From Amoebophrya sp. A120 (taxonomy: Eukaryota; Protista; Dinoflagellata), in assembly GCA_905178155.1 (NCBI GenBank), contig CAJINV010000005.1, positions 4,940,256 through 5,004,255 of the forward strand: DNA of 64,000 bases, given 5' to 3'. The translations under genes and the position numbers were made by a program. Below, one piece after another: positions 1 to 64,000 of the stretch. The notes beneath the pieces are model-generated. The model was not told the DNA's origin. It was given only the letters and a program-made list of their open reading frames with translations, and made no database searches. How positions within the stretch are numbered: position 1 is the stretch's first letter; the number at the start of each line of letters is the position of its first letter.

Positions 1-188
1 GGGGGAGCCTTGCATCTTCAGCATGATAGGAGGCAGCTGAGAGTGGGAAACAGCATGACAACTTGCCTGCAAACGAGACCACGACTGCGGCTCTTGGCCT
101 TCTAGCATGACAAGTCGATTTGGTACCTCAAATCCTGCATCACAGATTTCCATTTCGATATGGGGAGGGGGGATTTTTCCGTTGGATA
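1..188. mobile_element. Introner, family C (partial, right end only)
   Basis: Ends gatatggggaggggggatttttccgttggata; homologous to 2779-3089. Confidence 0.85.
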
Positions 189-3100
189 TTTCGTGTCCGA
201 CAACTTCGTGTGGAACTTAGACATCTACTGCGACGCCATATGGATTGTAAAAGTGTCTGGGTCTGGAAACTTGTGATGCTGGGTGGCGTATCATGAAAAG
301 GCCACAGATGCTGGCTCAGCACGACAAGCTTTTGAGCTTCTAGGTGTTGCCTATTCTGCATGACAAGCTGCGTTTCTGCATGGCAGCAGAATGGGGCTCT
401 TGGGAAACGGGCATAACAGATTTAAGAGTCATGCGAGACTAGCATGACAAATCTCGCAATCTTCCAGACCCAGACATTTTTGCATTCGATACGCCATGAA
501 GTTCTACGACTTCAACGACGCGGATAAAAACCTCGACGAGTGGTACCACATGGCGCTGATGTGGGACAAAGCGGCGCTGAAGCATAGAGTGTACGTATTC
601 CGAGTAAAAACATCCCCACTCCAGAGTTGTCATGCAAATTTGCATGCCAAAAAAGTTTCTCATGCGGAGCCCCATGAGAAGCTTTTTCTAGTCGTGTTTT
701 GGGATTTGTGATGCTAGAAATAGCATGATATGCTAGATCTGTGACGCTGCTGAACTAGCTAAACAGGATTACACGACGAGGACAAACTTGTCATGCGAGA
801 CAACCAAAGGTGGCCGATTTGTCTAGCAGATTTTCCACGTTGACTCTGGTATGGGGACGTTTTTACTCAGGATAGTACGTAAACGGTGTGATGATCAAGG
901 AGGGGACCACGGATAACGCGAATCTCCCCAACACTATCAAAGAAAAAAAGTTCGTCACGATCACTCATGCGCATTTTTGCAATGCAAAACTTTTTGTCAT
1001 GCGTAAAAATGCATCACAGCCAAACTTCATTAGGGATTTCCCTAGTATTTCTGCAATACAAGGAAAGTTTTTGATGCTGAGAAAATTTGTAATGCAAAAC
1101 CTGCAAGTTAGTGACTGTGACAAACTTGTTTCTCTCCATAAACACGGAAGTAGCGACAGGGAAGATCTGCCTGGGCGGCCGCGTGGATCTCTGCTGGGGG
1201 CAGGCGTCCGAGCGGTACCAGGGGGAGGTCGCCGGGTTTGCGGTCTACGCCGGGGCTCTAGGGGAGGCTGAAGTGATAAAACACATGGCCAGGACCGGGC
1301 CGCAGGGGCCGGTGCCTAGCTTTACGGAGCCGCCTTTTAAGGCGCAGATGCCGAAGGACACGACTGTGACGGTAGGCTACAAGCACACGAAGGAAAGTAT
1401 GTCTACCCGACCTTATGCAGAAGCCGAAACCATCCTCGGCCCTGCAACTTTTATCCGCACGACGCTCGCGGTTTCCCACGCGGACGGGCTGAAGAAGCTG
1501 GGAGCTTCTGTGATGTCCGAGAAGTTGGAAAACAGCTTCGAGAAGATTTTCCAAGAAAAAGCGGAATTGGTATTCGGATCAAATGTGAAAAAGCCCACCG
1601 AAAATTACCCGCCGCGGCTAAAGGGTATTTCCGTCGTGAAAACGACGGAAGCCGCTGCGAATTCCGAGCTTTTTTTGGAAGTAGTTCTCTCCTTCGCGGA
1701 TTGCACGCCGAGTGCGCTCGCGCGATTGCTGGTCCAACTATCGGACAATGCCGGTAATTCCGCCACAACGAGATCTGAGCTGGAGAAGAAGCTCACTTCC
1801 CTGTCCACTCCGAGCGGTTTCTCCGCGGTCCGGTTCTCCAACCGGGCGCAGGTCTTGCCGTCGTTCGACTACCCGGTGGCTTTTGATATCGAACTGGTCG
1901 GGATGGATAGTGGGAATAAAACTGAAGTGCTGAAACAGTTGGAAAACGGGGATAAGGAATTCGTCTTCGAGTCCGAGTGGCAATCCGCTTTTTCCGCCCT
2001 CCTCGGGCCGGCGGTGCGGCAGGCTTCTTTGACGAACAATTTTGATCTCGCCGTTGAGTCCGGTTTAATCGCCGCCACTGTCGCCACAAAGCGGTTTTTC
2101 CGGGGACCCACCACCACGACAACCACCACCACCGCGGGGTCGTCTCTCCGACTGCTGGGTGAAGAGGAAAGACGACAAATAGCAACCAGAAGATCTCTGT
2201 CCAGCAGCTCTGACGGCTCGAAGGAGGTTCTTAAAGTTTTCGTCACCGCCTCTCTGCCCGGTACCGAGGATCTCATCGGTTCTGGAACAATTTCCGTTCT
2301 GCAAGACCAAATCTTTTCCGCCGCAGCGAAGATCGTGCAGACGGTGAGCAAAAAATCCTCAGAAAACGTGAAAATCGTCCAGAACTCCGTGGATGTCGAA
2401 ACGGTGCACACCAAATACGCCCCCGGCGCGAAGACACAAAAGCAGACGGCCACGTTTTTGACAAGTCTGACGTTGAATCACGCGGAGGACAAGTTGTCCG
2501 CTTTGGATTTCAAATTCGGCTTGGCGAAGGGGTTGATTGCGGGAGGAAGTACCTCTTCCACGAAGGACTACCTAGCGTTGAACAACCTCCACGGCAAAGC
2601 CTTCCACGGCCAGTCCGGCGAGTCTTTTGGTGTTTCCCTCCTCGGCACTTCCGATAGTCTCAATTTCGGGGCGATTTCTGCTGGAGATTATCTCCAACCG
2701 CCAACCGGTAGTTCAGCCACCTGGGCGGCTGCGAGCGCGATTCCGTTCCTTGCCGTGTTCCCGCAGGTGGAGAAATCCTATTACAATGAAAAATGCCCCC
2801 TCCCCATATCAAAACGGAAATCTGTGATGCAGATTTGTGGTCACAAATCAGCTCTGTGATGCCAGAAGGGAAGAGATGCGTATTGTAGTGCTGGCTGGCG
2901 CAGGAACGCCTTGCGTCTTCAGCATGACAGGAGGCAACTGGAAATGGGAAATAGCATGACAAATTGCCTCCAAACGAGGGAGCAACTGCGTCTCTTGGCC
3001 TTCTAGCAATGCAAGTCGATTTGTGTACTCAAATACAGCAATACAAATTTCGTTTTTGATATGGGGTGGGGGGATTTTTCCTTTTGATAAATCCACTGGG

Positions 3101-6100
3101 TTGGTCAGGACGGCGAAATTTGACTCGAATTTGGCGTATGACAGTTCCTATGGATTGCAAAAATGTCTGGGTCTGGAAGAATGGCAGGTCTGTCATGCTC
3201 TGCTAGCATGACTCCAAAGTCTGTCATGCTCGTTACCCAAAAGCCCCACTTTTCTGTCATGCTGAAACGCGGTTTGTCATGCAGAATACGTAACACCTAG
3301 CAAGTCAGAAACTTGTCATGCTGAGCCGTCACTTGTGCCGTCCTCAGGATTCGCCAACCAGCATTACAAGTTTCCAGACCCAGACACTTTTGCACTTGAT
3401 AGTTCCTCCATCGTGAGTTATGATTCGAAGTTAACGACATTCCTGATTTCCGACGGGATTTTCGGCAGTGCGAAAACGAACGGCGGGATTTCCATGTGCG
3501 ACATCGGCTGCTCGGATGCTTCGACGGATTTCTGCTACGACAAACTCGTCAGCGACGTGGAGAAGGGGACTGTTTCGAGTTCGGACTCCACTAAAACGTC
3601 TTCTGCTGGGGAGAAGTATTTGAGGAAAACCAGTTACAGTGTTGCTGAGTGCGGTCGGACGGCTGTGTTGTTTCAATCTTCGTTTCCAAACGATGTGAAC
3701 GCAGCGAAAGCGGGGAATTTAGAAGACTGTTTAACTTACTGCGATACGCTTGGCCGTGTGAATTGCGCGGGGGTGAAGTTCTTTACTTCCTCGGGGACAA
3801 AGAAGTGCTTTTTACAGAAGTTCTCGTCCAAGGATTTTTTCAGCCGCGCGAAGGTTTTGTCTTCTGCCCCGACCTGCGGATCCGATGTCGCGTGTTTCGA
3901 GAAGCAAACGACGGGGGAGAATGAACCACTGTACACGGAAATGTTGAACCCGGCAACAGTTCCGGCCAAGAAGGGGCTGTGCGCAACAGGGAGCCATACA
4001 AATTTTCGTCTGCTGCCGGACCTCCGCGGTAGGGTTAAGGGGAACAAGTACAATTGTATGGAGCTCTATGCAATACAAATTTCCCCGTACATGTACAACA
4101 TGCATCACAAATTTCACCAATTTGGAGCGTAAAACTTGTCATGCTAAACTAGGATCAAAGCCATGTTTTGTCATGCAGAGACCGCATCTGTACGTGTGCG
4201 GGAAATTTACTGTGCATAAGCTCTGCACAGAGTACGGTCCGGATTGCGTTGGCGTCGCGGGTGTTCAGTTTAACAACGGCAATGACGGAATGGAGGCGGA
4301 CGGGACCGTGTTTTGTGAGCTGGAACTCCGCACCGTCGCCAACCTGGATGACAAATACCTTTCCTGGGGCTTCACCCTGAACGATTCGGGTTTTTCTACC
4401 TCGGAACCCGCGGCGGCTCTCAACACCGTGCAGCCTCGGACGGAACCGGCTGAGTGCTGGAAAAAGACGGCGACTGCAACGACGACGAACGGCCCTTTCG
4501 CCTCCTTGTCGAAGTTGTATGAGCAGAAGATCTCCGTTTTGAAACAGCAAGCGCAGAAGGCTGTCATGCCGTTTTTGACTATGGACGCGAAGGATCTACC
4601 CCACCCGTTGCTCGGCCAGAAACTAAACCTCGCGAGTACCCCATTGGACACGTTCACGAATAGAATCGTCACTGCGTCCTCGAACTTCAGTCCGGGAACG
4701 TACTACCAATTCTTGGGGTACGGAAACGCAAAATCCTCTTCGAATGGTTTGGTTGTCTCCGGTTCTCGCAAGTTCTACACGACTTATCAAATGCAAAAGT
4801 GTCTGGGTCTGGAAGGATGCGAACTTGTGATGCGTGTTGCGGATCATACAAAAATCTGTGTTGCATGACTTGCTAAAGTTCCCCATTTCTAGCCATGCCG
4901 GGGGGGGGGGTATTTCTCATGCAGAATAGGCATCACCAAGCGGCTGCAGAACCTGTGATGCTAGGCCCTGCATTACAGACTTGGTGGAGCTTGGAAAAAA
5001 TGCATGACAGATACCGGAATTTTCCAGACCCAGACATTTTTGCATTTGATACGACTGGGAATGGTGCGATCGCGCGGAGTGACAACGGGGTGATGGAGTA
5101 CGAGTTGATTTACAAAAATTGCTTCAACTACTGCGACTACCTCGGAAAACATTGTCACGCGCTCTCGATTCAGGTTGATTTAACCGACGGGAGTACCGGG
5201 AAGTACCAGTGCTTTGTCATGCTGGCCTCCCAGCCGGCTGCTACTCTTCTTCCGACCGCGCCGGCCAACACGGTGACAACCACGACAACCACGACGTATC
5301 AAAATGAAAAATCCCTTGTCCCCATATTGAAAAGGAAATTTCTGTTGCTGGATTTGTGTACACAAATCAGCTCTGTCTTGCAGTGGGGTGCTGCAGGCAA
5401 AGCCTCAGCCTGCTGCGTAGGGGTGTTTTGATGTAGGTGCTTAGCATAAAAGCAGAGGCCTGCCGTATAGGCGCAGCAGCATAATTACAAACCGCCTCCA
5501 TAAAGCGGCGCACTCTTTGGATTTGCCCTCTTGCAAGAGAGACAGGATTTGTGGCCACAAATCAGCGTCGCAAATCTTTAGAAGCGTGCCCTTTCAACAG
5601 TATGGGGAGGGGGGATTTTTCCTCACAATACCACGGCTTTTTCCTTCCCAACCATCTCTGTCACACGAGAGCCGGACACCGTGGACTGGTACGACGCCAT
5701 GGCGTTTTTGCCGGATAACGTCGGCTATGAAATGCAAAAATGTCTGGGTCTGGAAACTTGTGATGCTAAAATGTGGATGATGGAAACAGTTCCGAATGCA
5801 ACCCAGCATGACAACTTTCCAGAATGCTTTCTCATAGTCAATCCGCATGAGAAACTGCGTTATTGCATGTACAAAAGAGGCTGCGACTTGTGTTGGTTAT
5901 GCAATACAGGTTTCCTAGCTAAGGAAAGCAAGCATTACAAGTTCCAATCTTCCAGACCCAGACATGTTTGCAATCCATATCGGCGGGTTTTACGGCGGCG
6001 TTTGTTCGGACAGCAGCACGGAGGACATATCCTGTGTGAAAACGTCCCCACCCCTACAGAGTTGTCATGCAGATTTGCGATGACAGGAAGATTTGTAATG

Positions 6101-9100
6101 CGCATGTCCATGCCATGCATCACTAATCGCGTTTTGGAATTGGTGATGCTGTAAACAGGATAAGCAGATGGATTTGTGATGCGATTGTCCTTGCTAACAT
6201 GCACTACACTACGGAGTGCAACTTGTCATGCGTGGCTCCCAAAACTTCTGGATTTGTGTTGCTAAGGTCCCAACTTGACTTTTGATGGGATGGGGACGTT
6301 TTTACATATGATAGGACAAGGCAACTGTCTACGACAAAATCTGCGATGAGGCGGATAGCTCTATCGCGGACTGCGACAGTACTACGCACGACTGCTGGGA
6401 GAAGCCGGATACACTCGCTTCCGATCTACTCCCCAGGGACGTTTTGAACGAAATCGTGCAGAATCCGGACTACACGAACAACGGCCGGGGCGCCGGCGAC
6501 AAGTACGAGCCGCATCAGTACAAGCGCATGAATCTCGGCAGTCCGGATTTCGTCTACGAATTTGTGCGGCTCGGGATCTGCGGGACAGCAAACTACGGCC
6601 AGTACAACAGCGGGACAACGATTGTGCCGGACTATTTGTGCAATGAACCGAACGGGGGGCTAGACACAAAGCTAGGCGTAGGGACGTACGACAAGGTGCA
6701 AAAACGGCAATACATCATCCGCCAGTGCGACAAGTTTGTGAAAACAAACAGCTACTGCGCCGGGGTGACCTGGAACCAGGAACCCGACATGACGCACGCG
6801 AGTCCCGGGTACGCTAGGCCCTACGGCAGCATGGAGCGCAACATGAACGCCATGGCCATGCCCGGTTGCTTTCCGAGGAGTGGGGGCGGCTGGAGTGCGC
6901 CGGTCGGGGATATCACCGGTGTGCGGAGTAGCGGCACCTCCGGCAACGTGGACGGCGGCGGGAACGTGTGCTGGCGCCACAAACCCGTGCCTTATTCCCC
7001 GACGTTGTCGAAATTCGGCCACTGGTACAGTAGGTTTGGGACCAACAAAGCCGGGTCTGGGTTTTGTACCGCACAGAATGCGAACCCGAACAGTGGATCT
7101 GTGGTGAAAATCGCAGAAAAAATTACGCTTGGCGAGTGTTTCAACTTGTGTGATGCGATGGGCGCGGATTGCAAGGGAATTTCGATGGACAAGAGAACGA
7201 AATACAGTCACACGTACCAGGGACAAACCTGGTCGGCCCGCGAAGATTCGGACGAAAAAAGGGATTGTTATTTGAAGTTCAATGGGAAGACTTGCCAACA
7301 ATTGAAGCAATCTAACACCGGTCCGAAAAACGAAAAAATCACCTGCGATAACCTCCCGGCTGGAATATGAACTGCAAAAGTATCGCACTCGTATAAATGC
7401 ATTACAAATCTTCTCAGCATGAGAAATAAAATTTGTAATGCTGATTTGCCTTGACAATGAAACTTGTAATGCAAGACCAGCATTTATACGAGTGCGATAC
7501 TTTTGCACAGGATATGGAACCCCGCCGATCAATTGTCCGCTCGGTTGGCATATCAAATGCAAAAGTGTCTGGGTCTGGAAGAATGCAACTTGTAATGCGT
7601 ATTTCAGAACACAGAAAAGTCTCTCATGCATACGTAGCAAAAGCTCCCACTTTTTGTCAGCAGAGTAGGGGACTTGTCATGCGGATTCGGCATTCCGGAA
7701 GGTTCTCGAAACCTGTGATGCTAGAGCTTCCATGCCAGACCTTCTGTGTCATGCAAAAACAGCATGACTCTTCCAGACCCAGACATTTTTACATTTGATA
7801 TGGCAGAAGAGAAAGGACCCCAACTTTTTGTGCCCAGGTCGGTACGGGTGCTCCGCGAGTACGTGTTGCGAGGAGTCGACTTGTGCGAATAACAACGGCG
7901 GAAAAGTCGCGTCTGCTAGTGGTTTCGATTGCGCGTTCCACGGGGCGACGGCGCTATGCGGGGTAGATCCGAAAACCATCCGGTGTGGGAGAAACGGGGA
8001 GGGTTGTACGGTGCAGGACTGCTGTTCTACTGTGGCCACTGTATTCTGTGTAAAAACATCCCCACCCCAGAGTTGTCATGCAATTCTGCATGCCAAAAAA
8101 GTTTCTGATGCGGAGCCCCATGAGAAGCATTTTCTACCCGTGTTTTGGAATTTCAATTTGTGATGCTATAATCAGCATGATGTGCTAGATTTGTGATGCT
8201 GCTGAACTACCTCAACAGGATAAGGATTACACTACGATGAGAAACTTGTCATGCGAGACAACGAAAGCTGCCTGGCTGATTTGTCTAGCAGCTTTCCCAT
8301 CTTGACTATGGGGTCGTGAGGACGTTTTCACTCAGGATAAGACCAATGCGGTAATTACGGGTGGGAGCTCGACTGCCCGGGCAGTGGCGGACAAGACTGC
8401 ACGAAAAATTTTGGTGAAATTGCCCAGGCGGCGGCATTATGGATTGCAAAAATGTCTGGGTCTGGAAGGATCCAACTTGTGATGCTGTCTTTGGATTCTA
8501 AAAAAATCTGCATTGCATGACCAGCAAGAGGAGGGGGAGGCCAGTTTGTGTTACATGGAGAGGGTATTTCTCATGCGGAATAGGCATCACAAAGCCCTCT
8601 AAAAATCTGTGATGCTAGGCCATGCGTTACAGGCTTCGTGGCTGATGCAGAATATGCATGACAAACCTTCCATTCTTCCAGATCCAGACATATTTGCAAT
8701 GCATAGGCAGGAGGGCAGGAAGTGGTGTTCGTGAAGAGGAATGTGTTTGGCGATCAATTGTGGGATAGCGGTTACATCGCGGATTTCTACAAGAGTTCAA
8801 CCCAGTTGACCTCCAAAGCAGAATCCACCAAATACGGCGCAAGTAGATCAATCATCTCCCTCGGGACGCACTATGCCGTCACGAAAGATGAGTGTGCGGA
8901 CGCGTGCAACCAGTTTGGGGACTCCTGCGACGGCTTCATGCGGTTTCCGAAGGACAGTGCGGATACGACGAAAGCGACCTGCGCGCTGCAGCTCCTGCAA
9001 CCCAGGCCGTTGCACTGCGCGTTCGATTTCGGGAATTCTGCGAATTCGCCTTCAATAACCTCCGTTCCCGCCGCGGCTGATGTGGCAGATGGGGAGGCGA

Positions 9101-12100
9101 AAATCATCGCCGCATTGGCGAACGCGGCGAGCAACAACTTCGGGAGTGCGGTTAGTATCGCGAATAGCGATTTCAACTGCTGGGTCCGGACGAAGAGGGA
9201 GATGAGTCCCTACTATTTGATCCCGGGTAAAACGATCGGGATGGAATCTGTTTCGAGTACTTCGACTTACGACGACGTCATGCGGTACCACGGGGTGACG
9301 CGGGGAATTTGGCCGGTCCCATCCCACGTCTACCACATCTCGAAGTTGAACCCAACGACGCATTTCTACACGCCGATTGGAGGCACAACCGGCGGGTCTT
9401 GCGTCGGCGGGTTGGGAAAGCACGTGAAATCCGCGTTCGCGACTGTCTCCGGACAGACTCCTTCTAGTCAAGACAGCTACGCGCCGATTCAAGGTTGCTT
9501 CGACGCTTGTGACGCGATTGCGGAGTGTCGAGGGGTGTCTGTGTTAGTCGCCGGGACGTATTACGAGACCGGGAGTACCACGATCAACACGGCTGACCGG
9601 GATGTTTCTTGCGAGTTGCATTTAACGTCCTGCGCGAGCTTGTTCGACAGCACGTGGTCGGACGCCTGTACGACCACTACCACCACCACAACCTCCACGA
9701 GCTCGACCACTACTACTTCCTCCACGACGAGCTCGACTACGACTAGTTCGACCACGACAGAAACCACGACTTCGACGGTAACCACGACCACCGTGACCAC
9801 CACCACCGTGACTACAACGTCGACCGTGACCACGACCGTGGCCGACGGCGGGGGCCGGCGGAGTCTCATCGCAGCAGGAAGTTCTACTTCCACCACGCGA
9901 ACGCTCAGTGAAGCGCAAGCCAGATCTCTCGCTGGTGAAGACGCGGATGCGGTGTTCACGGTCGATAGTAGCAGAACCGGCGGGGAGTGGCAGTGCTGGC
10001 AGAAGCGGAACTTTGACAAAGTGATTTCCGGCGACTTCGGGGATTTGGCGCCAGCAGGCGGGTTGATCAGTAAAACGACCGTCGGGACCTGGTTTGCAAA
10101 GGCGGAGAAAGAAAGCTCGCAAAACACATGCTTAAACAAAGCGTTAAACGCGAATAAAGATGCGATTCTGGACTCCCCGACTGGAAACGCCGGTACCGGG
10201 GAACGGCGCGCTCTACTAATCGGGAACAGCGAGTCCGGGGGTGCGCAGCGCTGCGCGGCTTTATGTGCGGACCACAAGGACTGCGTGTTATGGATTGCAA
10301 GTATGTCTGGGTCTGGAAGAATGCAAGATTTGTCATGCTTGTCTGGCATGACTGTTATCTCTGTGATGCTTAGGCGCAAAAAGATCTTCTTGCCTGTCGT
10401 GCAAAAATGGAGGCTGCTATGCGGAATACGCATCACGCAGGTGCTCAAAAACTTGTCATGCTTGATCACCTATTGCGGTGAGCTCATTATTCACAAACTT
10501 GCATCACAAGTTTCCAGACCCAGACATATTTGCATGTGATACGTGTCTATTGTGTCCGATGTGAAGGGCGCGGAGAAGTTCTGCGTGCTGATCTTGGATA
10601 TCTCGACTCCCTCAATTCCGAGTGCCAAGCAGGCGACTTGCTCGAGTTCGATCGAAGTGTTGAACACCGTGATCGCGGAGACCGGCGTGCAGTATAAGGA
10701 TTCCAGTACTACTACCGTGTTGCCAACATCGGTGAAAAAGTACACACTGTACAACGCGCCAGCAAGCTCTTTAGCCTCCGACAAACCCTTGACGACAACG
10801 GGCGGGTTTTTGGAGACGGTCGGATCTGCGGTTTCCTCCGTTACCTTCGACTTTACTGCCGAGTGGACGAATCTGAACAACGCGATGGCGGAAACGAGCT
10901 TTATCACGAAGGCTGTGAGCGCTTTGTCGTTTTTCCTCAAGCAAAACGTGCAAAGTACTTACACCTTCGCAACCCCGACGTTAGCCATGCCGACGTTGAG
11001 CATGGATACGTCCCTCGGAACGGTTCGGAATGATGCGAACATGATCAACTCTTTATCAAATTTGTTCGTCTCCGACCGGTACCCGGTGGCGAAGGTCTAC
11101 GCTTTGCAGCAGTTGGACGGGAACAAATTGAACACTGTGGTTTCCTTGAAAATCCAAATCGGGTTTGACAGTGCGGATATTGCGTTGTGGAACGAGATTC
11201 GGGGTTCTTCCATGGATAGTGGATCTTCCGCTCCAGGCGCCACGAAATTTGCCAAGTTATTGGAAACCTTCCGTCTTGCCTTAGAGTCGACTTTGGATTC
11301 CGCGATCTCGGGGAAAACCATTGTCCTCGGGGGGCCAGACTTGGTGTCCGGGTTTTTCAATTCGAATAGTGAAATAACCGTGAGTTTCCCCGTGTCTGCT
11401 GGTTCGGAATCAGTTTCGGATAACCAGATCGTGACGAAAGTTCTTGAAACTTTGACGAACTGCGACAATGGATCCACTTTCTTGAAGACCATATGCATTG
11501 CAAATGTGTCTGAGTCTGGAAACTTGTGATGCAAGGAAGGGAATAGTTTGCATATTGGACTGCGCTGCCAAGCATGACAAGTTTTTCCGTTGTTCTCAGT
11601 TGCGCATTCCGCATGAGAAACTCCATTTTTTCATGACAGTCAAGAGGAGCTCTTCGAGGCCACGCAATACAGAGCTTAGAGTCATGCCAGACTGGCATGA
11701 CAAATATCGCACTCTTCTGGACCCAGACATTTTTGCATTTGATAAACCACCGTGAAAAACCAGTGGCAAACCAATATCGCAGCGGTTTCGGACATCGCGG
11801 GCTTGACGCTATCCTGAGCAAAAACATCCCCACGCCAGAGTTGTCATGCGAATCTGCATGCCTAAAATTTCTCTCTTGCGGAGCCCCATCAGACGCATTC
11901 TCCAGTGGTGTGGTGAAATTTTTGTATCTCGAATCAGCATGAAGAGCTAGGTTTGTGATGCTGCTGCACTAGCTAAACGGGACCCTATTGCGAGCCCAAA
12001 CTTGTCATGCGCAGCAGAAAAAGCTTGTTGATTTGTCTTGCAGATTTCCCTTCTTCACTATGGGTTGGGGAAGTTTTTGCACAGGATAGACGCTCACTTC

Positions 12101-15100
12101 TGTGTCCCTCGCTGCTGATCCGGTTCTCGCTGCGAGTATGGCGGGGAGAATGGAAATCGCCAGTGCCGCGAAGACGGTCGGTGAACTCCGCTCTGCTTTT
12201 GCTTCTGCTACGGCGAAGGCGGGGCTGGCTGTTTCTGCTCAGGATGTGTTTCTGAAGAAGGACACAACTGCTTCCACCTCTTCGGATTCCATCTACGACT
12301 GGATTTTCCCGTATCGCAAGAAAAAAGTGTTACAGTTGCACATTGTGTTGCAGGCCAAGCAAGACAGACAAGCTCTGTCATGCCGGATATGCATAGGAGC
12401 ATCGTTCCATAGGTGTTTTCCCGTCGGATTTCTGCATGACATGTTTTCCTTCTCATGCTGACAAATTTGTGTTGCTAAATTGACTACAAATGTGTAACTG
12501 TAACACTTTTTTCGTGGGATATCCCGGTGTCTTTTCCCAATACGGAAACCGATTTCTACTCCTTTTCGTACAACTTCCTCACTGCGAGTGACTCCGAGAA
12601 CATCGACACAACTTCTCCAATTGCTGTGTTTCTGAAGGAGCAGCTCGGGGGGGGCATTGCGGTGAAAATCTTTCAGGAATCGGTGAAGCAAACCGCCTAT
12701 GTCCAGGTGAAGGCTGGATTGGCTGGTGCTAGTTTCACCGGTAACCGGATGATGCTCAGGTTTGCGGCCGCAGGGGTTGCGGAGGGGGAGCAGAGTTCTA
12801 TCGGAAAGATCGCGGGAGAAGATTCCTATTACGGGATCGACGTTCCGAGCTGCAAGGCACTGAGTGATGCAACGGCGAACGCCCGGACGGTTTTTGTCCC
12901 CGCGGTGCGGAGTGCGAAGTCGTTTGAGAACGTGCTTGTTGCAAGTAGTTCTGGTTCATCCAGCACTCCCGCCATCCAGATCGGTTCTGTCTTGAACAAG
13001 TTCACCTCCCCAACGCACAACTTCGCCGGCGTTCTGGCGAAATTGCAGCAGAACTACGCTAAATCCGGAACCCTGTCCGCGCAACTTAGTGGGAGTTTGA
13101 ACCTCGGGGGGACTAGCAACAGTGTGGTCAGTTTAGAACCCGGTTTGGTCACTTCTGGTGTTGGGGAAGAAGATTTCTTAACGGCAGCGAGTCTAAAACA
13201 TTCTCAATTCCTCTATATCGAGTTTTTGTTCAAACTCGAGGAGGACACGGAAAACACCTACGCTTCCCACACGGACGCCGAATGTGCAGCGAAACTCTCC
13301 ACTGCGATCGAAAACTGCTTCAAGGAAGCGAAATTCTTCGGCAGTCTTTTCGCAAAAGGCCAGAACATTGCGGAAGCAAGTCCACAAATCTTCAAGATCG
13401 CAGCAACCAAGAAGCCGATGGAACAAGAAAAAGTCTTCATCGTCCACTTGATTCTGAAAAACGCGAAACCAAATTCCGTCGCGACAATCCTGAACGAGTT
13501 CCGGAAGGAAGCGGTTTTCAACCCCGCGGACAATTCAACTTTGACAGTTCTCGAAAGGTCGTTGAAGGACGAGAACTTTCTGTCCGCCCAAGAGTTGACC
13601 GCTGGAGCGTTTCAACCTGTCGCTTCTACGGGGTCTTACAGCCGAACTGCGGTGGTTTCGAACGCGATCCACGGGTCGCTGACGATCACGCACAAGGTGA
13701 GAGAAACTGGTTGTTTGGAAGACGCGGTTTCCCAATTCTTGACGAAAGCTATGGACAGCGGGTTCGCCGAACCAATTCCTTTTGTCGCGGTGGAGTGCGA
13801 TAAAACGGTTGCTTCCGACACCACTGCGGTCTCTACTGTCTGTGGTTTCGCGATCCCGACGAAGAAGACGAGTTTTCAGTACCAGCAGTATTTTACTTCC
13901 AACGGGGAAACCTCCCGGAAGAACTACTTCGGGAATCTGCTCAGTGCGTTGATCGCTTCCCCGACTGGAATTGTGTACAAGAATTACAATGGAAACGTCG
14001 CTGCTGATGGAACGAACGTGCCGACTAGTGATGAGAAAGTTTCCACTTTCTCTTCCCTCGGAGCCGACGTGAAACACTTAGTTTTCGCGGAATCGCCGGA
14101 ATACTCGTTAACCAAACTCGTGACCACTATGCCGGGCGACGATAATGTCGAGAAGAAGTCGAAGCTGACCGCAGTTTTGGCTTCTTCTTTATCCAAAACG
14201 CTACCTGCGGCGGTTAAGCAGTTCGTTTCTCTCTCCACTTCCGACGCGAACGCGCTTCTGACGAAGCATAATTCCATTGTCGGGCCTTTGACAGGGACGG
14301 TAGCCGATTCGGTGTCTTTTGTCTTCCCCATCCCGCTCATCCACTATCCGAGTTCCAACACCAACGCGGTTAAAACCGTCAGCATCTTCAACGCGTTTGA
14401 AGACAGTGACAATTGTGAAAATCAGTGGAAAACGGAGATGAAGAAAATTGTCGCTTTGGAAAATTCGAACAGTGTGAAAGTCGAAGCAACGTCGACGTAT
14501 GATTCCGCGAAGTACTCCGCGACTGGGCAAGATAAATTAATCGGTCCGGCGGAAGCGAGCGCCTCTTCCGCAACGACCAGTCTGCAGACCACTTTCATCA
14601 CCTTCCAGGGAACTTTCACGGCGATTGACTTCTTCCAGGGGGAAATCGCCGCTGCGAAGAAGGAGTTGGAGAAGGATAGTTTTGTCGAGGGAATTCTCCA
14701 GAGCGCTGTTTTTGAAGTGCTAACGTCACCGAGTAACGGGAGTGGGTTGCAATATGTCTCCAACCAGGTGAAGGACAGTTTGAATCCACCATTCACCGCG
14801 CACTTTAAAAAGTTGGAGAATGTCGGGGTCGTTCTCCAGCCGGACGTCCCCACTGTGGATGCCGATCCGAGTACTTACCCGTACCCGACCACCAAAGATG
14901 CGAACCGGGGGAGAAGTTTCACGGTTTACATTCGCGTGGATGGGCCTCTGTTCTCGAAGGGGGAGAGAGAATCGACTTTCACAAGATTAGCACAGTCTCT
15001 CACTTCTCACTCGTCCGGCCACACTTTCGCGAGTTTGGTGAAAGCGGAGGTGAATGCGAATTCCATACTGCAGATATGATTTGTAAAAACGTCCCCAGCC

Positions 15101-18100
15101 AAGAGCTGTCATGCAGAATTGCAATGACCGGAGCATTTGTAATGCGCATCTCCATGAGAAGCATTTGCAATTGTGTGTTGGAATTTGTGATGCTCGAAAC
15201 GGGATAAGGAGAGGGCTTTGTGATGCGTTTCTCCGTGCTAACTTGCAGTACACTACAAAGACGAGCTTGTCATGCATGGCTCGCAAAACTCCTGGATTTG
15301 TGTTGCAATGTCCCCATCTTGATGACTCTGGGGTGTGGACGTTTTTGCTTAGGATATCAGATCGACACGGTTGCGCTCGACAAAACCTCCTTATCGTTCG
15401 CGAACCACGGGTATCAAATGCAAAAAGGTCTGGGTCTGGAAACTTGTGATGCTAGTTTGTGAATGGTGGGCGCATATACATATGCAGCCACGCATGACAA
15501 GTTTTTGAGCTCCTGTGTGTTTCGCATTCCGCATGACAAACTGCATACATGGCAGGGAAGAGCCTTCTTTCCTGCTCATGCATTACAGATTTAAGAGTCA
15601 TGTGAGACAAGCATGACAAACTTGCTTTCTTCCAGACCCAGACATGTTTGCAATGCATAACGGGGAGGCGACGATTCAAATCGAATTCGCGGGCGCGACG
15701 CCCGCGGATAGTGCCACGAACCTCAAAGCGGCAATCGAGCCCTACACCACCGGACAGGATTTTCGCAAGAAGTTCGCGGAGGCGGTTTCTCTCGTTTGTG
15801 GGTCGCACGTGCATCCGGGGATGGTGCGGTTCCAACCGGCGTATGATCCGAGTTCCGCGGATTTTTGGTGGGACCAGAGCACGCTTTCCGCGTCTTTTTC
15901 CGCTGCGTATCAAAAGGAAAGATCCCCCCTCCCCATATCAAAACGAAGTTTCTGACGCTGGATTTGCGTACACAAATCAGATTTGTCTTGCTGGAGAGGG
16001 CGGCAGGCTTATACTAAGCCCGAGCTGGGAAGTTTTGAGCTAGGCGCTGAGCATGGCAAACGTGTAGTCTGTAGGGCCGACAGCATCACAAACCGCCAAC
16101 AGAGTGCGGCAGAGCCTGTGCGGTTGCGTTCTTGCAAGACAGAGACGACTTGAGGTCGCAAATCAGCATGACAAATTTTCTGGGGCGCGCCTTTTCGATA
16201 TGGGGAGGGGGGATTTTTCCTTACGATACTGCGGTGGTCATCACCGATATTGGTTCCGACACGGGGAAAGCGATTCAGCAAATCTTCGACCCGAAGCACA
16301 GTTACGATGAGGGTACGGGTTCAGCAAAAGCGGTGTCGGAAGTGACGCCGCACGCGATCAAGCTGTTCATCAACACGTTAAACAGCATGATCACGGCCAC
16401 GCTGAACGCAAACCCGCCGAAGCTATGAATTGGAAATATGTCTGGGTCCTCTGGAAGGTGGTAACTTGTCATGGTAAATCTGAAGCATACAAAAATCTGT
16501 GCTGCATGAGTGCCAAAAGCTGTCCACTTTCGACGACCAAGTTGGGAGGAAGTTTCTGATGCAGGATCATAGGGATGATAGGGATCTCACAGAATGTCTG
16601 TCACGCTAATTCCCGCATTCCAGACCGCATGGGTCATGGAAAATCTGCATGACATGGCCGTTTGCACAGGGGGAGGCAAAGTGTGTCGCACTTCTGTTTA
16701 GCATGACAAGTTTACACTCTTCCAGACCTCCAGACACTTTTGCACTTGATAGAAGCAGCCGAAATACGACTGGTTCCGCGTGGAAGCGACGATGCTCAGT
16801 GAGAGTTCCGGGACATATCGCAAGAAAAAACTGTTTCGCTGTGGACTTGTGATGCATAGAATGGAGCACAGAACGATTTGTCTTGCTACACCTGCATAGA
16901 GCATTGGAGTTTCAAGCGTGTTTCCCCTATGGAAGATGCGCGCTTGGCGAATTTTCTGTGTCATGTGTAACAAACTTCTGATGCAGATCTTGCAAAGCCA
17001 TCACAGTGAAACAGTTTTTTCGTCCGATAGGACAAAATCGGTGAAAATCACTGGGAAAGCTGCGACGACGGTTTACGGTCGCGTGGTGATCGCGCCCGCG
17101 AGTTCTTTAGCGAATTCCGGTGCCAAAGTCTCTTCCGCCGTGCAAAAACGATCCAAAGCTGTGTTTGCAGCGCAGACAGATGCCGGCGCTGGGGCTTTAA
17201 CCGTGAAGGATGAGGACGGGAATTTCATGAGTTTGTTGCCCGTGAAGGATGTTTTTTCTTGTACGAAGAAGAATTCCAATGGATACGACAACGTCGACCA
17301 GTACACAGCTATCAACTGTAAAAATGTCTGGGTCTGGAAGAGTGCCAGACTTGTCATGCAGGTTTTCCATGACCCATGAAACCTGGCATGTAGGACATAC
17401 GGTGACAGATTCTGGGAGAGTTCCATCATGCCTATCCTGCATGAGAAACTGCCTCTCGATTAGGTCAAAAGTGGACAGCTTTTGGTCAGCATGCAACACA
17501 GATTTTTACATCATTCAGACCAGCCATGCTCCGGCTACCGCCGGAGCGCAAGGCTGTTGTGCTGGGGTTTGACTATTTGCGGATCGGGCCGCGACACGAA
17601 AGCTTTGGGAACAGTGTGACGGACCGAGGGAACTTTGAGCGCCATTTTGCGCGAGGTCAACTCGCAGGGCCTCCTGCGCGCTTCCCGCGCCTTTAGGCGC
17701 TATGCGCAGGGGGCAGCTGCAGTAAACCTTGCGGGCGAAGAGATGCCGCCCCGGCGTAGGTGCCGCAGGCAATAATTAGACAGAGGCCGGCGCTGCTCTT
17801 TGTTTATCACCACCCCGCGCCCGCCCACCTGATTCCCGGGGGAGATAAAAGAAACTGTTGGCGCAAGAGGGTGGCGCGAGAGGGTGCGCGAGAGGCTGGT
17901 GCGAGAGGGTCCGGGCTTTTGCATGAAAGGGCCGCAAAAAAATCAGCCCTGTGCCGGGCGGATTCGGGTTTTTTTACCCCTCTCGCAGAGCCTCTTTTTC
18001 ACCTCTTCCGAGAGGTGTTGCTAATAGTCCGGCTATACTCGCCGGCAGAGGTCTACAGAGGTGGCCGAGAGGTGGCCCAGAGGGTGCGCGAGAGGTTCCC

Positions 18101-21100
18101 CCTTATTCGCGCAACCTCTCGGCACCCCTGTCCCCCTCTCGCCTACCCTCTCGGGACCCTCTCGGCCACCTCCGGGCCCCATAGGCGCGGCTTTAGGGTG
18201 AACGGTTCGGCTGGCTATACCCGCGCCACCTCTCGGCCACCCTCTCGAATGACCTCCCGCGCCACCTCTCCACCTCTGTCGACCTCTTTTTGACCTCTTT
18301 TGGCCTCTTTTTGACCTCTCGGCCACCTCCCTTGGACCCTCTGTAGACCTCTATTTTCGCATGAATATAATAGATAGTAATTCAGCATGACAAGTTGCAA
18401 CCTTCCAGACCCAGACACTTTTGCATTTGATAACAGCTACTTGCGGACTGTCAAGTTCCGATCGATCCTTGGCGTTCACTGAGTACTTCGGGACCAGCAG
18501 TGCAGATGGTCTCGCGGCGTTTTTGGAGACTCAATCGTTGAGTTCAGTCGATCCGGCGACAGGGACGTGGGACAGCTTGGCGAATACTTTGTCGGGTGTT
18601 AGTCTGACTCAGTTCCTGACCGTGCAGTCCGGCGCGTCGTTGGTGACGAATAGGGTCGCGCAGTCGAAAGCGTCTTTTAACAAGATTGAGAACAACCAAC
18701 TCGCCTTGTATTTCATCGAGTTCGAACTGTTATTCGAAGGGATCACTTCCTATCCATTGTCCTCCGCGGATGAATATCCTGAGTAAAAACGTACCCACAC
18801 CAGAGTTGTCATGGAGATTTTGCAACACAAACATGGAAGGTTTGGGACTCACGCATGACAAGTTGCACTCTGCAGTGTAGTGCAGGTTAGCAAGGACAGT
18901 TGCATTACAAATCCATCTCCCCATCCTGTTTACAGCATAACAAGTTCCAAAACACGATTGGAAATGTGTTCAATGGGGATGCGCATTACAAATGTTGTTG
19001 CAATTGCAAATCTGCATTACAACTCTGGTGTGGGTACGTTTTTACTCAGGATAATGAAAGTGAATTAATTACTTTCGGGGTTTTACCAGCTATCCGGAAG
19101 GGAGTAACCGACTCGTTGAAATACTACCACGTGCAGAAGCCGCGGACAGGAACCGAGGGGAATCAGTTCGCGTTTTCAGAGCAGAGTTCGTCTGACAGTG
19201 CGCAAATTACGGAATTGATGAATACGGTGGATTTGCGAATCCCGGCCGCTACTTGCTTCCCGGACCCGAAAAACGAACAAAAGTCTGTAATTCAAGTCGC
19301 GGTCCTTGGGCACGAGACGGTGGAGCGGGTCTTGTCGTTTTTGAGTTACGAGCAATCCGCTGGGAAAAACACGAACTGCGTAACTGGTGCGGACGTCGCG
19401 GATCTGAAATTCTCGAAAGAGTTGCTTGACGCGTTGCAAACGACAAATAGTGGTTCCCTCCGCTCCGGTTCTCCGTTCAAATCCGTCGCAAATTCCGGCG
19501 AGTTGACGAAAATCTGCCGAACCAATCGGGCACAGCCCATGCCACAGACGCGATTGGTTGGGAAGGTGGATGTTTCCACTCTCGCGACCAAATCGCAGTT
19601 GTCCGATGAAATCGATTTACCGACTGTCACAACCGCAACACAAGACGCAGTTTCCGGCTTCAGCCGGGCGGATTCTGTCAATTTGGAAAGGTTGAACGTG
19701 AAATCCAACAAGCAGAAGGGACAATTTGTCTTCGCGAGTTCCGCCGCGATTTCCGATACCTTCAATTTGAATTCCTGGTTCCTCACCCAGGCCAGCATGT
19801 CCGCGTTTTTGAAACCAGCATTACTCAAAAAAATCCGGTGCCTTGACAGCAGCTCCCACAACGTGGCTTGCAACACTCTAACTAACGCCAACGCCGACAC
19901 TATCGCGACGACCGCGATCGCGCAGGCGGATGGGGTGAGGGAATACCTGCAAATCGATTTGGACATCTCCGTTGGGGAGAAGTGCAGCAGCACGGACGGG
20001 ACCTACTGTTCGGAAAAAGACGGGAGGTATTACCAGAAGCCCAGGTCGGAATCCGAGTTAAAGAACGTGTTGAAATCAACCGTTTTAACCGTCGTGCAGC
20101 AAAACTCCGAGAATGGAAAGTATAAGACCCCGAGTGTCTTCTACGAACTGCTCGCGACGGACTTGTATTCTGCGGAAGCGGTCGTCACCACTTCTACCAC
20201 AACGCCTACTCCTGGGGTTTCCAAGGCGGAGTACGATTTCGCGACGAATGTTGGTTCCGCATCACAGATTGCCTTCGCGTCGAAGTCGGGAACAGGCGGA
20301 CCAAATCTCGTTTGCCACGGGCCGATTGGTGCAGAAGCCACGGGCAGATGGCGTGATGTCACCGCGAACGGGAAGACGTTTAAGTCGTTGAAGTTCTTGA
20401 AAACGGGGACCATCGAGTACTGCACGGCGTCCGCGTCGACGTTGCCAGGCGGTGCTGCTTCTCGGACGATTATGGGGTGGGTAAAGCCGGAAAGTTCCAG
20501 AAACGGCCCGTTTGGTTACGGAAAGGGGCAATGCCTCAAAGCGTTCAAGATCTTTGTCTCCGACAACTTGGTGTGGAACCTCGACATCTACTGCGACGCG
20601 ATGAAGTTCTACGACTTCAACGACGGGGATAAAAACCTCAACGAGTGGTACCACATGGCGTTGATGTGGGACGAATCTAAGGAAAAGCACCGGGTGTACG
20701 TGAACGGGGTTCTCGTCAAGGAGGGCACAACGGACAACAGCAATACGCCGAATACAGAAGCGAGTAGCGGGAAAATCTGTCTCGGTGGGAGAGTCGATTT
20801 GTGTTTTGGTGCTTCGCACGACGAGCGGTACCAGGGGGAAATCGCCGGGTTCGCGGTTTACGCGGGTGCGATTTCTCTTCCGGAAGTCGTGCAGCACATG
20901 GCGAGAACAGGGCCGCAGGGACCATTATCCGCGGCGCAGGTGGCAATGCTACCCGCGGGGAGTAGCTATGCATTGCAAATATGTCTGGGTCTGGAAGGTT
21001 GGAACTTGTCATGCAGGTTTTCCATGATCCATGAGGTCTGGCATGCAGGACATAGCATGGCAGATCTGTGAGATCTTTCTCGTGCCTAGCCCGCATGAGA

Positions 21101-24100
21101 AACCTTCTCGCAAATTGGTTAAGTAAAAAAGGATAACTTTTGGTAACCATGCAACACAGATTTTTTCAGAGTCCAGAATTGGCATGACAAGTTGCATCCC
21201 TCCAGACCCAGACATATTTGCAGTTGATAGTAGTTCATCTTCCGGTGCGGCTCCTGTCAATGTCGATTTCAACGGGGTGGTTTCGATTTTCGTACCCATG
21301 CCGGAGTTAGCGGGTCTTCCGATGTACAACAAACTCTCTACCAAATTGGAAAAAGTGAAAGCGGACATCGAAACTGGTATTCTCCGCCACGGGGTACCTT
21401 TGACGAAAACAATCACGGTGAAGCAGATCAAATTAACCTCCGCTACTGAGTCGATCGACAAAGAACCGGCAGTGTCTGGATTCACTTTTCTCGAGCAGGG
21501 CTTTGTGTTGGAAGATTTGCAACCACCGGCAAGTCATTTCACAGCCGCGAACCCGCTGTTTGATGAGAAATTGGTGGAGATGTTGCAAAAATCCTTCTAC
21601 GAAACTTTGATCGAGGCGGTTAGCAACGGGGGAATCACGGTAAACAACGAGAAGATCCCGATCGGGTTCATCGGGGGGAGTACAGAGAACCAGGCGTTGG
21701 AATTAACCAAAATCGCGGTGGTTATCCCCCCTGGGGATGTGAAGTCGCGGAGAGTCCGTGTCACGATTCACAAATCCGGTTTCACCGCCTTGGAATTGCA
21801 GAACCTTCAAGATCTCCTCTACGTTTTCGGCGATTTCCACGTGGGGAAGTGCGACCGGTCCAAGAGTTTTGGACTTGAATCCTTCGTTTCCGCCTGGACG
21901 GTGAAATTCCGGGCGAAGATCAACGATGTGGCTTCTTCTGCGACTAGCAGTGCAAATTCCATCAAATTCGACATGAACCCGCTGGAAGCGGTGGATCTCT
22001 CCCCGGACTTGACCCGGCCGTCGGCGTACTTGTTGCCGCAGAAGCTGACGTTTTGGTCCTTAACCACTACCTCCAACTTTCGGTTCACGGTGACAACGCC
22101 GAGTGGGGATATCGGGTCGGTGACTAGAGTGGCGACGAAGGCGGGGATCATCGCTATCATGCAAAAGGCTTTGGCCATGTCGTTCTTCCGCAAAACCGGT
22201 GGTGTGCTCCGGTTCGCTCCGTCGCACATCGCAATTGAGCAGGTTGGGGAAGTGGCTTCCGATATCAACTGTAAAAATGTCTGGGTCTGGAAACTTGTAA
22301 TGCTGCGTTGGGAATACTGAATGCTCTGTAATGCACAGCCAAGCATGAGAAATATCTGCGCCTCTTTGTGTTGCGTGTTTCGCATGACAAACTGCGTTTT
22401 TGTATGACAGGCAGAAGGGTCTCTTCTTGGACACGCATCACAACCTTTTTGGTCATGCCAGACAAGCATGACAAATCGCGCAATCGTCCAGACCCAGACA
22501 TTTTTGCAATGCATAGCCGATATCTCCTCCGGGAGGGCCGGGGACATCGACACCTACTCGATTGTATCCAATGCAAAAATGTCTGGGTCTGGAAGAATGC
22601 AAGACTTGTCATGCACGTTTTGCGTGACCGGTGATATCTGTGATGCCTGCCCCAGCATCACAAATTTTTTGCGGGCGTTCTGATGCGTATCCTGCACGAC
22701 AAACAATGTCCTCTCCGTGTAGCACAAAATCGAATCCTCTTTCTGGTCATGCAACACAGATTTTTTTAGAATCCGAAAACAGCATCAGAAGTTGCATCCT
22801 TCCAGACCCAGACATTTTTGCATTTGATAGATTGCTGCTGGGAAGATTAAGATCGGAATCCCCATGGCGGCGGACCCGGCGCTGTCGTTGCAGTGGGAGT
22901 CGAACGAATTCACGAATTTGATGAAATCAGAACTAGAAAAGGCGTTGAAACAAGTTTCCGCCGCGGTTGCGTCTTCTACCTTCCTTTGGCTTGGGCTCGA
23001 GGACTTAACTACCTTGACTTCAGGGATTTCGAAGTGGAGTAAAACGGAATATTTAAGTGTCGATCTGCAACTAAACAACGTCGGGAACCACGAAAAAGCG
23101 CCCTACACGGATTTTGTTGTCCCGCTGACCAAAGTCGCTTATTCTCGCGCTGTCGCCGCGAAGTTCCCTGCGGCGGTCGGGAAGTTGCCGGGGGTATCGG
23201 AAACTGGGCAGGGAAGTCTTCAGGCGATTTCCGGTATGTTCTTCCAGGAGAATTGTACCAGTTTGGATGAAATTCAGTCCACCTGCGTCTCCCAAACCAC
23301 GACGGATAAGAAGCAACTGCTCGCGAATCACACCGGTTTACTAGTCACGCAGATCCTACCAGAACTTGATTCCGACGCTGGCATGGGCGCGCTGGCGTCG
23401 AGTGGGACTCTCGCAAGTATCCGGGATTATTTGAAACCTGCGGCGAATGCTGGGAATACAAAGGACCAAGTTTCTGTAGTTGCTGCAACTGATTTCACGA
23501 CGGATTTGAAGCAACAGTTAGCGGACTTGCAATTCCCAGAAAAACTCTACACCAACGCATCCGAGTACAACGCAAACGCCTTCAAGCTGCAGCAGTCGGG
23601 GACAGGCTCTTACTCTCAACCCGCGAAGACGGATCTGAGTCTTTCGACCTTGTATTGTGAGGAAAAATCCCCCCTCCCCATATCGAAAAGGTACGTCGCG
23701 GAAAATTTGCAATTGTGATTTGCGACTACAAATCATCTCTGTCTTGCAAGAAGGCGACTCCACAGACAACCGCCGCACTATGCAGGCGGTTTGTGATGCT
23801 GGTGGGCCTACAGCGCAGACGTTTCTCATGCTAAGAGCCTAGTTGTCCAAAACCTCGCCCAGGCTTTGTATGGGCCTGCAGCCCTCTCCAGCAAGACAAA
23901 TCCGATCTGTGTACGCAAATCCAGCGCCACAGACTTCGTTTTGATGTGGGGTGGGGGGATTTTTCATTTTGATACCTTGAGCAAGAAACTCCCAGTAGTT
24001 TTCGCTCAAGTTCGGGGGAGGGTGGCATTAACCCGGCACAAAGGTGGGCAAGAGCCATTGGTCGCAATTGCGGCGGAGGAGGCGGATATTGTGAAGCAGT

Positions 24101-27100
24101 TGGAGAGTCAGATGGAGTCGTTTTTGCTTTCCAACGACGGCGGGGCGATCCGGAGGGTGAATGTGTTGCAGAGCGGGGTGGATTTTTACAAGCAGAATGC
24201 GTCTTCTACTGTGCCTGCGTCGACTGATAAAATCGCGCAAATCATGGATTACAGCGGGACAACCACCGGTGATTCCTACAGCTCGAAGAGATCCGCTTCT
24301 TTCAATGATGAAAGTACCACGAACGTGAAGCACGACGGGACTTACCATGACTATTACGCGCACAAGGAATTCATCGCCGCGAGCGTGTACAATCGTTCCT
24401 CCAACGCGTCTCATGTTCTCTACGACACCACTGTGGTGGTACAATTAAGGAACCAGGAAGCGTCTAAGGTAGCTCACATTCTCCACGACATGGAAAACTT
24501 CTACCCGACTTACGTTTCCGCCGAGATGTTTTCCGGGCCGACCTGTATCGACTACGCGACTTATCCTGAGTAAAAGCGTTCACACACGACCAGAGTCAAG
24601 GTGGGAAATCTGCTAGACAAATCGGTCAGCTTTTGCTGTTGCGCATGACAAGCGTGGACAACTCGTAGCGTAGTCCTGTTCAGCTTGTTCAGAAGCTGCA
24701 TCAGAGAGCTCGCGCATCATGCTGATTCGAGCATCACAAATTATCCCAAAACACGAATAGAAAAGCCTCTCATGGGTCTTCCCATGAGAAACATTGTCAG
24801 CATGCAGATTTGCATTACAACTCTGGGATGGGGACGTTTTTACAAACGATACGACTTCGCTTGGTCAGGGCGCGGACGAGATGAAATCCGCTGGCTGGAC
24901 GATCCGACCGGAGAATGAGCTGATCGGCCCGAAAACGGACTTGAACTTCCAGGGGAAGTACGTGTTTGAGCCGAAGGAAGACCCGACTTTCAGCGGTTCG
25001 GGGATGCCAGTGTCGCAATCGTACGTGTATGTCAATCCGCCCGACGGTCACGAGGGGAAAGCGCATGGGGACGTTCCGCAAAGGTGCTACCGGAAAGTGA
25101 TGATGGGAAACATCTTGAACGTGAAATATCTTGCCACCGGGTACCGGAACGCGGATGGGACGCAGAAGACCGCCGATACGATTCTGGGCCAATCCGAGGC
25201 GAAATCTGGGGAGGGGATCGTGTGGGAGGCGACTTTGTACGGCACCGGGGTGATTGAGATTCAGTTCGGAAATTGCCAAGACTACATGAATCCCAACCAC
25301 AACAACAAACCCCCGCCGGCGATGTGTAACTGCGTGCAGATCGCGAACCAGGGGGACATGAACAAGGAGTGGTGTCAGACGAATGAATTGAAATCCAACG
25401 GGTACTGTAAACAGGATTGTCCCTGCGCCTGCACTTACCACACCCACACCGGTCCGCCGAACGACTGCGAGGGGAGTGAGGTCCGAGTATTCATGGATGG
25501 GGAACTGAAAGGCACCGCGTGGTATCAAGAAGAAAAATCCTCCCTCCCCATAATCAAAAACGAAATTTGTCATGCTGTATTTGAGTACACAAATCGGCTT
25601 GTAATGCCAGAAAGCCAAGAGCCGCACTTGTGGCCTCGTTTGTAGGCAATTTGTCATGCTCTTTCCCACTTCCAGTTGCTCTCTGTCATGCTGAAGGCGC
25701 AAGGCTTTCCCACGCCAGCCAGCACTACACTCCGCACGTCTGTCCTTCTAGCATGACAAAGCTGATTTGTGACCACAAATACAGCATCACAAATTTCGTT
25801 TCCGATATGGGGAGGGGGGATTTTTCTTTTTGATACATGGCCCATGATGTTCAAAACGGTGAAAATCCCCTTCAACCACGGCTCTCTTCTGAAGATCGAG
25901 GGGCTAAATGGGTACTACCACAACCAACAAATCAATCACCGGAGCGCGCCCTCGCCCATGATGACCGTGTACGACATCAAATACGAGTCCTGCCTCCCGT
26001 ATAAACCGTCGAAATACTCCCTAACCGTGACGAACCACGAGAACGACAATTATCAAAAGCAATCCTACTTCGGGGCGAGCTTGCTGTCGGCTATCGGTGC
26101 GGAGATGGTGTTGCCGATAAAGCCGAAAGATAGTAGTCAATTCGTTATTATCAAATGTAAAAATGTCTGGGTCAGGAAGAATGCAACTTGTCATGCTAAA
26201 TCTGGATCATGTAAAAATCTGTGTTGCGTGATTACCAAAAGCTGTCCACTGTTGACCTAATCGGGAGGCAGTTTCTCATGCAGGTTAGGCATCACATAAC
26301 TCTCACAGAATCTGTCATGCTCTGTCCTACATACCAGACCTCATATCCATATGTCATGGAAAACCTGCATGACAAGTCTGGCTTTCTTCCAGACCCAGAC
26401 ATTTTTACAGTTGATAGTTATCACGACTTCCTCCACGGATTCGAATGGAGTGGTCACGGAAACGCAAACCGCGGATGTGGAGAAGTTTTTGAAAGAGGCA
26501 TTGCTGCAAGAGCAGACTTTGGCGTACAAAGAGTTCAAAAATCTTCTCGGTGTCTATGACCTGCTCAAATCGGTTACCATCTCAAATCGGTTACCATAGA
26601 ATCTGAGATTTGTCTTGCATGATCAACATGACAGACTCGGACAGCGTTCCACTTTTTGCAATACAAATTTCGCCAGATTGTAGTGGGGTTTCGGGCTCCG
26701 GAACTTGTCATGCGCAATCCTACAAGAGTTTGCTAGATCATGCAATTTTGCATCACAGATTTCCATATTCTATTGTAACAGTTGAGATTGTAACAGCTGA
26801 GCGCGTTATAGTGTCGCTTTCTCCAAAGCGGTGAACGAAACTTTAGGTGCGAACAACTTCGCGGGGTATCAAATGTAAAAATGTCTGGGTCTGGAAACTT
26901 GTGATGCTGGGTGGCGTCTCATGATGAGGCCACAAATGCTGGCTCAGCATCACAAGTTTCTGAGCTTCTAGGTGTTGCCTATTCTGCATGACAAACTGCG
27001 TTTCTGCATCACAGAAAAGTGGAGCTCTTTGGTAACGTGCATGACAGATTTAAGAGTCATGCCAGACAAGCATGACAAACATGCATTCTTCCAGACCCAG

Positions 27101-30100
27101 ACATTTTTACATTTGATACGGGGAGGTCCCAAACCATCAACGCGAAGAAGTACAGTGCGTTTCAGGGTGTTAAACCCGCGAATGTCTACAGCAAAGTCCT
27201 CGCCGTGGAGCAAGCGAGTGGCGAAGCTGTCGGCGTTTTCAACTGCAAGTTCTACGTGTCCTTCCCAACGATGGATGTGGAATTAGCGAAATTGCTGTTC
27301 ATATGCACTGCAAATATGTCTGGGTCTGGAATAAACTTGTGATGCAAGGAAGGGAATAGTGAAAGCACTGTAATGCGCTGCCCAGCATGACAAGTGTTGC
27401 CGTGGTTCACAGTTGCGTACTCCGCATGAGAAACTGCGTTTTTGCATGACGGGCAAGGGGATCTCTTCGCGGCCACGCAATACAGAGCTCAGAGTCATGC
27501 CAGACTAGCATGACAAATTTCGGAAGCTTCCAGACCCAGACATATTTGCATTTGATAGCTCAGCAACGGCGATGCCACCACAACGAACAACGCGAAGCCG
27601 GAGGCGTTCATTTTCGCGAATTTAGCGAAAAAATACGTCGAGGAGATTGTCCTGAAAAAGACGAAAACGTATAATAACAACGACTCAACCCCCGACCAGC
27701 TCTGGCCGTTCCATACCGTGACGAAGGATTCAGACAATGCTGAGAACAAGGTTTATCGGAAGGTGTCCAAAAAGCAGTTTATCGAGACCATTGTCAGAAT
27801 CGAAACGGCTAGTACGAACAAGCAAGTGAAGAATCTGATAACAAGCTTCTACGACGGTAATGTGGATGCGTTCAACACGAAGTACCACCCGTTTTTTGCG
27901 GATAAGATCTCCAGCAACAGTTGGAAACCGACGAGTTTTGACTCTACCTCCGCGGTATGGATTGCAAAAATGTCTGGGTCTGGAAGAATGCAAGTTTGTC
28001 ATGCAGTTTTTCCAAGCTCCCTCAAGTCTGGAATGCGGGGCCTAGCATGACAGGTTTTACAGCCCCTTGGTGATGCCTATTCTGCATCAGAAATACCCTC
28101 TCAGAATGGCCAGGAGTCAAAACCTTTTGCCAGTCATGCAACACAGATCTTTGTATGATCCGCAACTCGCATCACAAGTTCGGATCCTTCCAGACCCAGA
28201 CACTTTTGCATTTGATACGCGGATTCCACCATGCTAACTTCCGATTGGTCCATTGTCGCGGTCAACAACGTGGAGTCGAAGGATTTAGCGGTCGGGGTCG
28301 TCGCGAAAGTGGAAACCGCGGTTGCCGGCGCATTGACGAAACTGTTTGCGAAAGTGGATGAGATGTCAAGTACAATCTCTTCCGCTTCCACGAACCTTGT
28401 TGGTACCTACAGCAGCGGCGGTTCTGGCTCGCACGAGCGCCCGTATCTGGAGTGGCGGCGCGGGGATGTGATTGGCCGCATTGCGGATTTGTCGTCTGGA
28501 CAAAGCTCCACCTTCGTCGACGTGAAAATCATCGTGGAAATCGACTCCGAGAAGCAGAAGAGTCTAGTCGGGGTGGAATCTTCGGTGACTGCTATCGCGA
28601 AATCCTTCACGAAGGATGATTCCACCGCTGGAACTATGTTAGCCGGGATCAAGTCGAATTTGCTTGCTATGGAGATGGAGCAAGCGGGGGATAATTTGGT
28701 CGTTTCCTACCCGTACGGGTTGGCAAACACGGCGGGGTTACTCCCGAAAGTCTCTTCCGGCCCGGCGTACAGCAATTCTGAAAATGACCAACAAATGCTG
28801 AAGAGCCCGTTTGTCATGGAGGTGCGGGTTGCGGTTTACTTGAATCACGCGTCCGGTGTACCCGTTGAGGAGCAAGCGGATTTAACAGTAGCGTCTTCCC
28901 GGGAGAAAGCGACAAACGCGGTGGCTAGCGCCCTAGAATCCATGTTTGTCACTGATTTGTCCTCTCCCACCGCACTAGAAGAGCTCGCTGGCATCACTGC
29001 GAACGAGGTTTTCTGCACGGCCAGAACGGAAGACACCTACAACCCGAAAGCTGGGTTGCCCGCGAGCAACCGCCGGCTTGTTTTTTCCGTCACGATCCTC
29101 GGGTCTGGCAGGGATGGGAGTTCGAATTCTATTCAATCCTTACTCGCCCGCTACAACCGGTTCTCTTCGTTCAACCACGTTTCCTCTACTGACAATTTCA
29201 AGACGAAATTGCAAACCGCGGTGGGGAATAGTGGAACTTTGAATACCGCAGGGAACTGGGTGGTCGCGGACGCGTCGATCTTGAATTCCGTGCCGATTTC
29301 TCTCTCCGTGGCTCTCGGCTCCATCAAGTTTTCTGATAGTGTTGACACTGCTCCTACCGCTCTATCCGCTTTCAGCAGTACGAACTTCCTCCTGAACATT
29401 CGGAAAGCACTCGCCACCGCGCTCCCCCAGATGGTGGACCGAGCGTTTAGCTTCAAGCAGGTTGGTATGAAATGCAAAAATGTCTGGGTCTGGGAGATTG
29501 CGAGATTTGTCATGCTAGTCTGGCATGACTCTGAGCTCTGTGTTGCATGGCCGCGAACAGCTCCTCCTCCCTGTCATGCAAAAACGCAGTTTGTCATGCG
29601 GAGTACGCAACTCAGAATCATGAAAAAAACTTTTCATGCGTGGCAGCGCATCATAGTGAGTTCACTATTCTTTTTCTTGCATCACAGGTTTCCAGACTCA
29701 GACATATTTGCAATGCATACTTGGAGCCATTCTCTTAACCGAGTCCATCGCCACGGTCTCCACGAACAAGCTCGCTGAGTTTTTGGTTTTCTTACCAGAT
29801 ACTGGCTCCAATTCCCTCCACGCGATCGCGAACGGGGGAACCGCGTTTGCAAATACTTGGTTCAAAACCGCTTTACAAACCGAGTTCGGCGGTTCTGATT
29901 CGGTCGAGGCGGTGAATATGCATTGCAAAAGTGTCTGGGTCTGGAAACATGGAACTTGTAATGCTAGTCCTACATTCCTGTAAGATCTGTATTGCATGAC
30001 TAACAAAGATTCGCCCTCTTTTGTCATATTGAAGCGCAGCTTGTCATGCGGAATGCGCATCACAAAGTGTTCGGCAAAATTGTCATGCTTGGCTGCCTTG

Positions 30101-33100
30101 GGAAGTAGTTCAGTCGTGCACACTTTAGCATCTCAAGTTTCCAGACCAAGACATGTTTGCATTTGATAGTGAAGCTCGAATCTACCCTAACGGAGTCGAT
30201 GAAAACTGAGGGGAAGTTATCCTGTGTAAAAACTACGTCCCCACCCCAGAGTTGTCATGCAGAAGTACAATCACAGAAAAACTTGTAATGCGCGCCCCCA
30301 TGAGTAGAGGCATTTAGATTTAGTTCCAATTGTGTTATGCAACTTGTGATGCTGTAAACAGGATACCAGGATGGCTTTTTGATGCGGTAGTTGTGCTTGC
30401 TAACCCGCATTGCAGTACAGAAAAAATAAATCGTCATGCGTGACTCCCAAAACTTCTGGATCTGTGTTGCAGATTTCGCATCTTGACTATGGGGTCGTGG
30501 GGACGTTTTTACACAGGATAGAAGTCTATCGCGGAGAATTCGCTGCTGAAAGCCCGGTATTTCTACGGGGCGGATTTCTCCCTGCTTATCGACGGCGCAA
30601 ACGCGGACACCAATCTCGATGTCTTCGTTCAGGACAAGCAGAAGATGGAGCAGAATTTGATGGCGGTCGTTTCCTCCTCCTCCCCCGCGGTTTCCTTGGA
30701 ATCCCCGATCTCCAATGCGAAGACCGCGGTCGCGATTACGAAAGCGGTGGAGAAGGATAGTGTTAAAAACGAGTACACCATCTCCTTCGCCGCGTTCTCC
30801 GCGATGGACAAGAAGTTCACGAGTAGTGGGTCTGGGCTGGTGTTCGAGGATTACTTCAAGAAAACCTTCGACTACCGGCTGACGAAGACCTCGGCTGTGA
30901 AATTAGCGGTGAAATCTTTCGATGTGGACTTGTACCCAACAATCCCATTGATTGACCAAGCAGATACCCCGCAGGGTGACACTTCCACGAGTGAATTCAC
31001 TTTGCCGGAAGAGATCGAGAAGATTTCTGGAGCAGTGACTTTACAAGCGTTGTTGCCGTTATCTTCTGCGAATTTAATTCCGGATTGCGGGACCAAACTC
31101 TTTCCCTACCACAGCTGTAAGAGTGGGAAGGAGGCGGTTTTTGCGGAGGAGACGGTAACGGAGAAAAGTGTTGCGTTGCCGGGTGTTGCGGCTGTGGATT
31201 ACGATAAACCGTTTTTCACTTTCGTGACCGGAACTTTCTCGATCCGGAACAAAAATGACGAATTGTCGGATAAGGAGATCACGGATGCAGTGAAAATTGC
31301 GTTCCACAGATCCTTGATCGATTTGGTGCCTGTTTTATCCGCTCCTTTCCCCTCTCCAAGCTTCGAAAACGCGGCTTTGGAGGTCGCGGATGTCGCGGTG
31401 ACGATCTCCCCATCGGAATACGCGAGGCCGGTATGCATTGCAAATATGTCTGGGTCTGGAAGGATGCGAACTTGTGATGCGCATTTCACAATGCAGACAA
31501 ATCTCTCATGCATAGGAAGCAAAAGGTGCCCATTTCCTGTCACCAAAATAGGGGATTTGCCATGCGGATTAAGCAATGCGGAAGCTTCTCGATGTCTGTG
31601 ATGCTAGGGCTTTCATGACAGACATTTTGTGTCATCCAAAAACAGCAAGACAAAAATCTGCATTCTTCCAGACCCCGGCACTTTTGCATTTGATAGCCGG
31701 AACGGCCGGACAATCTTTTCTACGACACCCGCATGCTCGGGGAGGTGAGAGAGTTGGGGATCACGGTGGCTTTACCTTCTGTCCACCAGTCGGCGAACGC
31801 GACTCTGGTTTCGCATGTGTTGGCGTGCTTCGACAGCAAAAACAACGACTGCTACAATACCATGAAACTGAAAGTGGATTTTGAGCTCGCATCGGATGCT
31901 GGGGTTAACAGTACGATGTTTGAGCGGGGGGATAAGCATTTCTTGCCCGCTGTTCCGAGCGGGGTGGTTCTATCCGTTGACGAGGTGACCAAGCTGACGC
32001 AGTTGGCCAAGCTTTCTTCCTCTTTCACCGAGATGGATGAAACCACTTGGGACCCCGCCTGGGGCTATCAAATGCAAAAATGTCTGGGTCTGGAAGATTG
32101 CGAGATTTGTCATGCTGATCTGGCATGGCCCTTAAATCTGTATTGCGTGGCCACAAACAGCCTCTCTCACATGTCATGCAAAAACGCAGCTTCTCATGCG
32201 GAATACGCAGCACAGAAGCACGCAGCAACTTGTCATGCTTGGCGGCGCATTACAGTGCATTTGTTATTGACTGACTTGCATCACAAGTTTCCAGACCCAG
32301 ACATTTTTGCATTTCATAGGGGCAACGACGGGATGAAGCAACAGTTTTACTCTGCGGATTTGACCGGGCCTGCCTTATCCTCTTTCCAGGCGATTTCCGC
32401 GGAGTCTTCCTTCAACGTCATTCCTGATTTGAAGCAGGGCGGGGGAAGGATTCCAACCCATTCCGAGTTTGATTTATCCGTGACTCTGACCAACGCGAAT
32501 GCTGATTTGAAAATTCACCATTTGGATTTCAAGGAAAATCTGAAGAAAGCGGTTTCGAACGCGTTGAACAGCCTCCTGGGTCTGGATTTGGAAGTTGGCC
32601 ACGTCGCGGTGAAACTGTTTCCACAATTCACCCGACAGCCTGTGCCGGAAGTTGGTTTAACCGCAAACACCGCAAAAACCATCCGGGTTCGGATCGGGCT
32701 GCCGAAAGCGGCGAGCTTCGACGGGGATAGTTCCGTGAAGAATCAAGTGTTGGCCATGTACTTGTCCGATAACTCCGCGCTGTCTTCCTACCCAACCGGC
32801 CACGACGACATTTCCTCTACGGACGTCGCTGCGGATTTCTCCCTGGATTTAACATTGCAGAAAATCAAGGCGGATGAGAAGAAAAATGCGTTCCAAAATC
32901 TGGTAAACAGCGAATTGACAAATTTGCTGCAAACCAGGTTTGGCAACACCGACATCACTGCAGGGTCCGCCACTGTTCTCAACACGGAGGTGAAGGAGTT
33001 CAAGAACTTTGAATTCCCTCTCGGTTTCTCCGGCGGCTCCGTTTCCGGGAAGACGATCGAAGCGGGGAAAGAGCCTTGTCCGGACATGAACGCGGCATTG

Positions 33101-36100
33101 AAACTCGACGGGGACGACATGGTGGCCGCTGGCTGGACGATCCGCCCGGCGAACGAGATGCTAAAGTCTTCCGGGCAAGAGCCGGCGCTATCTTCTAACC
33201 TGCGGGCGGGCAACAACCCGGCGAACGATATGATGTACGAGCCGAAGCACGACCAATACAACAGTGATGGCACGGAAAAGGGCAAGGGCGTTTTCTACGT
33301 GAACGGCCTGTGGAAGGAAAATACATTCTCCCAGAACGGAATCTCCCTCGCCTGGCCGATTGGGAATTACGACGTTTGCCGGAAAAGGGTGATGGCGGGC
33401 ACGGAGTGGCCGAGTTACAAAATGAGTGGATACCGAAAATCCGACGGCACGAAAATCCCGGCCGATGCGGCGACTAGCCCACCGACTGAGTACCACGGGA
33501 GTAAAAAGGGATCTGCTTCTTCCTTTGCGGAAATGAAAACCGGGGAAGGTGGGGTTTTTGAAAGAACGTTGCTAGGAACCGGTGAAATCGAGGTGAAGTT
33601 CGGGAATTGCGCACCGTACAACAACCTGAATTTCCCCCCGAAAGACCACCCGAGTTGCAATTGCGTCCGGATCGACAACGAGGGGAGTCCAAAAACAGCA
33701 AGCACTAGGGACAACCAGTGGTGCACAAGGCAAGCTGATGGAAACCACTTAGTGTCCGATACGGATAAGAGGTGTAAAGTTGGCTGCATGTGCAGCTGCG
33801 GCTACACGGGGAACGCAGCAAAGCCGCAGTTGAACTGCCAGGGATCTGAGGTGCGATTGCAGCTCGATAATGTTCTGTTGAAAACCGCCTGGCCGGGGGA
33901 TTATCACACGGTGAGGGTGAATTTCAAGTCGGGGCAGGTGTTGAAGCTCGAGGGGTTGTCTGGTTACATGGAGGACGGCGCGAACCATCTCGTTTTGCCC
34001 TACATGATGACCCTTTACGAGATCAACTATTTGACTTGCTCGCCCTTCTCCCCCGAGGACATGGTTTCCGGGATGGTTTTAGGTGCGATGACCCGGAAAG
34101 CAGTGGATCACGAGCTGAAACAAAAGATCACCGCCTTGACGAAAACAGACGCTGATGGGAATAACCCTGTCACCGTCGCTTCCTCGTTTTCCCCAGAAAA
34201 CCTCCTCGCGATCACGAGGGATGCGAACACAGTGTACGACTCGCCGAGTTCCTTCGCTCGGTTCCGGGCGATTTTGCCACTCCCGAAGATCGGGGTGCAC
34301 GGGTTACCGGGGCCTAGTGCGGATGCTGGGGATTTGGATGTGAAGGAAACTTTGAAACAGACGCTGTTGAAAGACAAAAACGACAAAACTTCCTCTTCAA
34401 ATAACCCGTTCAAAGACCTCGCGACGACGCTAGTCAACAAGTTCGGCGTGCCGGTTTTGAACATGACGGAGGGCGTGGGGATGTTTGAAAACGCGAAGCA
34501 CGAAAAAACCGCGGTGTCTGTTTCCGAGCAGAACAACGTCGGGAATTTTACCGACATCGACATCCTCCACGAGTCCGAGGACGTCGCGACGGATATCGGC
34601 CGGGACCCAGTGGGTGCGAAGGAGATTGACATTCGGTTTTTGGAAATTTCCGGGGAGCTGCACACCAAGGATTCGTCGACTTTTTCCGATAGTGCGTTGC
34701 AGATTTTGTTGCAGCAGGGTGTCGCGGCGCAGCAACCTGGGACTGAGAAAACCAAGCGGGTTTTCCCGGTTCCGTTGGAAGACTTAGGTGCGGCGTTTGA
34801 CGCGATCACACCGGTTTTTCAAACATCGTCGAATTCGTTTACGTTCAAACGGGCGTTTAAGCTCACGGTGCAGTACAGGAAGAAGACTGGGGTGGAAATC
34901 GGAAATGCTATCTCCGTCTTCCGGTCCGATCAGTTTAAGTCAAATCTTCAGCAGTTTATGACGGACAACTCTGGCGGTGCGAATTCCACTTATGGAATTA
35001 TCCTCTTCCAAGTCGCGGACGCACGGCTCGCTTCCATGTCGACTGTCGTGATCCGGTTTGTCAACAAGCCGAACAAAGCTATGACGGACAAACCCGGGTT
35101 GAAAAACGAGCCGTGGCTGAAACTCCCGCTCCGGAAGTGCTTCCGGGAAGCGCTCCAGACCGTCGCGACGATCTCCATGTCCGATGCGAATGTCTTTTTC
35201 GACATGCCTGATTTTGACTACTGGCCCAGCAGAATCCCTAATGTCTTTATGCAATACAAATTTCCTGTACATGTACAAAATGCATCACAAATGTCACCGA
35301 CTTGGAGCACGCCACTTGTCATGCTAAATAGAAACGAAGAAAATTTTGTCATGCAGAAACCGCATTTGTACATGTACAGGAAATTTACTGTGGATAGTTT
35401 TCTCCGATTACCGCTACAACTACTTTCGGTTCGCACTCTCGTTCGCGGAACAGCCGACGACTTTGAAGAAGGTTCTGTCTTTATCCGGCGCGGTAAACAC
35501 GGACGGGAGTAGTATCGTGGAGAATGAGTTCTTTTTGAACTCTTTTCTAACGAAAGTGAACGAAGCGGGATCCGATCCGTTAACGTTCATGCCGGCGGCG
35601 GAGGTGAATTGGGCTTCTTCTTATCTCCCCATTTCCGGCTTCAACAACAACGACGGAGAAGGGAAAAGAAAGGCGATGCACATTGTCCAATCCGACACGA
35701 TGAGCTTTGTCCGCGCCTATCTTGGAGCGGATGATCTCCTCGTCACTGGGGTCGGAGCAAGCGGGACAGTTGTGAACAAGATTCAGGGTGCAAAACTCGC
35801 TCCTCTCGTGCAGAAAGCGGTTTTTTCCGCGGTGGAGGCCTCAGTCCCGGAGTTCAAAATCGCCTACAAACCGTGGCTCACGGCGTCGGATGTGGTGGTT
35901 TCCTATTCCAACCCGGACTGGCTGACGAACACCGACGATTTCTACGTGTCCGTCCCCGTGTCTTCCTGGAACTACAAAGCAGATCAGAAGTACAAATCCG
36001 CGACGCACGACATCGCGATCGAAACTTCCATCCGGGACAAAGTCACCGCGTTGTTCAAATCGGGAGGATCGGCGACCGCGGTTTCAACACCCTTCTTCGA

Positions 36101-39100
36101 CAAGTTGAAGACCCGGTTATCGTACCTCCGCGACACCATCTACCACAAGCAGGCACCTTTCGCGCAGGAAGACGGGTCTGTTTCTCTCTCCGCGGGGACG
36201 GAGCCGAGCTTCTTGTCGAGATTGACTTTCTTGCGGGCGAAGTTGAGTTTGACCGCATCTGGTTCGTTCACAAACACCGCCGCGATTGAATCTGCGGTCA
36301 GGTTTGTGTTGAATTCGGAAACCAAATCACCGAAACTCTTCGCGGAGTCGATTCAAGTGGCGGAAAACGAGTTGACGGTGTTGCCAACCACGACTGATAA
36401 CGAGTTCACCGTGATTTGCCAGGTGTTGGACACGAAGTCTCTCGCGACTCGTGCAGGACTATTGGCGCAACACCTCTCCGCTTCTACCGACTTGGGCACA
36501 ACTGTCGCGACGGAATTAACTGCGAAGTTAGCAGCGGATGGACATACAGCTATCACCGCATCTTCCTTCGGGTCGACGAGAGTCGAGCCTCTGTCCCAAA
36601 TTTCCATGCAGGGTGAGTTTGAGCACGACGGGGACGCGTTTGCGGACGGGGCGGACACTTTGGAGTTGATCAAGATCATCCAGAAGGCGTTCGTGTCTGC
36701 TTTGAAAGACGCGACGCAGCAAACCTTGACTTCCGGTATGGTCTCGATTCAGTTGAAGGACGGGACGAAGGACCGGAAGAACCCCATGTTTACCGTTTCC
36801 GTCCCGGCGATCGGTGCGGCCTTTGACTGGTTCTTCAAAACCGCGCCGGACGGGTTGAAGAGCTTCACGGAAATGCGCTTGAAGGAGGAATTTTCTTCTT
36901 CTTCATTACCTTCGAACCTCCAACGCGCGACCATCACGAATGTGAAAACCTCTGCCTTAGCGGATTTTGCAAACCGCGGGTACGTTCTCGGGCAGTTCTC
37001 GGTCACTTTCAAGGCAGCTCACGGGGGTGTGGATAAACTCATGCCGCCTAATGGGCAGTTGTCGAGACTGATGCTCACCTACGCCACTGCGAAAGCGACG
37101 AAGATTGTCACGACTGCGGACACGAATCTGGTGAACAACGTGGATGTTGACCCCTTCTCCCAGCTGATTTTCATCCCCGACGCGGTTTTCCCCGCTGGGG
37201 GAATCAGTTCCGGGCAAGACTACAGTCTTTCCGGGCAAGTGGTTCTCCCTCTCAACGGCCGTGTTGCCGATGTCGACCCAGTTCTCTACTCCCTCGGTAC
37301 GACAAAACAGACGGAGTTCAAGCAAGAGTTGGTCAAAGCTTTAAACTTCTTCGGTCTGCACACGGAGGACGGGCTGGTTACCATCAGTTGGAAGGGATCG
37401 GTTTCTGCGATTTCGACGGATCGAACGGTGCTGGATACGAAGTCCTATCAAATGTAAAAATGTCTGGGTCTGGAAGAATGCAACCTGTCATGCTAAATCT
37501 GAAGCATGCAAAAATCTTCTGTGTTGCATGATTACCAAAAGCTGTCCACTTTTGGCCTAATCGAGAGGCAGTTTCTCATGCAGGAGAGGCATGATAGAAC
37601 TCTCACAGAATCTGTGATGCTCTGTCCTAGATACCAGACCTCATGAGTCATGTAAAATCTGCATCACAAGTTGCATTCTTCCAGACCCAGACATTTTTAC
37701 ATTTGATAAGTCCGCGTCGGATTTGGTAATGATCGAGACGGACGCGATGGAAATCGACTGCAAGTTAGCGTTATGCACTGCAAAAATGTCTGGGTCTGGA
37801 AGGATGCAACTTGTGATGCTACCTTTGGACTCTACAGAAAACCTGTATTGCATGAACAGCAAAAGAGGTGCGATTTGTGCTACGCGGAGGAGGCATTTCT
37901 CATGCGGTATGAGCATCAGAAAGCCCTCGCAGAATCTCTCATGCTAGGGCATGCATCACAGACCTCATGGGCCATGCAAAATCTGCATGACAAACTCCTG
38001 CATTCTTCCAGACCCAGACATTTTTGCATTTGATAAGCGTCCGACACGGACATGAGCACGAAAGTGCATGGCGAGACGCACAGGGAGCTGGAGAGGCGGG
38101 CTGGAGAATTAGCGAAGGAGGCGATGTTCGAATCGCTTACCACTTTTCTCCCCTCCGCCCCCTTCGCCGGCAATGTTCTTCCTGAACTCGCAGCACTGAA
38201 GCAATCGAACGAGTTCGTGAAATCTTCTATCGCGACGGTCGCGAAGATGGGCACCAAGGTGGATCCAGTGACAAAGAAAGTCGTTTCCGATATTTTCACG
38301 GGTGAGGCGGAGCAGACGATCATGGTGAGTTTCGTTATCCCGCTGTTCAAAGTCACCGTGGAGGAAACGATGGAGGTGATAAAGCTTCTTTCCCAAGTCC
38401 CACCGAACGACGATAATTCGCTGGAAAAAACCAACTCCTGGTTCTACTCGGTGTTGGCTGCGAAGGTGAACAGTCTCGCTGGTTCTCACGGATTGGCGAT
38501 TCTAACCGCGGACGAGAATGAAGAAATGGTCCGCCCCTGGAAGGGCACGGCGAAGGTCTTGACGCACCAGTATTTGAAATACAAGATCTCGGCTGCAACT
38601 GGGAAGACTCTGCTCTCCGATTACTTCGCTAAACAGCAGAAGTACATCAACACCACTGACAGTTCGGAAACGACAGAGAAACCAGCGGTGAAGTACCAAC
38701 TCGAGTGGCTGCGACAAGCGATCCAGCACAGCTTCTCTGCGCAATTTGGTGTGAACCTCGGATTTTTGAAATCCGGGGTTGCGTTGAAGGACGTCGTTTC
38801 GCCGTTCTTGAGTACTGGTGGGTATAAGACGACGGAGAAGGAGAAATTTGCGGAATACACTTTAAACGCCGCGAACAACGATTTTTTCACCGGGATTTTT
38901 TCGCCATCATTGGTGCCGGTTGTGTGGGAGAACTACGCGGCTCTAGCGGGTTCTTCTGACATTGCCGCGGAATCCCTTGAGTTCAAAGTGCACCTCCCGT
39001 TCTCTCACCTCCAAACCGCCATCCCGAGTGATGCCGCGGAGAAGGGGAATATGATAACGAAAATCCATACGAAAATTCAAAACGACTTGGAAATCGCGGT

Positions 39101-42100
39101 TAGTGGTGCAATCGACAGCAGCAGTAGTAACGCTGGTACGAAGCTCGAGTTGCAGGAGGTCGCTCTGCCGAATGCGCAAACCAACGCCGGTGAAGCGACT
39201 TTCATCGAGGCCCCGGAGATGAAGTTCCAATCGGCGAACTCTGGCGTGCTGGCGATCGGCGCGGTGCAAACTCTCGTCCAGTTATCCGGTTCTTACGCTA
39301 TGAAGGAAGTGATGGTAGCTGAGTCCGACACAACTGATTACAGCAACACGGATTTGAAAGTGCTGCAAATTATCGGTGCCACGATTCCGGTCGGGTATGT
39401 TTCGAACTCGACGTTTGTCATCAAGCCCTACTTCCCGCGTCGGAGTATTGAGACGAAAATCGCTTCTGGTTTATTCTTCTCGAAGTTCCAGGAGAGACTG
39501 GAGGCTTTAGGGATGACCTTCGAGGTACTAAATTCCGCTGGGAACAAGATGGAGATCGTCAACAGCAACTTCTTGAATTCCGATACCGCTGTGTCCCTCC
39601 GGAAGCCGAGCGGCGTGAAATTAGATCACGGCGACACGCGGCTGCGGATTGCGTATTTGCAGCTGATCGGGCAGGGGTTGTTGACGGTGGAACAATCCGG
39701 TATCGTGGATTCGACCGCTTTTTTGACGCAACAAGCGGTGACGAAAACGACATTACGGAACAAGAGCGTCCGCCCGTTATTAGTGTCCGCTTTTGACCAG
39801 CTGAAAGACCAAGCAGTTTCCTTCTGGACTACCAGCACCGCGAACAGCAAAACCTCGACCGCGTATTGGGAGCAGATCCAGAACAAGTACAAGGCGAAAT
39901 CCGCGTATGTCCGGCGGTCCTGGCCACTGACGAAGGACGATGGAACAACTCATCAGGGCTTTGAATACGACATTCTGGTGGAACTCCAAGACGTGACCAT
40001 GAAGGAGATCGCGGTGTTGAAGTCCAGTTTGCAGCAACTTGGTGTGAAGCAGAAGTTCAAAGAGTTGATCACAACCACCTTCGCCGCAGCGACCACCCCA
40101 TCAGCCATGACGATCACGTTTGAACAAGATACCAACTCTGTCCTCCAAGTGAAGCAGAAATCCCACACGGAGTTCACAATCCAACTCGCGATCGGCCCGA
40201 AATCGAAATTCGCCTGCCCGGCGTTGACGTCCGCGAAGGGTATGATCGATAAAAACGCCTGGAAGGGGTTTGATCAGTTGAAAGTGTACTACGATGTGGA
40301 TAAAGATGAGGTGGTGCAAACACCACAGTTCAACGCCGCACAGGATTTACCTGCTGGGTGTACCCTGCAGGAAATCATCGATACTTGCGGCAAGTACAAG
40401 AAGGGGAAGATCTATGGAAGGAAAAAAAGTTTGTCACAGTCACTACTTGCAGCATTAGCAGGTTTTGCATGAGAAATTTCATTTCTGGCGTCCTCACAGC
40501 TTTTTCCTGTATTGCAGAAACGCCAAGTTGTAGAAAGAAATCTTACACAAAGCGTGTCTGTCATGCATTTTGATGCATGACAGGCGTTTTTGTATTGCAG
40601 AAGTGCCCATGATGAGGGATCGCGGCGAACTTTTTTTGTTGCATAAGATCCATGAGCGGTGGCCGGAGTGGGGCAACAACCCACCGGAATACGACAACGG
40701 CGAGGGTTTAGCAAAAACCGCTTTCTTATGCATTGCAAAAATGTCTGGGTCTGGAAGGTTGCAACTTGTAATGCTAATTCTGGATCGTGCATAAATCTGT
40801 GTTGCATGAATGCCAAAAGCTGTCCACTTTTGACCAAGTTGAGAGGAAGTTTCTCATGCAGGAAAGGCATGGCAGGGACCTCGTAGAGTCTGTCATACTA
40901 AGTCCCGCACTCCAGACCTCATGGGTCATGGAAAATCTGCATGACAAGTTTACAACTTTCCAGACCCAGACATTTTTGCAATCCATATTTCTGGGGCTTC
41001 GCGGAAAAAGGGACCATCAAAACTCTCGAGTGGGAGGGCCAGAACACTGGCGAGGGGAAGGTCCGTATACTTTTCGGCAACTGCGCGCCACCGATGTGCA
41101 ACCGGGGGAACAACGGGATCGACTCCAGGAATTGGTCCTCGGCTTCCCTTATGGATTGCAAAAATGTCTGGGTCTGGAAAGTTGGAACTTGTGATGCTAA
41201 CTTTGGACTCTAAAAAAATCTGTATTGCATGATCAGCAAGAGAAGTCTGGTTTGTGCTACGCGGGGAGGGCATTTGTCATGCGGAATAGGCATCAGGAAG
41301 CCCTCTAAAAATCTGTGACGCTAGGCCATGCATTACAGACATCCTGGGTCATGCAAAATATGCATGACAAACCCGGCAACATTCCAGACCCAGACACTTT
41401 CGCAATCCATATCCCTCTCGCCGCATCGGGGTGGAACCAAGGGGTGGACCAGCTACCAGCACGTGGCAGGTGGCCAGCTCACCTGGGGCCCGAGTAACAG
41501 CGTCGCCAACCTATCAAATGCAAATACGTTTGGGTCTGGGAGATTGCGAGATTTGTCATGCTAGTCTGGCATGACTCTAAACTCTGTATTGTGTGGCCGC
41601 AAAGAGTTCCTCTTGCTTGTCATACAAAAACGCAGTTTCTCATGCGGAATACGCAACTCAGAACCATGGTAAAACTTGTCATGCTTGGCAGCGCATTACA
41701 GTGCGCTCCCTATTCCCTTCCTTGCATCACAAATTTCCAGACCCAGACATATTTGCAATCCATACAACCCGCGGATTTACGACTTTCCGCACCACCGGTT
41801 TTCGAAGGAGCACGAGTACGGAAACCTCCGGCTGCAATTAAGGTCGAACCGGGAAGCCACGCAGCGAGATTCGCAAATCGCGGTTTTGATCATCTACCAC
41901 TTCGAGTACGATACCAGGGACCAGACTTATGGGGGCTGCAAGGGCTCGCCCGGCTGGTCGGATGTGGACAGTCAGAAAACGGCGCTGATGAGCATGATGA
42001 AGAAATCTACGGTTGACGGGTTGGAATCGATGTTTGGTGGGAACGTACCGCAGTTATCCGACACCTACGCGAACGACGTGGAAATTGGAGCGGGGCATTC

Positions 42101-45100
42101 GGAAGATTTGAAATTCGACTTGATGCTATCGGAGTTGCCGTCGATCGGGTTGTTAACCTCCGCGCAGTCCTCTGCCTACCCGTATCCTGAGTAAAAACGT
42201 CCCCACACCAGAGTTGTAATGCAGATTTGCAAAGACACGAAGACTTGTAATGCGCATCCCCATGAGAGCCATTTCCAATCGTGTTTTGGAATTTGTATGT
42301 AATGCTGTGAACAGGATGAGCAGATGAATCTGTGACGCGGCTGCACTTGCTAACCTGCACTACACTGCAGAGTGCAACTTGTCACGCGTGACTCACAAAC
42401 CTCCTAGGTTTGTGTTGCAAAATCTCCATCCTGACTCTGGTGTGGGTACGTTTTTGCTCAGGATAACCCGTATGAGTTGATCACTCTGTCTTTCGCCATG
42501 CCGGTGGTGGACGATCAGATTCAGGGAGTGTTTGAACCCGAGCAGTATGGGGGGAGTAATGTCGACACCAGTCTGCGGACGAAGTTCATCCAGACCATCA
42601 ACAGCAAAACCATGGCATATAAAGACGCGACAGACCCCTGGAAGGGGAATCTGGACTACTTGAAACTCGCACCGAACAGCTTTGATGGATTGACTGCGAC
42701 GGAGTTCCGCTTCTTTGAGAGTGAACTGAAGATCGATGCTTTACCCGCAGATAAATCCGCCTACGTGTACTTAGAGAAGGACAACGGGATGGAAAACGCG
42801 ATTGTGAATACTTTGTACCCACTGTCTACTAGCACAACCCCAGCCGAAACGACCTTCACCTACGACATCGGCGCCTCGGACATCGGTGTCTGCCCGGTTG
42901 TGGATGTCGAAACCGCGGCGAGTACAGCGGGTGGAAGTACAACCTCTGTCAGCAACATTCCCTTGATCCTCTCCCTCGCAAACATGCGGGACAGCTACCA
43001 GAACGGGGTGCAGGTACCGGAGCGGAAGGAGTTGCAACTGGTTATCAAAGTGAAAAATCCCCCCTCTCCATATCAAAGCCGAAATCTGTGATGCGGGATT
43101 TGTGTACACAAATCCAATCTGTCTAGCAGTAGAGGACTGCAGGCAGATGCAGCGCCTGAGTAGGGGCGTTTTGCTGTAGACACCTAGCAAGGCAGGCATA
43201 TCCTCTGTAGGTGATACAGCATTACAAAGTGCCGGCGAAACGCGGCTGATTCTCTGGGTTTGCCCTCTTGCAATACAGGGACGATTTGTGGTCACAAATC
43301 AGCATCACAGATTTTCAATAATGCCCCTTTTTGGTATGGGGAGGGGGGATTTTTCCTCACAATACTGGTGAAAGCCTTCACGGAGCAGCTGACGAGTGTT
43401 CGGAAAGCAAGGTTATCAAATGTAAAAATGTCTGGGTCTGCTGGAACGATGCAAGGTTTGTCATGCACATTTTGCATGAGTCCTGATGTCTGTGATGCAT
43501 GCCCTAGCGTCACAGATTATGCGAGGGCTTTCTGATGCCTATAGCGCATTAGAAATGCCCTCTCGCAATGGCAAAAACTGGACCTCTTTTGCTGCTCATG
43601 CAATACAAATTTTTTTAGAATCCAAAAACAGCATCACAAGTTGCAATCTTCCAGACCCAGACATTTTTACAATCCATAAAGGTTTGAGAAGCAACTGAAA
43701 ACGTTCGAGCGGGATGGCAGTGGGGTAACTGGGTTCGATATGCAAGAAAAAAACTGTGTAAGTGTAAATCTGTGATGCAGAAAATGCAAAACAGTTACAC
43801 TTGTCATGCTGGATGTGCATCAGAGGCTATCTTCATACGTGTTTTCGCGTACTAGCTACGCATGACAGGTTTTCTCTGTCATGCAAAGCAAATCTGTGAT
43901 GCTGTTCCTGCAAAAAAGTTACACTTACACACTTTTTTTCTTGGATATTCGAAGTCTCGTCCGCTGGGGAGCTAGCTGTGCAAAACACGAACAAGAACGG
44001 GAAGGTGTTTGATAAACAAAAAAGTTCGGCGACGTTTTTCCAGTTCACGGTTTCTTTGGCTGCTTCGGATTCGGCGAGTGTTGTCCCGGCTGACTTCTTC
44101 GCGCACGAGATTGGCACCACAATTGCCTCCTGGAACTACGTTTCTGTTGGCTTTTCCAATAGCGCAGTTGCAGACAAGGAAAAAGCTTCCCCGGAAATCT
44201 TCTTCAACGACGTAAAAACCGCTTTCACGATCATGATTTGCGGAGAACTCCGGAAGATCTCGGCATATGCATTGCAAAAGCAATATCGTGCTAGTAGTAA
44301 TTGCAATACAAATCTGCTCAGCATGACAAATTTGTAATGCTGTTTTAGGAGTTAGGAAGGCGATTTGTGATGCATATCTGCAATCACAGTACAAGCATCG
44401 GATACAACTTTTGCAATGCATACGGGGAAGTACCTCCTCGACACTGAGTTTTCCGCGACGAACTGCGCGGTGAAGAACCTCTTCGGAATTACGGTGACCT
44501 ACGGGAACAAAAAGGACAAATTGCTAATCCAATTCTACACGTTGGATTCGGAAACCGAGCCGAACAGTCTGGCGAGAGACGTTCTGTCGATTATTTCCGG
44601 GTCGAAGGCGAGCCATTTGGGTTCTAGTGTCACTGGGATTGTGCTGAAAACCGCAAATGCAGATGCAACAGTAACTCCAGACACAACAGCGGAGATCTCC
44701 GCGGACAGCAAGATCGACTTAGTCCCTACCTGGTGGGAGAACAACACAGCGTTGCAAGCTGCGACTGCAATGAAACTCACCATTGATACCAACTCTCCCA
44801 GCGCGGTGACGAGATTCCAGGCCTCCGCGGCGTTTGATTTGAAGACAGGGGCAGTTACAACCGCTTTGGATTTGGACGAATTCGATTTGAAAACGTTCAT
44901 CAAATCCGCGTTGCAACTCACCTTCCAGTCCTGCTGCTCCTACTCCCTTCATTTAAACCAGATCGCAGTGAGTTTCGCGAACGAGAAGAAGGAGAAGCTC
45001 GAAGATTCCACCGCTGCGGCGGGGGAAACGCACTCCATCTCCATCTCCTTCTCCTTCGCTATCCCCATCCCTGGTGCGGGGAACAAAATTGAACCAAACA

Positions 45101-48100
45101 CCAAAAACCCAGCCGTGAAGGGAGACTCGATTCTGTTCTACGCCCAGAAAAGCGGCGGGCGATTGATCCCGGTTTTGAGACGCAGTTTAGAGGTGGTTTC
45201 CGCGAGGATCAAGCCTAGTTTAACGTCTCCGGATGACTTCAAGATCACGAATGTTTTAGCCACGACGGATAAAACCTCCCTTCGGCAATACGTCCAGGCG
45301 AATTTTGAATTCGGTTTGGCAGGGGAAGAGCAGTCAATGGGCTCTTGGTTCCAAGATACCGTGGCGAAGGAGCTCGTGACTGCTGCGACGGGGGTTACCA
45401 CGACGAAGGATGCCGCGCGGTTGGGTAATGCGGTCGAGGGAACATTGGCGTACGCGGTGCCGAAGAGAGGAGGGGATAATTCTGCTGCTAGTTCCTGTGA
45501 GTTCGATTTACAAACAATCACGTCTTTAACCGACATCACTGACACCGCCGGCTTCACGCTTGACCCTATCCCGACCTTCGCTGATTCCGCGAAGACGAAG
45601 CAGATGGAAGAAACTAGAAGCGCGAACAAAGACACGTGTACCGCTTCTGGAACTACTTTCCCGCTCGCAACGTGGCCAGATGCAACCACTGACTCCGCTA
45701 CGATCCTCGGCGAGGGGATTTCGAAACAAATGCCGTTAGATAAGTACGGGGTTTTGACGATTGAATTTGGGAACTGCGATAACGTTTTCACAAATAATGA
45801 AAAACTCATCGCGGATTCCGATTTCGATAACTCCGGGACCAAAGCGGAAGTCGATAATTTAGACAAAGTCGGGCAAACGGTAATTGAAGTCGACGGGAAA
45901 ATCCTGGATTACGCGAACCCGGGTATCAAATGTAAAAATGTCTGGGTCTGGAAGAATGCAACTTGTCATGCTAAATCTGAGTCATGTAAAAATCTGTGTT
46001 GCATGATTACCAAAAGTCGTCCAGTTTTGACCAAGTCGGGAGGGAGTTTCTCATGCAGGATAGGCATGAGAGAGATCGCACAGAATCTGTCATGCTAGGT
46101 CCTGCATTCCAGACCTCATGGGTCATGGAAAATCCGCATGACAAATCGCGCATTCTTCCAGACCCAGACACTTTTGCATTTGATACCGGGAGAAACAAAG
46201 CAAGTGAAAATTCCCTTTCACCCGGGCGCGAAAATTAAGCTCTACAACGAACCTGGGCGGGATCGGGATTCTGGGGTTATCACGATCAAATCGATTAAGC
46301 AAGAATGTTCCACCGCGACGACTTTTGGAACTACGTGTTCCGGGAAATGCGGTTCTGAGTGGCAATGCGAAAGGGTGAATACAGACACGACGTTGTTCGG
46401 GTTACCAGCGTTGTCTGTCCAGTATTTAGATCTGCACAAAGATTCTTCTACTGCTAAATACCCATCGCAAAAATACCTCGCGGACCGCGTACCGAATAGC
46501 AACTATCCAACGATCCCGGAATACGGGGATTACCAGTGGACTGGGGATGCAGACTCGGTATCTGGGAAGTACCAGTTGTTGTTAGCCCACGTTCTGCAGA
46601 AGCACACGACTTACTACAGTTCGAACGAGTTGACGAATATCGATCCGGTAGACTACAACAACGTCAACTACGGGTATTCCGGTCTTTGCTGCCCGCGTCA
46701 CACGGAGTTCTGCATGCCGGCGGGCTCCTGGCACGTGATTGTGCCGAAAAAGTGGCGGGATCCGGTCGGGAACACCGACATGCGCAAAATCGCGAAGATT
46801 TGCGACAGCATTGAGTTGTGTGTTGCGATGCAGGTGAAACACGATGGTGAGGATTTACAGGTGGAACTGTTTTTCGACCGGGACTACAGCTCAACTAGAG
46901 GGTGGCCGAACAGCTACCAAGGCGATCTAACCGGGGGGTTAGACGCGGCTAGTTTTACGCAAAACCTCAAACGGTTCCCGGGTGTATCCAAGTACATCTG
47001 GAAGCAGTCCGAAGCCTGGGACCACAACTACGGCGTGTCGCAATCCACGAAGAAAGAGCAGTCCCACAGTTGTTTCCGGAAAAAATTGACGAACAAATTC
47101 CCCTCCGCGGATACCTACCGTGCGGTAAACACGTTCAAATCCCCCAATATCGTTCTCTGGCCGGACGATGTCGCGTACGACGCGTTCGGCAGCGTTCCGA
47201 ACACTGGTAATCCGAACCGGCGGGGGAATAAGGTTTCTGTCCCCTCTAAAAAGCAGTCGGATGCGAATGGAGATTTCTACTACGAAATTTTCTACAAGGT
47301 TCGGGCGTCGGATTCTGCAATTATCCACGGGGCGTGCGGGAAGATGGATGGCTCGACGAAGAAGCACATCACGATGCACTACCGGGACGTGGAGCCGGAA
47401 TTTATCCACTACTGCTTTGAGGAATGCGACAAGCACGACAACTGTGTCGGCGTTTCGATCATGCAGGGCCGGGAACACAAACTCCCAGGAATGAAGCACC
47501 CGAACATTAGCAGAAACATGCGAAGCCGGTGTATGATTCACTTCCACACGACCTGCCCAAGTGCGTCCGCGGAGTGGACGGACGCGTGCAGTAAAACAAC
47601 AGATGACTTCGGGATTTCCTCCGCGCCGTATTTGCTCCCTTCGTCCGCCACCAACGCGATCGACGAAACCTTCAGCATGAACGGCGGCGGCTGCTTCGTC
47701 CGGAAACAGAAGGTTGATTGGAAGAAACAGCAGTTCTGGCAGGGGAACTTGCTCACCGGCGAACTGTGCGCCACTGGTAGCTGGATCGAAATCCCTGCAA
47801 CTGTCTTCACCAACGCGGGGTTAGCAAATCACGCTGAGAAAAAATCCGCCTGCAAATCCCTCTGCTACGGGGTTTATCTTCGGAAGGACCAGGGGTGTAG
47901 CAGTATGGCGTATGAAGAGCAAAATAGTAAATGCTTTCTCCTGTTGAACAAGAAGGACACGTATCAAGCAACCGCTTTTCTCCCGGTGGATTCGGATTTG
48001 GATTCCGCGAAATTCAATTTGAAAGTCGCGGGCGGGGAATTGAAACTCCCCGAAACAAAATTAGCAGAACCATTCGAATCCTTCTCCTCCGTCATCCCAG

Positions 48101-51100
48101 GAACTGACCCCAACGCGATTGTCTGCCTAGCTTGCAACGGGGAAAAGACGTACACAACCATCGCTGACGTTGAGAAGGATAAGTGGACGGTCGTCGCGAA
48201 CCGGAAATTCACCGAGAACGCGCAAACACAACATGGCGAAAAAGTTCTCTGGGACAAGCGGAGTGCGAATAAGGAAACGTGTGCGAATACCGGGGGTTTG
48301 GTTTTCGCAGAGTGGTTGGATGCTAGCAAACCCGACGAAGCAACGATCACCGCGATGCATTTGGAGAAACAGTTCGACGAATGGGCGAAGATTTCCATCA
48401 CGATCGGCAACTGCGACACGGTTTATACCGGAATCCGGACGAATAGCTACACTGAGAGCCCCGACGCTATTGAAGGAGGGTACCGGGTGATGGACCGAAT
48501 CGGCTACACAACGGTGGAGTTTAACAACAAAATCGTTGGATATGCCGGCCCGGGGGAACAGAAGACAATCGAAATCATGGTCCACCCGGGGGCGAAGGTG
48601 AAGATCGTGAACGAAGCCGGGCGGATCAGGGACAGCGGTGTTATCGTTCTGTACAAGATCAAATCCGAGTGCGTGAATCTGGTTTCGGAAGAAACTAATC
48701 ACTGTCAATCGAAAAATCGGTGCACCGACGAGCAATACCGCGCCGGAACCGGCTGGGACTGCGAGCGTTTACATCTCGCGAAATCGAAGAAATCGGAGAC
48801 AGCTTACCCGTTGAACGACGGAATCAAGTACCGACTCTTCGATCGCGATCCGCTCACCGGGGGCCAGGGGTCCTACGCGAAGATCATTAACGAGAATCAC
48901 CAGGCTGGGTTTGGTTCGAAAGCTGGGTGGACGGTGATCAAAGATTCGCTGGTGGGTATGTACAAGTGGGATGAAGAGGGTATGTCCGGGTATGACGAGC
49001 TGCAGGCGAACGGCGACACCGGGCACATCCAGACCAAGTGGAATGATAACGGCGGTTTGATCACCGGGGGACAGAATTTCCCGGGCAGGTGCTGTCCCCA
49101 GCACGCGGCGTTCTGCCGAAATGTGGGTTACTGGCTGATGGAGTTCCCGACGCAAGTTCGCGACCCGAAGGGGAACGAGGATTTGGCGAAGGTTACGAAG
49201 TACTGCGATCAGATCACGACTTGCGCGGGGTTTGAGACCGACATGACAAACAGTGCGATTTTCAAAGTCCGGCTCTTCTTCGAGTACGATTACCGCACGG
49301 AGAACGGGTGGCCATTGGAGATTATGCATTGCAAAAACCTTGCACCATCATAGGACTGCATGACAAATTTTTGTAGAACTAGAAGGAAAAACCTGTCATG
49401 CTGAACACGTCATGAGATGCCAAGCCTGTCATGCGTCAAATCCGATGAGGTGTAACAAGGTAAACTTTTGCGATGGATAATTATGGGGAAGAACTTCAAG
49501 CAGGACATGGTCGATTTGAACTTATCAACAGATAAAGACATCCAGAAGAAGTTCCCCGGTGTGGCGAAATTTGTCTACCAGAAGCAGGGCGCCGGTGGGG
49601 AATACTTCCCGTCGAACGACGAACTCGGCCGCAATTACGACACCGCGCACGCGAAAGTTTCCCGGGCGAGTTATGCTGAGTAAAAACGTCCCCACCCCAG
49701 ACTTGTCATGCAAATCTGCATGCCAAAAAAGTTTCTCATGCGGAGCCCCATGAGAAGCATTTTCTAGTCGTGTTTTGGAGTTTGTAATGCTAGAATCAGC
49801 ATGATATGCTAGATCTGTGATGCTGCTGAACTAGCGAAACAGGGCCACATTATGAGGGCAAACTTGTCATGCGAAACAGTGAAAGCTGGTTGATTTGTCT
49901 AGCAGATTTCCCATCTTGACTCTGGTGTGGGGATGTTTTTAGTCAGGATACGAGTTACTGGGAGGGACAAGGCGGGCTGGCTCAGGGCCGGGACCCTTAT
50001 AACGATCCTACTCTCACCTCTCCTGGGTTTGGCATCGGGCAAGTGATGCCGCCGTTTCCGGAGAACAGCTTGAATCCCAATAACAAGTGGCATTGCTTCA
50101 AGAAGCGGACGCATTCCCCATTCCGCTCCGAAGATTACTACCAAACCACTTGGAAGGAGCCGAATAACGAGTTCTGGCCCGACGACGGCTGGGGTGGTTC
50201 CTACACCGGCGAGCCGGCGAAACGACCCAACGATCTCGGGCTGCACAAGTACAAGGAGATTTACACCATTCCGTCGAATCTTTGGAATCGCCACGGGCCG
50301 TATGGCGACGGCGGAACCGCTTCGAACGGGGGAATTGGGGATAAAGCTTACTACGAGGTCCGGCCGCATCCAAACCAGGAAAAAAGCGCATCCCACGGGT
50401 TTTGCACGTTGAGCGGTGATCCGATTACAACGTATAAGATGCACACAAGGACAGTCCCCCATGAATTACTCCACAAGTGTTTCGAAACCTGCGACCACTT
50501 AGCGCCGTATTGTATCGGAGTTTCAGTCAACCGCGGGCGGTACTGGTGGCACGCAGCAAGATATCCCACGAAAAAAATGTTTCACTGTGATGATTTTGCA
50601 AGAACCGCATGATAATTTTGCTACACATGACACAGAAAATTTGCCATGCGCGTTTCCCAAGGGAAAACACGCTTGAAAATCCAATGTCTTGCAGTTATAG
50701 CAAGACAAATAGTTTTGTGCTCCATTTTCTGCATCACAGAGAAGCAGTTTTTTCGTGCGATACAAGAGGGGTGGAAGGGAACAGGTACGGGAACGAGATG
50801 GATCATGAAACGCAGGTCCGGACCGGCGACATGATCCCGTTCTTCGACGTGAAATGCCACTTAATGTTCACCGATGCGTTCCCGACCACGAGTGCCGGTT
50901 TCACCGGGGATGGTATCGCTGGGTCACCAACTGAAAAATCTGTCGGCCTAGGGGGGCAGAAGACCTGGCCGGGGTTTTACGACGAAAAGTGGGTGGAAAA
51001 TGGCGGCCCGATATGCAAGAAAAAAGCTGTGTTAGTAACTTTTTTGGGTGACTAGCATTACAAATCTGTCTAGCACGACAGGGAGAACTTGTCATGCGCA

Positions 51101-54100
51101 AATAATACGCCAGATAATCGCTTGAATGAGCCCTACCATGCATGACTAGCATGACAGACATGACCCATTTCCTTGTCTCGCATCACAGATAAACGCTAAC
51201 ACACTTTTTTCCTCGCGATACCCGGCTTCGAACGGCTACCAATACGACTATTGGTGGGAAAAGCGGCAACCCGCGCTGGGGAAGTCCTATTCCCCGAACA
51301 CGAGGACTCTAGACATGGAAAGGTACTACCACCAGCAGTACTACGAGACGATGAAGCCCTATGGGCCGACCGTGTGCTTCGCGCGCTGCGACGCCCCCGG
51401 CGTGGGGAGCGAGTGCGCGGTGAAGTACGATCGGAAGAAGTGGTGGGATGGGACTCTCTGGTCCGAGCCGGCGAAGAGGCCGTGGCAAGCGTCCACAACC
51501 TACACCTACGAGTGGGACATGGGCGAGAAGGACACGGACTGCATGTCGCACGAGTGGGTTTCGATCCCCAACTCCATGATTCCCAGTTCCAACAACGGCA
51601 TTGCCTTCGATGATACAATCAATGATGGAAAGCCAACAATGACTCGAGATTTCTGCCAAGATCTCTGCTACGGGTCCTTCAAATACGCCGACGTCACTGG
51701 GAAGAAGCAGTCGCGCTGCCGTGCCATCGCGTTTGACGAAACAAGCAACAAATGCCGGCTGATGATGCAGAAGCAGGGGGGTTCCAACCCCTTAGCTCCC
51801 GCAAATGCGATCGCGACGCAGTTTGAACTACTCTGGCCGAAGAACTTCGGAAAAGTGGATCTCGTCACGAACGCGTTTATTTGTGACGCGGTGGCGAACC
51901 CTTCCACCTGCTACAACGCGGTAGCGGCCAGGGGTGTGATCAAGGATTCCATGCAGCTAGGTTCAAGCTCCGCGAACGTCGAAGCAGTCGCGTTTCCGCC
52001 GGCTGTGATGCAAATCGGGTCCAAATCTTCCCCCGCAACTAGTCGGTCCAACGTGCGAATTGGTGCGTCGAAATCGGTGGAAAAAAGAAACCAGGACAGC
52101 TACATTGAAGCAAGGTTTGTTCTCAACCCTGGTGGTACCGGGACTTTGGAACCCGCAATGGAGCAAGAGCTGATCGAGAAGATGAAAATTTCCGCGTATC
52201 TGACTGTCGTGAAGCAGAAGTTCCTCTTCCCGATGAACTTAGTCGACACGGAATACCATTTCGATGCAACAAACTTTCAGTCCGCGGTGGATTCCGGAAT
52301 TCTCTCCCTGAACCGGATCTCCGTGGTTTTAGGCGAGTCTTCCGCCACCGCTGCGTACCCGGAAAGGACTTTCGTGATTACCTATCACTTCCAAACGGCG
52401 GACTCTGGGATTGTGGGGGAGGTCCTGCGGTTTGTGAACCGGGATAGTTATTTGAAGACACTTACAGACGAGTTGAAGGAGCAGTGTAAATCAAATACCG
52501 CGCTAGCTTCGACTTTGATCCCGGTGCGGCCGCCGGGGGTCACGGTTCCGGACACGATCACGAAGCGGAAGGACAATTTGATTACCGCGAATTTGCTTTC
52601 CTTCAGTGAGCAGTCGGGAATGAAGATGTTTTTGCAAGTGACGATCGAAAATGCGGCTGATTCCAAGCAGAAGGTGGAGAGAATTCTCCGCCGGAAGTTG
52701 GTCGGCTCTAAAGACAACAACTGGATCGCGCGGTCTATCGCGACTGGGTTGAACTCCAGACTCGGGTTGGGCTTGACCAGCAACCACGTGGCGGTTCGAA
52801 TCAAGGAAATCACGCTATCCGCAGCGAAAACCGGCACAGCACTCGATGGAATATCAACTGTAAAAATGTCTGGGTCTGGAACATTCTGACACTTGTCATG
52901 CACGTTTTGCATGTGCCCTGATGTCTGTGATGCGTGCCCTAGCATCACAGATTTTTTGAGAGCTTCTTGTTGCCTATTCCGCATGACAAATGCCCTCGCC
53001 ACGTAGCAAAAATTACATTTCTTTTGGTACTCATGCAATACAGATTTTTCTGGAATCCAAATGCAGCATCACAAGTTGCATTCTTCCAGACCCAGACATT
53101 TTTACATTTGATACGGAACGACCACAGTCGACTGCATGGATGCGGAGATTTTCTTCTCCTTCTCCATCCCATCCGCCGCACCGAGTCTGCAACTCTGGTT
53201 CAGCCGAGACGGGGCAGCCAAGCAGTCCGCGGTATTGGATGCGATTGATGCGAGCGTCGCAACGCTGTCGACTTACAAGACGACGAAGAAGTCGGAAATT
53301 ACCGGTTCTGTGAAGCAAACCCGGTTTTTAGAAACCGTGGTCGACGCGGATTTATCCTTAAACTACAAGGACGTCAACGCGTTTGACAACGCTGGGGTGT
53401 TTGAGAAGTTGATTTCTGTTGCTGCGGATTATCGAATGCAAATGAGTCTGGGTCTGGAAGATTGCGAGACTTGTCATGCTGATCTGGCATGACCCTTAAC
53501 TCTGTATTGCGTAGCCACGAACAGCCTCTCGCTCCTGTCATGCAAAAACGCGGTTTCTCATGTGGAATACGCAGCACAGAAGCGCGGAAAAACTTGTCAT
53601 GCTTGGCGGCGCATTACAGTGCATTTGTTATTGACGGACTTGCATCACAAGTTTCCAGACCCAGATATATTTGCAGTGCATACGGAGGTGGCGTTCGCAA
53701 ACCGGAATTCCGGCAGCTTCAGGTTGGATTCTAGTACCTCTGCTTCTGCCGAGGTAAAGCAGATTTCCGATTTGTTGACCTCCCTCGACATGGAACTGCC
53801 GATAGCGAGCGAGTTGATAGTTGGGTTTGACGCGCGGGAGCATTCGCCTGTCACGGATGACATGCTCTGTTCGTTCGACGCCACAACACCGGTGAGTCGG
53901 AAGCGCAAGGTGGTTTTGACCCTTCCCTTCACCTGGGAAGAGCATTCCACGGTCTCCGGGCAGCAGGAGTCGTTTGTGAAAACGTTCGAGTCGTTCGTTG
54001 GATTGTTCTATGAGGAAGAAGGCGGGACTGCGACCATAATGGCAAACCACTTGAAAGCGGCGTTGAACATGCTTTTAGATGGTGAAAAGGTCATGACGGT

Positions 54101-57100
54101 GGCGAATTCTGTCGCGCCGGCGGCTTCGAATTCGCAAGTCACGGGCTTGACCTGGAAGGGGTACAAGAGCAGTAGTAGTTCTTCTAGTTCATCTTCCTCT
54201 TCTCTGCGGGCTCTGACCAGCTTGGAAGGGAGATTTATCAAATGCAAAAATGTCTGGGTCTGGAAGATTCTGAGATTTGTCACGCAGTTTTTCCAAGCTC
54301 CACCGAGTCTGGAATGCAGGGCCTAGCATCACAGGGTCCGCAGCCCCTTCGTGATGCCTGTTCTGCATGAGAAATGCCCTCTCAGCATGGCCAGAAGTAC
54401 GCACCTTTTGCAAGTCACGCAGCACAGATTTTTGTATGATCCGCAACATGCATCACAAGTTCGCATCCTTCCAGACCCAGACGTATTTGCAATGCATAAG
54501 ATTTGAACAACAGCAAGAACAACTCGATTTCGCCCTCGAGCACATGGATCTTTTGGACGAGAACTACGAGGAAACCGCGGCTCTCCGGGAGTTATCCTCT
54601 TCTTCTACTTCCACCGCCGCTGTTGAGCCAAATTGGTCCGCGATGGCGGCAACAACGGATCTGTCCCTCCAGTCGAAACCCCGCGCGTTCTTTCTGGAAG
54701 TGCCGGTGGACTTGACTGTGGTGCATTCTCTGACGCAATTCTACAGCAAGGAATACATTTCGATTCTCTTGAAACAAGCGACGTTCGATTTAGTCGAGGC
54801 AGAAATCGTGAATGTCGGATCTAGTAGTGAAACCGTCAGAACCACTGCTTTGTCCGCCTGGAAGCAGAAATTGGAAAAACTAACCGGAACGGTTTCCGCC
54901 GGGAGTCCTCGAACCGGGGGGCAGAACAGAGTCGATATCGATTACGAAAACGACCCGGTTTTGCTCGTCGATTGCCGGTTTGATATCACCAGGTCGACGT
55001 CCCTTTCTGATGCTGCTTCCACCGATAAGGATTTCGCAGTGAAAGAAACAGCAATGGTTTTCCTGCAACTCCAGCAAGCGGACTCGTTCGTGATTGGACA
55101 AATCTTGACGATTATGGCCGATCAAACGAAGTTGCTGGCGAAACTACAGGGGCAAACCTCTTTAGGTTCGACTGGCGCGACCATCTTCCCAGAGTTGAAA
55201 ATCCTCTCCCGGGATGGTCTCCAGCAGGTCCCCGCAGGGGATACGGTCATCCCTTCCCTCGCCGTTTCGAAACTTCGGCTCCCCGTCATCGCTGACTTGT
55301 TAATCGACGAAAACGCCATGTTGAAGCCAAACGGCACGGTGGTTGCCACGGAAGTCGCGGACGCGTTCCGGGAGTTGCTGGGGGATGTGTTGACAACTGA
55401 TTCTTTCACGTTACCCGCTTCCTCCCTCATCGCAGAATCTTCGACGCAGGCGGCGGGTTCGGTTTACAACCAGTTTTTGTTCGATTTGTACGTGCCGATA
55501 AGTCTGTCTTCTTCTGTTTTGTCTGCGGAGAAATTGGCGTTTTTGAAATCCTCTAACGCTGCGGAATTCGTGAGACAGAAGTTGAACTCTGGGTTCGAAT
55601 CCGATAATTACACTTCCGGTCGCGTGAAACAATTGGTGATTAAAACCGGGGGGAGTTCTGTCCAGCAGGATTTCATCTCGACGCATTTTAAACTAACTCC
55701 CGCCCCGAACCCGGAAGTTTTCAAGGCGGTTGCGGCGTTCCAATCGGTCTTCGCGTCTGTGTTTTCCTCGTTGAAGGACGGAATACAATTCCCTCGGTCG
55801 GAGATGGTGGTTGTCGCGCCGGAAAAGAACCTCGCGGTGGACAAATTCTCCATCGTGATGCCGAGCAAGAGTTTGCTTTCGTACAGTGATGCAGAGTTGA
55901 TATCTGCACTGCAACAAACGGACAATCTGGCGAACTCCGTCACCCCTCGGTTAGAAGGGGTGGGAATTTCTCTATCCGCCGCTTACCCCCCGCCGAGTGG
56001 GACCTTGAAGTTGACGGATACAGCGATCTTACCGACCAGTTCGAAGGACGTTGCGACTTTGAACAAAAACTCGGGTCTGAACTCCAACGGCGTTTTGGAA
56101 TTAACCGCCGGGATTTCAGTTTTACAAATCGACTTCCGGGTGCTGTTGGCGAACAGCGAGAGTAGTTCTCCTGAGATGAAAACCGCTCGGCAGAAGTTGG
56201 GTTTTAGCGATAAATCGAAAGTCGGTGGTTTGTTGGAAGAACTGAAGACGTGGTTTAGGGCTGCGATCAAGGAATGTCTTGATTCAGGCTCCACCGCGGA
56301 AGTCGCGACGGTCGTTTCTTCCTCTAAGGTGAAGTCCGGGAAAGTATTGACGGGTTCGAAGACGATTCAGTCTAACAAACTCACCCTTTCCGTCCGGCTT
56401 TATACCGGGAAGGAGAGCAATGCGGAGGATGCTGCAAAATCCGTTCTCCAACTCTCCCAGATGCTGAATAAAGGAACAAGCAAATCCACTTGCGTCTTGG
56501 ATAAAGTGAACACGAACCTGCAGACTTTCACGACCTTATCTTCGTCGGATGCTAGTGCTGAGATCCTAACCGACTTCCCGATTGCTCTTCCAGTGATCCA
56601 GGGAAGAGGGTTGATTTCCGCCGGGGCAGGTTCCGCTGTCGTTACCGCGGTGAAGAAATCAGGGACTGGAGAAAATCCAGTTTCCCCACTAGCGAAAGCT
56701 TTATCCGATGCGTTAGCTGCTGCCGACGCGGGTAACGTCCCGGCTGAGATGATCACGGTGGACGTTCTCGCGAAAGCAACGCAAACCAGCACTAAAGCGC
56801 AGTTCTCCTTCGCGATTCCAGGTGCTTTCGGCCCGGAAGCTGACTTTTTATTGAAGTCCAATCCGCCCGAAACGCTGAAATTTCTGCTGGAGAAGAGCTT
56901 GAAGCTGCGGCTGAAGGAGAACACTGTGACTGGTGTTTCCACCACCGATGCGGAGAATGTGAAAATCGAACTCGCTTCTCTCAACGGGGCGAAGCAGCAA
57001 GACACGGTGTTTTTAACCGGGTTGGTGGAGATCCAGGAACAAACGAGTTCTGGAAATATTGACCCTGTGACAACTGCTTCCGCGTTGTCTTCCGGGTTGC

Positions 57101-60100
57101 GAGCCGTTGTTTCCTCCGCTTTGGAGAAGGAGGGTTTGAAGCTCGTTGCCCCCTCGGTTTCTTTCACGGATTCTGTTGTGAAAGCAACTCTTGTATCCCA
57201 AGGAAAAACTGTTTCACTGTAAACTTGTAATGCAGAAATTGTATCTCAGAAGTGCTTGTCTTGCTACACATGCAAGACAATGGATTTTTAGCGGTGTTGT
57301 CTCTTGGAAATCTCGCATAGCAAATTTTCTTTGTCATGCAGGACAAACTTGTGATGCAAAACTTGCAAAATCCTTAAAGTGAAACACTTTTTTCGTACGA
57401 TATCTTGCCGGTATGACTTCTGCGGAACAGGTGGATTCTTACCGGGTCAGCAACGTGATCGTCGCAGAAGTGACGAGTGCTGCGGATGTGAGTGGCGCGA
57501 CTGGGAAAAAGCTGTACTATTACATTGTGCCGTTGAACCTGCAGGAGCGGAATTTTGGAACAACGGCTGGTGGAGTAGCTTCTTCTACTCCCGTCGCTTA
57601 CTCCAATGTCGGAGGCGCTTCCCTCGCGAAGTTGCAAAATGTAACAAACAGCTTCGCTGCGGATTTCGACACGGAGTTCAACAAAACCTTCTCCGTGCTC
57701 GCGAACGCAGAAGGATTCGAACTGACCACGATAGTATCTTCTTCTGATGGTGGAGCTAGTAGTGCAACAAGTTCTTCCTCAACTGGTGCGGAAATCTCCC
57801 TCGCGAAGCAATTCGAGAAGAGCCTGCTGCAGCAACCGACCAGTTCGTCCCTCTCGCCGCTGTTTCTATCCTGAGTAAAAACGTACCCACACCAGAGTCA
57901 AGATGGGGATTTTGCAACGCAAACCTAGAACTTTTGGGGGTCACGCATCACAAATTGCAGTCCGTAGTTTAGTGCAGGTTCGCAAGGCCAGCTGCATCAG
58001 AAATCGATCTGCTCATCCTGTTTACAGCATTACAAATTCCAAAACACGACTAAAAATGCCTCTCCTGGCGATGCGCATTACAAATGTTCCTGTCATTGCA
58101 AATCTGCATGACAACTCTGGTGTGGGTACGTTTTTACTCAGGATAATTTCTCGAGACGAAGTTCATGGTCCAAGCAGACCTTTTGGACAACACTCTGGAC
58201 ATGAAGGACAAGCTATCACACAGAAAAAAGCAGGCAGCGCATGTTTGTAATGCAAAAACAAATAGACAGAAGAATCTGTCATGGGTTAATACCCCATAGC
58301 GTTCTGCTCAGGACATGCAATACAGATTTCTTTGTCTATTTATTTTTGCATTACAAATCTGACGCGTCTGCTTTTTTCTGTGTGATACAAGCAAACCAAG
58401 CTCGCGTTCGACAAAGTCGTCACCTCCCGGTTCCGCAGCGCAGTAGCCCACGCGTTGAAAGAAACGCTAGAGACTGAGAAGAAGGACCAACCGCTTTTAC
58501 CCGTTTCCTGCTTGATCGGAAAAGGGACGGAATCAAGAGAGCAAGCAGTAACCTCCACCACGACCACCACGACCAACCCAAATTGCTACCAGGAGAATCT
58601 GGCTTCTTTCCTTCCCGGGAGGTGGGAACTCTACATGTACAAGGGCGGGAGTGCTGGGAACGGCTACAATGACATGCGAATCGGGAAAAATGTGAATGGT
58701 CTGGGCACGCTCTGCCCGCACCCGACGAGTGGGAATGCAAAGATGGCGGAAGCGCTGTTCAACGAAAAGTGCTTCCGGCAAATTCTCGTCGTCGGCGGCG
58801 ACAAGACCTGGGGCCGAATTTGGTCGAAAGACGGGTCCTGCATCCCAGGCACCGACGCGTTTGGCACGGGTGCGAAGGGAACGATGAAAGATCGTTACAG
58901 CTCGGAGTGGAGCAGCAAGCCCGCTGGGGAGGTGGTGGATCTGCAAATAAAGCATGCGCACCACGGACCTATGATTGGCGATACCAACACGGGCAGTCAG
59001 TGGATGTGGCGGTGTAATAGCTACCCGAATTGCGCGCAGACCGATACGGGAAAAGTGGCTGGGGGTACCGGCCTGACGCTGTCGACCACCCTCGGGCGGC
59101 TGGTCACGGTGCCCGGCCAGGATCCCACCCAGGCAACGATGAGTTGGAACTGGTACGGGAGTCAGTTGTATGGTGTTGAGCCGGGCCCGTCCCCGTTCAT
59201 CCGGCAGCACCGGCCGATGACCTGTGTGGTTCAGGTGGAGCAGAGTGATGCTTCCGACCAGAATTACCTGCAGACGGTTATCGGGTTGTTGTCCGAAGCG
59301 GGTGTTGGGGACGCGGCGAGCAGTACTCTGAAGGAAAAAAGAGATTTGTTCTTGACCAATCTGGAAGTCCACTACAAGCAATTTCCACCCACGACGACCA
59401 CCACCCCGGCCGGGTATGTGGCGCCGCCCCCGCCGAGGTTCTGCCCGGCGGAGTTCGTCTGCCCGGGCGGGATGACGGTGAAGGACGGTGATGTAAAACT
59501 CTATCAGTGCCGGTCCCCGTATGGTTGCGTGGCGCTCGATTGCTGCAAAGTATCGGAGAAGAGTGTGTTTCAAGACGTGGCGTTTTCTGGAAAAATGGCG
59601 GAGTTTTTGGACGCGAACCACGTACTCGGTTTCAAGTACAAAACTGGGTTTGATAAAGAACAGATCTTTTCCACCGGTAGAGGTATCCTATGTAAAAACA
59701 CCCCCACCCCAGAGTTGTCATGCAAATCTGCATGCTGAGAATGTCTCTCATGCGGAGCCCCATGAGAAGCATTTTTTATTCGCGTTTGGAAATTTGTCAT
59801 GCTCCAATCAACATGGGAAACCGGATCTGTGATGCTGCTGAACTACCTCAAACAGCACTACACTACGAGCCCAAATCTGTCATGCAAAACAGCCAACACT
59901 TGTGGATCTGTCTAGCCGATTCCCCATCTTGACTATGGGGTGGGGACGTTTTTACATAGGATAAGAGGATCGTCGAGTTCATCTGCTGCGGAATTCCTCT
60001 CTTCCACCACCGCTTTCTTAGAGTTCGACGCGAAGAAGGTACTGGATGCGTACTTCACTGCCCACCAGTTCACATCTTCGAACTCCCCGGTGACTTTGTC

Positions 60101-63100
60101 CACAACGGATGCAGGGAAAATCGAATATGAGAGCATCAAACACTTCTCCACGATCGAAAACGATTTTTATCTGAACCACGGTGGTCTTGCCGTGCAAAAC
60201 CAGCTCCGAATGAAATCCCAGACGGATATCGACGCGATTTTCGCCGATTCCGCTCTGGAAATTCAGTTCACGCCAATCAGAGCGATCCTCAATTCCGCTT
60301 TCGGCGAGGCGTTAATGGATTTGACCGGTGTGGAGAATCTCACGCCGTTCCACGTGAACAGCAGACTGAGGAAGATCACGGGAACAGGTGCGGATCTGAA
60401 GGTTGAGCTGGCGGTTTCGATCCCCTACGCCACCCCGGAGTCCGGCTTTTTGAAGTTGATCTTCAAGAAGCTGGACAGTACTAGTACCGCGGGAGGTACT
60501 ACCAGCGCAGATAACTCCGTTTTCGGCAGCCGGATGAACAAAGCGTTAGCGAAGACGTTTGGGATGAGCGACCCAAATTCTGCGGATTTTTATCCTGTGT
60601 AAAAACGTCCCCACCCCAGAGTTGTCATGCAGATCTGCAATTGCAGGAACATTTGTAATGCGCGTCCCCAAGGGAGGCATTTCCAATCGTGTTTTGGCAT
60701 TTGTAATGCTGCGAACAGGATAAGCAGATGGATTTGTGATGCGGCCGTTCTTGCTAACATGCACTACACTACGGACTGCAACTTGTCATGCGTGGGTCCC
60801 AAAACTTCTGGATTTGTGTTGCTACGTTCCCAACTTGACTATGGGGTGGGGACGTTTTTGCATATGATAACTTCGGAATCAAAATCACCGAAGACGCGAA
60901 GGAAACGCAATTTGTGACCGCGAAGATAAGATTATCGCCGGAAGTGAAGGAGTCGCAGGAACTAACAAGTACGATTCCCAGTACTGGCGCAAATCTCAAG
61001 CAGTCTGCTTTCTCCGACGATTCCATGCTGTCGGTAGCTCAGGCTGCGGGGAGAAGTGCTGTGTTGGACATCCTGGGGCAGGCGGGGTCGAAGGTGAGCA
61101 CGCCGTGGTCTTTGTTGGCCATTCCGGAGGCGGTGCAGAATGAAGCTGGTTCATCTTCTACCGCCTCCTCTTCCCTGCGGAGCCTGGGTAGTAGCGCGTC
61201 TGAGCTGTTCGACTCCAGTAGTGCGCTGGTGGCGACCGGGCAGGAACTTGTTGCTCCGGCTGCGAAGAAGTGCTCGTCGCAGAGCGACCTTTTCTCCTCC
61301 ACCGGAGCGCTTCTCTTCGACAGTGACGTCACCACCGCGTGCACAGAAACCGAAACCACCCACCCGTTAGATCCGCGCGGCGACCACCCGAGTCCGATGC
61401 CGATCGACAGTTCATCCGCTGCTGCGTTGCGCGAACTTACGGCAAGTACTAGTGCAACAAGCAGTGCACAAGCGCAGAAGCGGCAGTACGACCTGAGACT
61501 GATCCTCCCATTGTCCGAGGAGATTTTCGACCCGGCAAACATCCAGTCGATCATAACCGCGTTCACTTCTGCCGGCAACAACTCCCCCTTCTACGGAAAG
61601 TTCGCCACAGAAATCTCCACCAACTTCCTCCCGCCGAAGCAACTGGCGGATGGGTCGACCAAGCCCGTGTTCGCTTCCACGAGCACAAATGATGTGATCA
61701 ACGTTTTGCTCCCAACCGCGTCTTCCTCCTCCGCGGATTTGTCTGGGATTACTGTTTCCGCAGATGTGCCCGCGCAATTTGGCATCAGCTACTTGCAGGT
61801 GAAGCTCGGCTTGATTTCCGAGCAAGGGATCCCGGCAGTCGCGTTGCAGAAGGCGTTTTTATTGGCGTGCAAATCGGAACTAGTAGAAAACATCATGTTT
61901 CCGAACAACTACAAGATCGATCAAGTCTCCGTGACCCACATCGGCCAGTCCGCGGCGGAGAACAAGAAGGTGCAAGACTTGTATTCTGCAGTTCTCTACA
62001 TCATATGAGAGTGCACAACTCCCCCTCCTCCTCATTTGTCATGCAAAATCCCAAATCCATATCCAGCTGCTGCCTTGTAGCACTGTTTGCATGACAAATT
62101 CTGGAAGCCCAAACAGTACTACACTGGGCACATAGATTTGTCATGCATAGGCTCCATGTGCGCTGGTGTTTGTATTGCTGTTCATGCCATACAAATGGGG
62201 GCGAGGGGGAGTTGGGCACTGTCATACCTCACCGGAGCGTCCCACAACGAGATTGGGCGGATCCAGAGTCTGTTCGTCCCGATGGTGGTTATGAAAGTGC
62301 ACAACTCCCCCTCCCCCTCATTTGTCATGCAAAATGCCTAAGTTACGCCGGGGTTCTTGGCAATGTTTGCATGACAAGTTCTAGCAGCCCAAATAGCACT
62401 ACAATCCTGCCCAAACTTGTCATGCAAAACCGGTAATCTTGCTGATGCTTGTATTGTTGTTCATGCAATACAAATGAGGGGGAGGGGGAGTTGTGCACTT
62501 TCATGGTGGTGAAGGGAAAAACGGAAGACGCGGCAAGTGATGGCCTCGCGAAGCAGTTTTTACTGAAGATTGGGGAGAATCTGGCGGATGAGCTGCAGAT
62601 CACAGACAGTGCGAAATATCCTCAGACCTTCACCGCTGACTTCGCCGATCCGGTCGCCCAGTCGATCGCGAAGATTGAGTTACAAAACGCTTTACCACCA
62701 CCCCCACACGACGCCGAAAAATGCGGCTACGACCCGAACCCCTCGATTCTTCCGGGCAAGTGGTTCCTCTACATGTACAAGCACGGACAGAATAAAGCGG
62801 CCAACGGCTGGAATGACATGCGGTTTGGGAAAAACGTTAATGGGTTAAATTCCCTCTGCCCGCACCCGACAAGTGGGAATGCGAAAATGTCGGAAGCGTT
62901 ATTCGACGCGTCCTGCTTCACGGAGCTCCTCGCGGTCGGTGGCACCGGCGCGTGGGCGAAAATCTGGCGCAAGGACGGGGCTTGTATCCCCGCGAAAGAC
63001 GCGTTTGGCGAGGGAGAGAAGCGGACGAACGGCTTCTACAGCATTGAGTTTTCCACGGGCTACAAGGGCGACGCGATTGTGAAGAACTTGTACCACGGAC

Positions 63101-64000
63101 CCTTGTTCAATGACATCAATACGGGCTCCATGTGGATGTGGCGTTGCAACAGCAAGAACGCCGACGGAAGCAGCTGCGCGCAGTACGACAGTGGCAGTGT
63201 GCTTGGGAGCCAATACGACAACAGCCCGGGTTCCTGGGGCACGCTGTTGACTTCCCTCCCCGGGCGGTATGCCCCGGGGGGCGAAAAGGGGAGAGGGACT
63301 GACGGGTATAGCTGGTCCTGGTACGGAAAGCAAACGACGGTCGCGCAAAGTCTCGATGAACCCACGACGGCCACAACGACCACGACGTTGTTCAAGAAGG
63401 TGAAGAGAGTGCTGGATGGCTGTGTCGCGGCCTATGACTTCGAGGAAGATGCCGCGGCGCATCCGGGAACAGATGCGGCGGTGTACAAGTCGACAGGTAT
63501 TTCCTCCTCCGGCGTCCCGACCGTCGCGCAACCGCTTGTGTGCGCGGGGAACCAGAAGAACAGTAAGGAGACCCTGAAAACGAGGGTGGGCACCGGCGGA
63601 GAGTACAAATCGTTGCTCTTCACCCGGTATTTACAGGAGGGCGGGTACTGCAGCGGCCCGGCCTTTGACATGCCACAGGATGACGAGAGCCGGACCGTGG
63701 TAGTTTGGTTCAAGCCGAAGATCGGGCCCGCGTATCACACCCCGGTTGGGAACGAGGAGTCGGCCACGTCCGGGCCGGTGGCCTACGGGAACGGGATTCC
63801 GGGCCAGGGTTGCAATTCCCACTTCGCGTTGTGGATCAGCGGGTTTGGGGGGAATTTGTACTTTGGACTAAACTGCCAGGACCCGGGTAATGCGAAGGAC
63901 GGGAACACGGGGTTTAACCCGGTGAAAACCAACCTCCCGGAGAGCTGGATCCACGTGGCGTTCAGCTACAATAAGAGCACCAACAAGTTCAAGCACTGGT
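189..64000 (+). CDS. Interior of a giant multi-exon gene (about 15,100 aa within the window, 5' and 3' partial): putative secreted/surface adhesin-like polyprotein with LamG, PAN/apple and Cys-rich repeats
   Basis: The long + strand ORFs (1111, 8722, 12527, 18900, 31733, 35346, 38052, 46138, 54367 etc.) join in frame when each TIR element plus 5 nt is removed. 63,811 - 18,483 = 45,328 nt, and the remainder of 1 matches the phase at the window end. Junctions are confirmed by intron-free paralogous domains inside the same gene. Confidence 0.88.
239..491. mobile_element. Introner family A (TIR core tgtctgggtctggaa)
   Basis: TAT..ATA, direct repeat (DR) cgcca/cgcca; empty site visible in paralog near 20595. 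Confidence 0.95.
596..874. mobile_element. Introner family B (TIR core gtaaaaacgtccccac)
   Basis: DR gtacg/gtacg; empty site in paralog near 20697. Confidence 0.95.
935..1140. mobile_element. Introner family D (TIR core gaaaaaa)
   Basis: DR aacac/aacac; empty site in paralog near 20752. Confidence 0.93.
2779..3089. mobile_element. Introner family C (TIR core gaaaaatccccctccccatatc)
   Basis: DR aatcc/aatcc. Confidence 0.92.
3149..3401. mobile_element. Introner family A
   Basis: DR gttcc/gttcc. Confidence 0.92.
4067..4218. mobile_element. Introner family E (TIR core tatgcaatacaaatttcc)
   Basis: DR agctc/agctc; homolog of 35248-35396. Confidence 0.92.
4785..5051. mobile_element. Introner family A
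   Basis: DR cgact/cgact. Confidence 0.92.
5297..5630. mobile_element. Introner family C
   Basis: DR cgacg/ccacg. Confidence 0.9.
5726..5979. mobile_element. Introner family A
   Basis: DR tcggc/tcggc. Confidence 0.92.
6028..6313. mobile_element. Introner family B
   Basis: DR ggaca/ggaca. Confidence 0.92.
7366..7514. mobile_element. Introner short family F (TIR tgcaaaagtatcgcactcgtataaatgc)
   Basis: DR tggaa/tggaa; long perfect inner TIR. Confidence 0.92.
7551..7800. mobile_element. Introner family A
   Basis: DR tggca/tggca. Confidence 0.92.
8042..8339. mobile_element. Introner family B lacking a recognisable DR
   Basis: Flanks cactg/agacc; the frame is still restored by removing element + 5 nt. 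Confidence 0.85.
8438..8705. mobile_element. Introner family A
   Basis: DR ggcat/ggcag. Confidence 0.9.
9670..9840 (+). repeat. Thr/Ser-rich low-complexity (mucin-like) coding linker
   Basis: Runs of ACN codons: TTTTTTTTSTSSTTTTSS...TVTTTV. Confidence 0.9.
10289..10541. mobile_element. Introner family A
   Basis: DR cgtgt/cgtgt. Confidence 0.92.
11492..11744. mobile_element. Introner family A
   Basis: DR gacca/aacca. Confidence 0.9.
11810..12088. mobile_element. Introner family B
   Basis: DR gacgc/gacgc. Confidence 0.92.
12312..12521. mobile_element. Introner family D
   Basis: DR tcccg/tcccg. Confidence 0.92.
15075..15356. mobile_element. Introner family B
   Basis: DR gcaga/tcaga. Confidence 0.9.
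15412..15659. mobile_element. Introner family A
   Basis: DR acggg/acggg. Confidence 0.92.
15908..16228. mobile_element. Introner family C
   Basis: DR ctgcg/ctgcg. Confidence 0.92.
16424..16751. mobile_element. Introner family A with internal insertions
   Basis: DR gaagc/gaagc; about 65 bp longer than relatives such as 40727-40987. Confidence 0.9.
16816..17029. mobile_element. Introner family D
   Basis: DR ggaca/ggaca. Confidence 0.92.
17310..18432. mobile_element. Introner family A carrying a nested 861-bp insertion
   Basis: DR acagc/acagc; removing 17520-18380 leaves a normal 262-bp family A element. Confidence 0.92.
17520..18380 (-). mobile_element. Non-autonomous Helitron-like element nested in an introner
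   Basis: On the minus strand it ends ..GCTCCGGC-GGTA-GCCGGAGC-ATGG-CTGG followed by T (8-bp hairpin, then CTRR). It sits between A and T with no clear TSD, and the AT-rich 5' end contains A|TCTATTATATT. Confidence 0.6.
18775..19053. mobile_element. Introner family B
   Basis: DR atgaa/atgaa. Confidence 0.92.
20226..20910 (+). other. LamG-like domain, copy 2 (intron-free)
   Basis: AEYDF..SRTIMGWVKP..WYHMALMWD..RVYVNG..ICLGG..YQGEIAGFAVYAGAIS; close paralog of 190-1290. Confidence 0.78.
20967..21229. mobile_element. Introner family A
   Basis: DR gtagc/gtagt. Confidence 0.9.
22263..22515. mobile_element. Introner family A
   Basis: DR tccga/gccga. Confidence 0.9.
22565..22829. mobile_element. 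Introner family A
   Basis: DR gattg/gattg. Confidence 0.92.
23653..23974. mobile_element. Introner family C
   Basis: DR ccttg/ccttg. Confidence 0.92.
24562..24851. mobile_element. Introner family B (inverted relative to 596-874)
   Basis: DR cgact/cgact. Confidence 0.92.
24875..26003 (+). repeat. Cys-rich repeated module X, copy 1
   Basis: AGWTIRP..GEG..GTGVIEIQFGNC..CNCV..GSEVR..TAWP..LKIEGL..MMTVY; aligns with 33113-34046. Confidence 0.8.
25523..25835. mobile_element. Introner family C (inverted relative to 2779-3089)
   Basis: DR cgtgg/catgg; empty site TAWP in paralog near 33888. Confidence 0.92.
26149..26416. mobile_element. Introner family A
   Basis: DR gttat/gttat. Confidence 0.92.
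26555..26810. mobile_element. Introner singleton family H (TIRs contain tandem repeats)
   Basis: DR gtgtc/gtgtc. Confidence 0.88.
26867..27118. mobile_element. Introner family A (close relative of 239-491)
   Basis: DR cgggg/cgggg. Confidence 0.92.
27302..27557. mobile_element. Introner family A
   Basis: DR gttca/gctca. Confidence 0.9.
27956..28217. mobile_element. Introner family A
   Basis: DR cgcgg/cgcgg. Confidence 0.92.
29466..29719. mobile_element. Introner family A
   Basis: DR gttgg/cttgg. Confidence 0.9.
29917..30168. mobile_element. Introner family A
   Basis: DR gtgaa/gtgaa. Confidence 0.92.
30218..30520. mobile_element. Introner family B
   Basis: DR gaagt/gaagt. Confidence 0.92.
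31432..31695. mobile_element. Introner family A
   Basis: DR gccgg/gccgg. Confidence 0.92.
32066..32318. mobile_element. Introner family A (in frame, stop-free)
   Basis: DR ggggc/ggggc; read through by ORF 31733..35512. Confidence 0.92.
33113..34046 (+). repeat. Cys-rich repeated module X, copy 2
   Basis: AGWTIRP..GEG..GTGEIEVKFGNC..CNCV..GSEVR..TAWP..LKLEGL..MMTLY. Confidence 0.8.
35248..35396. mobile_element. Introner family E
   Basis: DR gtctt/gtttt. Confidence 0.9.
37446..37708. mobile_element. Introner family A
   Basis: DR agtcc/agtcc. Confidence 0.92.
37772..38035. mobile_element. Introner family A
   Basis: DR agcgt/agcgt. Confidence 0.92.
40413..40645. mobile_element. Introner family D (inverted relative of 935-1140)
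   Basis: DR agatc/agatc. Confidence 0.9.
40727..40987. mobile_element. Introner family A
   Basis: DR tttct/tttct. Confidence 0.92.
41150..41411. mobile_element. Introner family A
   Basis: DR tccct/tccct. Confidence 0.92.
41512..41764. mobile_element. Introner family A (inverted relative of 27302-27557)
   Basis: DR caacc/caacc. Confidence 0.92.
42183..42465. mobile_element. Introner family B
   Basis: DR acccg/acccg. Confidence 0.92.
43043..43364. mobile_element. Introner family C
   Basis: DR ctggt/ctggt. Confidence 0.92.
43414..43678. mobile_element. Introner family A
   Basis: DR aaggt/aaggt. Confidence 0.92.
43739..43947. mobile_element. Introner family D
   Basis: DR ttcga/ttcga. Confidence 0.92.
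44266..44422. mobile_element. Introner, short F-like
   Basis: TIR tatgcattgcaaaag; DR cggca/cgggg. Confidence 0.88.
45924..46185. mobile_element. Introner family A
   Basis: DR ccggg/ccggg; empty site YAGPGE in paralog near 48550. Confidence 0.93.
49323..49479. mobile_element. Introner, short F-like, with ambiguous boundary
   Basis: tatgcattgcaaaa..ttttgcgatggata; flanks gagat/attat (alternative DR attat overlapping the left terminus). Confidence 0.8.
49672..49950. mobile_element. Introner family B (close relative of 596-874)
   Basis: DR cgagt/cgagt. Confidence 0.92.
50562..50762. mobile_element. Introner family D
   Basis: DR caaga/caaga. Confidence 0.92.
51012..51220. mobile_element. Introner family D
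   Basis: DR cccga/cccgg. Confidence 0.9.
52852..53113. mobile_element. Introner family A
   Basis: DR tggaa/cggaa. Confidence 0.9.
53430..53682. mobile_element. Introner family A (close relative of 32066-32318)
   Basis: DR cggat/cggag. Confidence 0.9.
54236..54498. mobile_element. Introner family A
   Basis: DR agatt/agatt. Confidence 0.92.
57194..57402. mobile_element. Introner family D
   Basis: DR tcttg/tcttg. Confidence 0.92.
57867..58145. mobile_element. Introner family B
   Basis: DR gtttc/atttc. Confidence 0.9.
58214..58387. mobile_element. Introner, D-like, perfect 20-bp TIR
   Basis: tatcacacagaaaaaagcag..ctgcttttttctgtgtgata; DR caagc/caagc. Confidence 0.92.
58603..59190 (+). repeat. 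Repeated module Y, copy 1
   Basis: LPGRWELYMYK..NDMRIGKNVNGL..LCPHPTSGNAKMAEALF..WMWRCNS..WNWYG; aligns with 62746-63330. Confidence 0.8.
59684..59963. mobile_element. Introner family B
   Basis: DR agagg/agagg. Confidence 0.92.
60591..60869. mobile_element. Introner family B
   Basis: DR atttt/acttc (both differences synonymous). Confidence 0.9.
62004..62226. mobile_element. Introner family G (TIR gtgcacaactccccctc)
   Basis: DR catca/cctca. Confidence 0.9.
62290..62505. mobile_element. Introner family G, right end ATG instead of ATA
   Basis: DR gtggt/gtggt. Confidence 0.9.
62746..63330 (+). repeat. Repeated module Y, copy 2
   Basis: LPGKWFLYMYK..NDMRFGKNVNGL..LCPHPTSGNAKMSEALF..WMWRCNS..WSWYG, in the open frame running off the window end. 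Confidence 0.8.
63424..64000 (+). other. LamG-like domain, copy 3 (divergent, truncated by window end)
   Basis: VAAYDFEE..SRTVVVWFKP..VAYG..WIHVAFSYN. Confidence 0.7.

Follow-up and report, generated by a model that had tools for sequence, protein, structure and literature searches.

The window (the whole 64,000-nt stretch analysed) holds a giant gene of the marine parasite Amoebophrya sp. A120 that is interrupted by 68 complete TAT..ATA inverted-repeat elements, which raises the question of how, and by what, so many elements are removed in register. We give a probability of about 0.5 to the reading that they are likely spliced from pre-mRNA at a fixed register set by the terminal hairpin, probably by a modified, U1-less spliceosome.

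Elements in the host gene

With strict criteria (TAT..ATA ends, 5-nt flanking repeat at 5/5, TIR match of at least 12/20, length of 100-420 nt), a scan found 46 elements in the window and 0 in each of 20 dinucleotide shuffles. A tolerant scan raised this to 63, and the last five of the 68 were hand-placed at frame breaks left over after it. One further element is cut by the window start and ends near 188. Element coverage is 18,143 of the 64,000 bases. BLAST clusters of 32, 13, 6 and 4 elements, four pairs and five singles regroup into the families tallied by the first-pass annotation (A 32, B 13, C 6, D 9, E 2, F 3, G 2, H 1), whose total of 68 was confirmed. Features are listed in window coordinates; elements, with no strand assigned, are given with family and direct-repeat match.

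190..64000, + strand: host gene, a single frame of 15,109 codons or more, still open at either end of the window
20553..20923, + strand: duplicate of the 190-1310 LamG-like domain that lacks elements and serves as empty-site control
1..188: element cut by window start, family C-like right end
239..491: A, 5/5; empty site in duplicate domain
596..874: B, 5/5; empty site in duplicate domain
935..1140: D-like, 5/5; empty site in duplicate domain
2779..3089: C, 5/5
3149..3401: A (reverse orientation), 5/5
4067..4218: E, 5/5
4785..5051: A, 5/5
5297..5630: C, 4/5
5726..5979: A, 5/5
6028..6313: B, 5/5
7366..7514: F-like single, 5/5
7551..7800: A, 5/5
8042..8339: B, 0/5, frame kept; at end of homology to paralogue P0001
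8438..8705: A, 4/5; TGA if whole left repeat kept
10289..10541: A, 5/5
11492..11744: A, 4/5
11810..12088: B, 5/5
12312..12521: D, 5/5
15075..15356: B, 4/5
15412..15659: A, 5/5
15908..16228: C, 5/5
16424..16751: A (328 nt), 5/5
16816..17029: D, 5/5
17310..18432: A, 1,123 nt, 5/5; nested insert of ~860 nt (about 17520-18379)
18775..19053: B (reverse), 5/5
20967..21229: A, 4/5
22263..22515: A, 4/5
22565..22829: A, 5/5
23653..23974: C, 5/5
24562..24851: B, 5/5
25523..25835: C, 4/5
26149..26416: A, 5/5
26555..26810: single (H), degenerate TIR, 5/5
26867..27118: A, 5/5
27302..27557: A, 4/5
27956..28217: A, 5/5
29466..29719: A, 4/5
29917..30168: A, 5/5
30218..30520: B, 5/5
31432..31695: A, 5/5
32066..32318: A, 5/5; sole element whose retention keeps frame without a stop
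35248..35396: E, 4/5
37446..37708: A, 5/5
37772..38035: A, 5/5
40413..40645: D-like, 5/5
40727..40987: A, 5/5
41150..41411: A, 5/5
41512..41764: A, 5/5
42183..42465: B, 5/5
43043..43364: C, 5/5
43414..43678: A, 5/5
43739..43947: D, 5/5
44266..44422: F-like single, 3/5
45924..46185: A, 5/5; A25 homologue aligns gap-free across it
49323..49479: F-like single, 2/5; left copy matched by A25 homologue residue
49672..49950: B, 5/5
50562..50762: D, 5/5
51012..51220: D, 4/5
52852..53113: A, 4/5
53430..53682: A, 4/5
54236..54498: A, 5/5
57194..57402: D, 5/5
57867..58145: B, 4/5
58214..58387: D-like single, 5/5
59684..59963: B, 5/5; sole GT..AG element at inferred register
60591..60869: B, 3/5
62004..62226: G, 4/5
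62290..62505: G, 5/5, ends ATG

The families of 32 and 13 copies are 65-91% identical. Copies are present in both orientations (family A, 14 forward and 18 reverse; family B, 10 and 3; no inconsistent pair), and the terminal stem is their only conserved part: the consensus structure of 30 family-A copies has this stem and nothing else, conserved interior helices being absent from it, and Rfam gave 0 matches at gathering score across the 64 kb. The longest stop-free stretch within elements has a median of 67 aa and a maximum of 177 aa, a measure of stop-free length only. As for an autonomous partner with a transposase, 411 kb of loci yielded five longer elements bounded by TIRs (457-834 nt), with a longest ORF of 150 aa, and the viral contigs searched for element matches gave 0. 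The elements combine a TIR with a constant target-site duplication and insertion in both orientations, as MITE-like (non-autonomous TIR DNA) transposons do. All 68 are non-coding transposons that are bounded by inverted repeats and duplicate 5 bp of their target.

Frame restoration

The host protein is giant and Ser/Thr/Ala-rich, and its LamG-like and Cys-rich (weakly PAN-like) modules are duplicated; it is 26-32% identical to an A25 homologue (P0002) and 94% identical over one module to an A120 paralogue (P0001), and one exon of the window is a 96% match to an A120 protein. Removing each element plus 5 nt restores the frame, as the first-pass annotation had it: the 15,109 codons on the + strand have 0 stops in five of six registers and one in the sixth, while taking out any length that is not 2 mod 3 leaves 353-369 stops. 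Wherever only one frame is open on each side of an element, +5 fits (35/35), and the frame still fits in the family-A copy with the nested insert. If kept, 67/68 elements break the frame or add a stop, in line with the earlier description of non-GT-AG, Amoebophrya-type introners needing precise removal. The exons are under purifying selection, with a dN/dS of 0.10 between duplicated domains.

Frame alone fixes the removed length only modulo 3; that it is exactly +5 follows from the empty-site duplicate, which aligns gap-free at 3/3 junctions and whose matches of 48 for +5 vs +2/+8 are 45 vs 31/32, 31 vs 24/25 and 29 vs 22/25. Among 332 elements of a second assembly, 206 have a coding junction with +5, vs 58-75 with +3, +4, +6 or +7.

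Published introners and the level of removal

The element class is already known. A120 introners have TAT-N7-AAA inverted-repeat ends and are RNA-seq-supported introns (Farhat et al. 2021, PMC7789003), with 3-5 nt direct repeats, a 5-bp example appearing in the Fig. S19 legend (PMC7789003); they are non-coding TIR elements, tens per gene, with a mean non-canonical intron length of 240 nt and no shared splice dinucleotides (Farhat et al. 2021, PMC7789003; Gozashti et al. 2025, PMC12130899). The window elements do not differ in kind: they have TAT, seven variable nt and at least three A in the TIR, a border repeat (64/68 at 4/5 or 5/5) and repeated families (32 and 13 copies) that, judged by stop-free length, lack a transposase. 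One register is inferred here, whereas the published exon/intron border was left variable or unknown (PMC7789003). New here are the occurrence in both orientations, the rate of repeat decay, the single inferred register and an explanation of junction diversity by sliding. Junctions in the window have class-level support from the published RNA-seq data (PMC7789003) and indirect support from A120 gene models.

Removal very probably occurs at the RNA level, which for A120 is taken from the literature, where introns were mapped from RNA against the genome that retains them (PMC7789003). Precise excision from DNA, as of ciliate IESs, would suit the DNA-transposon anatomy, but that mapping speaks against it and the register bias in the transcript direction (below) misfits a symmetric DNA excision. 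An ordinary spliceosome acting at nearby GT-AG sites has a frame-keeping GT/GC..AG pair within 30 nt for 64/68 elements, but would gain or lose residues where duplicates and paralogues align gap-free, the shifts needed at six junctions being 9, 36, 23, 12, 46 and 18 nt. We consider these two routes very improbable.

Decay of the direct repeat

The first-pass annotation saw TAT..ATA ends and a 5-bp repeat at every interruption. The ends stand in 67/68 elements (62290..62505 ends ATG instead of ATA), and A occupies each of TIR positions 11-13 in 63-67 of the 68 elements per arm. The repeat is perfect in 49/68 and imperfect in 19 (4/5 in 15, 3/5 in 2, 2/5 in the element at 49323 and 0/5 in that at 8042). 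Mismatches fall at 22/335 repeat positions in the window and 48/1025 in the second assembly. This is ~3% per repeat copy, equal to subterminal TIR decay, so the repeat is probably not read. TAT/ATA itself deviates at 1/408 positions vs 34/960 subterminal ones in the window (P about 1e-5) and at 3/441 vs 70/2205 in the second assembly (P 5e-4); counting against this constancy, 14/206 coding elements of that assembly have a TAT/ATA change.

Removal could instead need the direct repeat and leave the junction free to lie anywhere within it, for instance if strand exchange is guided by the repeat or a polymerase jumps between templates. The many perfect repeats fit this, as do the diverse published junction motifs and the share of synonymous mismatches (11/22 vs 26% expected, p 0.025, in the window; 34/73 in both sets), but half synonymous is also close to the fixed-register prediction, and sliding the junctions within the repeat reproduced the published splice-site diversity, which is likely an aligner artefact. 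Frame is kept in the 0/5 and 2/5 elements, which with the decay rate leaves the earlier claim that the machinery reads the repeat unsupported, and the left/right bias over repeat positions is directional. We hold repeat dependence to be improbable.

Junction register

From codon and homologue comparisons we infer that a single 1/4 register probably dominates, with the 5' junction 1 nt upstream of TAT and the 3' junction 4 nt downstream of ATA. The signal for it is statistical. Codon likelihood (73 mismatches, 61 elements) is highest with four left bases kept, and a sign-flip test gives P 0.022 for the best of six registers and P 0.006 for the left copy at positions 1-4. Keeping all five left repeat bases of element 8438 gives TGA, which places its 5' cut ahead of the last repeat base. 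The A25 homologue residue at 49323, equal to the left copy, and the AP-2 alpha Glu at position 1 in L055 are consistent with the 1/4 register. An A120 orthologue, P0009, agrees at 3/3 sites: its residues equal the left copy for positions 3 and 4, and the right copy for position 5. The P0009 match came after the 1/4 register had been inferred. At position 5 the left copy is better in 8/17, and the assignment there comes mostly from a single stop codon and a single residue of the orthologue; such residues may reflect only the ancestral base.

As the first-pass annotation had noted, no register yields a shared GT/GC donor or AG acceptor; GT/GC-AG occurs in 3/68 elements in any register. At the inferred register neither G at +1 (85/272 vs 29% background) nor AG at the 3' end (27/271 vs 20.5 expected, p 0.135) is enriched. 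On these counts the elements were rejected as canonical U2 spliceosomal introns.

Proposed mechanism

In either element orientation, both ends would be held together by the TIR stem (positions about 8-30). Distance from TAT/ATA would determine where the cut falls, so that exactly one 5-nt repeat length would be lost and the repeat sequence need not be read. The 1/4 register would place U-A-U at +2..+4 of every intron, like a 5' splice site minus its G, and the A at 7 and 5 nt from the intron 3' end could serve as branch.

The spliceosome seems somewhat the likelier catalyst. The 'dedicated' machinery put forward earlier is unproven, and a modified spliceosome fits at least as well. In A120 the spliceosome is nearly full with U1 snRNA undetected (PMC7789003), and a relative with U1 has GT-AG introns (PMC12005148); among strains described, U1 non-detection coincides with these introns, although U1 may be present yet undetected. 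Against the spliceosome, nothing spliceosome-like is enriched at the inferred ends, and a branch A 5-7 nt from the end within a stem would be unusual. In its favour, the branch A of Stentor is the 10th of 15 nt (PMC9505925).

The same RNA-level hairpin ruler could be served by a dedicated duplex-reading endonuclease and a ligase, of a kind proposed for nonconventional introns of euglenozoans; such enzymes could resemble RNase III or tRNA-endonuclease/RtcB, or derive from a domesticated transposon protein. This is a serious but less probable alternative. Of the six registers, the inferred one alone leaves every element with the invariant spliceosomal U at +2, a T that the first-pass annotation missed; RNase III leaves a 2-nt overhang, from which a 1/4 cut differs; and the coincidence with undetected U1 also weighs against a nuclease. 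For it speak the lack of G+1 or AG enrichment and a full strand symmetry, no arm asymmetry having replicated in 206 elements of the second assembly (G at TIR position 4, 47 vs 50; G-U vs A-C, 115 vs 126). An RNase III and ligase have been proposed for diplonemids (PMC12621601), and Euglena introns are ruler-defined and excised as circles (PMC11282704, PMC12501133), which argues for a non-spliceosomal route in analogous introns. Taken further, and as a reading with less than even odds, A120-type cells would have a second, non-spliceosomal mRNA splicing system that reads a strand-symmetric transposon-end hairpin, cuts by a sequence-independent ruler 1 nt 5' and 4 nt 3' of it, and undoes any 5-bp-duplicating insertion scarlessly; this would be convergent with the Euglena code and would have turned a whole transposon superfamily into perfect introns.

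If the single register is right, a single code (N-TAT...ATA-NNNN) replaces the 'unprecedented' splice-site diversity reported for A120, annotated borders in their tens of thousands would have to be placed anew, and a U1-less spliceosome could be tested against a new nuclease/ligase. An intron that works whatever its sequence or orientation and leaves no scar would also make a useful tool.

Comparison with known systems

Euglena nonconventional introns, whose paired motif with fixed spacers has been tested genetically (Nomura et al. 2025, PMC12501133), resemble the window elements in a proposed MITE-like origin, paired ends, fixed spacers with the longer one 3', and an indel-tolerant interior. 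They use a CAG/CTG motif, spacers of 3 and 5-6 nt and a purine at the exon start, whereas the elements here have TAT/ATA and apparent spacers of 1 and 4 nt. Membership of the euglenid class (N3-CDG ... CH'G-N5-6, exon-start purine) was rejected on the TAT/ATA ends and a first exon base that is a purine in 35/68; the elements would work alike without belonging to it. The introners of Micromonas and Aureococcus and the non-canonical introns of Fritillaria are likewise transposon-derived, those of Aureococcus with TIR and target duplication as here, and are removed by the U2 spliceosome (as reviewed in PMC11282704, PMC7789003). All three carry or co-opt fixed splice dinucleotides, whereas the window elements have none at +1 or the 3' end.

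Element count and reading frame

A strict scan of the window, which required a perfect 5-nt direct repeat, found 46 TAT..ATA elements, against none in each of 20 dinucleotide shuffles, and a tolerant scan found 63. Five further elements, named by their start coordinates (8042, 17310, 26555, 49323 and 51012), were placed at leftover frame breaks, for a total of 68 complete elements and one truncated by the window start; scans and frame breaks thus bear out the 68 complete interruptions counted in the first-pass annotation. The repeat copies match at 5/5 positions in 49 elements, 4/5 in 15, 3/5 in two, 2/5 in one and 0/5 in one. Retention would disrupt the frame or introduce a stop for 67 of the 68.

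Removing each element plus 5 nt (+5) leaves 15,109 codons on the plus strand, with zero stops when 0-4 left-repeat bases are kept and one TGA, at element 8438, once all five are kept. If the removal length is not equal to 2 mod 3, 353-369 stops appear. Removal of +2 leaves 1-3 stops, and in some registers +8 and +11 are stop-free; the frame by itself thus sets the removed length only modulo 3. The earlier claim that +5 restores the frame therefore holds for the frame itself, while the length is favoured by a LamG-like domain present twice:

190-1310, plus strand: LamG-like copy with three elements
20553-20923, plus strand: LamG-like copy with no elements

These copies are gapless across all three element junctions, +5 beats +2 and +8 at each, and dN/dS between them is 0.10. 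The target duplication is 5 bp, and the host is a real gene.

Host gene and homologues

The A120 paralogue P0001 is 94% identical to the window protein across 499 columns and has no gap at four of five junctions; at 5297 a poly-Thr run contains a gap of 2 residues, and 1 residue is inserted five positions past 7551. The A25 homologue P0002, 26-32% identical, is gapless at 45924. Together these matches point to A120 or a near relative as the source of the window. The window's own gene model was absent from the protein matches returned. More than 15,109 residues long, the host protein includes several duplicated internal modules and poly-Thr linkers; among 16 exons scanned, only a LamG match and weak PAN matches were seen. 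This giant protein probably lies on the parasite's surface or is secreted. Among other searches, the best protein atlas match (0.79) is a lead only. A homologue search with the cyclin exon gave just six low-complexity matches, and the Ras-family exon gave none among solved structures.

Register of removal

Mismatches between repeat copies reveal which copy the exon retains; the copies differ in 19 window elements and in about 20% of second-assembly elements among the matches listed. The register set comprised 73 mismatches in 61 elements, with 8042 and duplicates excluded. Codon likelihood peaked with four left bases kept (11.1), followed by three (7.9), two (4.5), five (4.3), one (-0.6) and none (-4.3). 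At positions 1-4 the left base was better in 37 of 56 cases, at position 5 in only 8 of 17. Sign-flip tests gave P 0.022 for the best register of the six and, for positions 1-4, P 0.006. Stop codons constrain the register in none of 43 mismatched elements among the second-assembly matches listed.

The A120 protein P0009, orthologue of the L028 gene in the second assembly and 90% identical to it, was checked after the register was inferred. Its His matches the left copy at position 3 (an element read by eye), its Leu the left copy at position 4 and its Gln the right copy at position 5; all three sites fit, and only a cut 1 nt before TAT and 4 nt after ATA (the 1/4 register) fits all three. Two Glu residues agree, one at 49323 in the A25 homologue and one in AP-2 alpha, compared with second-assembly locus L055. 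The intron would then be N-TAT...ATA-NNNN; the orthologue residues may simply be ancestral. Neither a fixed register nor a removal mechanism came up in the literature covered (text and tables of mostly open-access papers).

Published splice-site diversity

In Farhat Table S4 (PMC7789003), the top A120 non-canonical motifs are GT-AC, CT-AG, AT-AG, GT-CG, GT-AA, CT-AC, AT-AT, AT-AC and TT-AG. In the Gozashti dataset (PMC12130899), 1,898 introns of six large families, taken from 21 of 58 A120 rows of that one dataset, have 5' GT 27%, AT 17%, GC 5% and GA 5%, and 3' AG 29% and AC 18%. These tables at first seemed favourable to the register. High GT together with high AG is given by no fixed register. 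When 271 junctions were moved within the repeat to wherever the partial GT-AG/CT-AC match was best, under an assumed BLAT junction scoring rule, we obtained GT 25-34%, AT 12-21%, AG 25-31% and AC 13-27%, and nearly identical top dinucleotide pairs. BLAT was used in the annotation. Because sliding reproduces it, the published diversity is likely an artefact, and the tables count neither for nor against the 1/4 register.

Element structure and families

Family A has 14 forward and 18 reverse copies and family B 10 and 3, with zero inconsistent pairs. Folding was better than shuffles in 17/17 sampled elements (z -3.2 to -11.1). The family-A consensus structure (30 copies; the 328-nt copy and the nested-insert copy excluded) is a terminal stem only, of 30 pairs, one with two-sided changes. 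TIR positions 4, 5 and 7 are paired in just 35, 33 and 32 of 68 elements. TAT/ATA deviates at 1/408 positions in the window, against 34/960 at family-A positions 16-30. An Rfam search of the window gave no match at gathering score. The sense strand had the lower folding energy in 41/67 elements (p 0.02, window alone), which we do not rely on.

At TIR positions 4-7 and 10, family A has several fixed end variants, combined independently across left and right arms, a mix that suggests arm exchange between copies. Element 8042-8339, the sole one without a direct repeat, starts two codons past the end of a 500-residue module that is 94% identical to P0001. Its halves match family-B copies at 84-88% and 76-80%, with largely identical best matches; recombination between two family-B copies, with exon shuffling, may have produced it. 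At about 17520-18379 a family-A copy harbours a nested 860-nt element that lacks inverted repeats and has an apparent 6-nt duplication; a relative in second-assembly locus L026 (about 785-1570; 91.7% over 530 nt) does not lie within a family-A copy in the stretch inspected.

Lengths in window and loci fall into classes of about 150, 205, 260 and 320 nt, spaced about 55 nt apart; family B (about 280) is the exception. Exons of 40-65 nt number 15/68 against 2.5 expected (0/20,000 simulations), and none is shorter than 31 nt (window 239-62505); among the second-assembly matches listed, 65/199 gaps measure 30-80 nt and not one falls below 20. This clustering suggests local hopping or chromatin-set spacing, and linker insertion is reported for other introners. 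A short GCAT-ACA-type motif, in both orientations and arrayed with variable spacers, is common to all families (window, 244 within the elements' 18,331 bases and 12 in the 45,669 outside; loci among matches listed, 1,072 in 80,580 against 455 in 330,641). It is a likely binding site of one protein serving all families, for example a transposase.

Second assembly

The family-A end motif matched at least 178 stretches in the metagenome collection, all those listed being from one assembly, and no viral contig. The listed matches gave 174 loci (411 kb merged) with 332 elements. The caller scored 206 of them as coding with +5; the figures with +3, +4, +6 and +7 were 75, 59, 72 and 58. On the window elements the caller gave the correct strand for 63/68 and left five uncalled. 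Among the matches listed, TAT conservation was repeated (3/441 against 70/2205 deviations), with a detector that tolerated one terminal mismatch only and a search motif that favours intact ends; a terminal change occurs in 14/206 coding elements.

Four window asymmetries were discarded because they did not replicate in the 206 elements among the matches listed: 5'-arm G at TIR position 4 (window 19 vs 8; second assembly 47 vs 50), G+1/G+5 compensation (p 0.023; 0.20), better-kept repeat positions 3-4 (p 0.012 post hoc; 13/8/6/11/10, p 0.55) and stem G-U exceeding A-C (42 vs 28; 115 vs 126). An enrichment of AG at the 3' end (p 0.026) fell to p 0.135 against a codon-phase-matched background.

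Origin and removal

The elements would derive from a TIR transposon system, cut-and-paste or copy-paste, whose target cut is staggered by 5 bp. The listed second-assembly loci yielded no autonomous partner; integrase-like TIR elements have been reported for A120. The symmetry, the tolerated 860-nt insert and the decaying repeats suggest that removal is measured, as by a ruler, from TAT/ATA and the terminal stem rather than from repeat or interior. Of the machinery proposed in the first pass, which read stem and repeat, the stem is retained and the repeat disfavoured.

We give the spliceosome a probability of about 0.55 as catalyst, since the 1/4 register supplies U at +2 and in A120 nearly the full set of spliceosomal proteins is present together with U2/U4/U5/U6, with U1 snRNA not detected (PMC7789003). 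The same two points weigh against a dedicated nuclease/ligase, a less probable alternative that draws on the lack of enrichment of G+1 or AG at the inferred ends and of arm asymmetry in the 206 second-assembly elements (matches listed), and on Euglena introns, the closest analogue, which yield circles (PMC11282704); all three count against the spliceosome. Spliceosomal removal is further favoured by comparison with a relative that has U1 and carries GT-AG introns (PMC12005148), a red alga reported to splice without U1 and Stentor, with its branch at the 10th of 15 nt (PMC9505925), and by one L028 GT-AG intron that likewise begins GTAT. The elements are real and striking, yet their class and the organism group were known already; what we add is a testable single-register code and an account of the published motif diversity.

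What the first reader, a model, noticed from the sequence alone, without database searches (positions are those of the whole stretch)
189..64000. Hidden single ORF of more than 15,000 aa: adhesin-like mega-protein
Seen: the spliced frame has no stop at any junction I translated and is open at both window edges (45,328 nt by manual count). It contains 3 LamG-like domains, more than 10 PAN/apple-like modules, several duplicated Cys-rich modules and mucin-like linkers. Established: PAN/apple domains occur in apicomplexan microneme adhesins such as MIC4. Inference: a giant surface or invasion protein of a parasitic alveolate that standard gene finders would shatter into fragments.
Basis: partly seen in the sequence, partly recalled or inferred. 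Interest (0 to 1): 0.75.

Follow-up and report, generated by a model that had tools for sequence, protein, structure and literature searches.

The report
Giant gene split by 68 introners
This 64-kb stretch of an Amoebophrya-like parasitic dinoflagellate genome reads as one unbroken 15,110-codon frame once 68 transposon-like "introner" introns are taken out, and it likely encodes part of a huge secreted, adhesive surface protein.

Summary
Removing 68 TA-bounded elements with inverted ends and 5-nt flanking repeats leaves 69 exons. These give 45,331 nt, or 15,110 codons, with no stop. The other two frames have 683 and 466 stops. The frame is open at both window edges, and the window starts inside an intron.

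None of the 68 introns needs GT-AG. Their ends match the introner elements published for Amoebophrya strain A120 (PMC7789003). Transcript-like contigs of a public run join exons at 11 of the 16 introns in the last 20 kb.

The protein has one full and two edge-cut LamG domains. It has 13 Cys-patterned modules, of which 2 reach Pfam's PAN_1 threshold. It also has three duplicated Cys-rich module pairs and a 58-residue Thr/Ser run. About four fifths of it matches no known family.

N-x-S/T sites are four-fold depleted along the whole length (34 against 134 expected, z -9.8). No membrane-like segment is present. Both fit a protein that travels the secretory route.

The only relative found among 1.84 billion proteins is a 4,843-residue partial protein of Amoebophrya sp. 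A25.

The intron type is already known. The giant gene is a new member of a known kind. The adhesin role is inferred, not shown.

The parts
187..64000 (+). partial giant coding region: 69 exons, 15,110 codons, open at both window ends
   Evidence: 0 stops after removal of 68 introns; other frames 683 and 466 stops; exon table
1..186 (+). 3' part of a family C introner; the window starts inside an intron
   Evidence: ends ...GGGGGGATTTTTCCGTTGGATA at 186, like family C right ends
187..1314 (+). LamG copy 1, C-terminal part only (aa 2-125), crossed by 3 introns
   Evidence: 78% identical to aa 4298-4422
20415..20888 (+). LamG copy 2, complete (aa 4252-4409)
   Evidence: Pfam Laminin_G_3 E 3.5e-16, 60.1 bits, cut-off 27.6
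63595..63999 (+). LamG copy 3, N-terminal part, cut by the window end (aa 14976-15108)
   Evidence: 30% identical to aa 4237-4344, E 4.6e-07
3632..3916 (+). PAN/apple module
   Evidence: Pfam PAN_1 22.4 bits, cut-off 21.4, E 1.1e-4
51558..51842 (+). PAN/apple module
   Evidence: Pfam PAN_1 21.4 bits, cut-off 21.4, E 2.2e-4
47755..48039 (+). PAN-like module, just below threshold
   Evidence: Pfam PAN_1 19.6 bits, E 8.3e-4
10135..10698 (+). PAN-like module split by intron 10288-10545
   Evidence: Pfam PAN_4 20.1 bits, cut-off 27, E 6.7e-4, on the unspliced frame; no hit for the 51-residue piece alone
4224..9684 (+). six further modules with the C-x3-C...C...C pattern (4224-4400, 5057-5293, 6630-6914, 7041-7325, 8797-9081, 9400-9684)
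   Evidence: cysteine pattern and alignment; no Pfam family at the gathering score
47317..51563 (+). three further modules with the same pattern (47317-47601, 50382-50558, 51279-51563)
   Evidence: no PAN hit
9664..9835 (+). 58-residue Thr/Ser run (mucin-like linker)
   Evidence: shorter runs at 2110-2143 and 54162-54207
24544..26008 (+). Cys-rich module with ..FGNC.. motif (aa 5254-5537), copy 1
   Evidence: 32-43% identical to aa 7004-7329
33077..34054 (+). Cys-rich module with ..FGNC.. motif (aa 7004-7329), copy 2
45511..47472 (+). large duplicated block, copy 1 (aa 10155-10719)
   Evidence: 26-38% identical to aa 10944-11593; aligns to the A25 protein P0001
48145..50540 (+). large duplicated block, copy 2 (aa 10944-11593)
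58605..59057 (+). module of unknown family (aa 13652-13802), copy 1
   Evidence: 57% identical to aa 14692-14844
62743..63201 (+). module of unknown family (aa 14692-14844), copy 2
   Evidence: no PDB or Pfam match
238..495 (+). introner intron, family A
   Evidence: element 239-491, repeats CGCCA/CGCCA
595..878 (+). introner intron, family B
   Evidence: element 596-874, GTACG/GTACG
934..1144 (+). introner intron, family E
   Evidence: element 935-1140, AACAC/AACAC
2778..3093 (+). introner intron, family C
   Evidence: element 2779-3089, AATCC/AATCC
3148..3405 (+). introner intron, family A
   Evidence: element 3149-3401, GTTCC/GTTCC
4066..4222 (+). introner intron, family F
   Evidence: element 4067-4218, AGCTC/AGCTC
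4784..5055 (+). introner intron, family A
   Evidence: element 4785-5051, CGACT/CGACT
5296..5634 (+). introner intron, family C
   Evidence: element 5297-5630, CGACG/CCACG
5725..5983 (+). introner intron, family A
   Evidence: element 5726-5979, TCGGC/TCGGC
6027..6317 (+). introner intron, family B
   Evidence: element 6028-6313, GGACA/GGACA
7365..7518 (+). introner intron, family G
   Evidence: element 7366-7514, TGGAA/TGGAA
7550..7804 (+). introner intron, family A
   Evidence: element 7551-7800, TGGCA/TGGCA
8041..8343 (+). introner intron, family B, flanking repeat lost
   Evidence: element 8042-8339, CACTG/AGACC, found by eye from family B ends
8437..8709 (+). introner intron, family A
   Evidence: element 8438-8705, GGCAT/GGCAG; keeping the left fifth base would make a TGA stop
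10288..10545 (+). introner intron, family A
   Evidence: element 10289-10541, CGTGT/CGTGT
11491..11748 (+). introner intron, family A
   Evidence: element 11492-11744, GACCA/AACCA
11809..12092 (+). introner intron, family B
   Evidence: element 11810-12088, GACGC/GACGC
12311..12525 (+). introner intron, single copy in the window
   Evidence: element 12312-12521, TCCCG/TCCCG
15074..15360 (+). introner intron, family B
   Evidence: element 15075-15356, GCAGA/TCAGA; an X3 contig piece ends at 15070
15411..15663 (+). introner intron, family A
   Evidence: element 15412-15659, ACGGG/ACGGG
15907..16232 (+). introner intron, family C
   Evidence: element 15908-16228, CTGCG/CTGCG; an X7 contig piece starts at 16229 inside the contig
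16423..16755 (+). introner intron, family A
   Evidence: element 16424-16751, GAAGC/GAAGC; the same X7 piece ends at 16418 inside the contig
16815..17033 (+). introner intron, family D
   Evidence: element 16816-17029, GGACA/GGACA
17309..18436 (+). long introner intron, family A ends with about 860 nt of other sequence inside
   Evidence: element 17310-18432 (1,123 nt), ACAGC/ACAGC
18774..19057 (+). introner intron, family B
   Evidence: element 18775-19053, ATGAA/ATGAA; an X3 piece starts at 19054
20966..21233 (+). introner intron, family A
   Evidence: element 20967-21229, GTAGC/GTAGT
22262..22519 (+). introner intron, family A
   Evidence: element 22263-22515, TCCGA/GCCGA
22564..22833 (+). 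introner intron, family A
   Evidence: element 22565-22829, GATTG/GATTG
23652..23978 (+). introner intron, family C
   Evidence: element 23653-23974, CCTTG/CCTTG; an X7 piece starts at 23974 inside the contig
24561..24855 (+). introner intron, family B
   Evidence: element 24562-24851, CGACT/CGACT; an X3 piece starts at 24852 inside the contig
25522..25839 (+). introner intron, family C
   Evidence: element 25523-25835, CGTGG/CATGG
26148..26420 (+). introner intron, family A
   Evidence: element 26149-26416, GTTAT/GTTAT
26554..26814 (+). introner intron, single copy, inverted ends doubled in tandem
   Evidence: element 26555-26810, GTGTC/GTGTC; no run evidence seen
26866..27122 (+). introner intron, family A
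   Evidence: element 26867-27118, CGGGG/CGGGG
27301..27561 (+). introner intron, family A
   Evidence: element 27302-27557, GTTCA/GCTCA
27955..28221 (+). introner intron, family A
   Evidence: element 27956-28217, CGCGG/CGCGG
29465..29723 (+). introner intron, family A
   Evidence: element 29466-29719, GTTGG/CTTGG
29916..30172 (+). introner intron, family A
   Evidence: element 29917-30168, GTGAA/GTGAA
30217..30524 (+). introner intron, family B
   Evidence: element 30218-30520, GAAGT/GAAGT
31431..31699 (+). introner intron, family A
   Evidence: element 31432-31695, GCCGG/GCCGG
32065..32322 (+). introner intron, family A; the only one that could be read through in frame without a stop
   Evidence: element 32066-32318, GGGGC/GGGGC
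35247..35400 (+). introner intron, family F
   Evidence: element 35248-35396, GTCTT/GTTTT
37445..37712 (+). introner intron, family A
   Evidence: element 37446-37708, AGTCC/AGTCC; RNA fold -120.8 kcal/mol, z -11.45
37771..38039 (+). introner intron, family A
   Evidence: element 37772-38035, AGCGT/AGCGT
40412..40649 (+). introner intron, family E
   Evidence: element 40413-40645, AGATC/AGATC
40726..40991 (+). introner intron, family A
   Evidence: element 40727-40987, TTTCT/TTTCT
41149..41415 (+). introner intron, family A
   Evidence: element 41150-41411, TCCCT/TCCCT
41511..41768 (+). introner intron, family A
   Evidence: element 41512-41764, CAACC/CAACC
42182..42469 (+). introner intron, family B
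   Evidence: element 42183-42465, ACCCG/ACCCG
43042..43368 (+). introner intron, family C
   Evidence: element 43043-43364, CTGGT/CTGGT
43413..43682 (+). introner intron, family A
   Evidence: element 43414-43678, AAGGT/AAGGT
43738..43951 (+). introner intron, family D
   Evidence: element 43739-43947, TTCGA/TTCGA
44265..44426 (+). introner intron, family G; the joint that fixes the cut position
   Evidence: element 44266-44422, CGGCA/CGGGG; X3 joint 44264>44427, no ambiguity
45923..46189 (+). introner intron, family A
   Evidence: element 45924-46185, CCGGG/CCGGG
49322..49483 (+). introner intron, single copy
   Evidence: element 49323-49479, GAGAT/ATTAT; X3 joint 49320>49483
49671..49954 (+). 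introner intron, family B
   Evidence: element 49672-49950, CGAGT/CGAGT
50561..50766 (+). introner intron, family D
   Evidence: element 50562-50762, CAAGA/CAAGA
51011..51224 (+). introner intron, family D
   Evidence: element 51012-51220, CCCGA/CCCGG; X3 joint 51006>51221
52851..53117 (+). introner intron, family A
   Evidence: element 52852-53113, TGGAA/CGGAA; X3 contig contiguous across the joint 52847>53115 (tables 5 and 8)
53429..53686 (+). introner intron, family A
   Evidence: element 53430-53682, CGGAT/CGGAG; X3 contig contiguous across the joint 53424>53683 (tables 5 and 8)
54235..54502 (+). introner intron, family A
   Evidence: element 54236-54498, AGATT/AGATT; X3 joint skips 268
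57193..57406 (+). introner intron, family D
   Evidence: element 57194-57402, TCTTG/TCTTG
57866..58149 (+). introner intron, family B
   Evidence: element 57867-58145, GTTTC/ATTTC; X3 joint skips 284
58213..58391 (+). introner intron, single copy
   Evidence: element 58214-58387, CAAGC/CAAGC; X3 joint skips 179
59683..59967 (+). introner intron, family B
   Evidence: element 59684-59963, AGAGG/AGAGG; X3 joint skips 285
60590..60873 (+). introner intron, family B
   Evidence: element 60591-60869, ATTTT/ACTTC, found by eye
62003..62230 (+). introner intron, family H
   Evidence: element 62004-62226, CATCA/CCTCA; X3 joint skips 228
62289..62509 (+). introner intron, family H
   Evidence: element 62290-62505, GTGGT/GTGGT; X3 joint skips 221

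Best explanation
The window is an internal piece of one very large protein-coding gene: 69 exons form a stop-free frame of 15,110 codons, interrupted by 68 short mobile-element-like introns ('introners') that carry TA..TA ends, inverted terminal repeats and a 5-nt flanking duplication.

Shown by the sequence and the run contigs: each intron is removed together with exactly one copy of the 5-nt repeat, which restores the frame.

Inferred:
- The inverted ends pair in the pre-mRNA into a long stem. This would bring the two exon ends together.
- The cut likely falls after the fourth base of the flanking repeat on both sides. That is 1 nt before the first TA and 4 nt after the last TA. No GT-AG is needed.
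- The protein is likely made in the secretory pathway and displayed or released outside the cell of an Amoebophrya-like parasite.
- Its LamG, PAN/apple and other cysteine-rich modules, spaced by long domains of unknown fold and a mucin-like run, would bind host-surface sugars or proteins. The likely role is attachment to the dinoflagellate host, though a structural extracellular role fits nearly as well.
For: Gene structure:
- 0 stops in 15,110 codons, against 683 and 466 in the other frames.
- 63 of 68 introns hold an in-frame stop if read through, and 4 more shift the frame.
- The flanking repeat matches at 5 of 5 bases in 49 of 68 introns and at 4 of 5 in 15.
- The family A end motif occurs 61 times, against 0.27 expected.

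Removal from transcripts:
- Run X3 contigs join exons at 11 of the 16 introns in 44001-64000. For 7 of 8 introns predicted beforehand, the joined product is identical. The eighth differs only at a mismatched repeat base.
- Two of these joints are contiguous within one contig (table 8).
- Run X1 has even depth of about 45 on exons. Its contigs run from exons into element ends, so the DNA holds the elements.
- An estuary metatranscriptome contig (X7) has a piece that spans exactly exon 16229-16418 in the middle of the contig. Of 9 exon differences in X7, 6 are synonymous third-position changes.

Hairpin: fold energy -120.8 kcal/mol, z -11.45.

Cut position: joints at mismatched repeats keep left bases 1, 2 and 4 and right base 5. 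Keeping left base 5 at element 8438 would create a stop (shift 0).

Organism and element type:
- 64 of 68 elements begin TAT, then 4-10 nt, then AAA at both ends. This is as described for A120 (PMC7789003 section 11, read).
- The sole relative is a protein of Amoebophrya sp. A25.

Secretory or extracellular nature:
- Laminin_G_3 at E 3.5e-16.
- PAN_1 at or above the gathering score for 2 modules.
- 236 cysteines clustered in modules.
- A 58-residue Thr/Ser run and no membrane-like window.
- 34 N-x-S/T sites against 133.7 +/- 10.1 in shuffles, z -9.8. The reverse motif is at expectation (138 against 133.5). The depletion is seen in every 1,500-residue block.
Against: - Neither gene end is in the window, so no signal peptide, anchor or stop is seen.
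- No read or contig shows one 45-kb transcript. Contigs are short, with depth about 3-6.
- The library type of X3 and X4 is only guessed to be RNA. Nine of the 11 joints are flagged 'between: not known'.
- In 7500-27499 the joint table was flooded by repeat joints of X1 (978 rows not shown). Only piece ends support splicing there.
- Three raw RNA runs of the same species label (X11-X13) laid only 2, 26 and 136 reads. These lay in 2-3 of the 30 depth bins, most of them holding introner copies.
- About four fifths of the protein has no family, no PDB relative and no confident model.
- 9 of 13 PAN-like modules have no PAN hit. A profile of the modules found nothing in the PDB. The module model has pLDDT 52 and no fold match.
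- The A25 relative is not sequon-depleted (24 against 21.3). No other protein of this genome was available to test whether the depletion is gene-specific.
- The exact cut position rests on one unambiguous joint.
Confidence: 0.65

Rival explanations
1. The protein is secreted or extracellular, but it is structural rather than adhesive. Examples would be a spore coat, a matrix or an extrusome component. The lectin-like modules would then cross-link the parasite's own material rather than bind the host.
For: About four fifths of the length is Cys-poor, Ser/Thr/Ala-rich sequence with no known family. There is no anchor or membrane-like segment in 15,110 residues. The size is typical of matrix proteins. 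The sequon depletion and the modules fit any secretory protein.
Against: LamG and PAN/apple modules are most often found in binding proteins (general knowledge, recalled). Nothing in the window separates the two roles.
Confidence: 0.25
2. The frame is real, but it is processed into several mRNAs by internal spliced-leader addition or polyadenylation. The cell would then make several smaller proteins, not one giant.
For: Dinoflagellates trans-splice arrays of genes (general knowledge, recalled). No contig or read spans more than a few exons. The A25 relative is annotated as a 4,843-residue partial protein.
Against: There is no stop codon in 45,331 nt. Sequon depletion is uniform in all ten 1,500-residue blocks. 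No intergenic spacer remains, because every non-coding stretch is an introner. The loose ends shown include none that I recognise as a spliced leader, but most rows were not shown.
Confidence: 0.07
3. The elements are cut out of DNA in some nuclei or cells, like ciliate TA-bounded eliminated sequences. They would not be spliced from RNA. The 'transcript' contigs would come from rearranged DNA or from transcripts of it.
For: The elements are TA-bounded with transposon-like ends. Removal is precise and needs no GT-AG. The X3 library type is a guess.
Against: The paper that described these elements validated them as introns with RNA-seq (PMC7789003, passages read). Run X1 shows the elements at exon edges at the same depth as the exons. 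No joined form was seen among the X1 rows displayed, although many rows were hidden.
Confidence: 0.05
4. The locus is a decaying pseudogene overrun by miniature transposons. The open frame is a remnant.
For: There are 68 insertions in 64 kb, and expression is low or absent in three raw RNA runs.
Against: A dead gene would not keep 15,110 codons free of stops. Variation in an environmental relative is mostly synonymous (6 of 9). The sequon depletion is motif-specific. Contigs with joined exons exist.
Confidence: 0.02

Closest known systems
Introner elements of Amoebophrya sp. A120 (Farhat et al. 2021, BMC Biol 19:1, PMC7789003; abstract, sections 10-11 and discussion passages read)
   Same: Inverted ends that begin TAT, then about seven variable bases, then a run of A. 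Short direct repeats lie at the exon borders. The RNA is predicted to form a hairpin. There is no GT-AG, there are many families, and no transposase lies inside. Intron density is about 1.5 per kb of coding sequence here (68 in 45.3 kb), against 1.42 reported.
   Different: Nothing essential; these look like members. What this window adds is a single gene in which all 68 introns are of this type, and an indication of a fixed cut position. The paper's Fig. 3 legend calls the border position unknown or variable.
CAD7922239.1, unnamed protein product, partial, Amoebophrya sp. A25 (P0001)
   Same: It is 30% identical over window protein aa 9837-10616 and 26% over 11517-12305, in the same order. 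It carries the same FGNC-type and PAN-like modules. Its only Pfam matches are also sub-threshold PAN_4 and PAN_1 hits.
   Different: It is 4,843 residues and partial. It lacks the tandem duplication of aa 10155-10719 and 10944-11593. Its remaining roughly 3,000 residues do not align beyond two short PAN-like stretches. It is not sequon-depleted.
Apicomplexan PAN/apple microneme adhesins (e.g. Toxoplasma MIC4; recalled, not fetched)
   Same: Repeated PAN/apple modules in a parasite protein of the alveolate lineage.
   Different: Those proteins consist almost wholly of a few PAN modules and are under about 1,000 residues. Here PAN-like modules make up under a tenth of the length, mixed with LamG and unknown domains. 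No microneme targeting or processing signals can be assessed.
Transposon-type introners of Micromonas and Aureococcus, and those surveyed across eukaryotes (as summarised in PMC7789003 discussion; PMC9860276 seen in a search listing only)
   Same: Non-autonomous elements with inverted ends and target-site duplications. They create introns on insertion into genes.
   Different: According to PMC7789003, those elements use canonical splice motifs. Here only 1 of 68 reads GT..AG at the inferred cut.
TA-bounded internal eliminated sequences of Paramecium (recalled)
   Same: Short TA-bounded elements with transposon-like ends that interrupt genes and are removed precisely.
   Different: Those are removed from DNA, and the TA itself is the duplicated target. 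Here the duplication is 5 nt outside the TA, the elements are present in the DNA run at exon depth, and the joined forms are in transcript-like contigs.

Membership tests
Amoebophrya A120-type introner elements | Inverted repeat starting TAT, about seven variable bases, then at least three A (PMC7789003 section 11) | tested here: met
   64 of 68 elements match TAT + 4-10 nt + AAA at both ends; 65 of 68 match at each end taken singly.
Amoebophrya A120-type introner elements | Short direct repeats (3-5 nt) at the exon/intron borders | tested here: met
   The 5-nt repeat is identical in 49 of 68 and matches at 4 of 5 in 15. It matches at 3 of 5 in 2, at 2 of 5 in 1 and at 0 of 5 in 1. In 106 complete family A copies from another public assembly, 91 are identical.
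Amoebophrya A120-type introner elements | Non-canonical splice ends | tested here: met
   At the inferred cut, 1 of 68 reads GT..AG, and 38 different end combinations occur.
Amoebophrya A120-type introner elements | Removed from transcripts | tested here: met
   Contigs of run X3 join exons at 11 of 16 introns in 44001-64000, and 2 of these are contiguous in one contig. The X3 library type is a guess. 52 of the 68 introns have no joint evidence here.
Amoebophrya A120-type introner elements | Ends pair into a hairpin | tested here: met
   One element was folded: z -11.45, with a terminal stem running to the TA ends. Inverted-end identity is 19-30 of 30 for the 58 elements.
Laminin G / ConA-like (Pfam PF13385 Laminin_G_3) | Score above the Pfam gathering threshold | tested here: met
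   60.1 bits against 27.6, profile positions 5-150 of 151. The two edge copies are identified only by similarity to this one.
PAN/apple domain (Pfam PF00024, PF14295) | Score above the Pfam gathering threshold | tested here: inconclusive
   Of 13 candidate modules, 2 reach the PAN_1 cut-off (22.4 and 21.4 bits against 21.4) and 1 scores 19.6. One PAN_4 hit of 20.1 bits is below its cut-off of 27. The other 9 have no PAN hit.
PAN/apple domain (Pfam PF00024, PF14295) | Helix packed on a five-stranded sheet, held by the conserved disulfides | tested here: inconclusive
   The model of one module, built with a 9-row alignment, has pLDDT 52. It shows one helix plus a two-strand hairpin. No Foldseek match has E <= 0.001. 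A profile of the modules found nothing in the PDB at E <= 10. The cysteine spacing C..C-x3-C..C..C is present.
Microneme adhesins of the MIC4 type | Signal peptide, microneme location, release at invasion | not testable with these tools
   The N-terminus lies outside the window and there are no localisation data.
Microneme adhesins of the MIC4 type | Architecture made essentially of tandem PAN/apple modules | tested here: not met
   PAN-like modules cover roughly 1,200 of 15,110 residues. The rest is LamG, other cysteine-rich modules and unknown sequence.

The most novel reading that the evidence does not exclude
Introner removal here follows one fixed ruler set by the hairpin, not by splice-site sequence. 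The 5' cut is one base before the first TA of the stem, and the 3' cut is four bases after the last TA. This holds for unrelated element families and with any flanking bases. If so, these introns would be excised by a structure-measuring mechanism different from ordinary GT-AG recognition. A single gene with 68 of them, and with mismatched flanking repeats, would be a ready-made test bed for it.
Probability: 0.3. Interest if true: 0.8.

Novelty: new member of a known kind. Interest (0 to 1): 0.5.

Why it matters
The locus shows how far introner invasion can go. A gene of more than 45 kb of coding sequence has every one of its 68 introns in this window made by a mobile element. None needs GT-AG. 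Ordinary gene finders would therefore likely miss or fragment one of the largest genes of the genome.

The 19 imperfect flanking repeats allow the exact cut to be read, which the original description left open.

The protein is a candidate host-attachment or extracellular matrix molecule of a parasite group that controls dinoflagellate blooms. Its strong, uniform loss of N-glycosylation sites is an unusual sequence-only clue that it is secreted.

Tried and rejected
Searches for relatives:
- Word-indexed search with the 1,043-residue exon, near lengths: none.
- The same tool with the alignment of PAN-like modules, longer lengths: none.
- Metagenome contig scan with the 790-residue exon: 90 pattern matches, none confirmed.
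- The third homologous-protein search was not used.

Fold and family:
- Single-sequence AlphaFold of exon 51225-52850: pLDDT 34.4, unusable.
- Module model with a 9-row alignment: pLDDT 52. Foldseek against the PDB gave only chance-level rows.
- VIA-align searches were not run on so weak a model.
- PDB sequence searches with four exons and one profile gave nothing useful. The best were E 0.16 and 0.68 chance hits.
- ESM Atlas, two calls: best scores 0.81-0.82, below the level that means anything. A 0.77 row named intelectin is a weak lead only.
- My own iterative HMM search for repeats in the Cys-poor bulk, from six seeds: each found only itself.

RNA evidence:
- Raw RNA runs X11-X13 gave almost no cover (2, 26 and 136 reads). 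They say nothing about splicing or expression.
- Including the DNA-like run X1 in the second lay flooded the joint table (978 rows hidden). The intron-size joints of X3, X4 and X7 in 7500-27499 could not be read. Both lays are spent.

Other checks:
- A GT-AG solution for the gap at 26596-26801 was considered. I dropped it in favour of the TA..TA element with the perfect GTGTC repeat; there is no run evidence either way.
- Minus-strand frames of up to 384 residues and the frame inside the 1,123-nt element have no Pfam family.
- There are no Rfam families or tRNAs in the window.
- No whole genome is held for the window.
- Earlier findings of the scan: none for this genome.

Full report
**What the raw sequence shows**

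The window has about 51% G+C and no N. The plus strand carries many long open frames that keep changing phase. Many of these frames end or begin with the same odd peptides. At DNA level these peptides are two halves of an inverted repeat. A 17-base motif from it occurs 61 times on alternating strands, against 0.27 expected. The hits pair up into units of about 250 nt.

**Defining the interruptions by a rule**

Each unit starts and ends with TA, has inverted ends, and is flanked by a 5-nt direct repeat. I searched the whole window for this architecture: TA..TA, at least 19 of 30 inverted-end matches, and at least 4 of 5 repeat matches.

- The search gave 61 pairs. I dropped 3: two were inward-shifted duplicates and one was a chimera of two elements. 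That left 58.
- A relaxed local search added 3.
- Four more were revealed by run contigs. They then proved to have the same TA..TA ends.
- Two family B copies with decayed flanking repeats were found by eye.
- One element with doubled inverted ends and a perfect GTGTC repeat closed the last gap.

The total is 68. They fall into 12 similarity groups of 32, 13, 6, 5, 2, 2, 2, 2, 1, 1, 1 and 1 copies.

**The frame**

Removing each element plus 5 nt, and starting at base 187, leaves 69 exons. Together they give 45,331 nt and 15,110 codons without a stop. The other two frames of the same spliced sequence have 683 and 466 stops.

The window begins inside a family C element that ends at 186, and the frame is still open at 64000. 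The gene is therefore larger than the window.

If read through, 63 of 68 introns bring an in-frame stop and 4 more shift the frame. Only one, 32065-32322, could be read through.

No conventional intron is needed anywhere. At the inferred cut, only 1 of 68 reads GT..AG.

**Evidence from public runs**

Thirteen coded runs were offered.

*Last 20 kb.* Contigs of run X3, whose library type is only guessed to be RNA, show 11 joints that skip 162-285 nt. They fall at 11 of the 16 introns in this stretch.
- For 8 introns I had predicted the joint beforehand. Seven gave an identical product. The eighth differs only at a mismatched repeat base.
- Two joints are contiguous within one contig. Nine are flagged 'between: not known'.
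- The other 4 rows listed are long-range or strand-switch joints between repeat copies.
- Three raw RNA runs of the same species label laid only 2, 26 and 136 reads, and are uninformative.

*7500-27499.* I included run X1 as a control.
- X1 behaves as DNA. Its depth on exons is even, at about 45. Its contigs run from exons about 27 nt into the element ends. Its depth on element sequence reaches 10^4 to 10^5, so the families have very many copies genome-wide.
- Its repeat joints flooded the table, with 978 rows hidden. For this stretch I can only report contig piece ends that coincide with exon edges: 15070, 19054, 24852, 23974 and 16229-16418.
- The last of these lies in the middle of a 410-nt contig of an estuary metatranscriptome (X7).
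- X7 differs from the window at 9 exon positions. Six are synonymous third-position changes. This fits purifying selection in a wild relative.

**Where the cut falls**

With perfect repeats the cut cannot be placed. With mismatched repeats it can.

| Joint | What it shows |
|---|---|
| 52847>53115, contiguous in the contig | Left base 1 is kept |
| 62000>62229 | Left base 2 is kept |
| 53424>53683 (contiguous) and 51006>51221 | Right base 5 is kept |
| 44264>44427 (no ambiguity, but 'between: not known') | Left bases 1-4 and right base 5 are kept |

Independently, keeping left base 5 at element 8438 would create a TGA. The 'element plus right repeat' rule gives 1 stop, and all other registers give 0.

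One register fits everything: cut after repeat base 4 on both sides. That is 1 nt before the first TA and 4 nt after the last TA. It is firm only as 'after base 1 to 4'. The exact position rests on one joint.

One element folded as RNA forms a terminal stem that reaches the TA ends (-120.8 kcal/mol, z -11.45).

**What is already known**

Farhat et al. 2021 (PMC7789003; abstract, sections 10-11 and discussion passages read) described these objects in Amoebophrya strains A25 and A120.
- They are non-canonical introns with inverted and direct repeats, forming hairpins, in many families.
- In A120 the inverted repeats start TAT, followed by seven less-conserved bases and at least three A. Here 64 of 68 elements fit this at both ends.
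- The paper's Fig. 3 legend says the border position remains unknown or variable.

The same family A end occurs in at least 130 loci of another public assembly. Among 106 complete copies there, 96 have TAT..ATA ends and 91 have a perfect 5-nt repeat. None of those loci is this window.

The intron type is therefore known. The element definition used here is supported by independent copies.

**The protein**

- Pfam finds one solid domain, Laminin_G_3 (E 3.5e-16).
- Self-comparison finds two more LamG pieces at the window edges and three pairs of duplicated Cys-rich modules.
- Thirteen modules share a C..C-x3-C..C..C pattern. Scanned singly, two reach the PAN_1 gathering score (22.4 and 21.4 bits against 21.4), one scores 19.6, and one region gives PAN_4 at 20.1 bits against a cut-off of 27. 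Nine give no PAN hit.
- A profile of the modules finds nothing in the PDB. A model of one module is weak (pLDDT 52) and has no fold match. 'PAN-like' is therefore established for a few modules and is an inference for the rest.
- The rest, about four fifths of the length, is Cys-poor and rich in Ser, Ala and Thr. It has no family, no PDB relative, no detectable internal repeat and no informative Atlas neighbour.
- An exhaustive HMMER search with a 1,043-residue exon found one protein among 1.84 billion representatives. It is a 4,843-residue partial protein of Amoebophrya sp. A25. It is collinear at 26-30% identity with aa 9837-12305, and its only Pfam matches are also sub-threshold PAN hits.
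- No protein of the window's own organism was returned.

**Clues to location**

- There is a 58-residue Thr/Ser run and no membrane-like window in 15,110 residues.
- N-x-S/T sites number 34, against 133.7 +/- 10.1 in shuffles (z -9.8).
- The reverse motif (138 against 133.5), N-x-A, D-x-S/T and adjacent N-S/T are all at expectation.
- The shortage is seen in every 1,500-residue block, with 1-8 observed against 11-16 expected.
- Selection against sequons in proteins that enter the secretory pathway has been argued for buried sites in general (PMC5562741, passages read). It has also been argued for Plasmodium and Toxoplasma. For that I saw only the title of Bushkin et al. 2010 in a reference list. 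The paper is not held and its content is recalled.
- I read the depletion as a sign that the whole chain passes the ER. Its uniformity also argues for one protein.
- Caveats: the A25 relative shows no depletion (24 against 21.3), and I had no other protein of this genome as a control.

**Verdict**

The introns are members of a published class. The protein is a new, very large, lineage-restricted modular protein that is likely extracellular. An adhesive role in host attachment is the best guess, and a structural extracellular role is a close rival. The link to apicomplexan microneme adhesins is only a partial domain resemblance.

Noticed in passing
17309-18436: One family A introner is 1,123 nt long. 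Its first 210 nt and last 54 nt match ordinary copies. About 860 nt inside match no other element in the window, and a 177-residue frame inside has no Pfam family. Depth in run X1 over this interior is about 2,300 against 45 on exons, so the interior is itself repeated in the genome.
   Followed up: partly
whole spliced protein versus P0001: The window's protein is four-fold depleted in N-x-S/T sites. Its Amoebophrya A25 relative is not (24 observed, 21.3 expected). The two strains may differ in N-glycosylation or in the selection acting on it.
   Followed up: partly
Among 106 complete copies, 91 have perfect 5-nt flanking repeats. Copies are up to 96% identical to window copies, with a median of 83%.
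   Followed up: partly
all 68 introns: Intron lengths are a multiple of three in 33 of 68 cases (19 and 16 for the other two classes), a mild excess. No base preference is visible in or around the 5-nt target.
   Followed up: partly
32065-32322: This is the only introner that is stop-free and in frame (258 nt). If retained, it would add 86 residues rather than break the protein.
   Followed up: no
26554-26814: This intron has its inverted ends doubled in tandem on both sides, with 17-nt and 15-nt units. It is unlike the other families, and no run evidence for its borders was seen.
   Followed up: partly
14977-19542 (exons): An estuary metatranscriptome (run X7) holds contigs of a close relative of this gene. 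It has 9 exon differences, 6 of them synonymous. The gene, or a close homologue, therefore appears in RNA libraries from nature.
   Followed up: partly
62743-63201 and 58605-59057: A duplicated module of about 150 residues (57% identical copies) has no known family. The nearest named Atlas cluster is an intelectin-like one at 0.77, below any meaningful level.
   Followed up: partly
37445-38039, 22262-22833, 40726-41415: Several exons are tiny (31-60 nt) and lie between two introners. The elements therefore insert very close to one another without loss of the frame.
   Followed up: no

What the first reader, a model, noticed from the sequence alone, without database searches (positions are those of the whole stretch)
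596..54498. The same introner sequences occur in both orientations, so the removal signal is strand-symmetric
Seen: reverse-complement pairs within one gene include 596-874 vs 24562-24851, 2779-3089 vs 25523-25835, 6028-6313 vs 18775-19053, 935-1140 vs 40413-40645, 27302-27557 vs 41512-41764, 4785-5051 vs 27956-28217 and 54236-54498, and 23653-23974 vs 43043-43364. Established: spliceosomal introns have polar signals (donor, branch point, acceptor). Inference: recognition relies on the terminal stem or on dsDNA. This leaves open DNA-level excision, analogous to TA-bounded or pointer-flanked ciliate IESs, as an alternative to RNA splicing.
Basis: partly seen in the sequence, partly recalled or inferred. 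Interest (0 to 1): 0.8.

Follow-up and report, generated by a model that had tools for sequence, protein, structure and literature searches.

The report
Hairpin transposon introns, either way round
One giant gene is interrupted by 68 small inverted-repeat transposon copies lying in both orientations, and RNA lacks exactly each tested copy plus one target duplication without normal splice signals; this is real but matches the introner elements already described in the parasite Amoebophrya, and removal is likely guided by the terminal hairpin in RNA, not by DNA excision.

Summary
Observation confirmed.

The window is one + strand reading frame of 15,137 codons once 68 elements are removed, each as element plus 5 nt. 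The elements have TAT-N7-AAAAA termini, about 30-nt inverted repeats and 5-bp target duplications (49 of 68 perfect). Only 2 of 68 can be read as GT..AG in any register.

With the inverted repeats trimmed, the interiors are polar and occur in both orientations: 10/7, 7/7 and 10/3 in the three main families.

RNA libraries lack exactly element+5 for 7 elements, including both orientations of two families. DNA contigs keep the elements.

Interpretation partly supported. Orientation independence follows from the inverted repeats, which give the same 5' and 3' ends either way, so polar signals are not excluded. DNA-level excision is not supported.

The system fits the published introner elements of Amoebophrya sp. 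A120 (PMC7789003), so it is already known. Orientation is not discussed there. Earlier notes of this scan describe similar hairpin introns on other genomes.

The parts
106..64000 (+). Single open reading frame of 15,137 codons after removal of the 68 elements. It is open at the window's right end and continues upstream through a truncated element. One exon (18891-21068) carries a Laminin_G_3 domain.
   Evidence: ORF and controls; PF13385, E 4.9e-16
1..188 (.). 69th element, cut by the left edge of the window. It is related to family E and ends ...TTTTTCCGTTGGATA at 188.
239..491 (+). Family A2 element, relative orientation + (sign is relative to the first member of the family, as in all rows below). 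TSD CGCCA/CGCCA.
596..874 (+). Family B, orientation +, TSD GTACG/GTACG
935..1140 (.). Element inverted relative to 40413-40645, TSD AACAC/AACAC
2779..3089 (+). Family E, orientation +, TSD AATCC/AATCC
3149..3401 (-). Family A2, orientation -, TSD GTTCC/GTTCC
4067..4218 (+). Family F (about 150 nt), TSD AGCTC/AGCTC
4785..5051 (+). Family A1, orientation +, TSD CGACT/CGACT
5297..5630 (+). Family C, orientation +, TSD CGACG/CCACG
5726..5979 (+). Family A2, orientation +, TSD TCGGC
6028..6313 (+). Family B, orientation +, TSD GGACA
7366..7514 (.). 149-nt element, TSD TGGAA
7551..7800 (+). Family A1, orientation +, TSD TGGCA
8042..8339 (+). Family B, orientation +, no recognisable TSD (CACTG/AGACC)
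8438..8705 (+). Family A1, orientation +, TSD GGCAT/GGCAG. Keeping the left copy's 5th letter creates an in-frame stop.
10289..10541 (-). Family A2, orientation -, TSD CGTGT
11492..11744 (+). Family A2, orientation +, TSD GACCA/AACCA
11810..12088 (+). Family B, orientation +, TSD GACGC
12312..12521 (.). 210-nt element, TSD TCCCG
15075..15356 (+). Family B, orientation +, TSD GCAGA/TCAGA
15412..15659 (+). Family A2, orientation +, TSD ACGGG
15908..16228 (+). Family C, orientation +, TSD CTGCG
16424..16751 (.). 328-nt A-like element, TSD GAAGC
16816..17029 (+). Family D, orientation +, TSD GGACA
17310..18432 (-). Family A1 termini, orientation -, 1,123 nt with an 860-nt G+C-rich insert, TSD ACAGC
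18775..19053 (-). Family B, orientation -, TSD ATGAA. A piece of run X3 ends exactly at 19054.
20967..21229 (-). Family A1, orientation -, TSD GTAGC/GTAGT. RNA joint 20960>21229 skips 268 nt.
22263..22515 (+). Family A2, orientation +, TSD TCCGA/GCCGA. RNA joint 22258>22517 skips 258 nt.
22565..22829 (-). Family A1, orientation -, TSD GATTG
23653..23974 (-). Family C, orientation -, TSD CCTTG. RNA joint 23646>23974 skips 327 nt, with the two sides adjacent in the contig.
24562..24851 (-). Family B, orientation -, TSD CGACT. A piece of run X3 starts exactly at 24852.
25523..25835 (-). Family E, orientation -, TSD CGTGG/CATGG
26149..26416 (+). Family A1, orientation +, TSD GTTAT
26555..26810 (.). 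256-nt element with a different inverted repeat (TATGACCTGCTCAAATCGG...), TSD GTGTC
26867..27118 (+). Family A2, orientation +, TSD CGGGG
27302..27557 (+). Family A2, orientation +, TSD GTTCA/GCTCA
27956..28217 (-). Family A1, orientation -, TSD CGCGG
29466..29719 (-). Family A2, orientation -, TSD GTTGG/CTTGG. RNA joint 29461>29721 skips 259 nt.
29917..30168 (-). Family A2, orientation -, TSD GTGAA. RNA joint 29911>30169 skips 257 nt.
30218..30520 (+). Family B, orientation +, TSD GAAGT
31432..31695 (+). Family A1, orientation +, TSD GCCGG. RNA joint 31426>31696 skips 269 nt.
32066..32318 (-). Family A2, orientation -, TSD GGGGC
35248..35396 (+). Family F, TSD GTCTT/GTTTT. 59 raw RNA reads of run X12 join 35245>35400 (skips 154 nt).
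37446..37708 (+). Family A1, orientation +, TSD AGTCC. 102 reads of run X12 leave the window sequence after 37443.
37772..38035 (+). Family A1, orientation +, TSD AGCGT
40413..40645 (.). Element inverted relative to 935-1140, TSD AGATC
40727..40987 (+). Family A1, orientation +, TSD TTTCT
41150..41411 (+). Family A1, orientation +, TSD TCCCT
41512..41764 (-). Family A2, orientation -, TSD CAACC
42183..42465 (+). Family B, orientation +, TSD ACCCG
43043..43364 (+). Family C, orientation +, TSD CTGGT
43414..43678 (-). Family A1, orientation -, TSD AAGGT
43739..43947 (.). 209-nt element, TSD TTCGA
44266..44422 (.). 157-nt element, TSD CGGCA/CGGGG
45924..46185 (+). Family A1, orientation +, TSD CCGGG
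49323..49479 (.). 157-nt element with TAT...ATA ends and no TSD match (GAGAT/ATTAT). Its removal clears three in-frame stops.
49672..49950 (+). Family B, orientation +, TSD CGAGT
50562..50762 (-). Family D, orientation -, TSD CAAGA
51012..51220 (.). 209-nt element, TSD CCCGA/CCCGG
52852..53113 (-). Family A1, orientation -, TSD TGGAA/CGGAA
53430..53682 (-). Family A2, orientation -, TSD CGGAT/CGGAG
54236..54498 (-). Family A1, orientation -, TSD AGATT
57194..57402 (+). Family D, orientation +, TSD TCTTG
57867..58145 (-). Family B, orientation -, TSD GTTTC/ATTTC
58214..58387 (.). 174-nt element, TSD CAAGC
59684..59963 (+). Family B, orientation +, TSD AGAGG
60591..60869 (+). Family B, orientation +, TSD ATTTT/ACTTC
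62004..62226 (+). Family G, TSD CATCA/CCTCA
62290..62505 (+). Family G, TSD GTGGT

Best explanation
The window is one gene of more than 15,000 codons on the + strand, interrupted by 68 non-autonomous inverted-repeat transposon copies (149-1,123 bp, TAT-N7-AAAAA termini, 5-bp target duplication). In the 7 elements covered by RNA data, RNA libraries lack exactly the element plus one duplication copy, and both orientations are among them; the cut is likely positioned by the roughly 30-bp terminal hairpin that the inverted repeats would form in the transcript, which is the same whichever way round the element lies.

Shown:
- anatomy of the elements;
- both orientations within families;
- frame restoration for all 68 elements;
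- absence of element+5 nt from RNA for 7 elements;
- presence of the elements in DNA;
- no GT-AG boundaries.

Inferred:
- removal is RNA splicing for all 68 elements;
- the hairpin, rather than a linear motif, sets the cut;
- the 5' exon keeps the first 3 (or 4) letters of the left duplication, so the cuts would lie about 2 nt before and 3 nt after the helix;
- the enzyme is unknown (a divergent spliceosome or another machinery).
For: Anatomy:
- 88 terminus matches pair up as 44 left/right ends.
- 49 of 68 elements have a perfect 5-bp duplication, 15 of 68 have one mismatch and 4 of 68 have more.
- Across all 68 elements the conserved ends are TAT-N7-AAAAA and TTTTT-N7-ATA.

Exact removal:
- Element+5 nt removed gives one 15,137-codon ORF; the longest ORF in other frames is 386 codons.

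Boundaries:
- Only 2 of 68 elements can be read GT..AG in any equivalent register, and 5 of 68 can be read GT-AG, GC-AG or AT-AC.
- There are 55 different first-two/last-two letter pairs at register 3.
- The duplications show no consensus.

Orientation:
- With the repeats trimmed, families split A1 10/7, A2 7/7, B 10/3, C 3/1, D 2/1 and E 1/1, with 0 inconsistent edges.

RNA:
- Metatranscriptome run X6 has contigs skipping 268, 258, 327, 259, 257 and 269 nt. These equal element+5 for 20967, 22263, 23653, 29466, 29917 and 31432.
- Run X12 has 59 raw reads skipping 154 nt, which equals 35248-35396 plus 5.

DNA:
- In run X1, 8 of 8 listed pieces run without mismatch from exon into 24-64 nt of the flanking elements, at depth 39-47.

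Hairpin:
- The median ungapped terminal stem register is 30 positions, with 25 Watson-Crick pairs.
- One element of each orientation folds with a long terminal stem, z -4.8 and -5.3, with 0 of 200 shuffles as stable.
- On the sense strand G.U mismatches outnumber A.C, 46 to 27 (p 0.034).
- Sense folds are slightly more stable than antisense, -98.9 against -96.4 kcal/mol (p 0.04).

Register from imperfect duplications:
- Letter 1 comes from the left copy (22263, 29466).
- Letter 3 comes from the left copy (35248, raw reads).
- Letter 5 comes from the right copy (20967 in RNA; 8438 gives an in-frame stop otherwise).

Literature:
- Amoebophrya sp. A120 introner elements are described with inverted repeats starting TAT, then seven variable letters, then at least three A. 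They have 3-5 nt direct repeats, a hairpin model, a mean length of 240 nt and no detectable U1 (PMC7789003, sections 10, 11, 12 and 16 read).
- In Euglena, knock-in tests showed that base pairing near the ends of nonconventional introns is required (PMC12501133, passages).
Against: - RNA evidence covers 7 of 68 elements. Six rest on single short metatranscriptome contigs (depth 9-17.5), and five of those are flagged 'between: not known'.
- No family B joint was seen in a certain RNA run. For B there is only the ORF argument, plus two pieces of run X3 (whose kind is a guess) that stop exactly at element borders.
- RNA runs X10 and X11 hold almost nothing of the gene (3 reads each), so splicing efficiency by orientation could not be compared.
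- The G.U excess and the sense/antisense energy difference are weak (p 0.03-0.04) and could come from strand-biased mutation.
- Complementarity of the ends is expected for any inverted-repeat transposon, whether or not RNA pairing matters.
- The register inference assumes that duplication mismatches arose after insertion, that the RNA came from the same allele, and that all families share one register.
- The inverted repeats and a subterminal motif (GTCATGC/GCATGAC: 134 copies in 12.7 kb of element interior against 5 in 44.8 kb of exon; both polarities in 29 of 30 A1/A2 elements) could be linear, polar signals.
Confidence: 0.6

Rival explanations
1. A divergent spliceosome reads linear, polar motifs that lie inside the inverted repeats: 5' TAT-N7-AAAAA, and 3' TTTTT-N7-ATA acting as a pyrimidine tract, with a branch site in the 3' repeat or the subterminal GCATGAC. 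The hairpin would play no part. Orientation independence would then be a by-product of the repeats carrying both signals at both ends.
For: - Both ends are identical in either orientation.
- A run of T lies 11-15 nt before the 3' end in 54-66 of 68 elements, depending on position.
- CATSAC starts 30-65 nt from the 3' end in 34 of 67 elements.
- Nearly all spliceosome proteins are reported present in Amoebophrya (PMC7789003, passage).
- Fritillaria removes transposon-derived non-canonical introns with a modified U2 spliceosome (review PMC11282704, passages).
Against: - The letters at the cut itself lie in the variable duplication: 55 different terminal letter pairs among 68 elements. No fixed dinucleotide is available for the usual chemistry.
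- U1 is reported missing (PMC7789003, section 16).
- In family B the internal motif is polar (0.4 against 3.1 copies per element, reversed in the other orientation), yet both orientations keep the frame.
- There is a weak G.U over A.C excess in the stems.
Confidence: 0.3
2. The elements are cut out of the DNA, like ciliate internal eliminated sequences, in the cells or the nucleus that express the gene, and the RNA merely reflects that DNA.
For: - The elements have TA ends and short direct repeats like pointers.
- Removal is exact.
- The joint table for the DNA run was cut (968 rows not shown), so rare empty sites cannot be excluded.
- Run X3, whose kind is only guessed to be RNA, has pieces that stop exactly at element borders.
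Against: - DNA run X1 covers exons at about 42-46 summed depth, and its contigs continue from exon into the element ends at that depth in 8 of 8 listed pieces. Only one piece has 31 or more letters on the element side at both ends.
- The genome assembly itself holds all 68 elements.
- The element-free form was seen in libraries recorded as RNA (X6, X12).
- The window has 51% G+C, unlike the A+T-rich ciliate genomes I recall (not tested here).
- The published account finds these junctions by RNA-seq against the DNA assembly (PMC7789003, sections 10 and 32, passages).
Confidence: 0.03
3. The gene is a dead, transposon-riddled pseudogene, and the elements are not removed at all.
For: Two RNA-seq runs of the organism show almost no reads on the gene (3 reads each in X10 and X11).
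Against: - A 15,137-codon frame without a stop survives once the elements are taken out exactly.
- Spliced RNA is seen in two environmental runs and one culture run.
Confidence: 0.02

Closest known systems
Introner elements among the non-canonical introns of Amoebophrya sp. A120 (Farhat et al. 2021, PMC7789003; Gozashti et al. 2025, PMC12130899)
   Same: - Non-GT-AG introns of about 240 nt, with inverted repeats at the ends and 3-5 nt direct repeats over the borders.
- The A120 repeat motif 'TAT, seven variable letters, at least three A' is exactly what all 68 elements show.
- Many families of inverted-repeat DNA elements of 149-322 bp with non-canonical splice sites are listed for A120.
- Tens of introners in one gene are reported.
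- A hairpin model has been proposed.
   Different: - Nothing essential differs. The window probably comes from that organism or a near relative; this is an inference, because the organism labels of the runs are coded.
- Not found in the paper's main text or its held supplement: any statement on element orientation relative to the gene.
- The paper reports 3-5 nt repeats of variable position. Here the duplication is uniformly 5 bp, and a cut register is suggested.
Nonconventional introns of euglenids (Milanowski et al.; Euglena splicing code, PMC12501133)
   Same: - No GT-AG.
- The ends pair in RNA.
- Short direct repeats at the borders make the junction 'slidable'.
- A suspected origin from miniature inverted-repeat transposons.
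- Cuts set at fixed small distances outside the paired motif (3 nt on the 5' side and 5-6 nt on the 3' side in Euglena; about 2 and 3 nt suggested here).
- Base pairing is shown to be required in Euglena.
   Different: - The Euglena motif is CAG...CTG with only a short pairing. Here it is TAT-N7-AAAAA within a roughly 30-bp stem.
- The lineage is unrelated.
- Circular excised introns are shown in Euglena and were not testable here.
Canonical introners (Micromonas, Aureococcus, Polarella; Gozashti et al. 2022, PMC9860276)
   Same: Transposon copies with inverted repeats and target duplications that become introns on insertion. Opposite-orientation insertion is allowed for in that paper's search method.
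   Different: Those use GT-AG (or GY-AG) sites carried by the element or made by the duplication. Here 66 of 68 elements cannot be read as GT..AG.
Non-canonical introns of Fritillaria borealis derived from transposons (Henriet et al. 2019, seen only through the review PMC11282704)
   Same: Recent introns derived from inverted-repeat transposons, not GT-AG.
   Different: Fritillaria has preferred dinucleotides (AG-AC, AG-AT) and uses the U2 spliceosome. Here there is no preferred dinucleotide.
Ciliate internal eliminated sequences
   Same: TA-ended, transposon-derived, exactly removed, with short direct repeats at the borders.
   Different: Those are removed from DNA. Here the DNA run and the assembly keep the elements and the RNA lacks them.

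Membership tests
Amoebophrya-type introner elements (non-canonical introns with inverted and direct repeats) | Intron borders differ from GT-AG, with no fixed dinucleotides | tested here: met
   2 of 68 elements are readable as GT..AG in any equivalent register; there are 55 different terminal pairs at register 3.
Amoebophrya-type introner elements (non-canonical introns with inverted and direct repeats) | Inverted repeats of 8-20 nt or more between the intron's 5' and 3' ends, able to form a hairpin | tested here: met
   The median is 25 Watson-Crick pairs in a 30-position ungapped register. Folds have terminal stems, z -4.8 and -5.3.
Amoebophrya-type introner elements (non-canonical introns with inverted and direct repeats) | Direct repeats of 3-5 nt across the exon/intron borders | tested here: met
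   A 5-bp duplication is perfect in 49 of 68 elements and has one mismatch in 15 of 68.
Amoebophrya-type introner elements (non-canonical introns with inverted and direct repeats) | A120-specific repeat motif: TAT, seven less conserved letters, then at least three A | tested here: met
   Positions 1-3 are TAT in 68 of 68 elements; this is partly by my selection, but the borders are validated by the frame test. Positions 11-13 are A in 64-67 of 68. The motif wording comes from PMC7789003, section 11.
Amoebophrya-type introner elements (non-canonical introns with inverted and direct repeats) | Absent from mature RNA, present in DNA | tested here: met
   7 elements have RNA joints equal to element+5. 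DNA contigs run into the element ends. The remaining 61 rest on frame restoration only.
Amoebophrya-type introner elements (non-canonical introns with inverted and direct repeats) | The source organism is Amoebophrya | not testable with these tools
   No genome is held for the window and the organism labels of the runs are coded. The assignment rests on the motif match and on family sizes.
Canonical introners spliced at GT-AG | GT (or GC) at the start and AG at the end, carried by the element or made by the duplication | tested here: not met
   2 of 68 for GT-AG; 5 of 68 for GT-AG, GC-AG or AT-AC.
Ciliate-type internal eliminated sequences | Element missing from the DNA of expressing (somatic) nuclei | tested here: not met
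   In DNA run X1, 8 of 8 listed contigs continue from exon into the element ends at exon depth. Rare empty sites are not excluded, because 968 joints were not shown.
Ciliate-type internal eliminated sequences | Germline and somatic nuclei with different genomes | not testable with these tools
   No data.
Euglenid nonconventional introns | CAG at +4 to +6 pairing with CTG at -8 to -6 (code N3-CDG...CH'G-N5-6|R) | tested here: not met
   The ends here are TAT-N7-AAAAA and TTTTT-N7-ATA. The Euglena code is taken from PMC12501133.
Euglenid nonconventional introns | Terminal base pairing with slidable, duplication-like borders and no GT-AG | tested here: met
Euglenid nonconventional introns | Excised as full-length circular RNA | not testable with these tools
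   Both read-laying runs had been used, and no circle-junction search was possible.

The most novel reading that the evidence does not exclude
Every intron of this gene of more than 15,000 codons is removed by a ruler mechanism that measures from the end of a roughly 30-bp RNA helix. It would cut about 2 nt before and 3 nt after the helix, whatever letters stand at the cut and whichever way round the transposon lies. That would be a spliceosome-independent (or radically re-tooled) mRNA splicing pathway in a syndinian parasite, convergent with the nonconventional splicing of Euglena. It would let inverted-repeat transposons land anywhere in coding sequence at no cost.
Probability: 0.3. Interest if true: 0.8.

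Novelty: already known. Interest (0 to 1): 0.4.

Why it matters
How these introns are recognised without splice-site letters is an open question, stated as such in PMC7789003, section 16.

This one window gives a compact test bed. It holds 68 such introns and no GT-AG intron in a single reading frame, with the same families in both orientations. Imperfect target duplications in it reveal where the cut falls.

The result shows that the element interior is dispensable as a polar signal. It also shows that the information must lie in the last roughly 30-45 nt at each end or in their pairing.

In practice, gene finders that expect GT-AG will break such genes into fragments. A rule of 'TAT...ATA element plus one 5-bp duplication' restores them.

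Tried and rejected
- Whole genome of the window: none is held, so no genome-wide orientation or register statistics were possible.
- First read lay: the joint table was swamped by repeat-to-repeat joints of DNA run X1 (968 rows not shown). The second lay used only RNA runs.
- Runs X10 and X11 (raw RNA reads): 3 reads each on 19.9 kb. They cannot be used for splicing efficiency and are no evidence either way.
- Run X9 (metatranscriptome): 14 records laid, with no joint listed.
- The loose end of X12 reads at 37443: its 30 letters have no match in the window at up to 3 mismatches. It remains unexplained.
- Splicing at GT/AG inside the inverted repeats (GTCTGG...CCAGAC reads GT..AG either way): considered early and rejected, because the RNA joints and the frame require removal of the whole element plus 5 nt.
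- Pfam on nine long exons: only Laminin_G_3 passed its cut-off, and the PAN hits were below theirs.
- Search for the repeat letters in the supplements of PMC12130899: 0 hits in 12 of 14 files; 2 files were not searched.
- One search was badly framed and returned unrelated papers.
- Huff et al. 2016 could not be opened. My recollection of what it says about orientation is not used.
- Earlier notes of this scan: none for this genome.

Full report
**1. What is there**

A self-comparison of the window finds 84 inverted pairs of at least 100 nt (73-87% complementary; 25 listed). It also finds 69 repeated intervals.

The repeats have sharp ends. A left terminus such as TATCAAATGCAAAAATGTCTGGGTCTGG, or TATCCTGTGTAAAAACGTCCCCACCC in a second type, is matched by its reverse complement about 250-300 nt downstream. 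There are 88 terminus hits in all, which pair as 44 left/right ends. The copies are flanked by 5-bp direct repeats.

Scanning for TA...TA ends with matching inverted repeats and 5-bp duplications, and inspecting the remaining frame breaks, gave 68 complete elements of 149-1,123 nt (median about 257). A 69th is cut by the left edge of the window.
- 49 of 68 have a perfect duplication, 15 have one mismatch and 4 have more.
- Together with one duplication copy each, the elements make up 28.9% of the window.
- Across all families the conserved ends are TAT-N7-AAAAA and TTTTT-N7-ATA.
- The duplication itself has no consensus.

**2. One gene, exact removal**

Taking out each element plus 5 nt leaves a single + strand frame of 15,137 codons, from position 106 to the end of the window. 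The longest ORF in any other frame is 386 codons.

Controls:
- With no removal, the longest + ORF is 1,271 codons.
- With element+0, 1, 3, 4, 6 or 7 nt removed, it is about 1,070 codons.
- With +2 and +8 nt, it is 8,811 and 9,647 codons.
- In 200 trials with each removed length jittered by 1-2 nt, the maximum was 1,554 codons.

No GT-AG intron is needed anywhere in the 64 kb. Only 2 of 68 elements can be read GT..AG in any register that gives the same product, and only 5 of 68 can be read GT-AG, GC-AG or AT-AC.

One exon carries a Laminin_G_3 domain (E 4.9e-16).

**3. Orientation**

With 32 nt trimmed from both ends, the interiors still cluster into families with a definite polarity. There are 204 pair edges, none ambiguous and none inconsistent.

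| Family | Split by orientation |
|---|---|
| A1 | 10/7 |
| A2 | 7/7 |
| B | 10/3 |
| C | 3/1 |
| D | 2/1 |
| E | 1/1 |

The pair 935-1140 / 40413-40645 is linked only in the untrimmed comparison.

**4. RNA and DNA**

One search found coded runs of 'organism A' and of an estuary metatranscriptome.

RNA:
- Metatranscriptome run X6 (40 records laid) has contigs that skip 268, 258, 327, 259, 257 and 269 nt.
- Each skip equals element+5, for 20967-21229 (A1 '-'), 22263-22515 (A2 '+'), 23653-23974 (C '-'), 29466-29719 and 29917-30168 (A2 '-') and 31432-31695 (A1 '+').
- Five of the six are flagged 'between: not known'. For the sixth, the two sides are adjacent in the contig.
- Run X12 (raw RNA reads) has 59 reads skipping 154 nt, which equals 35248-35396 plus 5.
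- Both orientations of families A1 and A2 are therefore absent from RNA.
- No joint was seen for family B in a certain RNA run.
- Runs X10 and X11 had 3 reads each, and run X9 showed no joint.

DNA:
- Run X1 has exon-only bins at summed depth 42-46.
- All 8 listed long pieces (of more than 20,000 laid) run without mismatch from the exon into 24-64 nt of the elements on both sides, at depth 39-47.
- Bins dominated by elements reach summed depths up to 166,149. The tool warns that this is not a copy number.
- The X1 joint table was cut (968 rows not shown), so rare empty sites cannot be excluded.

**5. Where the cut falls**

Because of the duplication, the junction can slide by 5 nt or more. Imperfect duplications narrow it.
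- The RNA keeps letter 1 of the left copy at 22263 and 29466.
- It keeps letter 3 of the left copy at 35248 (raw reads).
- It keeps letter 5 of the right copy at 20967.
- At 8438, keeping the left copy's letter 5 makes an in-frame stop, while registers 0-4 do not.

If one register holds for all, the 5' exon keeps 3 or 4 letters of the duplication. The cuts would then lie 1-2 nt before and 3-4 nt after the element. This is suggestive only: it assumes post-insertion mutation and identical alleles in the RNA source.

**6. Mechanism**

The inverted repeats form a long terminal stem in the sense RNA in either orientation (z -4.8 and -5.3).

Among stem mismatches on the sense strand, G.U (46) exceeds A.C (27), p 0.034. 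Sense folds are slightly more stable than antisense folds, p 0.04. Both signals are weak but point to pairing in RNA.

The key logical point is that inverted repeats give the transcript the same 5' end and the same 3' end whichever way the element lies. Both orientations being removed therefore does not prove a non-polar signal. It proves only that the interior is not needed as a polar signal.

Polar linear signals in the repeats cannot be excluded. Nor can the strongly enriched subterminal motif GTCATGC/GCATGAC:
- It has 134 copies in 12.7 kb of interior against 5 in 44.8 kb of exon.
- Both polarities occur in 29 of 30 A1/A2 elements.
- In family B it is polar.

I put hairpin-positioned RNA removal at 0.6, linear signals read by a divergent spliceosome at 0.3, DNA excision at 0.03 and a dead gene at 0.02.

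**7. What is known**

Farhat et al. 2021 (PMC7789003; sections 10, 11, 12 and 16 read, other passages searched) describe this in Amoebophrya sp. A25 and A120:
- More than 60% of introns are non-canonical.
- Introner elements have 8-20 nt inverted repeats and 3-5 nt direct repeats, with a hairpin model.
- The A120 motif is 'TAT, seven less conserved letters, at least three A'.
- The mean length is 240 nt.
- 29,850 repeated introns make up 17% of the A120 assembly.
- U1 is not detected.

The window's elements fit this word for word, so the window most likely comes from that organism or a close relative. This is an inference, because the labels are coded.

Other sources:
- Gozashti et al. 2025 (PMC12130899; passages and 22 of the 58 A120 rows of supplement file 8) list 58 A120 families. 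Among the rows seen are inverted-repeat DNA elements of 149-322 bp, mostly with non-canonical sites, and they mention tens of introners in one gene.
- Gozashti et al. 2022 (PMC9860276, passages) allow for opposite-orientation insertion in their search.
- In Euglena, knock-in tests showed that pairing near the ends and fixed spacers (3 nt and 5-6 nt) define nonconventional splicing (PMC12501133, passages). That is the closest working analogue.

I found no statement on element orientation relative to the gene in the main text or the held supplement of PMC7789003. Nor did paper searches turn one up.

Earlier notes of this scan report similar hairpin introns on other genomes. I did not test them.

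**8. Verdict**

The system is already described. The orientation point is a modest addition that follows from the element anatomy. The DNA-excision alternative is not supported. The mechanism of removal remains open, and this window is a good place to test it.

Noticed in passing
window 17310-18432: One A1-type element is 1,123 nt long. Normal termini and a perfect duplication (ACAGC) enclose an 860-nt G+C-rich insert. The insert holds short 11-13 nt tandem arrays in opposite polarity (AGAGGTGGCCG and ACCTCTCGGCC).
   Followed up: partly
window 33551-37443: Raw RNA run X12 covers only this 3.9-kb stretch of the giant gene, at depth about 100. 34 reads begin at 33551 preceded by letters that I recall as a template-switch oligo. 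102 reads leave the window sequence after 37443, which is the third letter of the duplication of element 37446-37708. They continue into 30 letters that match nowhere in the window. This may be one amplified cDNA molecule, a different allele, or an aberrant join at the 5' cut site.
   Followed up: partly
element interiors, whole window: The 7-mers GTCATGC and GCATGAC (and the variant GTGATGC/GCATCAC) are enriched. They have 81+53 copies in 12.7 kb of interiors against 3+2 in 44.8 kb of exons. They peak about 30-50 nt from each end, like the subterminal binding sites of a transposase.
   Followed up: partly
all 68 elements: Element length plus 5 is a multiple of three in 33 of 68 elements, where about 23 would be expected. 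This may only reflect the preferred lengths of the families.
   Followed up: no
window 26555-26810: One element has a different inverted repeat (TATGACCTGCTCAAATCGGTTACC...) with a 15-17 nt tandem duplication inside each arm, yet the same TA ends and 5-bp duplication.
   Followed up: partly
window 106-64000: The coding frame is at least 15,137 codons, open at the right end and continuing upstream, with no GT-AG intron at all. Only Laminin_G_3 was found, in the exon at 18891-21068; the PAN hits were sub-threshold.
   Followed up: partly
window 8042-8339, 49323-49479, 44266-44422, 60591-60869: Four elements have two or more mismatches between their duplication copies. Two of them (8042 and 49323) have a length plus 5 divisible by three, so their exact borders are not fixed by the frame test.
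   Followed up: no

Follow-up and report, generated by a model that had tools for sequence, protein, structure and literature searches.

The window, i.e., the whole 64,000-nt stretch of Amoebophrya sp. A120 DNA that was analysed, is occupied along its full length (1..64000, + strand) by a giant reading frame into which no fewer than 66 MITE-like introner elements are inserted and that is recognised by frame fusion after element removal. Specifically, when 58 elements were taken out together with one duplication copy each, the open frames fused, the longest reaching 3,011 codons. No Pfam family was found in seven long exons of this giant gene.

The elements fall into families, and most contain several sites of a short motif (given below with a sign for orientation, and with m for one mismatch). 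Family A, with 32 window copies, is exemplified by the element at 239..491 (TIR core GTCTGGGTCTGGAA, target duplication CGCCA; sites 271+, 319-m, 358-, 411-m and 442-), and another of its copies, at 17310..18432, holds a nested, site-free insert of ~850 bp and has sites only at 17351+, 17439-m and 18385-. Family B (13 copies) includes the element at 596..874 (TIR TATYCYGWGTAAAAAC.TCCCCAC, target duplication GTACG; sites 627+, 642-m, 657+m, 706+ and 788+), an element at 18775..19053 that is reversed in the gene (18853-, 18902-, 18935-, 18983- and 19014-), and one at 57867..58145 in which every site is antisense to the gene (57945-, 57994-m, 58027-, 58075- and 58106-). The frame stays open without the former of these two antisense copies, and open frame 52777-58474 spans the latter after its removal. 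Family C2 is represented at 2779..3089 (TIR GAAAAATSCCCCCTCCCCATA; sites 2822+m, 2854+m, 2883+m, 2922-m, 2954- and 3038-m), and family C1 at 5297..5630 by an element with zero sites at up to one mismatch; both are missing from transcript-like contigs. Smaller families are D (6 copies, e.g., 12312..12521, TIR TATCGCAAGAAAAAAGTGTTAC; sites 12343+m, 12375+m, 12434-m, 12450+m and 12467+m), H (2 copies, e.g., 4067..4218; 4070-m, 4102-, 4136+ and 4168+), F (2 copies, e.g., 7366..7514; 7399-, 7417-m, 7433+ and 7464+) and E (2 copies, 62004..62226 with sites 62036+, 62089-, 62138+ and 62170+m, and 62290-62504). The single element at 935..1140 has six sites stepping 16-18 bp (977+m, 994+, 1011-m, 1053-m, 1069+m and 1087+), the one at 58214..58387 has only two (58245+ and 58348-, each 36 bp from its end), and an intron-like insert at 26585..26800 lacks TAT...ATA ends yet contains 4 sites at up to one mismatch.

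The 43 elements found first all start with TAT, end with ATA and are flanked by a perfect 5-bp duplication, features that the element finder demanded for this set; in an inverted-repeat search that dropped the TAT requirement, most pairs still ended at TAT...ATA. As read from the element listing, G(T/C/A)AAA begins at position 8-12 in 37 of the 43 left arms, and the A-run is absent from family E. In 15 further elements the duplication has one mismatch, which in 8 of them lies at the outer base and would fit a 4-bp repeat. The elements thus show the makeup of A120-type introners, i.e., TAT, about 7 less conserved bases and at least three A, with direct repeats of 3-5 nt. Their interiors are not alignable between families, cross-family BLAST patches being only 20-53 bp long except for C1 vs. 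C2. A first, sequence-only reading of this DNA had called both the TIRs and the interiors of the families unrelated, which is right for the interiors but not for the TIRs, given their common TAT...ATA ends and duplication length. Its view that the families are held together more by one short motif than by their TIRs was likewise overstated, since these ends, mostly the A-run and the 5-bp duplication are common as well. The occurrence of the same ends and the same duplication in all families would fit a shared machinery.

The motif itself, TTGTSATGC, was found by sequence search as 136 exact matches on both strands of the window, compared to a mean of 1.61 (sd 1.22, largest 5) in 100 dinucleotide shuffles of the window, so that its proposed repetition inside the families passed the shuffle control. 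The commonest 8-mer of the window is the motif core TGTCATGC/GCATGACA (120 copies). Moreover, exact TTGTNATGC was counted 167 times in 18,283 element bp vs. once in the 45,717 non-element bp (9.13 vs. 0.022 per kb), bearing out the earlier impression that the motif is rare in exons, and with up to one mismatch the counts became 341 vs. 23. When representatives of the families and single elements were compared with 1,000 dinucleotide shuffles, 12 of 13 were enriched for the motif (fraction reaching the observed number at most 0.006), and the sole case lacking enrichment was the single element at 58214..58387 (fraction 0.083). Among interior 7-mers, the motif ranks first in families A, B, D, H and E and in s49323, while family F and s58214 have its GTAATGC form near the top of the ranking. 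The sites are confined almost entirely to the elements and are present in all families, the median number per element being 3-6 in all but one of the 11 window families.

Each site consists of two fixed parts, YTGT and ATGC, that flank one free base, with positions 2 and 7-9 nearly invariant across families and AAAYTTGT(C/G/A)ATGC as the extended word. Over 201 elements, the commonest single-change forms are T>C at position 1 (162) and G>C at position 3 (92), followed by A>T at position 6 (73) and T>C at position 4 (53); the variants named in the sequence-only reading equal the commonest of these forms. All eight coordinates that it had singled out are sites as well, 271, 627, 788, 4136, 26705 and 62036 being exact TTGTSATGC, and 7464 (TTGTAATGC) and 12375 (CTGTCATGC) being variants.

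Distances between adjacent sites peak at 15-17 bp for opposite orientation and at 31-33 bp (approximately three helical turns) for the same orientation, in agreement with the proposal that sites lie in both orientations some tens of bp apart. In the window, same-orientation pairs at 31-33 bp make up 63 of 262 adjacent pairs (permuted mean 7.1, max 15) and occur in 8 of 11 families at a 40% threshold; family A, as a ninth, shows them in part of its copies. Opposite-orientation neighbours at 15-17 bp account for 35 adjacent pairs, and a weaker site of opposite orientation is often present half-way, at 15-17 bp, between same-orientation partners. The commonest layout in 10 of 11 window families places the centre of the outermost site 36-50 bp from the end (only 1 of 3 layouts in family C1), so that the proposed site just inside each TIR holds in this looser form only. 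The elements therefore have the same short word repeated towards either end, outside the TIR and facing both ways, as expected of subterminal repeats. Site orientation relative to the end varies between families (outward in H, F and s49323), an observation that counts against the docking role considered below, and the six main sites of family B all face in one direction.

In 13 independent nearest pairs of elements, differences amounted to 18/399 (4.5%) in the motif, 397/2329 (17.0%) in the spacers and 75/806 (9.3%) in the TIRs, meaning that the motif changes about four times slower than the spacer (p = 9e-13, Fisher's test) and does not diverge at the spacer rate, which the sequence-only reading had named as an outcome that would refute its proposal. 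Column identities, which may be inflated by MAFFT pairing repeated motif copies with each other, were 0.855 for motif, 0.658 for spacer and 0.849 for TIR in the family B alignment, a motif value reached by 0 of 5,000 block permutations; the corresponding leave-one-out identities were 0.847, 0.484 and 0.871 for family A, 0.959, 0.665 and 0.831 for family B, 0.887, 0.514 and 0.687 for family D, and 0.713, 0.544 and 0.841 for family C. By these comparisons the conservation of the motif is on a par with that of the TIRs and well above that of the spacers. The word is conserved relative to its neighbouring sequence in non-autonomous copies, which again is typical of subterminal repeats. The lower divergence of the motif than of the TIRs in the nearest pairs runs counter to a docking role, and could mean constraint after insertion, pointing to a role in the intron.

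Enrichment and grammar recur in 486 kb of further contigs, none of which overlaps the window. These contain 136 elements in 14 families, every family having a median of at least 2 sites, with 7.96 exact sites per kb. The 31-33 bp class comprises 99 of 477 adjacent pairs (permuted mean 11.5), and the family median of the outermost site lies at 36-50 bp in 13 of the 14 families. Among 69 ORFs of at least 280 aa in these contigs no transposase or integrase Pfam family was detected, and no autonomous element was seen in either the window or the 486 kb of related contigs. A 6.2-kb candidate for such an element (in L071) was rejected, as it consists of two separate family F elements.

Removal of the elements could be followed in the X3 contigs, termed transcript-like here since the RNA label of the run is a guess in its record; raw RNA runs X12-X14 gave scant coverage of the giant gene. 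At 7 elements, what the X3 contigs leave out is precisely the element together with a single copy of the repeat (316, 258, 272, 339, 154, 255 and 333 bases). Specifically, position 2772 is joined to 3089 across the C2 element (skip of 316 = 311 + 5), 7360 to 7515 across the F element (154 = 149 + 5), and 5293 to 5633 across the site-free C1 element (339). The skipped ends are not GT-AG (e.g., AA..AT and TG..TA), and with the frames restored these boundaries match those of A120-type introners, the guessed RNA label applying here too.

Relative to the gene, sense and antisense sites number 133 and 90 in the window and 120 and 93 in the extra contigs, adding up to 253/436 (58%) in sense, a lean that a pure DNA-level role does not predict. 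Family B is mostly oriented with its sites in sense (10:3 in the window and 5:1 in the extra contigs, sum 15:4), as is family D (3:2 and 6:1, sum 9:3), and family A is without bias (12:11 and 13:11). At up to one mismatch, 55 of the 66 elements have at least one site in each orientation, antisense sites outnumber sense sites in 18, 2 have antisense sites only and 1 has none. The frame is open after removal of family B copies of either direction. That orientation matters so little, also in the unbiased family A and in the elements with antisense sites only or with none, suits a site that is read in double-stranded DNA.

Taken together, the motif is likely, as judged from its sequence pattern, to be the docking site of one protein that moves the elements or helps to remove them. 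The common binding code for one factor put forward in the sequence-only reading is favoured by the enrichment in 12 of 13 cases, the conservation and the single grammar, which do not decisively separate the transposase, the splicing or excision factor and the chromatin organiser that it named. We consider it about an even chance (probability roughly 0.5) that the array represents subterminal binding sites, on double-stranded DNA, for one sequence-specific protein of a shared transposition machinery. An autonomous element would provide a transposase or accessory DNA-binding protein in trans, and this protein would attach to the arrays, join the two ends of an element and cut at the common TAT...ATA ends, with reinsertion yielding the common 5-bp duplication. 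The inserted element would then leave the RNA via the non-canonical route already described for Amoebophrya, a step in which the paired ends, rather than the motif, would be the main requirement. Against this reading stand the negative ORF search in the extra contigs and the statement that A120 yielded no transposase (PMC7789003).

The motif could also act in RNA, as the landing site of a protein that flags the non-GT-AG introns so that they are removed precisely, U1 snRNA being reportedly absent from this organism; copies in both orientations would ensure a sense copy whichever way the element lands. The sense bias in both samples, the mostly sense-facing asymmetric families B and D, the prevalence of elements with sites in both orientations and the conservation of the motif above the TIRs in the nearest pairs would all agree with this, as would the report, in the available text, of introners that share no boundary dinucleotides and whose splicing route is not worked out (PMC7789003). 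Nevertheless, we regard it as a doubtful alternative: the frame remains open upon removal of elements that are mostly or only antisense, family A is unbiased, an X3 contig of guessed RNA label precisely omits even the site-free element at 5297-5630, and in Euglena, the other lineage rich in such introns, the genetically defined code, according to the abstract, sits at the intron ends (PMC12501133). A structural role, in which opposite copies pair in RNA or in the single-stranded DNA of a transposon and extend the hairpin joining the intron or transposon ends, with no specific protein, seems improbable. The frequent opposite-orientation neighbours at 15-17 bp invite such pairing, and RNA fold predictions show a somewhat higher share of paired bases in the motif than in the spacer (73% vs. 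63%), with many motif-motif base pairs in A, C2, H, F, E and s58214. Motif-motif pairing, however, concerns only 354 of 1,060 paired motif bases in these folds, short of a hairpin module, with 10/243 in family B, where the six main sites all share one direction, and 0 in D, C1, s935 and s49323. Moreover, pairing would leave room for compensatory change, but the same word is kept in every family.

It is equally hard to favour a binding site of some host factor other than a transposase or splicing factor, e.g., one acting in chromatin, silencing or transcription elongation, thanks to which genes would tolerate the insert. Such a site would accord with the same conservation and grammar and with the very high element density inside a transcribed gene, but the data hold no chromatin pointer, this reading does not explain why the sites keep a fixed distance to the cleaved ends, and a purely repressive site should vanish from active elements, yet it is kept. 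A functionless relic, either of one ancestor or of an exchanged two-site module of ~40 bp, is the kind of origin hinted at by the 20-53 bp BLAST patches that include this module (e.g., B 32-71 vs. F 68-107, 80% identity) and by its consensus being weakly similar between sites. We deem it very improbable, as the motif evolves so much slower than the adjacent spacers in the 13 independent pairs and the word survives where its surroundings have diverged past alignment. Finally, and as a long shot, one transposase-derived protein may read the arrays twice, i.e., as DNA for movement and as nascent transcript or template for exact excision, which would make the motif the recognition code of the U1-independent machinery that removes the non-canonical introns of Amoebophrya. 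If so, these introns would represent a functioning transitional form that links cut-and-paste transposons to introns.

The proposed subterminal docking sites have counterparts in TIR DNA transposons. Ac/Ds elements have AAACGG as subterminal repeats, En/Spm has 12-bp TnpA sites, and the Hermes octamer binds subterminal repeats. Target duplications are 8 bp long in hAT elements and 3 bp long in CACTA elements. As in these three systems, the window elements hold multiple copies of one word in both orientations, near but inside the TIRs, and this word is kept in non-autonomous derivatives and is distinct from the cleaved end. In contrast to hAT and CACTA elements, however, the target duplication is 5 bp and the sites are predicted from sequence alone. 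Furthermore, unlike in Ac/Ds, En/Spm and Hermes, one word would serve many families with differing TIR cores, and the sites run through the element over its entire 150-330 bp in a 16/32-bp rhythm. The duplications that DDE-integrase-like enzymes commonly leave are short, 4-6 bp, and the 5-bp length in the window would agree with this. A TIR-flanked A120 introner family with Copia/Gypsy-integrase-like ORFs ('family 38'; Gozashti et al. 2025, PMC12130899) is, as compared by its description in the available text only, a candidate source of such an enzyme.

In the available text of Farhat et al. 2021 (PMC7789003), A120 introners are described as having inverted repeats with TAT, approximately seven variable bases and an A-run, boundary direct repeats of 3-5 nt, a length of ~240 nt and no GT-AG ends, and as forming many families without an internal transposase gene, no transposase having been found in A120. 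The window elements resemble them in ends, direct repeats, length, non-GT-AG boundaries, division into families and absence of a transposase gene. Euglena nonconventional introns (Nomura et al. 2025, PMC12501133, abstract) likewise combine the lack of GT-AG ends with precise removal and pairing between the ends, but their required signature, CAG...CTG with set spacers, is a boundary one and, unlike for the window elements, no internal repeated word is reported in that abstract. We found no printed mention of the motif, and its core strings CATGAC and GTCATG are absent from the available main and supplement text of PMC7789003. The ends and hairpin of the introners were thus already described by Farhat et al., and what is newly added here, relative to that text, is the array of internal sites common to the families and the way in which these sites are spaced.

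The word TTGTSATGC occurred 136 times on the two strands of the window, compared with 1.61 ± 1.22 occurrences (largest count 5) in 100 dinucleotide shuffles, and its core (TGTCATGC/GCATGACA) was, with 120 copies, the most frequent 8-mer of the window, commoner than every word of the most abundant terminal inverted repeat (TIR). The eight coordinates at which the sequence-only reading had placed the motif all proved to be sites. Alignment of all matches yielded a longer word, i.e., AAA-Y-T-TGT-(C 0.51 / G 0.32 / A 0.15)-ATGC, and in counts covering the window and 147 fetched contig stretches, 432 exact TTGTNATGC sites were found across 201 elements, with C (226), G (117), A (84), or T (5) as the centre base. 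Few single changes were tolerated over these 201 elements (T>C at position 1, 162; G>C at position 3, 92; A>T at position 6, 73; T>C at position 4, 53), with position 2 and the terminal TGC being near-invariant, and the tolerated changes are the very variants that had been listed from the sequence beforehand.

The elements were located in two steps, first by inverted repeats and then by TAT...ATA ends flanked by identical 5-bp sequences. In the window, these searches returned 43 inserts of 149–322 bp and a further one of 1,123 bp, while permitting one flank mismatch brought in 15 additional inserts, and 8 more were located by eye at the remaining frame breaks, for a window total of 66. The + strand of the window (G+C ~51%) carries one very long reading frame, which these inserts interrupt at intervals of a few hundred to a few thousand bases, and when the first 58 were taken out, each with one flank-repeat copy, the frames fused (longest 3,011 codons). 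Without its elements, the window forms a single + strand reading frame that exceeds 15,000 codons by a good margin and is open at both window ends. Seven long exons of this giant frame had no Pfam family match, and the sole Pfam signal was PAN_4, under its cut-off, at 8707–10536.

At seven elements, contigs of run X3 joined the flanking exons and skipped exactly the element and one repeat copy (316, 258, 272, 339, 154, 255, and 333 bases), with skipped ends that were not GT-AG; the RNA label of this run is a guess only, so these skips are transcript-like rather than certain RNA. G(T/C/A)AAAA within the TIR could be rejected as a splice donor, given that at these joints the element disappears entirely, together with one copy of the repeat. 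The raw RNA runs X12, X13, and X14 placed 23, 2, and 0 reads on this gene, i.e., hardly any coverage and no splice evidence. In their anatomy, the elements are like the A120 introners of Farhat et al. (PMC7789003), to which they are assigned by likeness: the consulted parts of that paper describe inverted repeats that begin with TAT, followed by seven variable bases and an A run, direct repeats of 3–5 nt, introns of ~240 nt without common boundary dinucleotides, and absence of the U1 snRNA. For the sister strain A25, the same paper gives TTA as the start of the introners. The elements themselves are thus already known.

BLAST clustering sorted the window elements into families A (32 copies), B (13), D (6), C1 (4), and C2, H, F, and E (2 each), next to singles at 935, 49323, and 58214 (1 copy each). 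Cross-family alignments consisted of 20–53 bp patches only, with the exception of C1 with C2. The TIRs, described as unrelated in the sequence-only reading, turned out not to be so, since the families have TAT...ATA ends and a 5-bp (sometimes 4-bp) duplication in common, and most of them carry G(T/C/A)AAA starting at position 8–12. Contig depth in the DNA-like run X1 (window 44000–63999) was ~25 over unique exons, ~70,000 over family A ends, and ~25,000 over family B, depths that point to copy numbers in the thousands per genome. One family A element (17310–18432) contains a nested insert of ~850 bp (~17520–18370) that is rich in short repeats like CCTCTCGG/CCACCTC and has zero motif sites. 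In the X12 reads, position 17519 was joined via TTT to position 5931, a backward jump of 11,589 bases, and a loose end lay ahead of 17493 (window 17493–17519); both probably derive from another genomic copy of these repeats. An intron-like insert without TAT...ATA ends (26585–26800) carries four motif sites, and is bordered by tandem duplications of 17 bp at its left and 15 bp at its right edge that are mutually inverted copies.

The motif was the top interior 7-mer in families A, B, D, H, and E and in single 49323, and its GTAATGC form was among the top interior 7-mers of family F and single 58214. When one representative per family and two inserts with other ends were each compared with 1,000 of their own dinucleotide shuffles, the motif was enriched in 12 of the 13 representatives (shuffle fraction reaching the observed count ≤0.006). 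The exception was single 58214, of which the two sites are not enriched (0.083). The family C1 element 5297–5630 has zero sites at ≤1 mismatch, yet a transcript-like X3 contig leaves it out with the same precision. Weaker motif variants such as CTGTCTTGC and GATTTGTG are used in family C1.

Strict TGTVATGC matches numbered 235 on both strands of the window, with 196 lying inside 58 elements (15,858 bp) that had been delimited solely from their ends and flank repeats, 34 in 11 clusters later shown to be further inserts, and 5 solitary in coding sequence, where ~4 are expected by chance (45 kb × 2 strands × 3 words / 65,536). In the final annotation, 167 exact sites fell in 18,283 bp of elements vs. 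1 in the 45,717 bp elsewhere (9.13 vs. 0.022 per kb), in agreement with the earlier impression that the motif is rare in exons.

In an alignment of family B, the six main sites stood out as conserved blocks, while the regions between them differed widely between two subfamilies. Mean pairwise identity was 0.855 in motif columns, 0.658 in spacers, and 0.849 in TIRs, column scores that may be somewhat inflated as the aligner can stack repeated words on one another; among 5,000 random block sets, not one attained the motif identity. A leave-one-out scheme, which defines sites on a single copy and measures identity across the remaining ones, avoids consensus-defined sites, and gave motif, spacer, and TIR identities of 0.847, 0.484, and 0.871 for family A, 0.959, 0.665, and 0.831 for family B, 0.887, 0.514, and 0.687 for family D, and 0.713, 0.544, and 0.841 for family C. 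Finally, 13 independent nearest-neighbour pairs (81–90% identical) differed at 18/399 motif, 397/2,329 spacer, and 75/806 TIR positions (Fisher's test, motif vs. spacer, p = 9e-13). Since the motif was more conserved in all three tests, the notion that it diverges as fast as its spacers fails. Flank repeats differed at ≤15/290 positions, approximately equal to the 4.5% at motif positions, so that the data would also fit sites decaying neutrally once an element has inserted. The constraint on the motif may reflect selection on active source lineages or selection after insertion, both of which agree with the data.

Distances between neighbouring sites in the window elements were uneven. Opposite orientation prevailed almost throughout the peak at 15–17 bp (35 pairs), the 64 pairs of the peak at 31–33 bp shared one orientation without exception, and further peaks lay at 39, 48–49, and about 85 bp. 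The general 10-bp helical phasing that had been proposed as a check was looked for in these spacings and not seen, the sites keeping to the discrete 15–17 and 31–33 bp spacings instead. The latter class comprised 63 of 262 adjacent pairs, against 7.1 ± 2.5 (max 15) when site positions and orientations were permuted inside each element, and it was present in 8 of 11 families (40% threshold) when counted per family rather than per copy; part of the family A copies have it as well. In 10 of the 11 window families, the commonest layout has its outermost site centred 36–50 bp from an end; family C1 shows this in only 1 of 3 layouts. A family-weighted alignment of two-site modules (14 family labels) displayed a weak GCA midway between the sites, which would fit a decayed copy in opposite orientation, i.e., an alternating rhythm of 16 bp.

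To look outside the window, public metagenome contigs were scanned for 18 bases taken from the family A TIR. The resulting 147 loci amount to 486 kb of non-redundant sequence without overlap with the unique parts of the window, and since they were picked via family A, this family is over-represented and the others are present by chance. The end-and-flank finder retrieved 136 non-overlapping elements in 14 families, 5 of which have TIRs absent from the window. All 14 families had a median of at least 2 sites (4–6 in most), at an exact site density of 7.96 per kb. The 31–33 bp class recurred in 10 of the 14 families and made up 99 of 477 adjacent pairs, compared with 11.5 ± 3.5 (max 22) after permutation, and the first site lay at a family median of 36–50 bp in 13 of the 14. 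The presence of the motif in the elements is a solid and replicated observation.

Conservation, spread, and spacing together support well, in general, the idea of a putative common binding code for one trans-acting factor. As to what this factor does, we prefer subterminal docking sites for a shared transposition protein, at about even odds (roughly 0.5), over the recognition of introns at the RNA level, which appears rather unlikely. The latter draws on a lean of the sites toward the sense strand, both in the window (133:90 sense:antisense sites; 35 elements net sense, 18 net antisense, 13 ties) and in the extra contigs (120:93 sites; 33:24 elements). Strand in the extra contigs was called from codon usage (52 right, 0 wrong, and 14 no-calls on the window), since calls from open frames were unstable (net-sense:net-antisense 15:16, 24:12, and 24:10 with flanks of 90, 120, and 150 bp). 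The lean comes from the asymmetric families: those with mostly one-way sites favour sense in window and extra contigs (B, 10:3 and 5:1; D, 3:2 and 6:1), while symmetric family A has no orientation bias (12:11 and 13:11), and it could be due to any asymmetric feature of families B and D. An RNA reading that strictly requires one strand is difficult to maintain. All six main sites of family B point one way, yet its copies lie in the gene in either orientation (10 vs. 3), and removing either kind leaves the frame open; family A is split 12 vs. 11 in the window gene, and the siteless element 5297–5630 is skipped regardless. At ≤1 mismatch, 55 of the 66 window elements have sites on both strands, 8 on the sense strand only, 1 has no site, and 2 (24562 and 57867) have antisense sites only, frame continuity being the sole support for removal of these two.

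A purely structural role, in which motif copies pair with one another, is improbable. In predicted RNA folds, 73% of motif bases were paired (spacers 63%, TIRs 79%), but only 354 of 1,060 paired motif bases paired with another motif copy, with 10 of 243 in family B and none in D, C1, or singles 935 and 49323; a purely structural role therefore fails across families. Binding by some other host factor seems equally improbable, and the motif being a passive relic more so still.

A source of the trans-acting factor was also sought. None of the inserts of the window and the 486 kb of extra contigs has coding capacity, and a 6.2-kb TAT...ATA candidate for a long element (locus L071) was actually two separate family F elements. 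Among 69 ORFs of ≥280 aa in the extra contigs, no transposase or integrase family was found, these being host genes only, plus one phage-like chance contig. A C-5 cytosine DNA methylase is encoded at L016 (579–2078) and L039 (2796–4334), adjoining introner-bearing genes, although L039 stems from another record series and contains a phage-type terminase, and was thus probably picked up by the 18-base pattern only by chance. Copia/Gypsy-integrase-like enzymes commonly produce 4–6 bp duplications, and by this analogy the 5-bp duplication of the window elements would fit an integrase-like enzyme. The consulted parts of the A120 literature report that no transposase was found (PMC7789003), and describe a TIR-flanked intron-generating element with Copia/Gypsy-integrase-like ORFs (Gozashti et al., PMC12130899).

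Neither the main text nor the supplement text of PMC7789003 mentions the shared internal word (a logo in a figure being possible), the searched passages of PMC12130899 contain neither "subterminal" nor "binding site", and a full-text literature search for two of the 9-mers with Amoebophrya, introner, or dinoflagellate retrieved no paper containing the word. According to the consulted parts of PMC7789003, the introners of A120 have no boundary signals in common, and the route by which they are precisely excised is unexplained. A 9–13 bp word that is common to all families, conserved like the TIRs, and set in a fixed rhythm gives concrete access to the missing trans-acting protein: pull-downs with DNA or RNA can use it as bait, sequence searches can use it to trace autonomous elements as well as introners that are old and decayed, and it can enter genome-wide analyses of splicing efficiency as a covariate. 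If the factor is part of the excision route, the motif bears on the conversion of transposons into introns; if it is only a transposase, the motif amounts to a commonplace trait of a MITE group, albeit one not described before. Subterminal repeats are found in Ac/Ds, En/Spm, and Hermes, and as a class they are defined by binding of the element's own protein. In kind, the motif array would work like the subterminal repeats of these three systems.

Follow-up and report, generated by a model that had tools for sequence, protein, structure and literature searches.

Codon-position bias of mismatches in the target-site duplications of introner elements from Amoebophrya sp. A120

The locus and its question

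Throughout a 64,000-nt stretch of the Amoebophrya sp. A120 genome (the window), a giant coding region is interrupted by elements flanked by direct repeats whose two copies do not always agree. An earlier, sequence-only reading found these mismatches to be biased towards third codon positions, and argued that a freely drifting intronic copy should give mismatches independent of codon position. It therefore offered two options: a sliding junction by which both copies can reach the mRNA, or a frozen intronic copy next to an evolving exonic copy. Is the bias real, and does it call for either?

Architecture of the giant gene

Elements were searched by inverted-repeat complementarity alone, without a criterion for the target-site duplication (TSD), and inspection of the leftover ORF breaks completed the set at 68 MITE-like elements, bounded by TAT…ATA and having an inverted repeat of 25–30 nt and a 5-bp TSD (Table 1). 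Left TAT and right ATA termini were present in all but two elements (62290 and 49323), and wherever the flanks could be interpreted (66 elements) the TSD measured 5 nt. The frame that opens upon excision directly shows each element to be a reading-frame interruption, and fixes the codon position of each TSD base. It contained no stop when the downstream TSD copy was retained and one TGA, at element 8438, when the upstream copy was retained. A Laminin_G_3 domain was located within exon 19056–20960, and a search for homologues of the giant coding region found none. Only 3/68 elements (59684 among them) could be read as GT/GC-AG introns in any register. For element 60591, the predicted fold paired the terminal arms at –110.5 kcal/mol (z=–4.67 vs shuffles), making an element hairpin plausible.

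Table 1. Features of the window (spans include the flanking repeats; TSDs as upstream/downstream copy). Rows 1 to 5 give start-end of the remaining 45 elements with a perfect 5-nt TSD (range 239..54498).
Feature	Family	Span	Strand	TSD	TSD position	Codon position	Remark
Giant coding region		106..63999	+				15,137 codons open with 68 elements (+5 nt each) excised; continues past window end
5297-5630	A	5292..5635	+	CGACG/CCACG	2	3	synonymous (Thr)
8042-8339	C	8037..8344	+	CACTG/AGACC			flanks unrelated; outside tallies; frame survives element+5 excision
8438-8705	B	8433..8710	+	GGCAT/GGCAG	5	1	
11492-11744	B	11487..11749	+	GACCA/AACCA	1	3	synonymous (Lys)
15075-15356	C	15070..15361	+	GCAGA/TCAGA	1	3	synonymous (Leu)
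20967-21229	B	20962..21234	+	GTAGC/GTAGT	5	3	synonymous (Ser)
22263-22515	B	22258..22520	+	TCCGA/GCCGA	1	1	Ser/Ala
25523-25835	A	25518..25840	+	CGTGG/CATGG	2	3	synonymous (Ala)
27302-27557	B	27297..27562	+	GTTCA/GCTCA	2	1	Phe/Leu
29466-29719	B	29461..29724	+	GTTGG/CTTGG	1	1	Val/Leu
35248-35396	E	35243..35401	+	GTCTT/GTTTT	3	3	synonymous (Val)
44266-44422		44261..44427	+	CGGCA/CGGGG	4+5	2+3	Ala/Gly
49323-49479		49318..49484	+	GAGAT/ATTAT			left end ambiguous; outside tallies
51012-51220	D	51007..51225	+	CCCGA/CCCGG	5	1	Thr/Ala
52852-53113	B	52847..53118	+	TGGAA/CGGAA	1	3	synonymous (Asp)
53430-53682	B	53425..53687	+	CGGAT/CGGAG	5	3	Asp/Glu
57194-57402	D	57189..57407	+	TCTTG, perfect			RNA-like contigs (X3, X7) skip 214 = 209+5
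57867-58145	C	57862..58150	+	GTTTC/ATTTC	1	3	synonymous
58214-58387	F	58209..58392	+	CAAGC, perfect			contigs (X3, X4) skip 179 = 174+5
59684-59963	C	59679..59968	+	AGAGG, perfect			contigs skip 285 = 280+5; GT/GC-AG readable
60591-60869	C	60586..60874	+	ATTTT/ACTTC	2+5	3+3	both synonymous
62004-62226	G	61999..62231	+	CATCA/CCTCA	2	1	Ile/Leu
62290-62505	G	62285..62510	+	GTGGT, perfect			right terminus ATG not ATA; contigs (X4, X7) skip 221 = 216+5
Row 1		239-491, 596-874, 935-1140, 2779-3089, 3149-3401, 4067-4218, 4785-5051, 5726-5979, 6028-6313	+	perfect			
Row 2		7366-7514, 7551-7800, 10289-10541, 11810-12088, 12312-12521, 15412-15659, 15908-16228, 16424-16751, 16816-17029	+	perfect			
Row 3		17310-18432, 18775-19053, 22565-22829, 23653-23974, 24562-24851, 26149-26416, 26555-26810, 26867-27118, 27956-28217	+	perfect			
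Row 4		29917-30168, 30218-30520, 31432-31695, 32066-32318, 37446-37708, 37772-38035, 40413-40645, 40727-40987, 41150-41411	+	perfect			
Row 5		41512-41764, 42183-42465, 43043-43364, 43414-43678, 43739-43947, 45924-46185, 49672-49950, 50562-50762, 54236-54498	+	perfect			

Mismatches favour third codon positions

The TSDs were perfect in 49 of the 68 elements and carried one or two mismatches in 17 (19 in total), while the grossly different flanks of the other two (8042 and 49323) were excluded from the tally, as they had been before. Element 49323 may alternatively have a perfect TSD, ATTAT, overlapping its left TAT, and the one RNA-like contig piece that stops at 49320 is compatible with both flank readings. 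Recounted in the single-ORF frame, the mismatches were distributed over codon positions 3:1:2 as 12:6:1 (117:106:107 sites), a split that departs from uniformity (chi-square p=0.015, Monte-Carlo p=0.013). The sequence-only reading had arrived at exactly this split of the 19 mismatches, and its ten synonymous mismatches (eleven with the third-position change at 44266 scored alone) and its replacements S/A, F/L, V/L, T/A, D/E, I/L and A/G were all recovered; its coordinates (5297, 11492, 15075 etc.) are element starts rather than mismatch sites. A replacement absent from its list is that at 8438, where the T of the upstream copy would yield a TGA stop.

The same count was made outside the window in 151 loci from a metagenome collection, which were retrieved by an 18-nt inverted-repeat motif and of which none overlaps the window. 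The frame caller, trained on these loci only, made no errors on window pieces. With elements of at least 3 mismatches discarded (4, 9 and 9 at strict, medium and loose thresholds), codon positions 1:2:3 scored 5:4:17 in 133 framed elements at strict thresholds (17/26 at position 3, p=0.0075), 6:5:18 in 153 at medium (18/29, p=0.012 vs uniform) and 7:5:22 in 165 at loose (22/34, p=0.0017), while an initial simpler pass had given 4:3:13 in 115 elements (p=0.029). The excess at third positions is genuine and recurs in unrelated loci that carry the same element families.

Since only 19 mismatches were available in the window, 12:6:1 might have been a small-sample fluke or a product of where repeat boundaries were drawn, and one pattern in that very sample, a seeming scarcity of mismatches at central TSD positions (6:5:1:1:6), is indeed chance: the loci gave 19:17:8 vs an expected 17.6:17.6:8.8. 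However, boundaries were derived from inverted-repeat complementarity alone and the frame from a single 15,137-codon ORF, the excess recurs in independent loci at three thresholds, and no differing letter was seen at TSD sites from 44000 to 63999 in the DNA-like contigs of run X1, which is possibly the source sample. We therefore consider chance or artefact extremely improbable.

Neither did we find a target or TSD sequence preference able to mimic a codon effect, every position holding <0.05 bit across 177 perfect sites. Mismatches per element climbed from 0.08 to 0.35 with inverted-repeat decay (Spearman –0.17, p=0.006, n=274), and TSD mismatches thus behave like mutations accumulated with age. 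A search for an outgroup, allele or paralogue by which to polarise them yielded none, and either copy may be the one that changed.

The cut lies inside the duplication

Three runs of a single sample (X3, X4 and X7, the RNA label of the runs being a guess) supplied RNA-like contigs of depth 2.8–4.5. These skipped 7/7 elements in 56900–62600, each by exactly the element plus 5 nt, and two separate counts of junction-ambiguity letters agreed for all seven. The contigs crossed the junctions unbroken, with one junction per element and identical coordinates where two runs overlap (5/7 elements).

All three mismatched elements examined in these contigs were spliced. At 57867, contigs join 57862 to 58147 (X3 side 47, X4 side 23), so that position 1 stems from the upstream copy. 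The double mismatch at 60591 is crossed by one X3 contig (depth 4.5, with 20 letters on its shorter side) joining 60587 to 60872, where the upstream copy supplies positions 1–2 and the downstream copy position 5, and at 62004 one contig (X4, side 53) joins 62000 to 62229, retaining the upstream position 2 (Ile). Because the upstream T at 8438 would create a TGA, it has to be the downstream G that is expressed there. These four elements (57867, 60591, 62004 and 8438), out of 17 mismatched ones, inform on the cut register, and the contigs directly show that the transcript at mismatched TSDs retains upstream positions 1–2 and downstream position 5. If one register is common to all elements, the cut falls inside the pentamer, after position 2, 3 or 4. 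The expressed pentamer is then a hybrid built from both TSD copies, and in that sense both copies do reach the mRNA.

A junction whose register varies among transcripts would create micro-isoforms and place both copies under coding selection. Discarded variants would then be mostly synonymous or conservative if expressed, and 23/39 mismatches in the window and first-pass loci are in fact synonymous. However, the contigs of the three runs revealed no second register, even where doubly covered, and continue across each junction; the discarded T at 8438 would read as TGA, and the observed registers are all compatible with one fixed cut. Contigs drop rare variants, and this uniformity applies to the major forms. 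A sliding junction is thus very unlikely.

Probable selection on the expressed base

With the cut inside the pentamer, each duplicated position consists of one expressed and one discarded member. Every mismatch therefore includes an expressed base, which can change only where the protein permits, so that a third-position excess needs no special mechanism. The premise that a drifting intronic copy leads to position-independent mismatches was in this respect incomplete. We favour, with a probability of about 0.62, the explanation that the mismatches are post-insertion substitutions in introner TSDs, and that their third-position excess reflects ordinary purifying selection on the base retained in the mRNA. 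Changes in the expressed member would survive mainly if synonymous or conservative, with those in the discarded member contributing less, and irrespective of codon position. Pairing within the inverted repeat would give the pre-mRNA a hairpin in which the two pentamers come to lie next to each other, and the cuts would be made at set distances from the base of the stem by an activity that depends neither on sequence nor on GT-AG borders.

One observation runs counter to this explanation. Only 6/48 mismatches in the combined samples fell at position 2, vs ~11–12 expected under full neutrality of the discarded copy (a hand calculation from site counts and the fitted rate model). A one-parameter model placed the relative rate of the discarded copy at a maximum-likelihood estimate of about 0–0.16 in the window, the loci and both combined, and the likelihood-ratio test vs rate 1 gave, depending on assumptions, p=0.009–0.05 combined and 0.035–0.17 for the independent loci. 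Against the most conservative null, in which discarded copy and expressed third positions are both fully neutral, the position-2 deficit reached p=0.05 in the window, 0.14–0.29 in the independent loci and 0.04 combined. It is suggestive that the discarded copy changes less than its neutral share, and the evidence against the null of one selected and one free copy is not firm.

This might in turn indicate that the discarded half is under a constraint of its own and effectively frozen, with the excision machinery placing its cuts by pentamer identity or by the nucleotides between cut and stem base, and with selection purging changes of the discarded base while synonymous changes of the expressed base pass. 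The estimated rate has this direction in all samples (combined upper 95% limit 0.5–1.0), and the per-site mismatch rate was lowest at position 2 (0.018 vs 0.077 at position 3). However, a need for matching copies would penalise both equally and by itself yield no asymmetry, while the pentamers are arbitrary and without positional preference, leaving no fixed motif to conserve. Moreover, splicing persisted in 3/3 mismatched elements examined, the would-be stop at 8438 implies that discarded bases do change, the sparing of central TSD positions was not replicated, and p weakened to 0.05–0.17 when the GC-rich third position (GC3=0.67) was allowed higher mutability. A frozen discarded copy hence seems possible but rather unlikely. 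What remains of the two original options is the direction of the second, at a combined p of only 0.009–0.05; the first finds no support in the contigs.

The rate of the discarded copy could also fall below 1 without any splicing constraint if gene conversion from element-free alleles or paralogues replaced the flanking exon sequence as far as the insertion. Standing coding polymorphism rich in third-position changes would then enter the expressed half only, and the expressed copy would appear faster. However, no element-free allele or paralogue was seen at any locus, and we deem such conversion distinctly improbable.

Relation to known introners and introns

Introners in general, including those of Micromonas pusilla and Aureococcus, are described as MITE-like DNA transposons that likewise have terminal inverted repeats and a TSD, and one TSD copy's worth likewise leaves with the element, restoring the frame (PMC11282704). 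Those of Micromonas and Aureococcus are, however, spliceosomal GT/GC-AG introns with one site borne by the element and the other co-opted from the TSD (PMC11282704), a reading open to 3/68 elements in the window. The nonconventional introns of euglenids share non-canonical borders, end-pairing inverted repeats, short direct repeats that leave the exact junction ambiguous, a suspected descent from MITEs and a removal machinery described as unknown, but differ in carrying CAG/CTG at +4..+6 and –8..–6 and in having repeats of variable length; their excision as circular RNA has been reported (PMC12501133, PMC11282704). The MITE-derived introns of Fritillaria borealis are alike in transposon origin, inverted repeats, TSD and non-GT-AG ends, but AG-AC/AG-AT predominates at their ends, and an adapted spliceosome is presumed to remove them (PMC11282704), whereas the only end consensus here is the element's own TAT…ATA.

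What is seen here agrees with the published account of A120 introner elements, which lists non-canonical introns without GT-AG, an inverted repeat of TAT, ~7 variable nt and at least 3 A, hairpin formation, 3–5 nt direct repeats at exon/intron boundaries, and many families with tens of copies per single gene (Farhat et al. 2021, BMC Biol 19:1, PMC7789003). All structural features in that list are shared and none sets the window elements apart, the published repeat being 3–5 nt and ours 5 nt in the 66 interpretable elements. The passage in its Fig. 3 legend calls the position of the intron border relative to the hairpin unknown, and it is this border that the mismatched TSDs now place inside the 5-nt repeat.

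Elements and host gene

On its + strand, the window consists of long open stretches interrupted by short repeated elements. These elements were delimited by a scan in which the flanks were left unconstrained (TAT…ATA, 100–1500 nt, with at least 19 of 28 terminal nucleotides complementary between the first and last 28 nt). This flank-blind scan returned 61 elements without a false one, and seven further elements were located at the remaining breaks of the open reading frame (ORF), giving 68 complete elements; arm complementarity of at least 19/28 is found in 61 of the 68. Tried on the window, a terminus library brought in one more element; gapped inverted-repeat detection was dropped because the element boundaries came out wrong. 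The elements, named here by their start coordinate, are 149–1123 nt long (median 262, n = 68) and can be grouped by left arm into several families: B (TATCAAATGCAAAAATGTCTGGGTCTGGAA-like), A, C, D and some smaller groups. The arm rule of PMC7789003 (TAT, roughly seven variable nucleotides, then three or more A) is obeyed by 65/68 left arms and by 65/68 right arms. All 68 were inspected for 5-nt direct repeats, the target-site duplication (TSD), which was perfect in 49, carried one or two mismatches in 17 and was replaced by unrelated flanks in two.

When every element was removed together with 5 nt, the sequence from 106 to 63999 (+) read as one uninterrupted frame of 15,137 codons (45.4 kb of exons), a minimum for the coding region, which continues past the window end. 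Keeping the upstream instead of the downstream TSD copies introduced exactly one stop, at element 8438. Because the window start cuts a family-A element, both the gene and the element array extend further upstream. A Pfam search of 12 large exons yielded one Laminin_G_3 domain (E = 3.5e-16), one weak PAN match and nothing in the ten others. No homologues of the gene were found in three protein searches, which marks it as an orphan; the sole match was a 474-residue fragment, 100% identical, within one exon.

The elements show the features of a MITE or non-autonomous DNA transposon with terminal inverted repeats (TIR), namely a TIR, a fixed 5-bp TSD, small size without coding capacity and many copies. 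In the one element that was folded as RNA (60591), the two terminal arms pair with each other (–110.5 kcal/mol, z = –4.67). The elements do not fit a canonical spliceosomal (U2 GT-AG) intron: across all six registers, a GT/GC-AG reading is impossible for 65 of the 68, and within the registers permitted by RNA the three readable ones drop to two. An 18-nt arm motif occurred exactly in at least 151 stretches of one metagenome collection, while 596 Gb of prokaryote genomes gave 18 single matches and viral contigs three, both at about chance level. In the available text of PMC12130899, diverse TIR and other introners are reported for strain A120. The A120 introners described in the available text of PMC7789003 share with the present elements the arm rule, direct repeats of 3–5 nt, non-canonical sites and tens of copies per gene, and the elements fit that published description of an already known kind, A120-type introner elements.

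Individual elements and the duplications used to read the cut register are collected in the table. The unrelated flanks of 8042 possibly arose when two elements recombined and the exon between them was lost. Those of 49323 could alternatively be read as a perfect ATTAT duplication overlapping the left TAT, that is, TATTAT minus one TAT. The length of 17310 may reflect a nested insertion or internal expansion. The precise skipping of 62290 indicates that the terminal A is apparently not essential. Insertion phase was uneven in raw counts, with TSD position 1 falling on codon positions 1, 2 and 3 in 16, 26 and 26 elements (n = 68).

Coordinates of individual elements, their duplications and what was observed at them
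Position	Feature	TSD, upstream/downstream	Observation
1–187	Right end of family-A element		Truncated by window start
8042–8339	Family C	CACTG/AGACC	Flanks unrelated, yet removal of element + 5 nt preserves frame
8438–8705	Element with mismatched TSD		Upstream T would make TGA
17310–18432	Family B	ACAGC, perfect	1123 nt, four times the usual length
26555–26810	One-off family	GTGTC, perfect	Inverted repeat of about 40 nt; internal tandem duplication, TCAAATCGGTTACCA twice at left, mirrored copies at right
43414–43678	One of the sole two elements permitting GT-AG		TSD permits GT-AG within RNA-allowed registers
49318–49484	Element 49323 with its unrelated flanks	GAGAT/ATTAT	Piece of RNA-like contig stops at 49320, compatible with both readings
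57867 (start)	Element with mismatched TSD	GTTTC/ATTTC	Upstream G retained, contigs of two runs
59684–59963	One of the sole two elements permitting GT-AG		TSD permits GT-AG within RNA-allowed registers
60591 (start)	Element with mismatched TSD	ATTTT/ACTTC	Positions 1–2 upstream, position 5 downstream; one contig, 20-letter anchor
62004 (start)	Element with mismatched TSD	CATCA/CCTCA	Upstream A retained, one contig
62290–62505	Element with right end ATG, not ATA		Exact skip of 221 nt, contigs of two runs

Third-position excess of TSD mismatches

With the frame set by the 15,137-codon ORF, and with elements 8042 and 49323 excluded for their unrelated flanks (an exclusion that the sequence-only reading must have shared), the 19 mismatches that the sequence-only reading had counted between TSD copies were recovered exactly, distributed over codon positions 3, 1 and 2 as 12:6:1 on 117:106:107 sites (p = 0.013–0.015 against uniformity). 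All amino-acid replacements it had named were right, although its list lacked the one at 8438, and the coordinates it had given for mismatches are actually element starts.

Uniformity elsewhere had been proposed as the outcome that would overturn the pattern. Independent loci were drawn from the metagenome collection by matches to the 18-nt arm motif (at least 151 stretches, 80 with 1500-nt flanks), and no overlap was found between the window and the listed loci. The flank-blind procedure described for the window also delimited the elements of every family in the loci, where open length together with codon-usage log-odds decided strand and frame. When trained on the loci only, this frame caller made no wrong call on the window, neither in 204–212 calls on 3-kb pieces nor in 94–120 calls on 618-nt pieces. 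A simpler first pass in the loci had given 4:3:13 (codon positions 1:2:3) in 115 elements, and the excess recurred at all three thresholds. Because uniformity thus failed in independent loci, the pattern stands.

Mismatches between TSD copies in independent loci, by codon position (elements with at least three mismatches excluded)
Thresholds	Elements	Excluded	Codon positions 1:2:3	p against uniformity
Strict	133	4	5:4:17	0.0075
Medium	153	9	6:5:18	0.012
Loose	165	9	7:5:22	0.0017

The loci comprised 232 unique elements, and at medium thresholds the flanks differed at three or more of the five positions in 9 of 162 framed elements. Such differences far exceed the expectation from gradual decay, which sets these elements apart as a separate class (recombinants, end deletions or wrong boundaries).

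Position of the cut within the duplication

Removal from RNA was examined in contigs of three runs from one sample (X3, X4 and X7, labelled RNA-like by guess), aligned to 56900–62600 at a depth of 2.8–4.5, at which rare forms would be hidden. All seven elements of this region were skipped, the missing lengths of 214, 284, 179, 285, 284, 228 and 221 nt each equal to the element plus 5 nt. For every one of them, the number of letters fitting either side of the junction equalled the count computed from the sequence. That the other 61 elements are also removed is inferred from the one continuous ORF.

While perfect repeats make the junction ambiguous, mismatched duplications break this ambiguity and render the cut register readable. 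At 60591, upstream positions 1–2 were joined to downstream position 5, so that the expressed pentamer combines both copies. Together with the bases retained at 57867 and 62004, and with downstream position 5 of 8438, which is independently required by the stop-codon argument, a single register satisfies all four elements, namely a cut after pentamer position 2, 3 or 4. The permitted cuts lie 1–3 nt upstream of the left TAT and 2–4 nt downstream of the right ATA.

Comparison with RNA at mismatched sites, as the sequence-only reading had suggested, thereby limited the register, but retention of both bases was not seen in the contigs. That reading had proposed a sliding junction that yields micro-isoforms by letting either copy enter the mRNA. 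Such sliding is very improbable, as these contigs held one junction per element with no second junction for any of the seven, and the coordinates agreed wherever two runs covered an element (5/7).

Two RNA runs of raw reads (X11 and X12) gave 2 and 26 reads on 44000–63999, all partial and uninformative for this gene, and three estuary metatranscriptome runs (X8–X10), which contained only small shares (0.07–0.13), were left out of the evidence. With regard to a possible excision at the DNA level, as of the germline-limited (IES-like) DNA of ciliates, the DNA-like run X1, which maybe represents the source sample, carried the elements: it contained 0.89 of sampled words, and its contigs run from exon into element. 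No differing letter was seen in it at any TSD site in 44000–63999. Alignment of 20 kb including X1 produced mostly repeat-to-repeat joints, with two usable piece ends.

Cause of the third-position excess

A cut inside the duplication means that each duplicated position has one expressed base, kept in the mRNA, and one discarded base, removed from it. A change in the expressed base would persist mainly if synonymous or conservative, while a change in the discarded base would be blind to codon position. Since both kinds of change add up, enrichment at position 3 would arise without further mechanism. The premise that free drift of an intronic copy should make mismatches independent of codon position is incomplete in that it omits the expressed partner base. 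We therefore regard ordinary selection on the expressed base as the main cause of the excess, with a probability of about 0.6.

Post-insertion substitution predicts that mismatches rise as the inverted repeats decay, which irregular duplication at insertion would not. Mismatches per element indeed climbed from 0.08 to 0.35 with inverted-repeat decay (Spearman –0.17, p = 0.006, n = 274). As a source of the mismatches at outer positions, a TSD of variable length or filled in with extra bases was rejected on this ground, and because the excess at outer positions vanished in the loci. The distribution over the five TSD positions in the window (6:5:1:1:6) had hinted at protection beside the cut, but this position effect did not replicate: folded into outer, mid and centre, the loci gave 19:17:8 where 17.6:17.6:8.8 was expected (p = 0.90), and the overall counts were 31:23:9 (p = 0.28). 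A search for a target-site motif found none.

Possible constraint on the discarded copy

The sequence-only reading had also suggested that the intronic copy is frozen by a mechanistic constraint while the exonic copy evolves. Per-site mismatch rates were 0.032, 0.018 and 0.077 at codon positions 1, 2 and 3. Under the most conservative null, in which neutrality is complete for the discarded copy and for expressed third positions, and expressed second positions are immovable, the ratio of position 2 to position 3 is at least 0.5. Against this bound, the deficit at position 2 gave p = 0.05 in the window, 0.14–0.29 in the loci and 0.04 combined. In a one-parameter model of the discarded-copy rate relative to neutral (omega 0.1–0.4 on the expressed copy), the maximum-likelihood estimate was 0–0.16 in each sample, and a relative rate of 1 was opposed with p = 0.009–0.017 combined and p = 0.035–0.086 when the loci were taken by themselves (same omega range, at the strict and the medium thresholds). 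The GC share is 0.49, 0.45 and 0.67 at codon positions 1, 2 and 3; if G/C sites mutate 2–3 times faster, these values weaken to 0.03–0.05 combined and 0.04–0.17 in the loci (three thresholds).

Consistently across the samples, then, change in the discarded copy seems to fall short of its neutral share, although this slowness is not established. A search of the loci for allelic or paralogous copies gave no pair of 450 nt or more at 85–99.9% identity, and no change could be polarised. That the discarded base is truly constrained is doubtful, at perhaps one chance in four. Slightly more doubtful still is the specific version in which the discarded half would stay constant since a non-spliceosomal excision sets its two cuts by pentamer matching at the hairpin base. 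If that were true, mismatched duplications would be a genome-wide ruler of the cut register as well as a record of an undescribed repeat-guided RNA excision.

Implications for hairpin-intron removal

The mismatch tally itself needs no new mechanism. For these hairpin introns, which lack GT-AG signals, the position of the borders relative to the hairpin is stated to be unknown in the available part of the 2021 genome paper (PMC7789003). In a literature search, no paper combined introners with both target site duplications and codon positions. Mismatched duplications are useful in another way, in that they place the cut inside the 5-nt duplication, with the mRNA carrying a hybrid of the copies. 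This cut register is the more useful by-product; a statement of it was not found in the available text of PMC7789003, PMC12130899 and PMC11282704, and the supplement of PMC7789003 (Figs S19–S25) may bear on it. With about 30,000 elements per such genome and raw RNA reads, both the register to the nucleotide and the neutrality of the discarded bases could be obtained, and this result would separate a ruler-type endonuclease from a repeat-guided mechanism.
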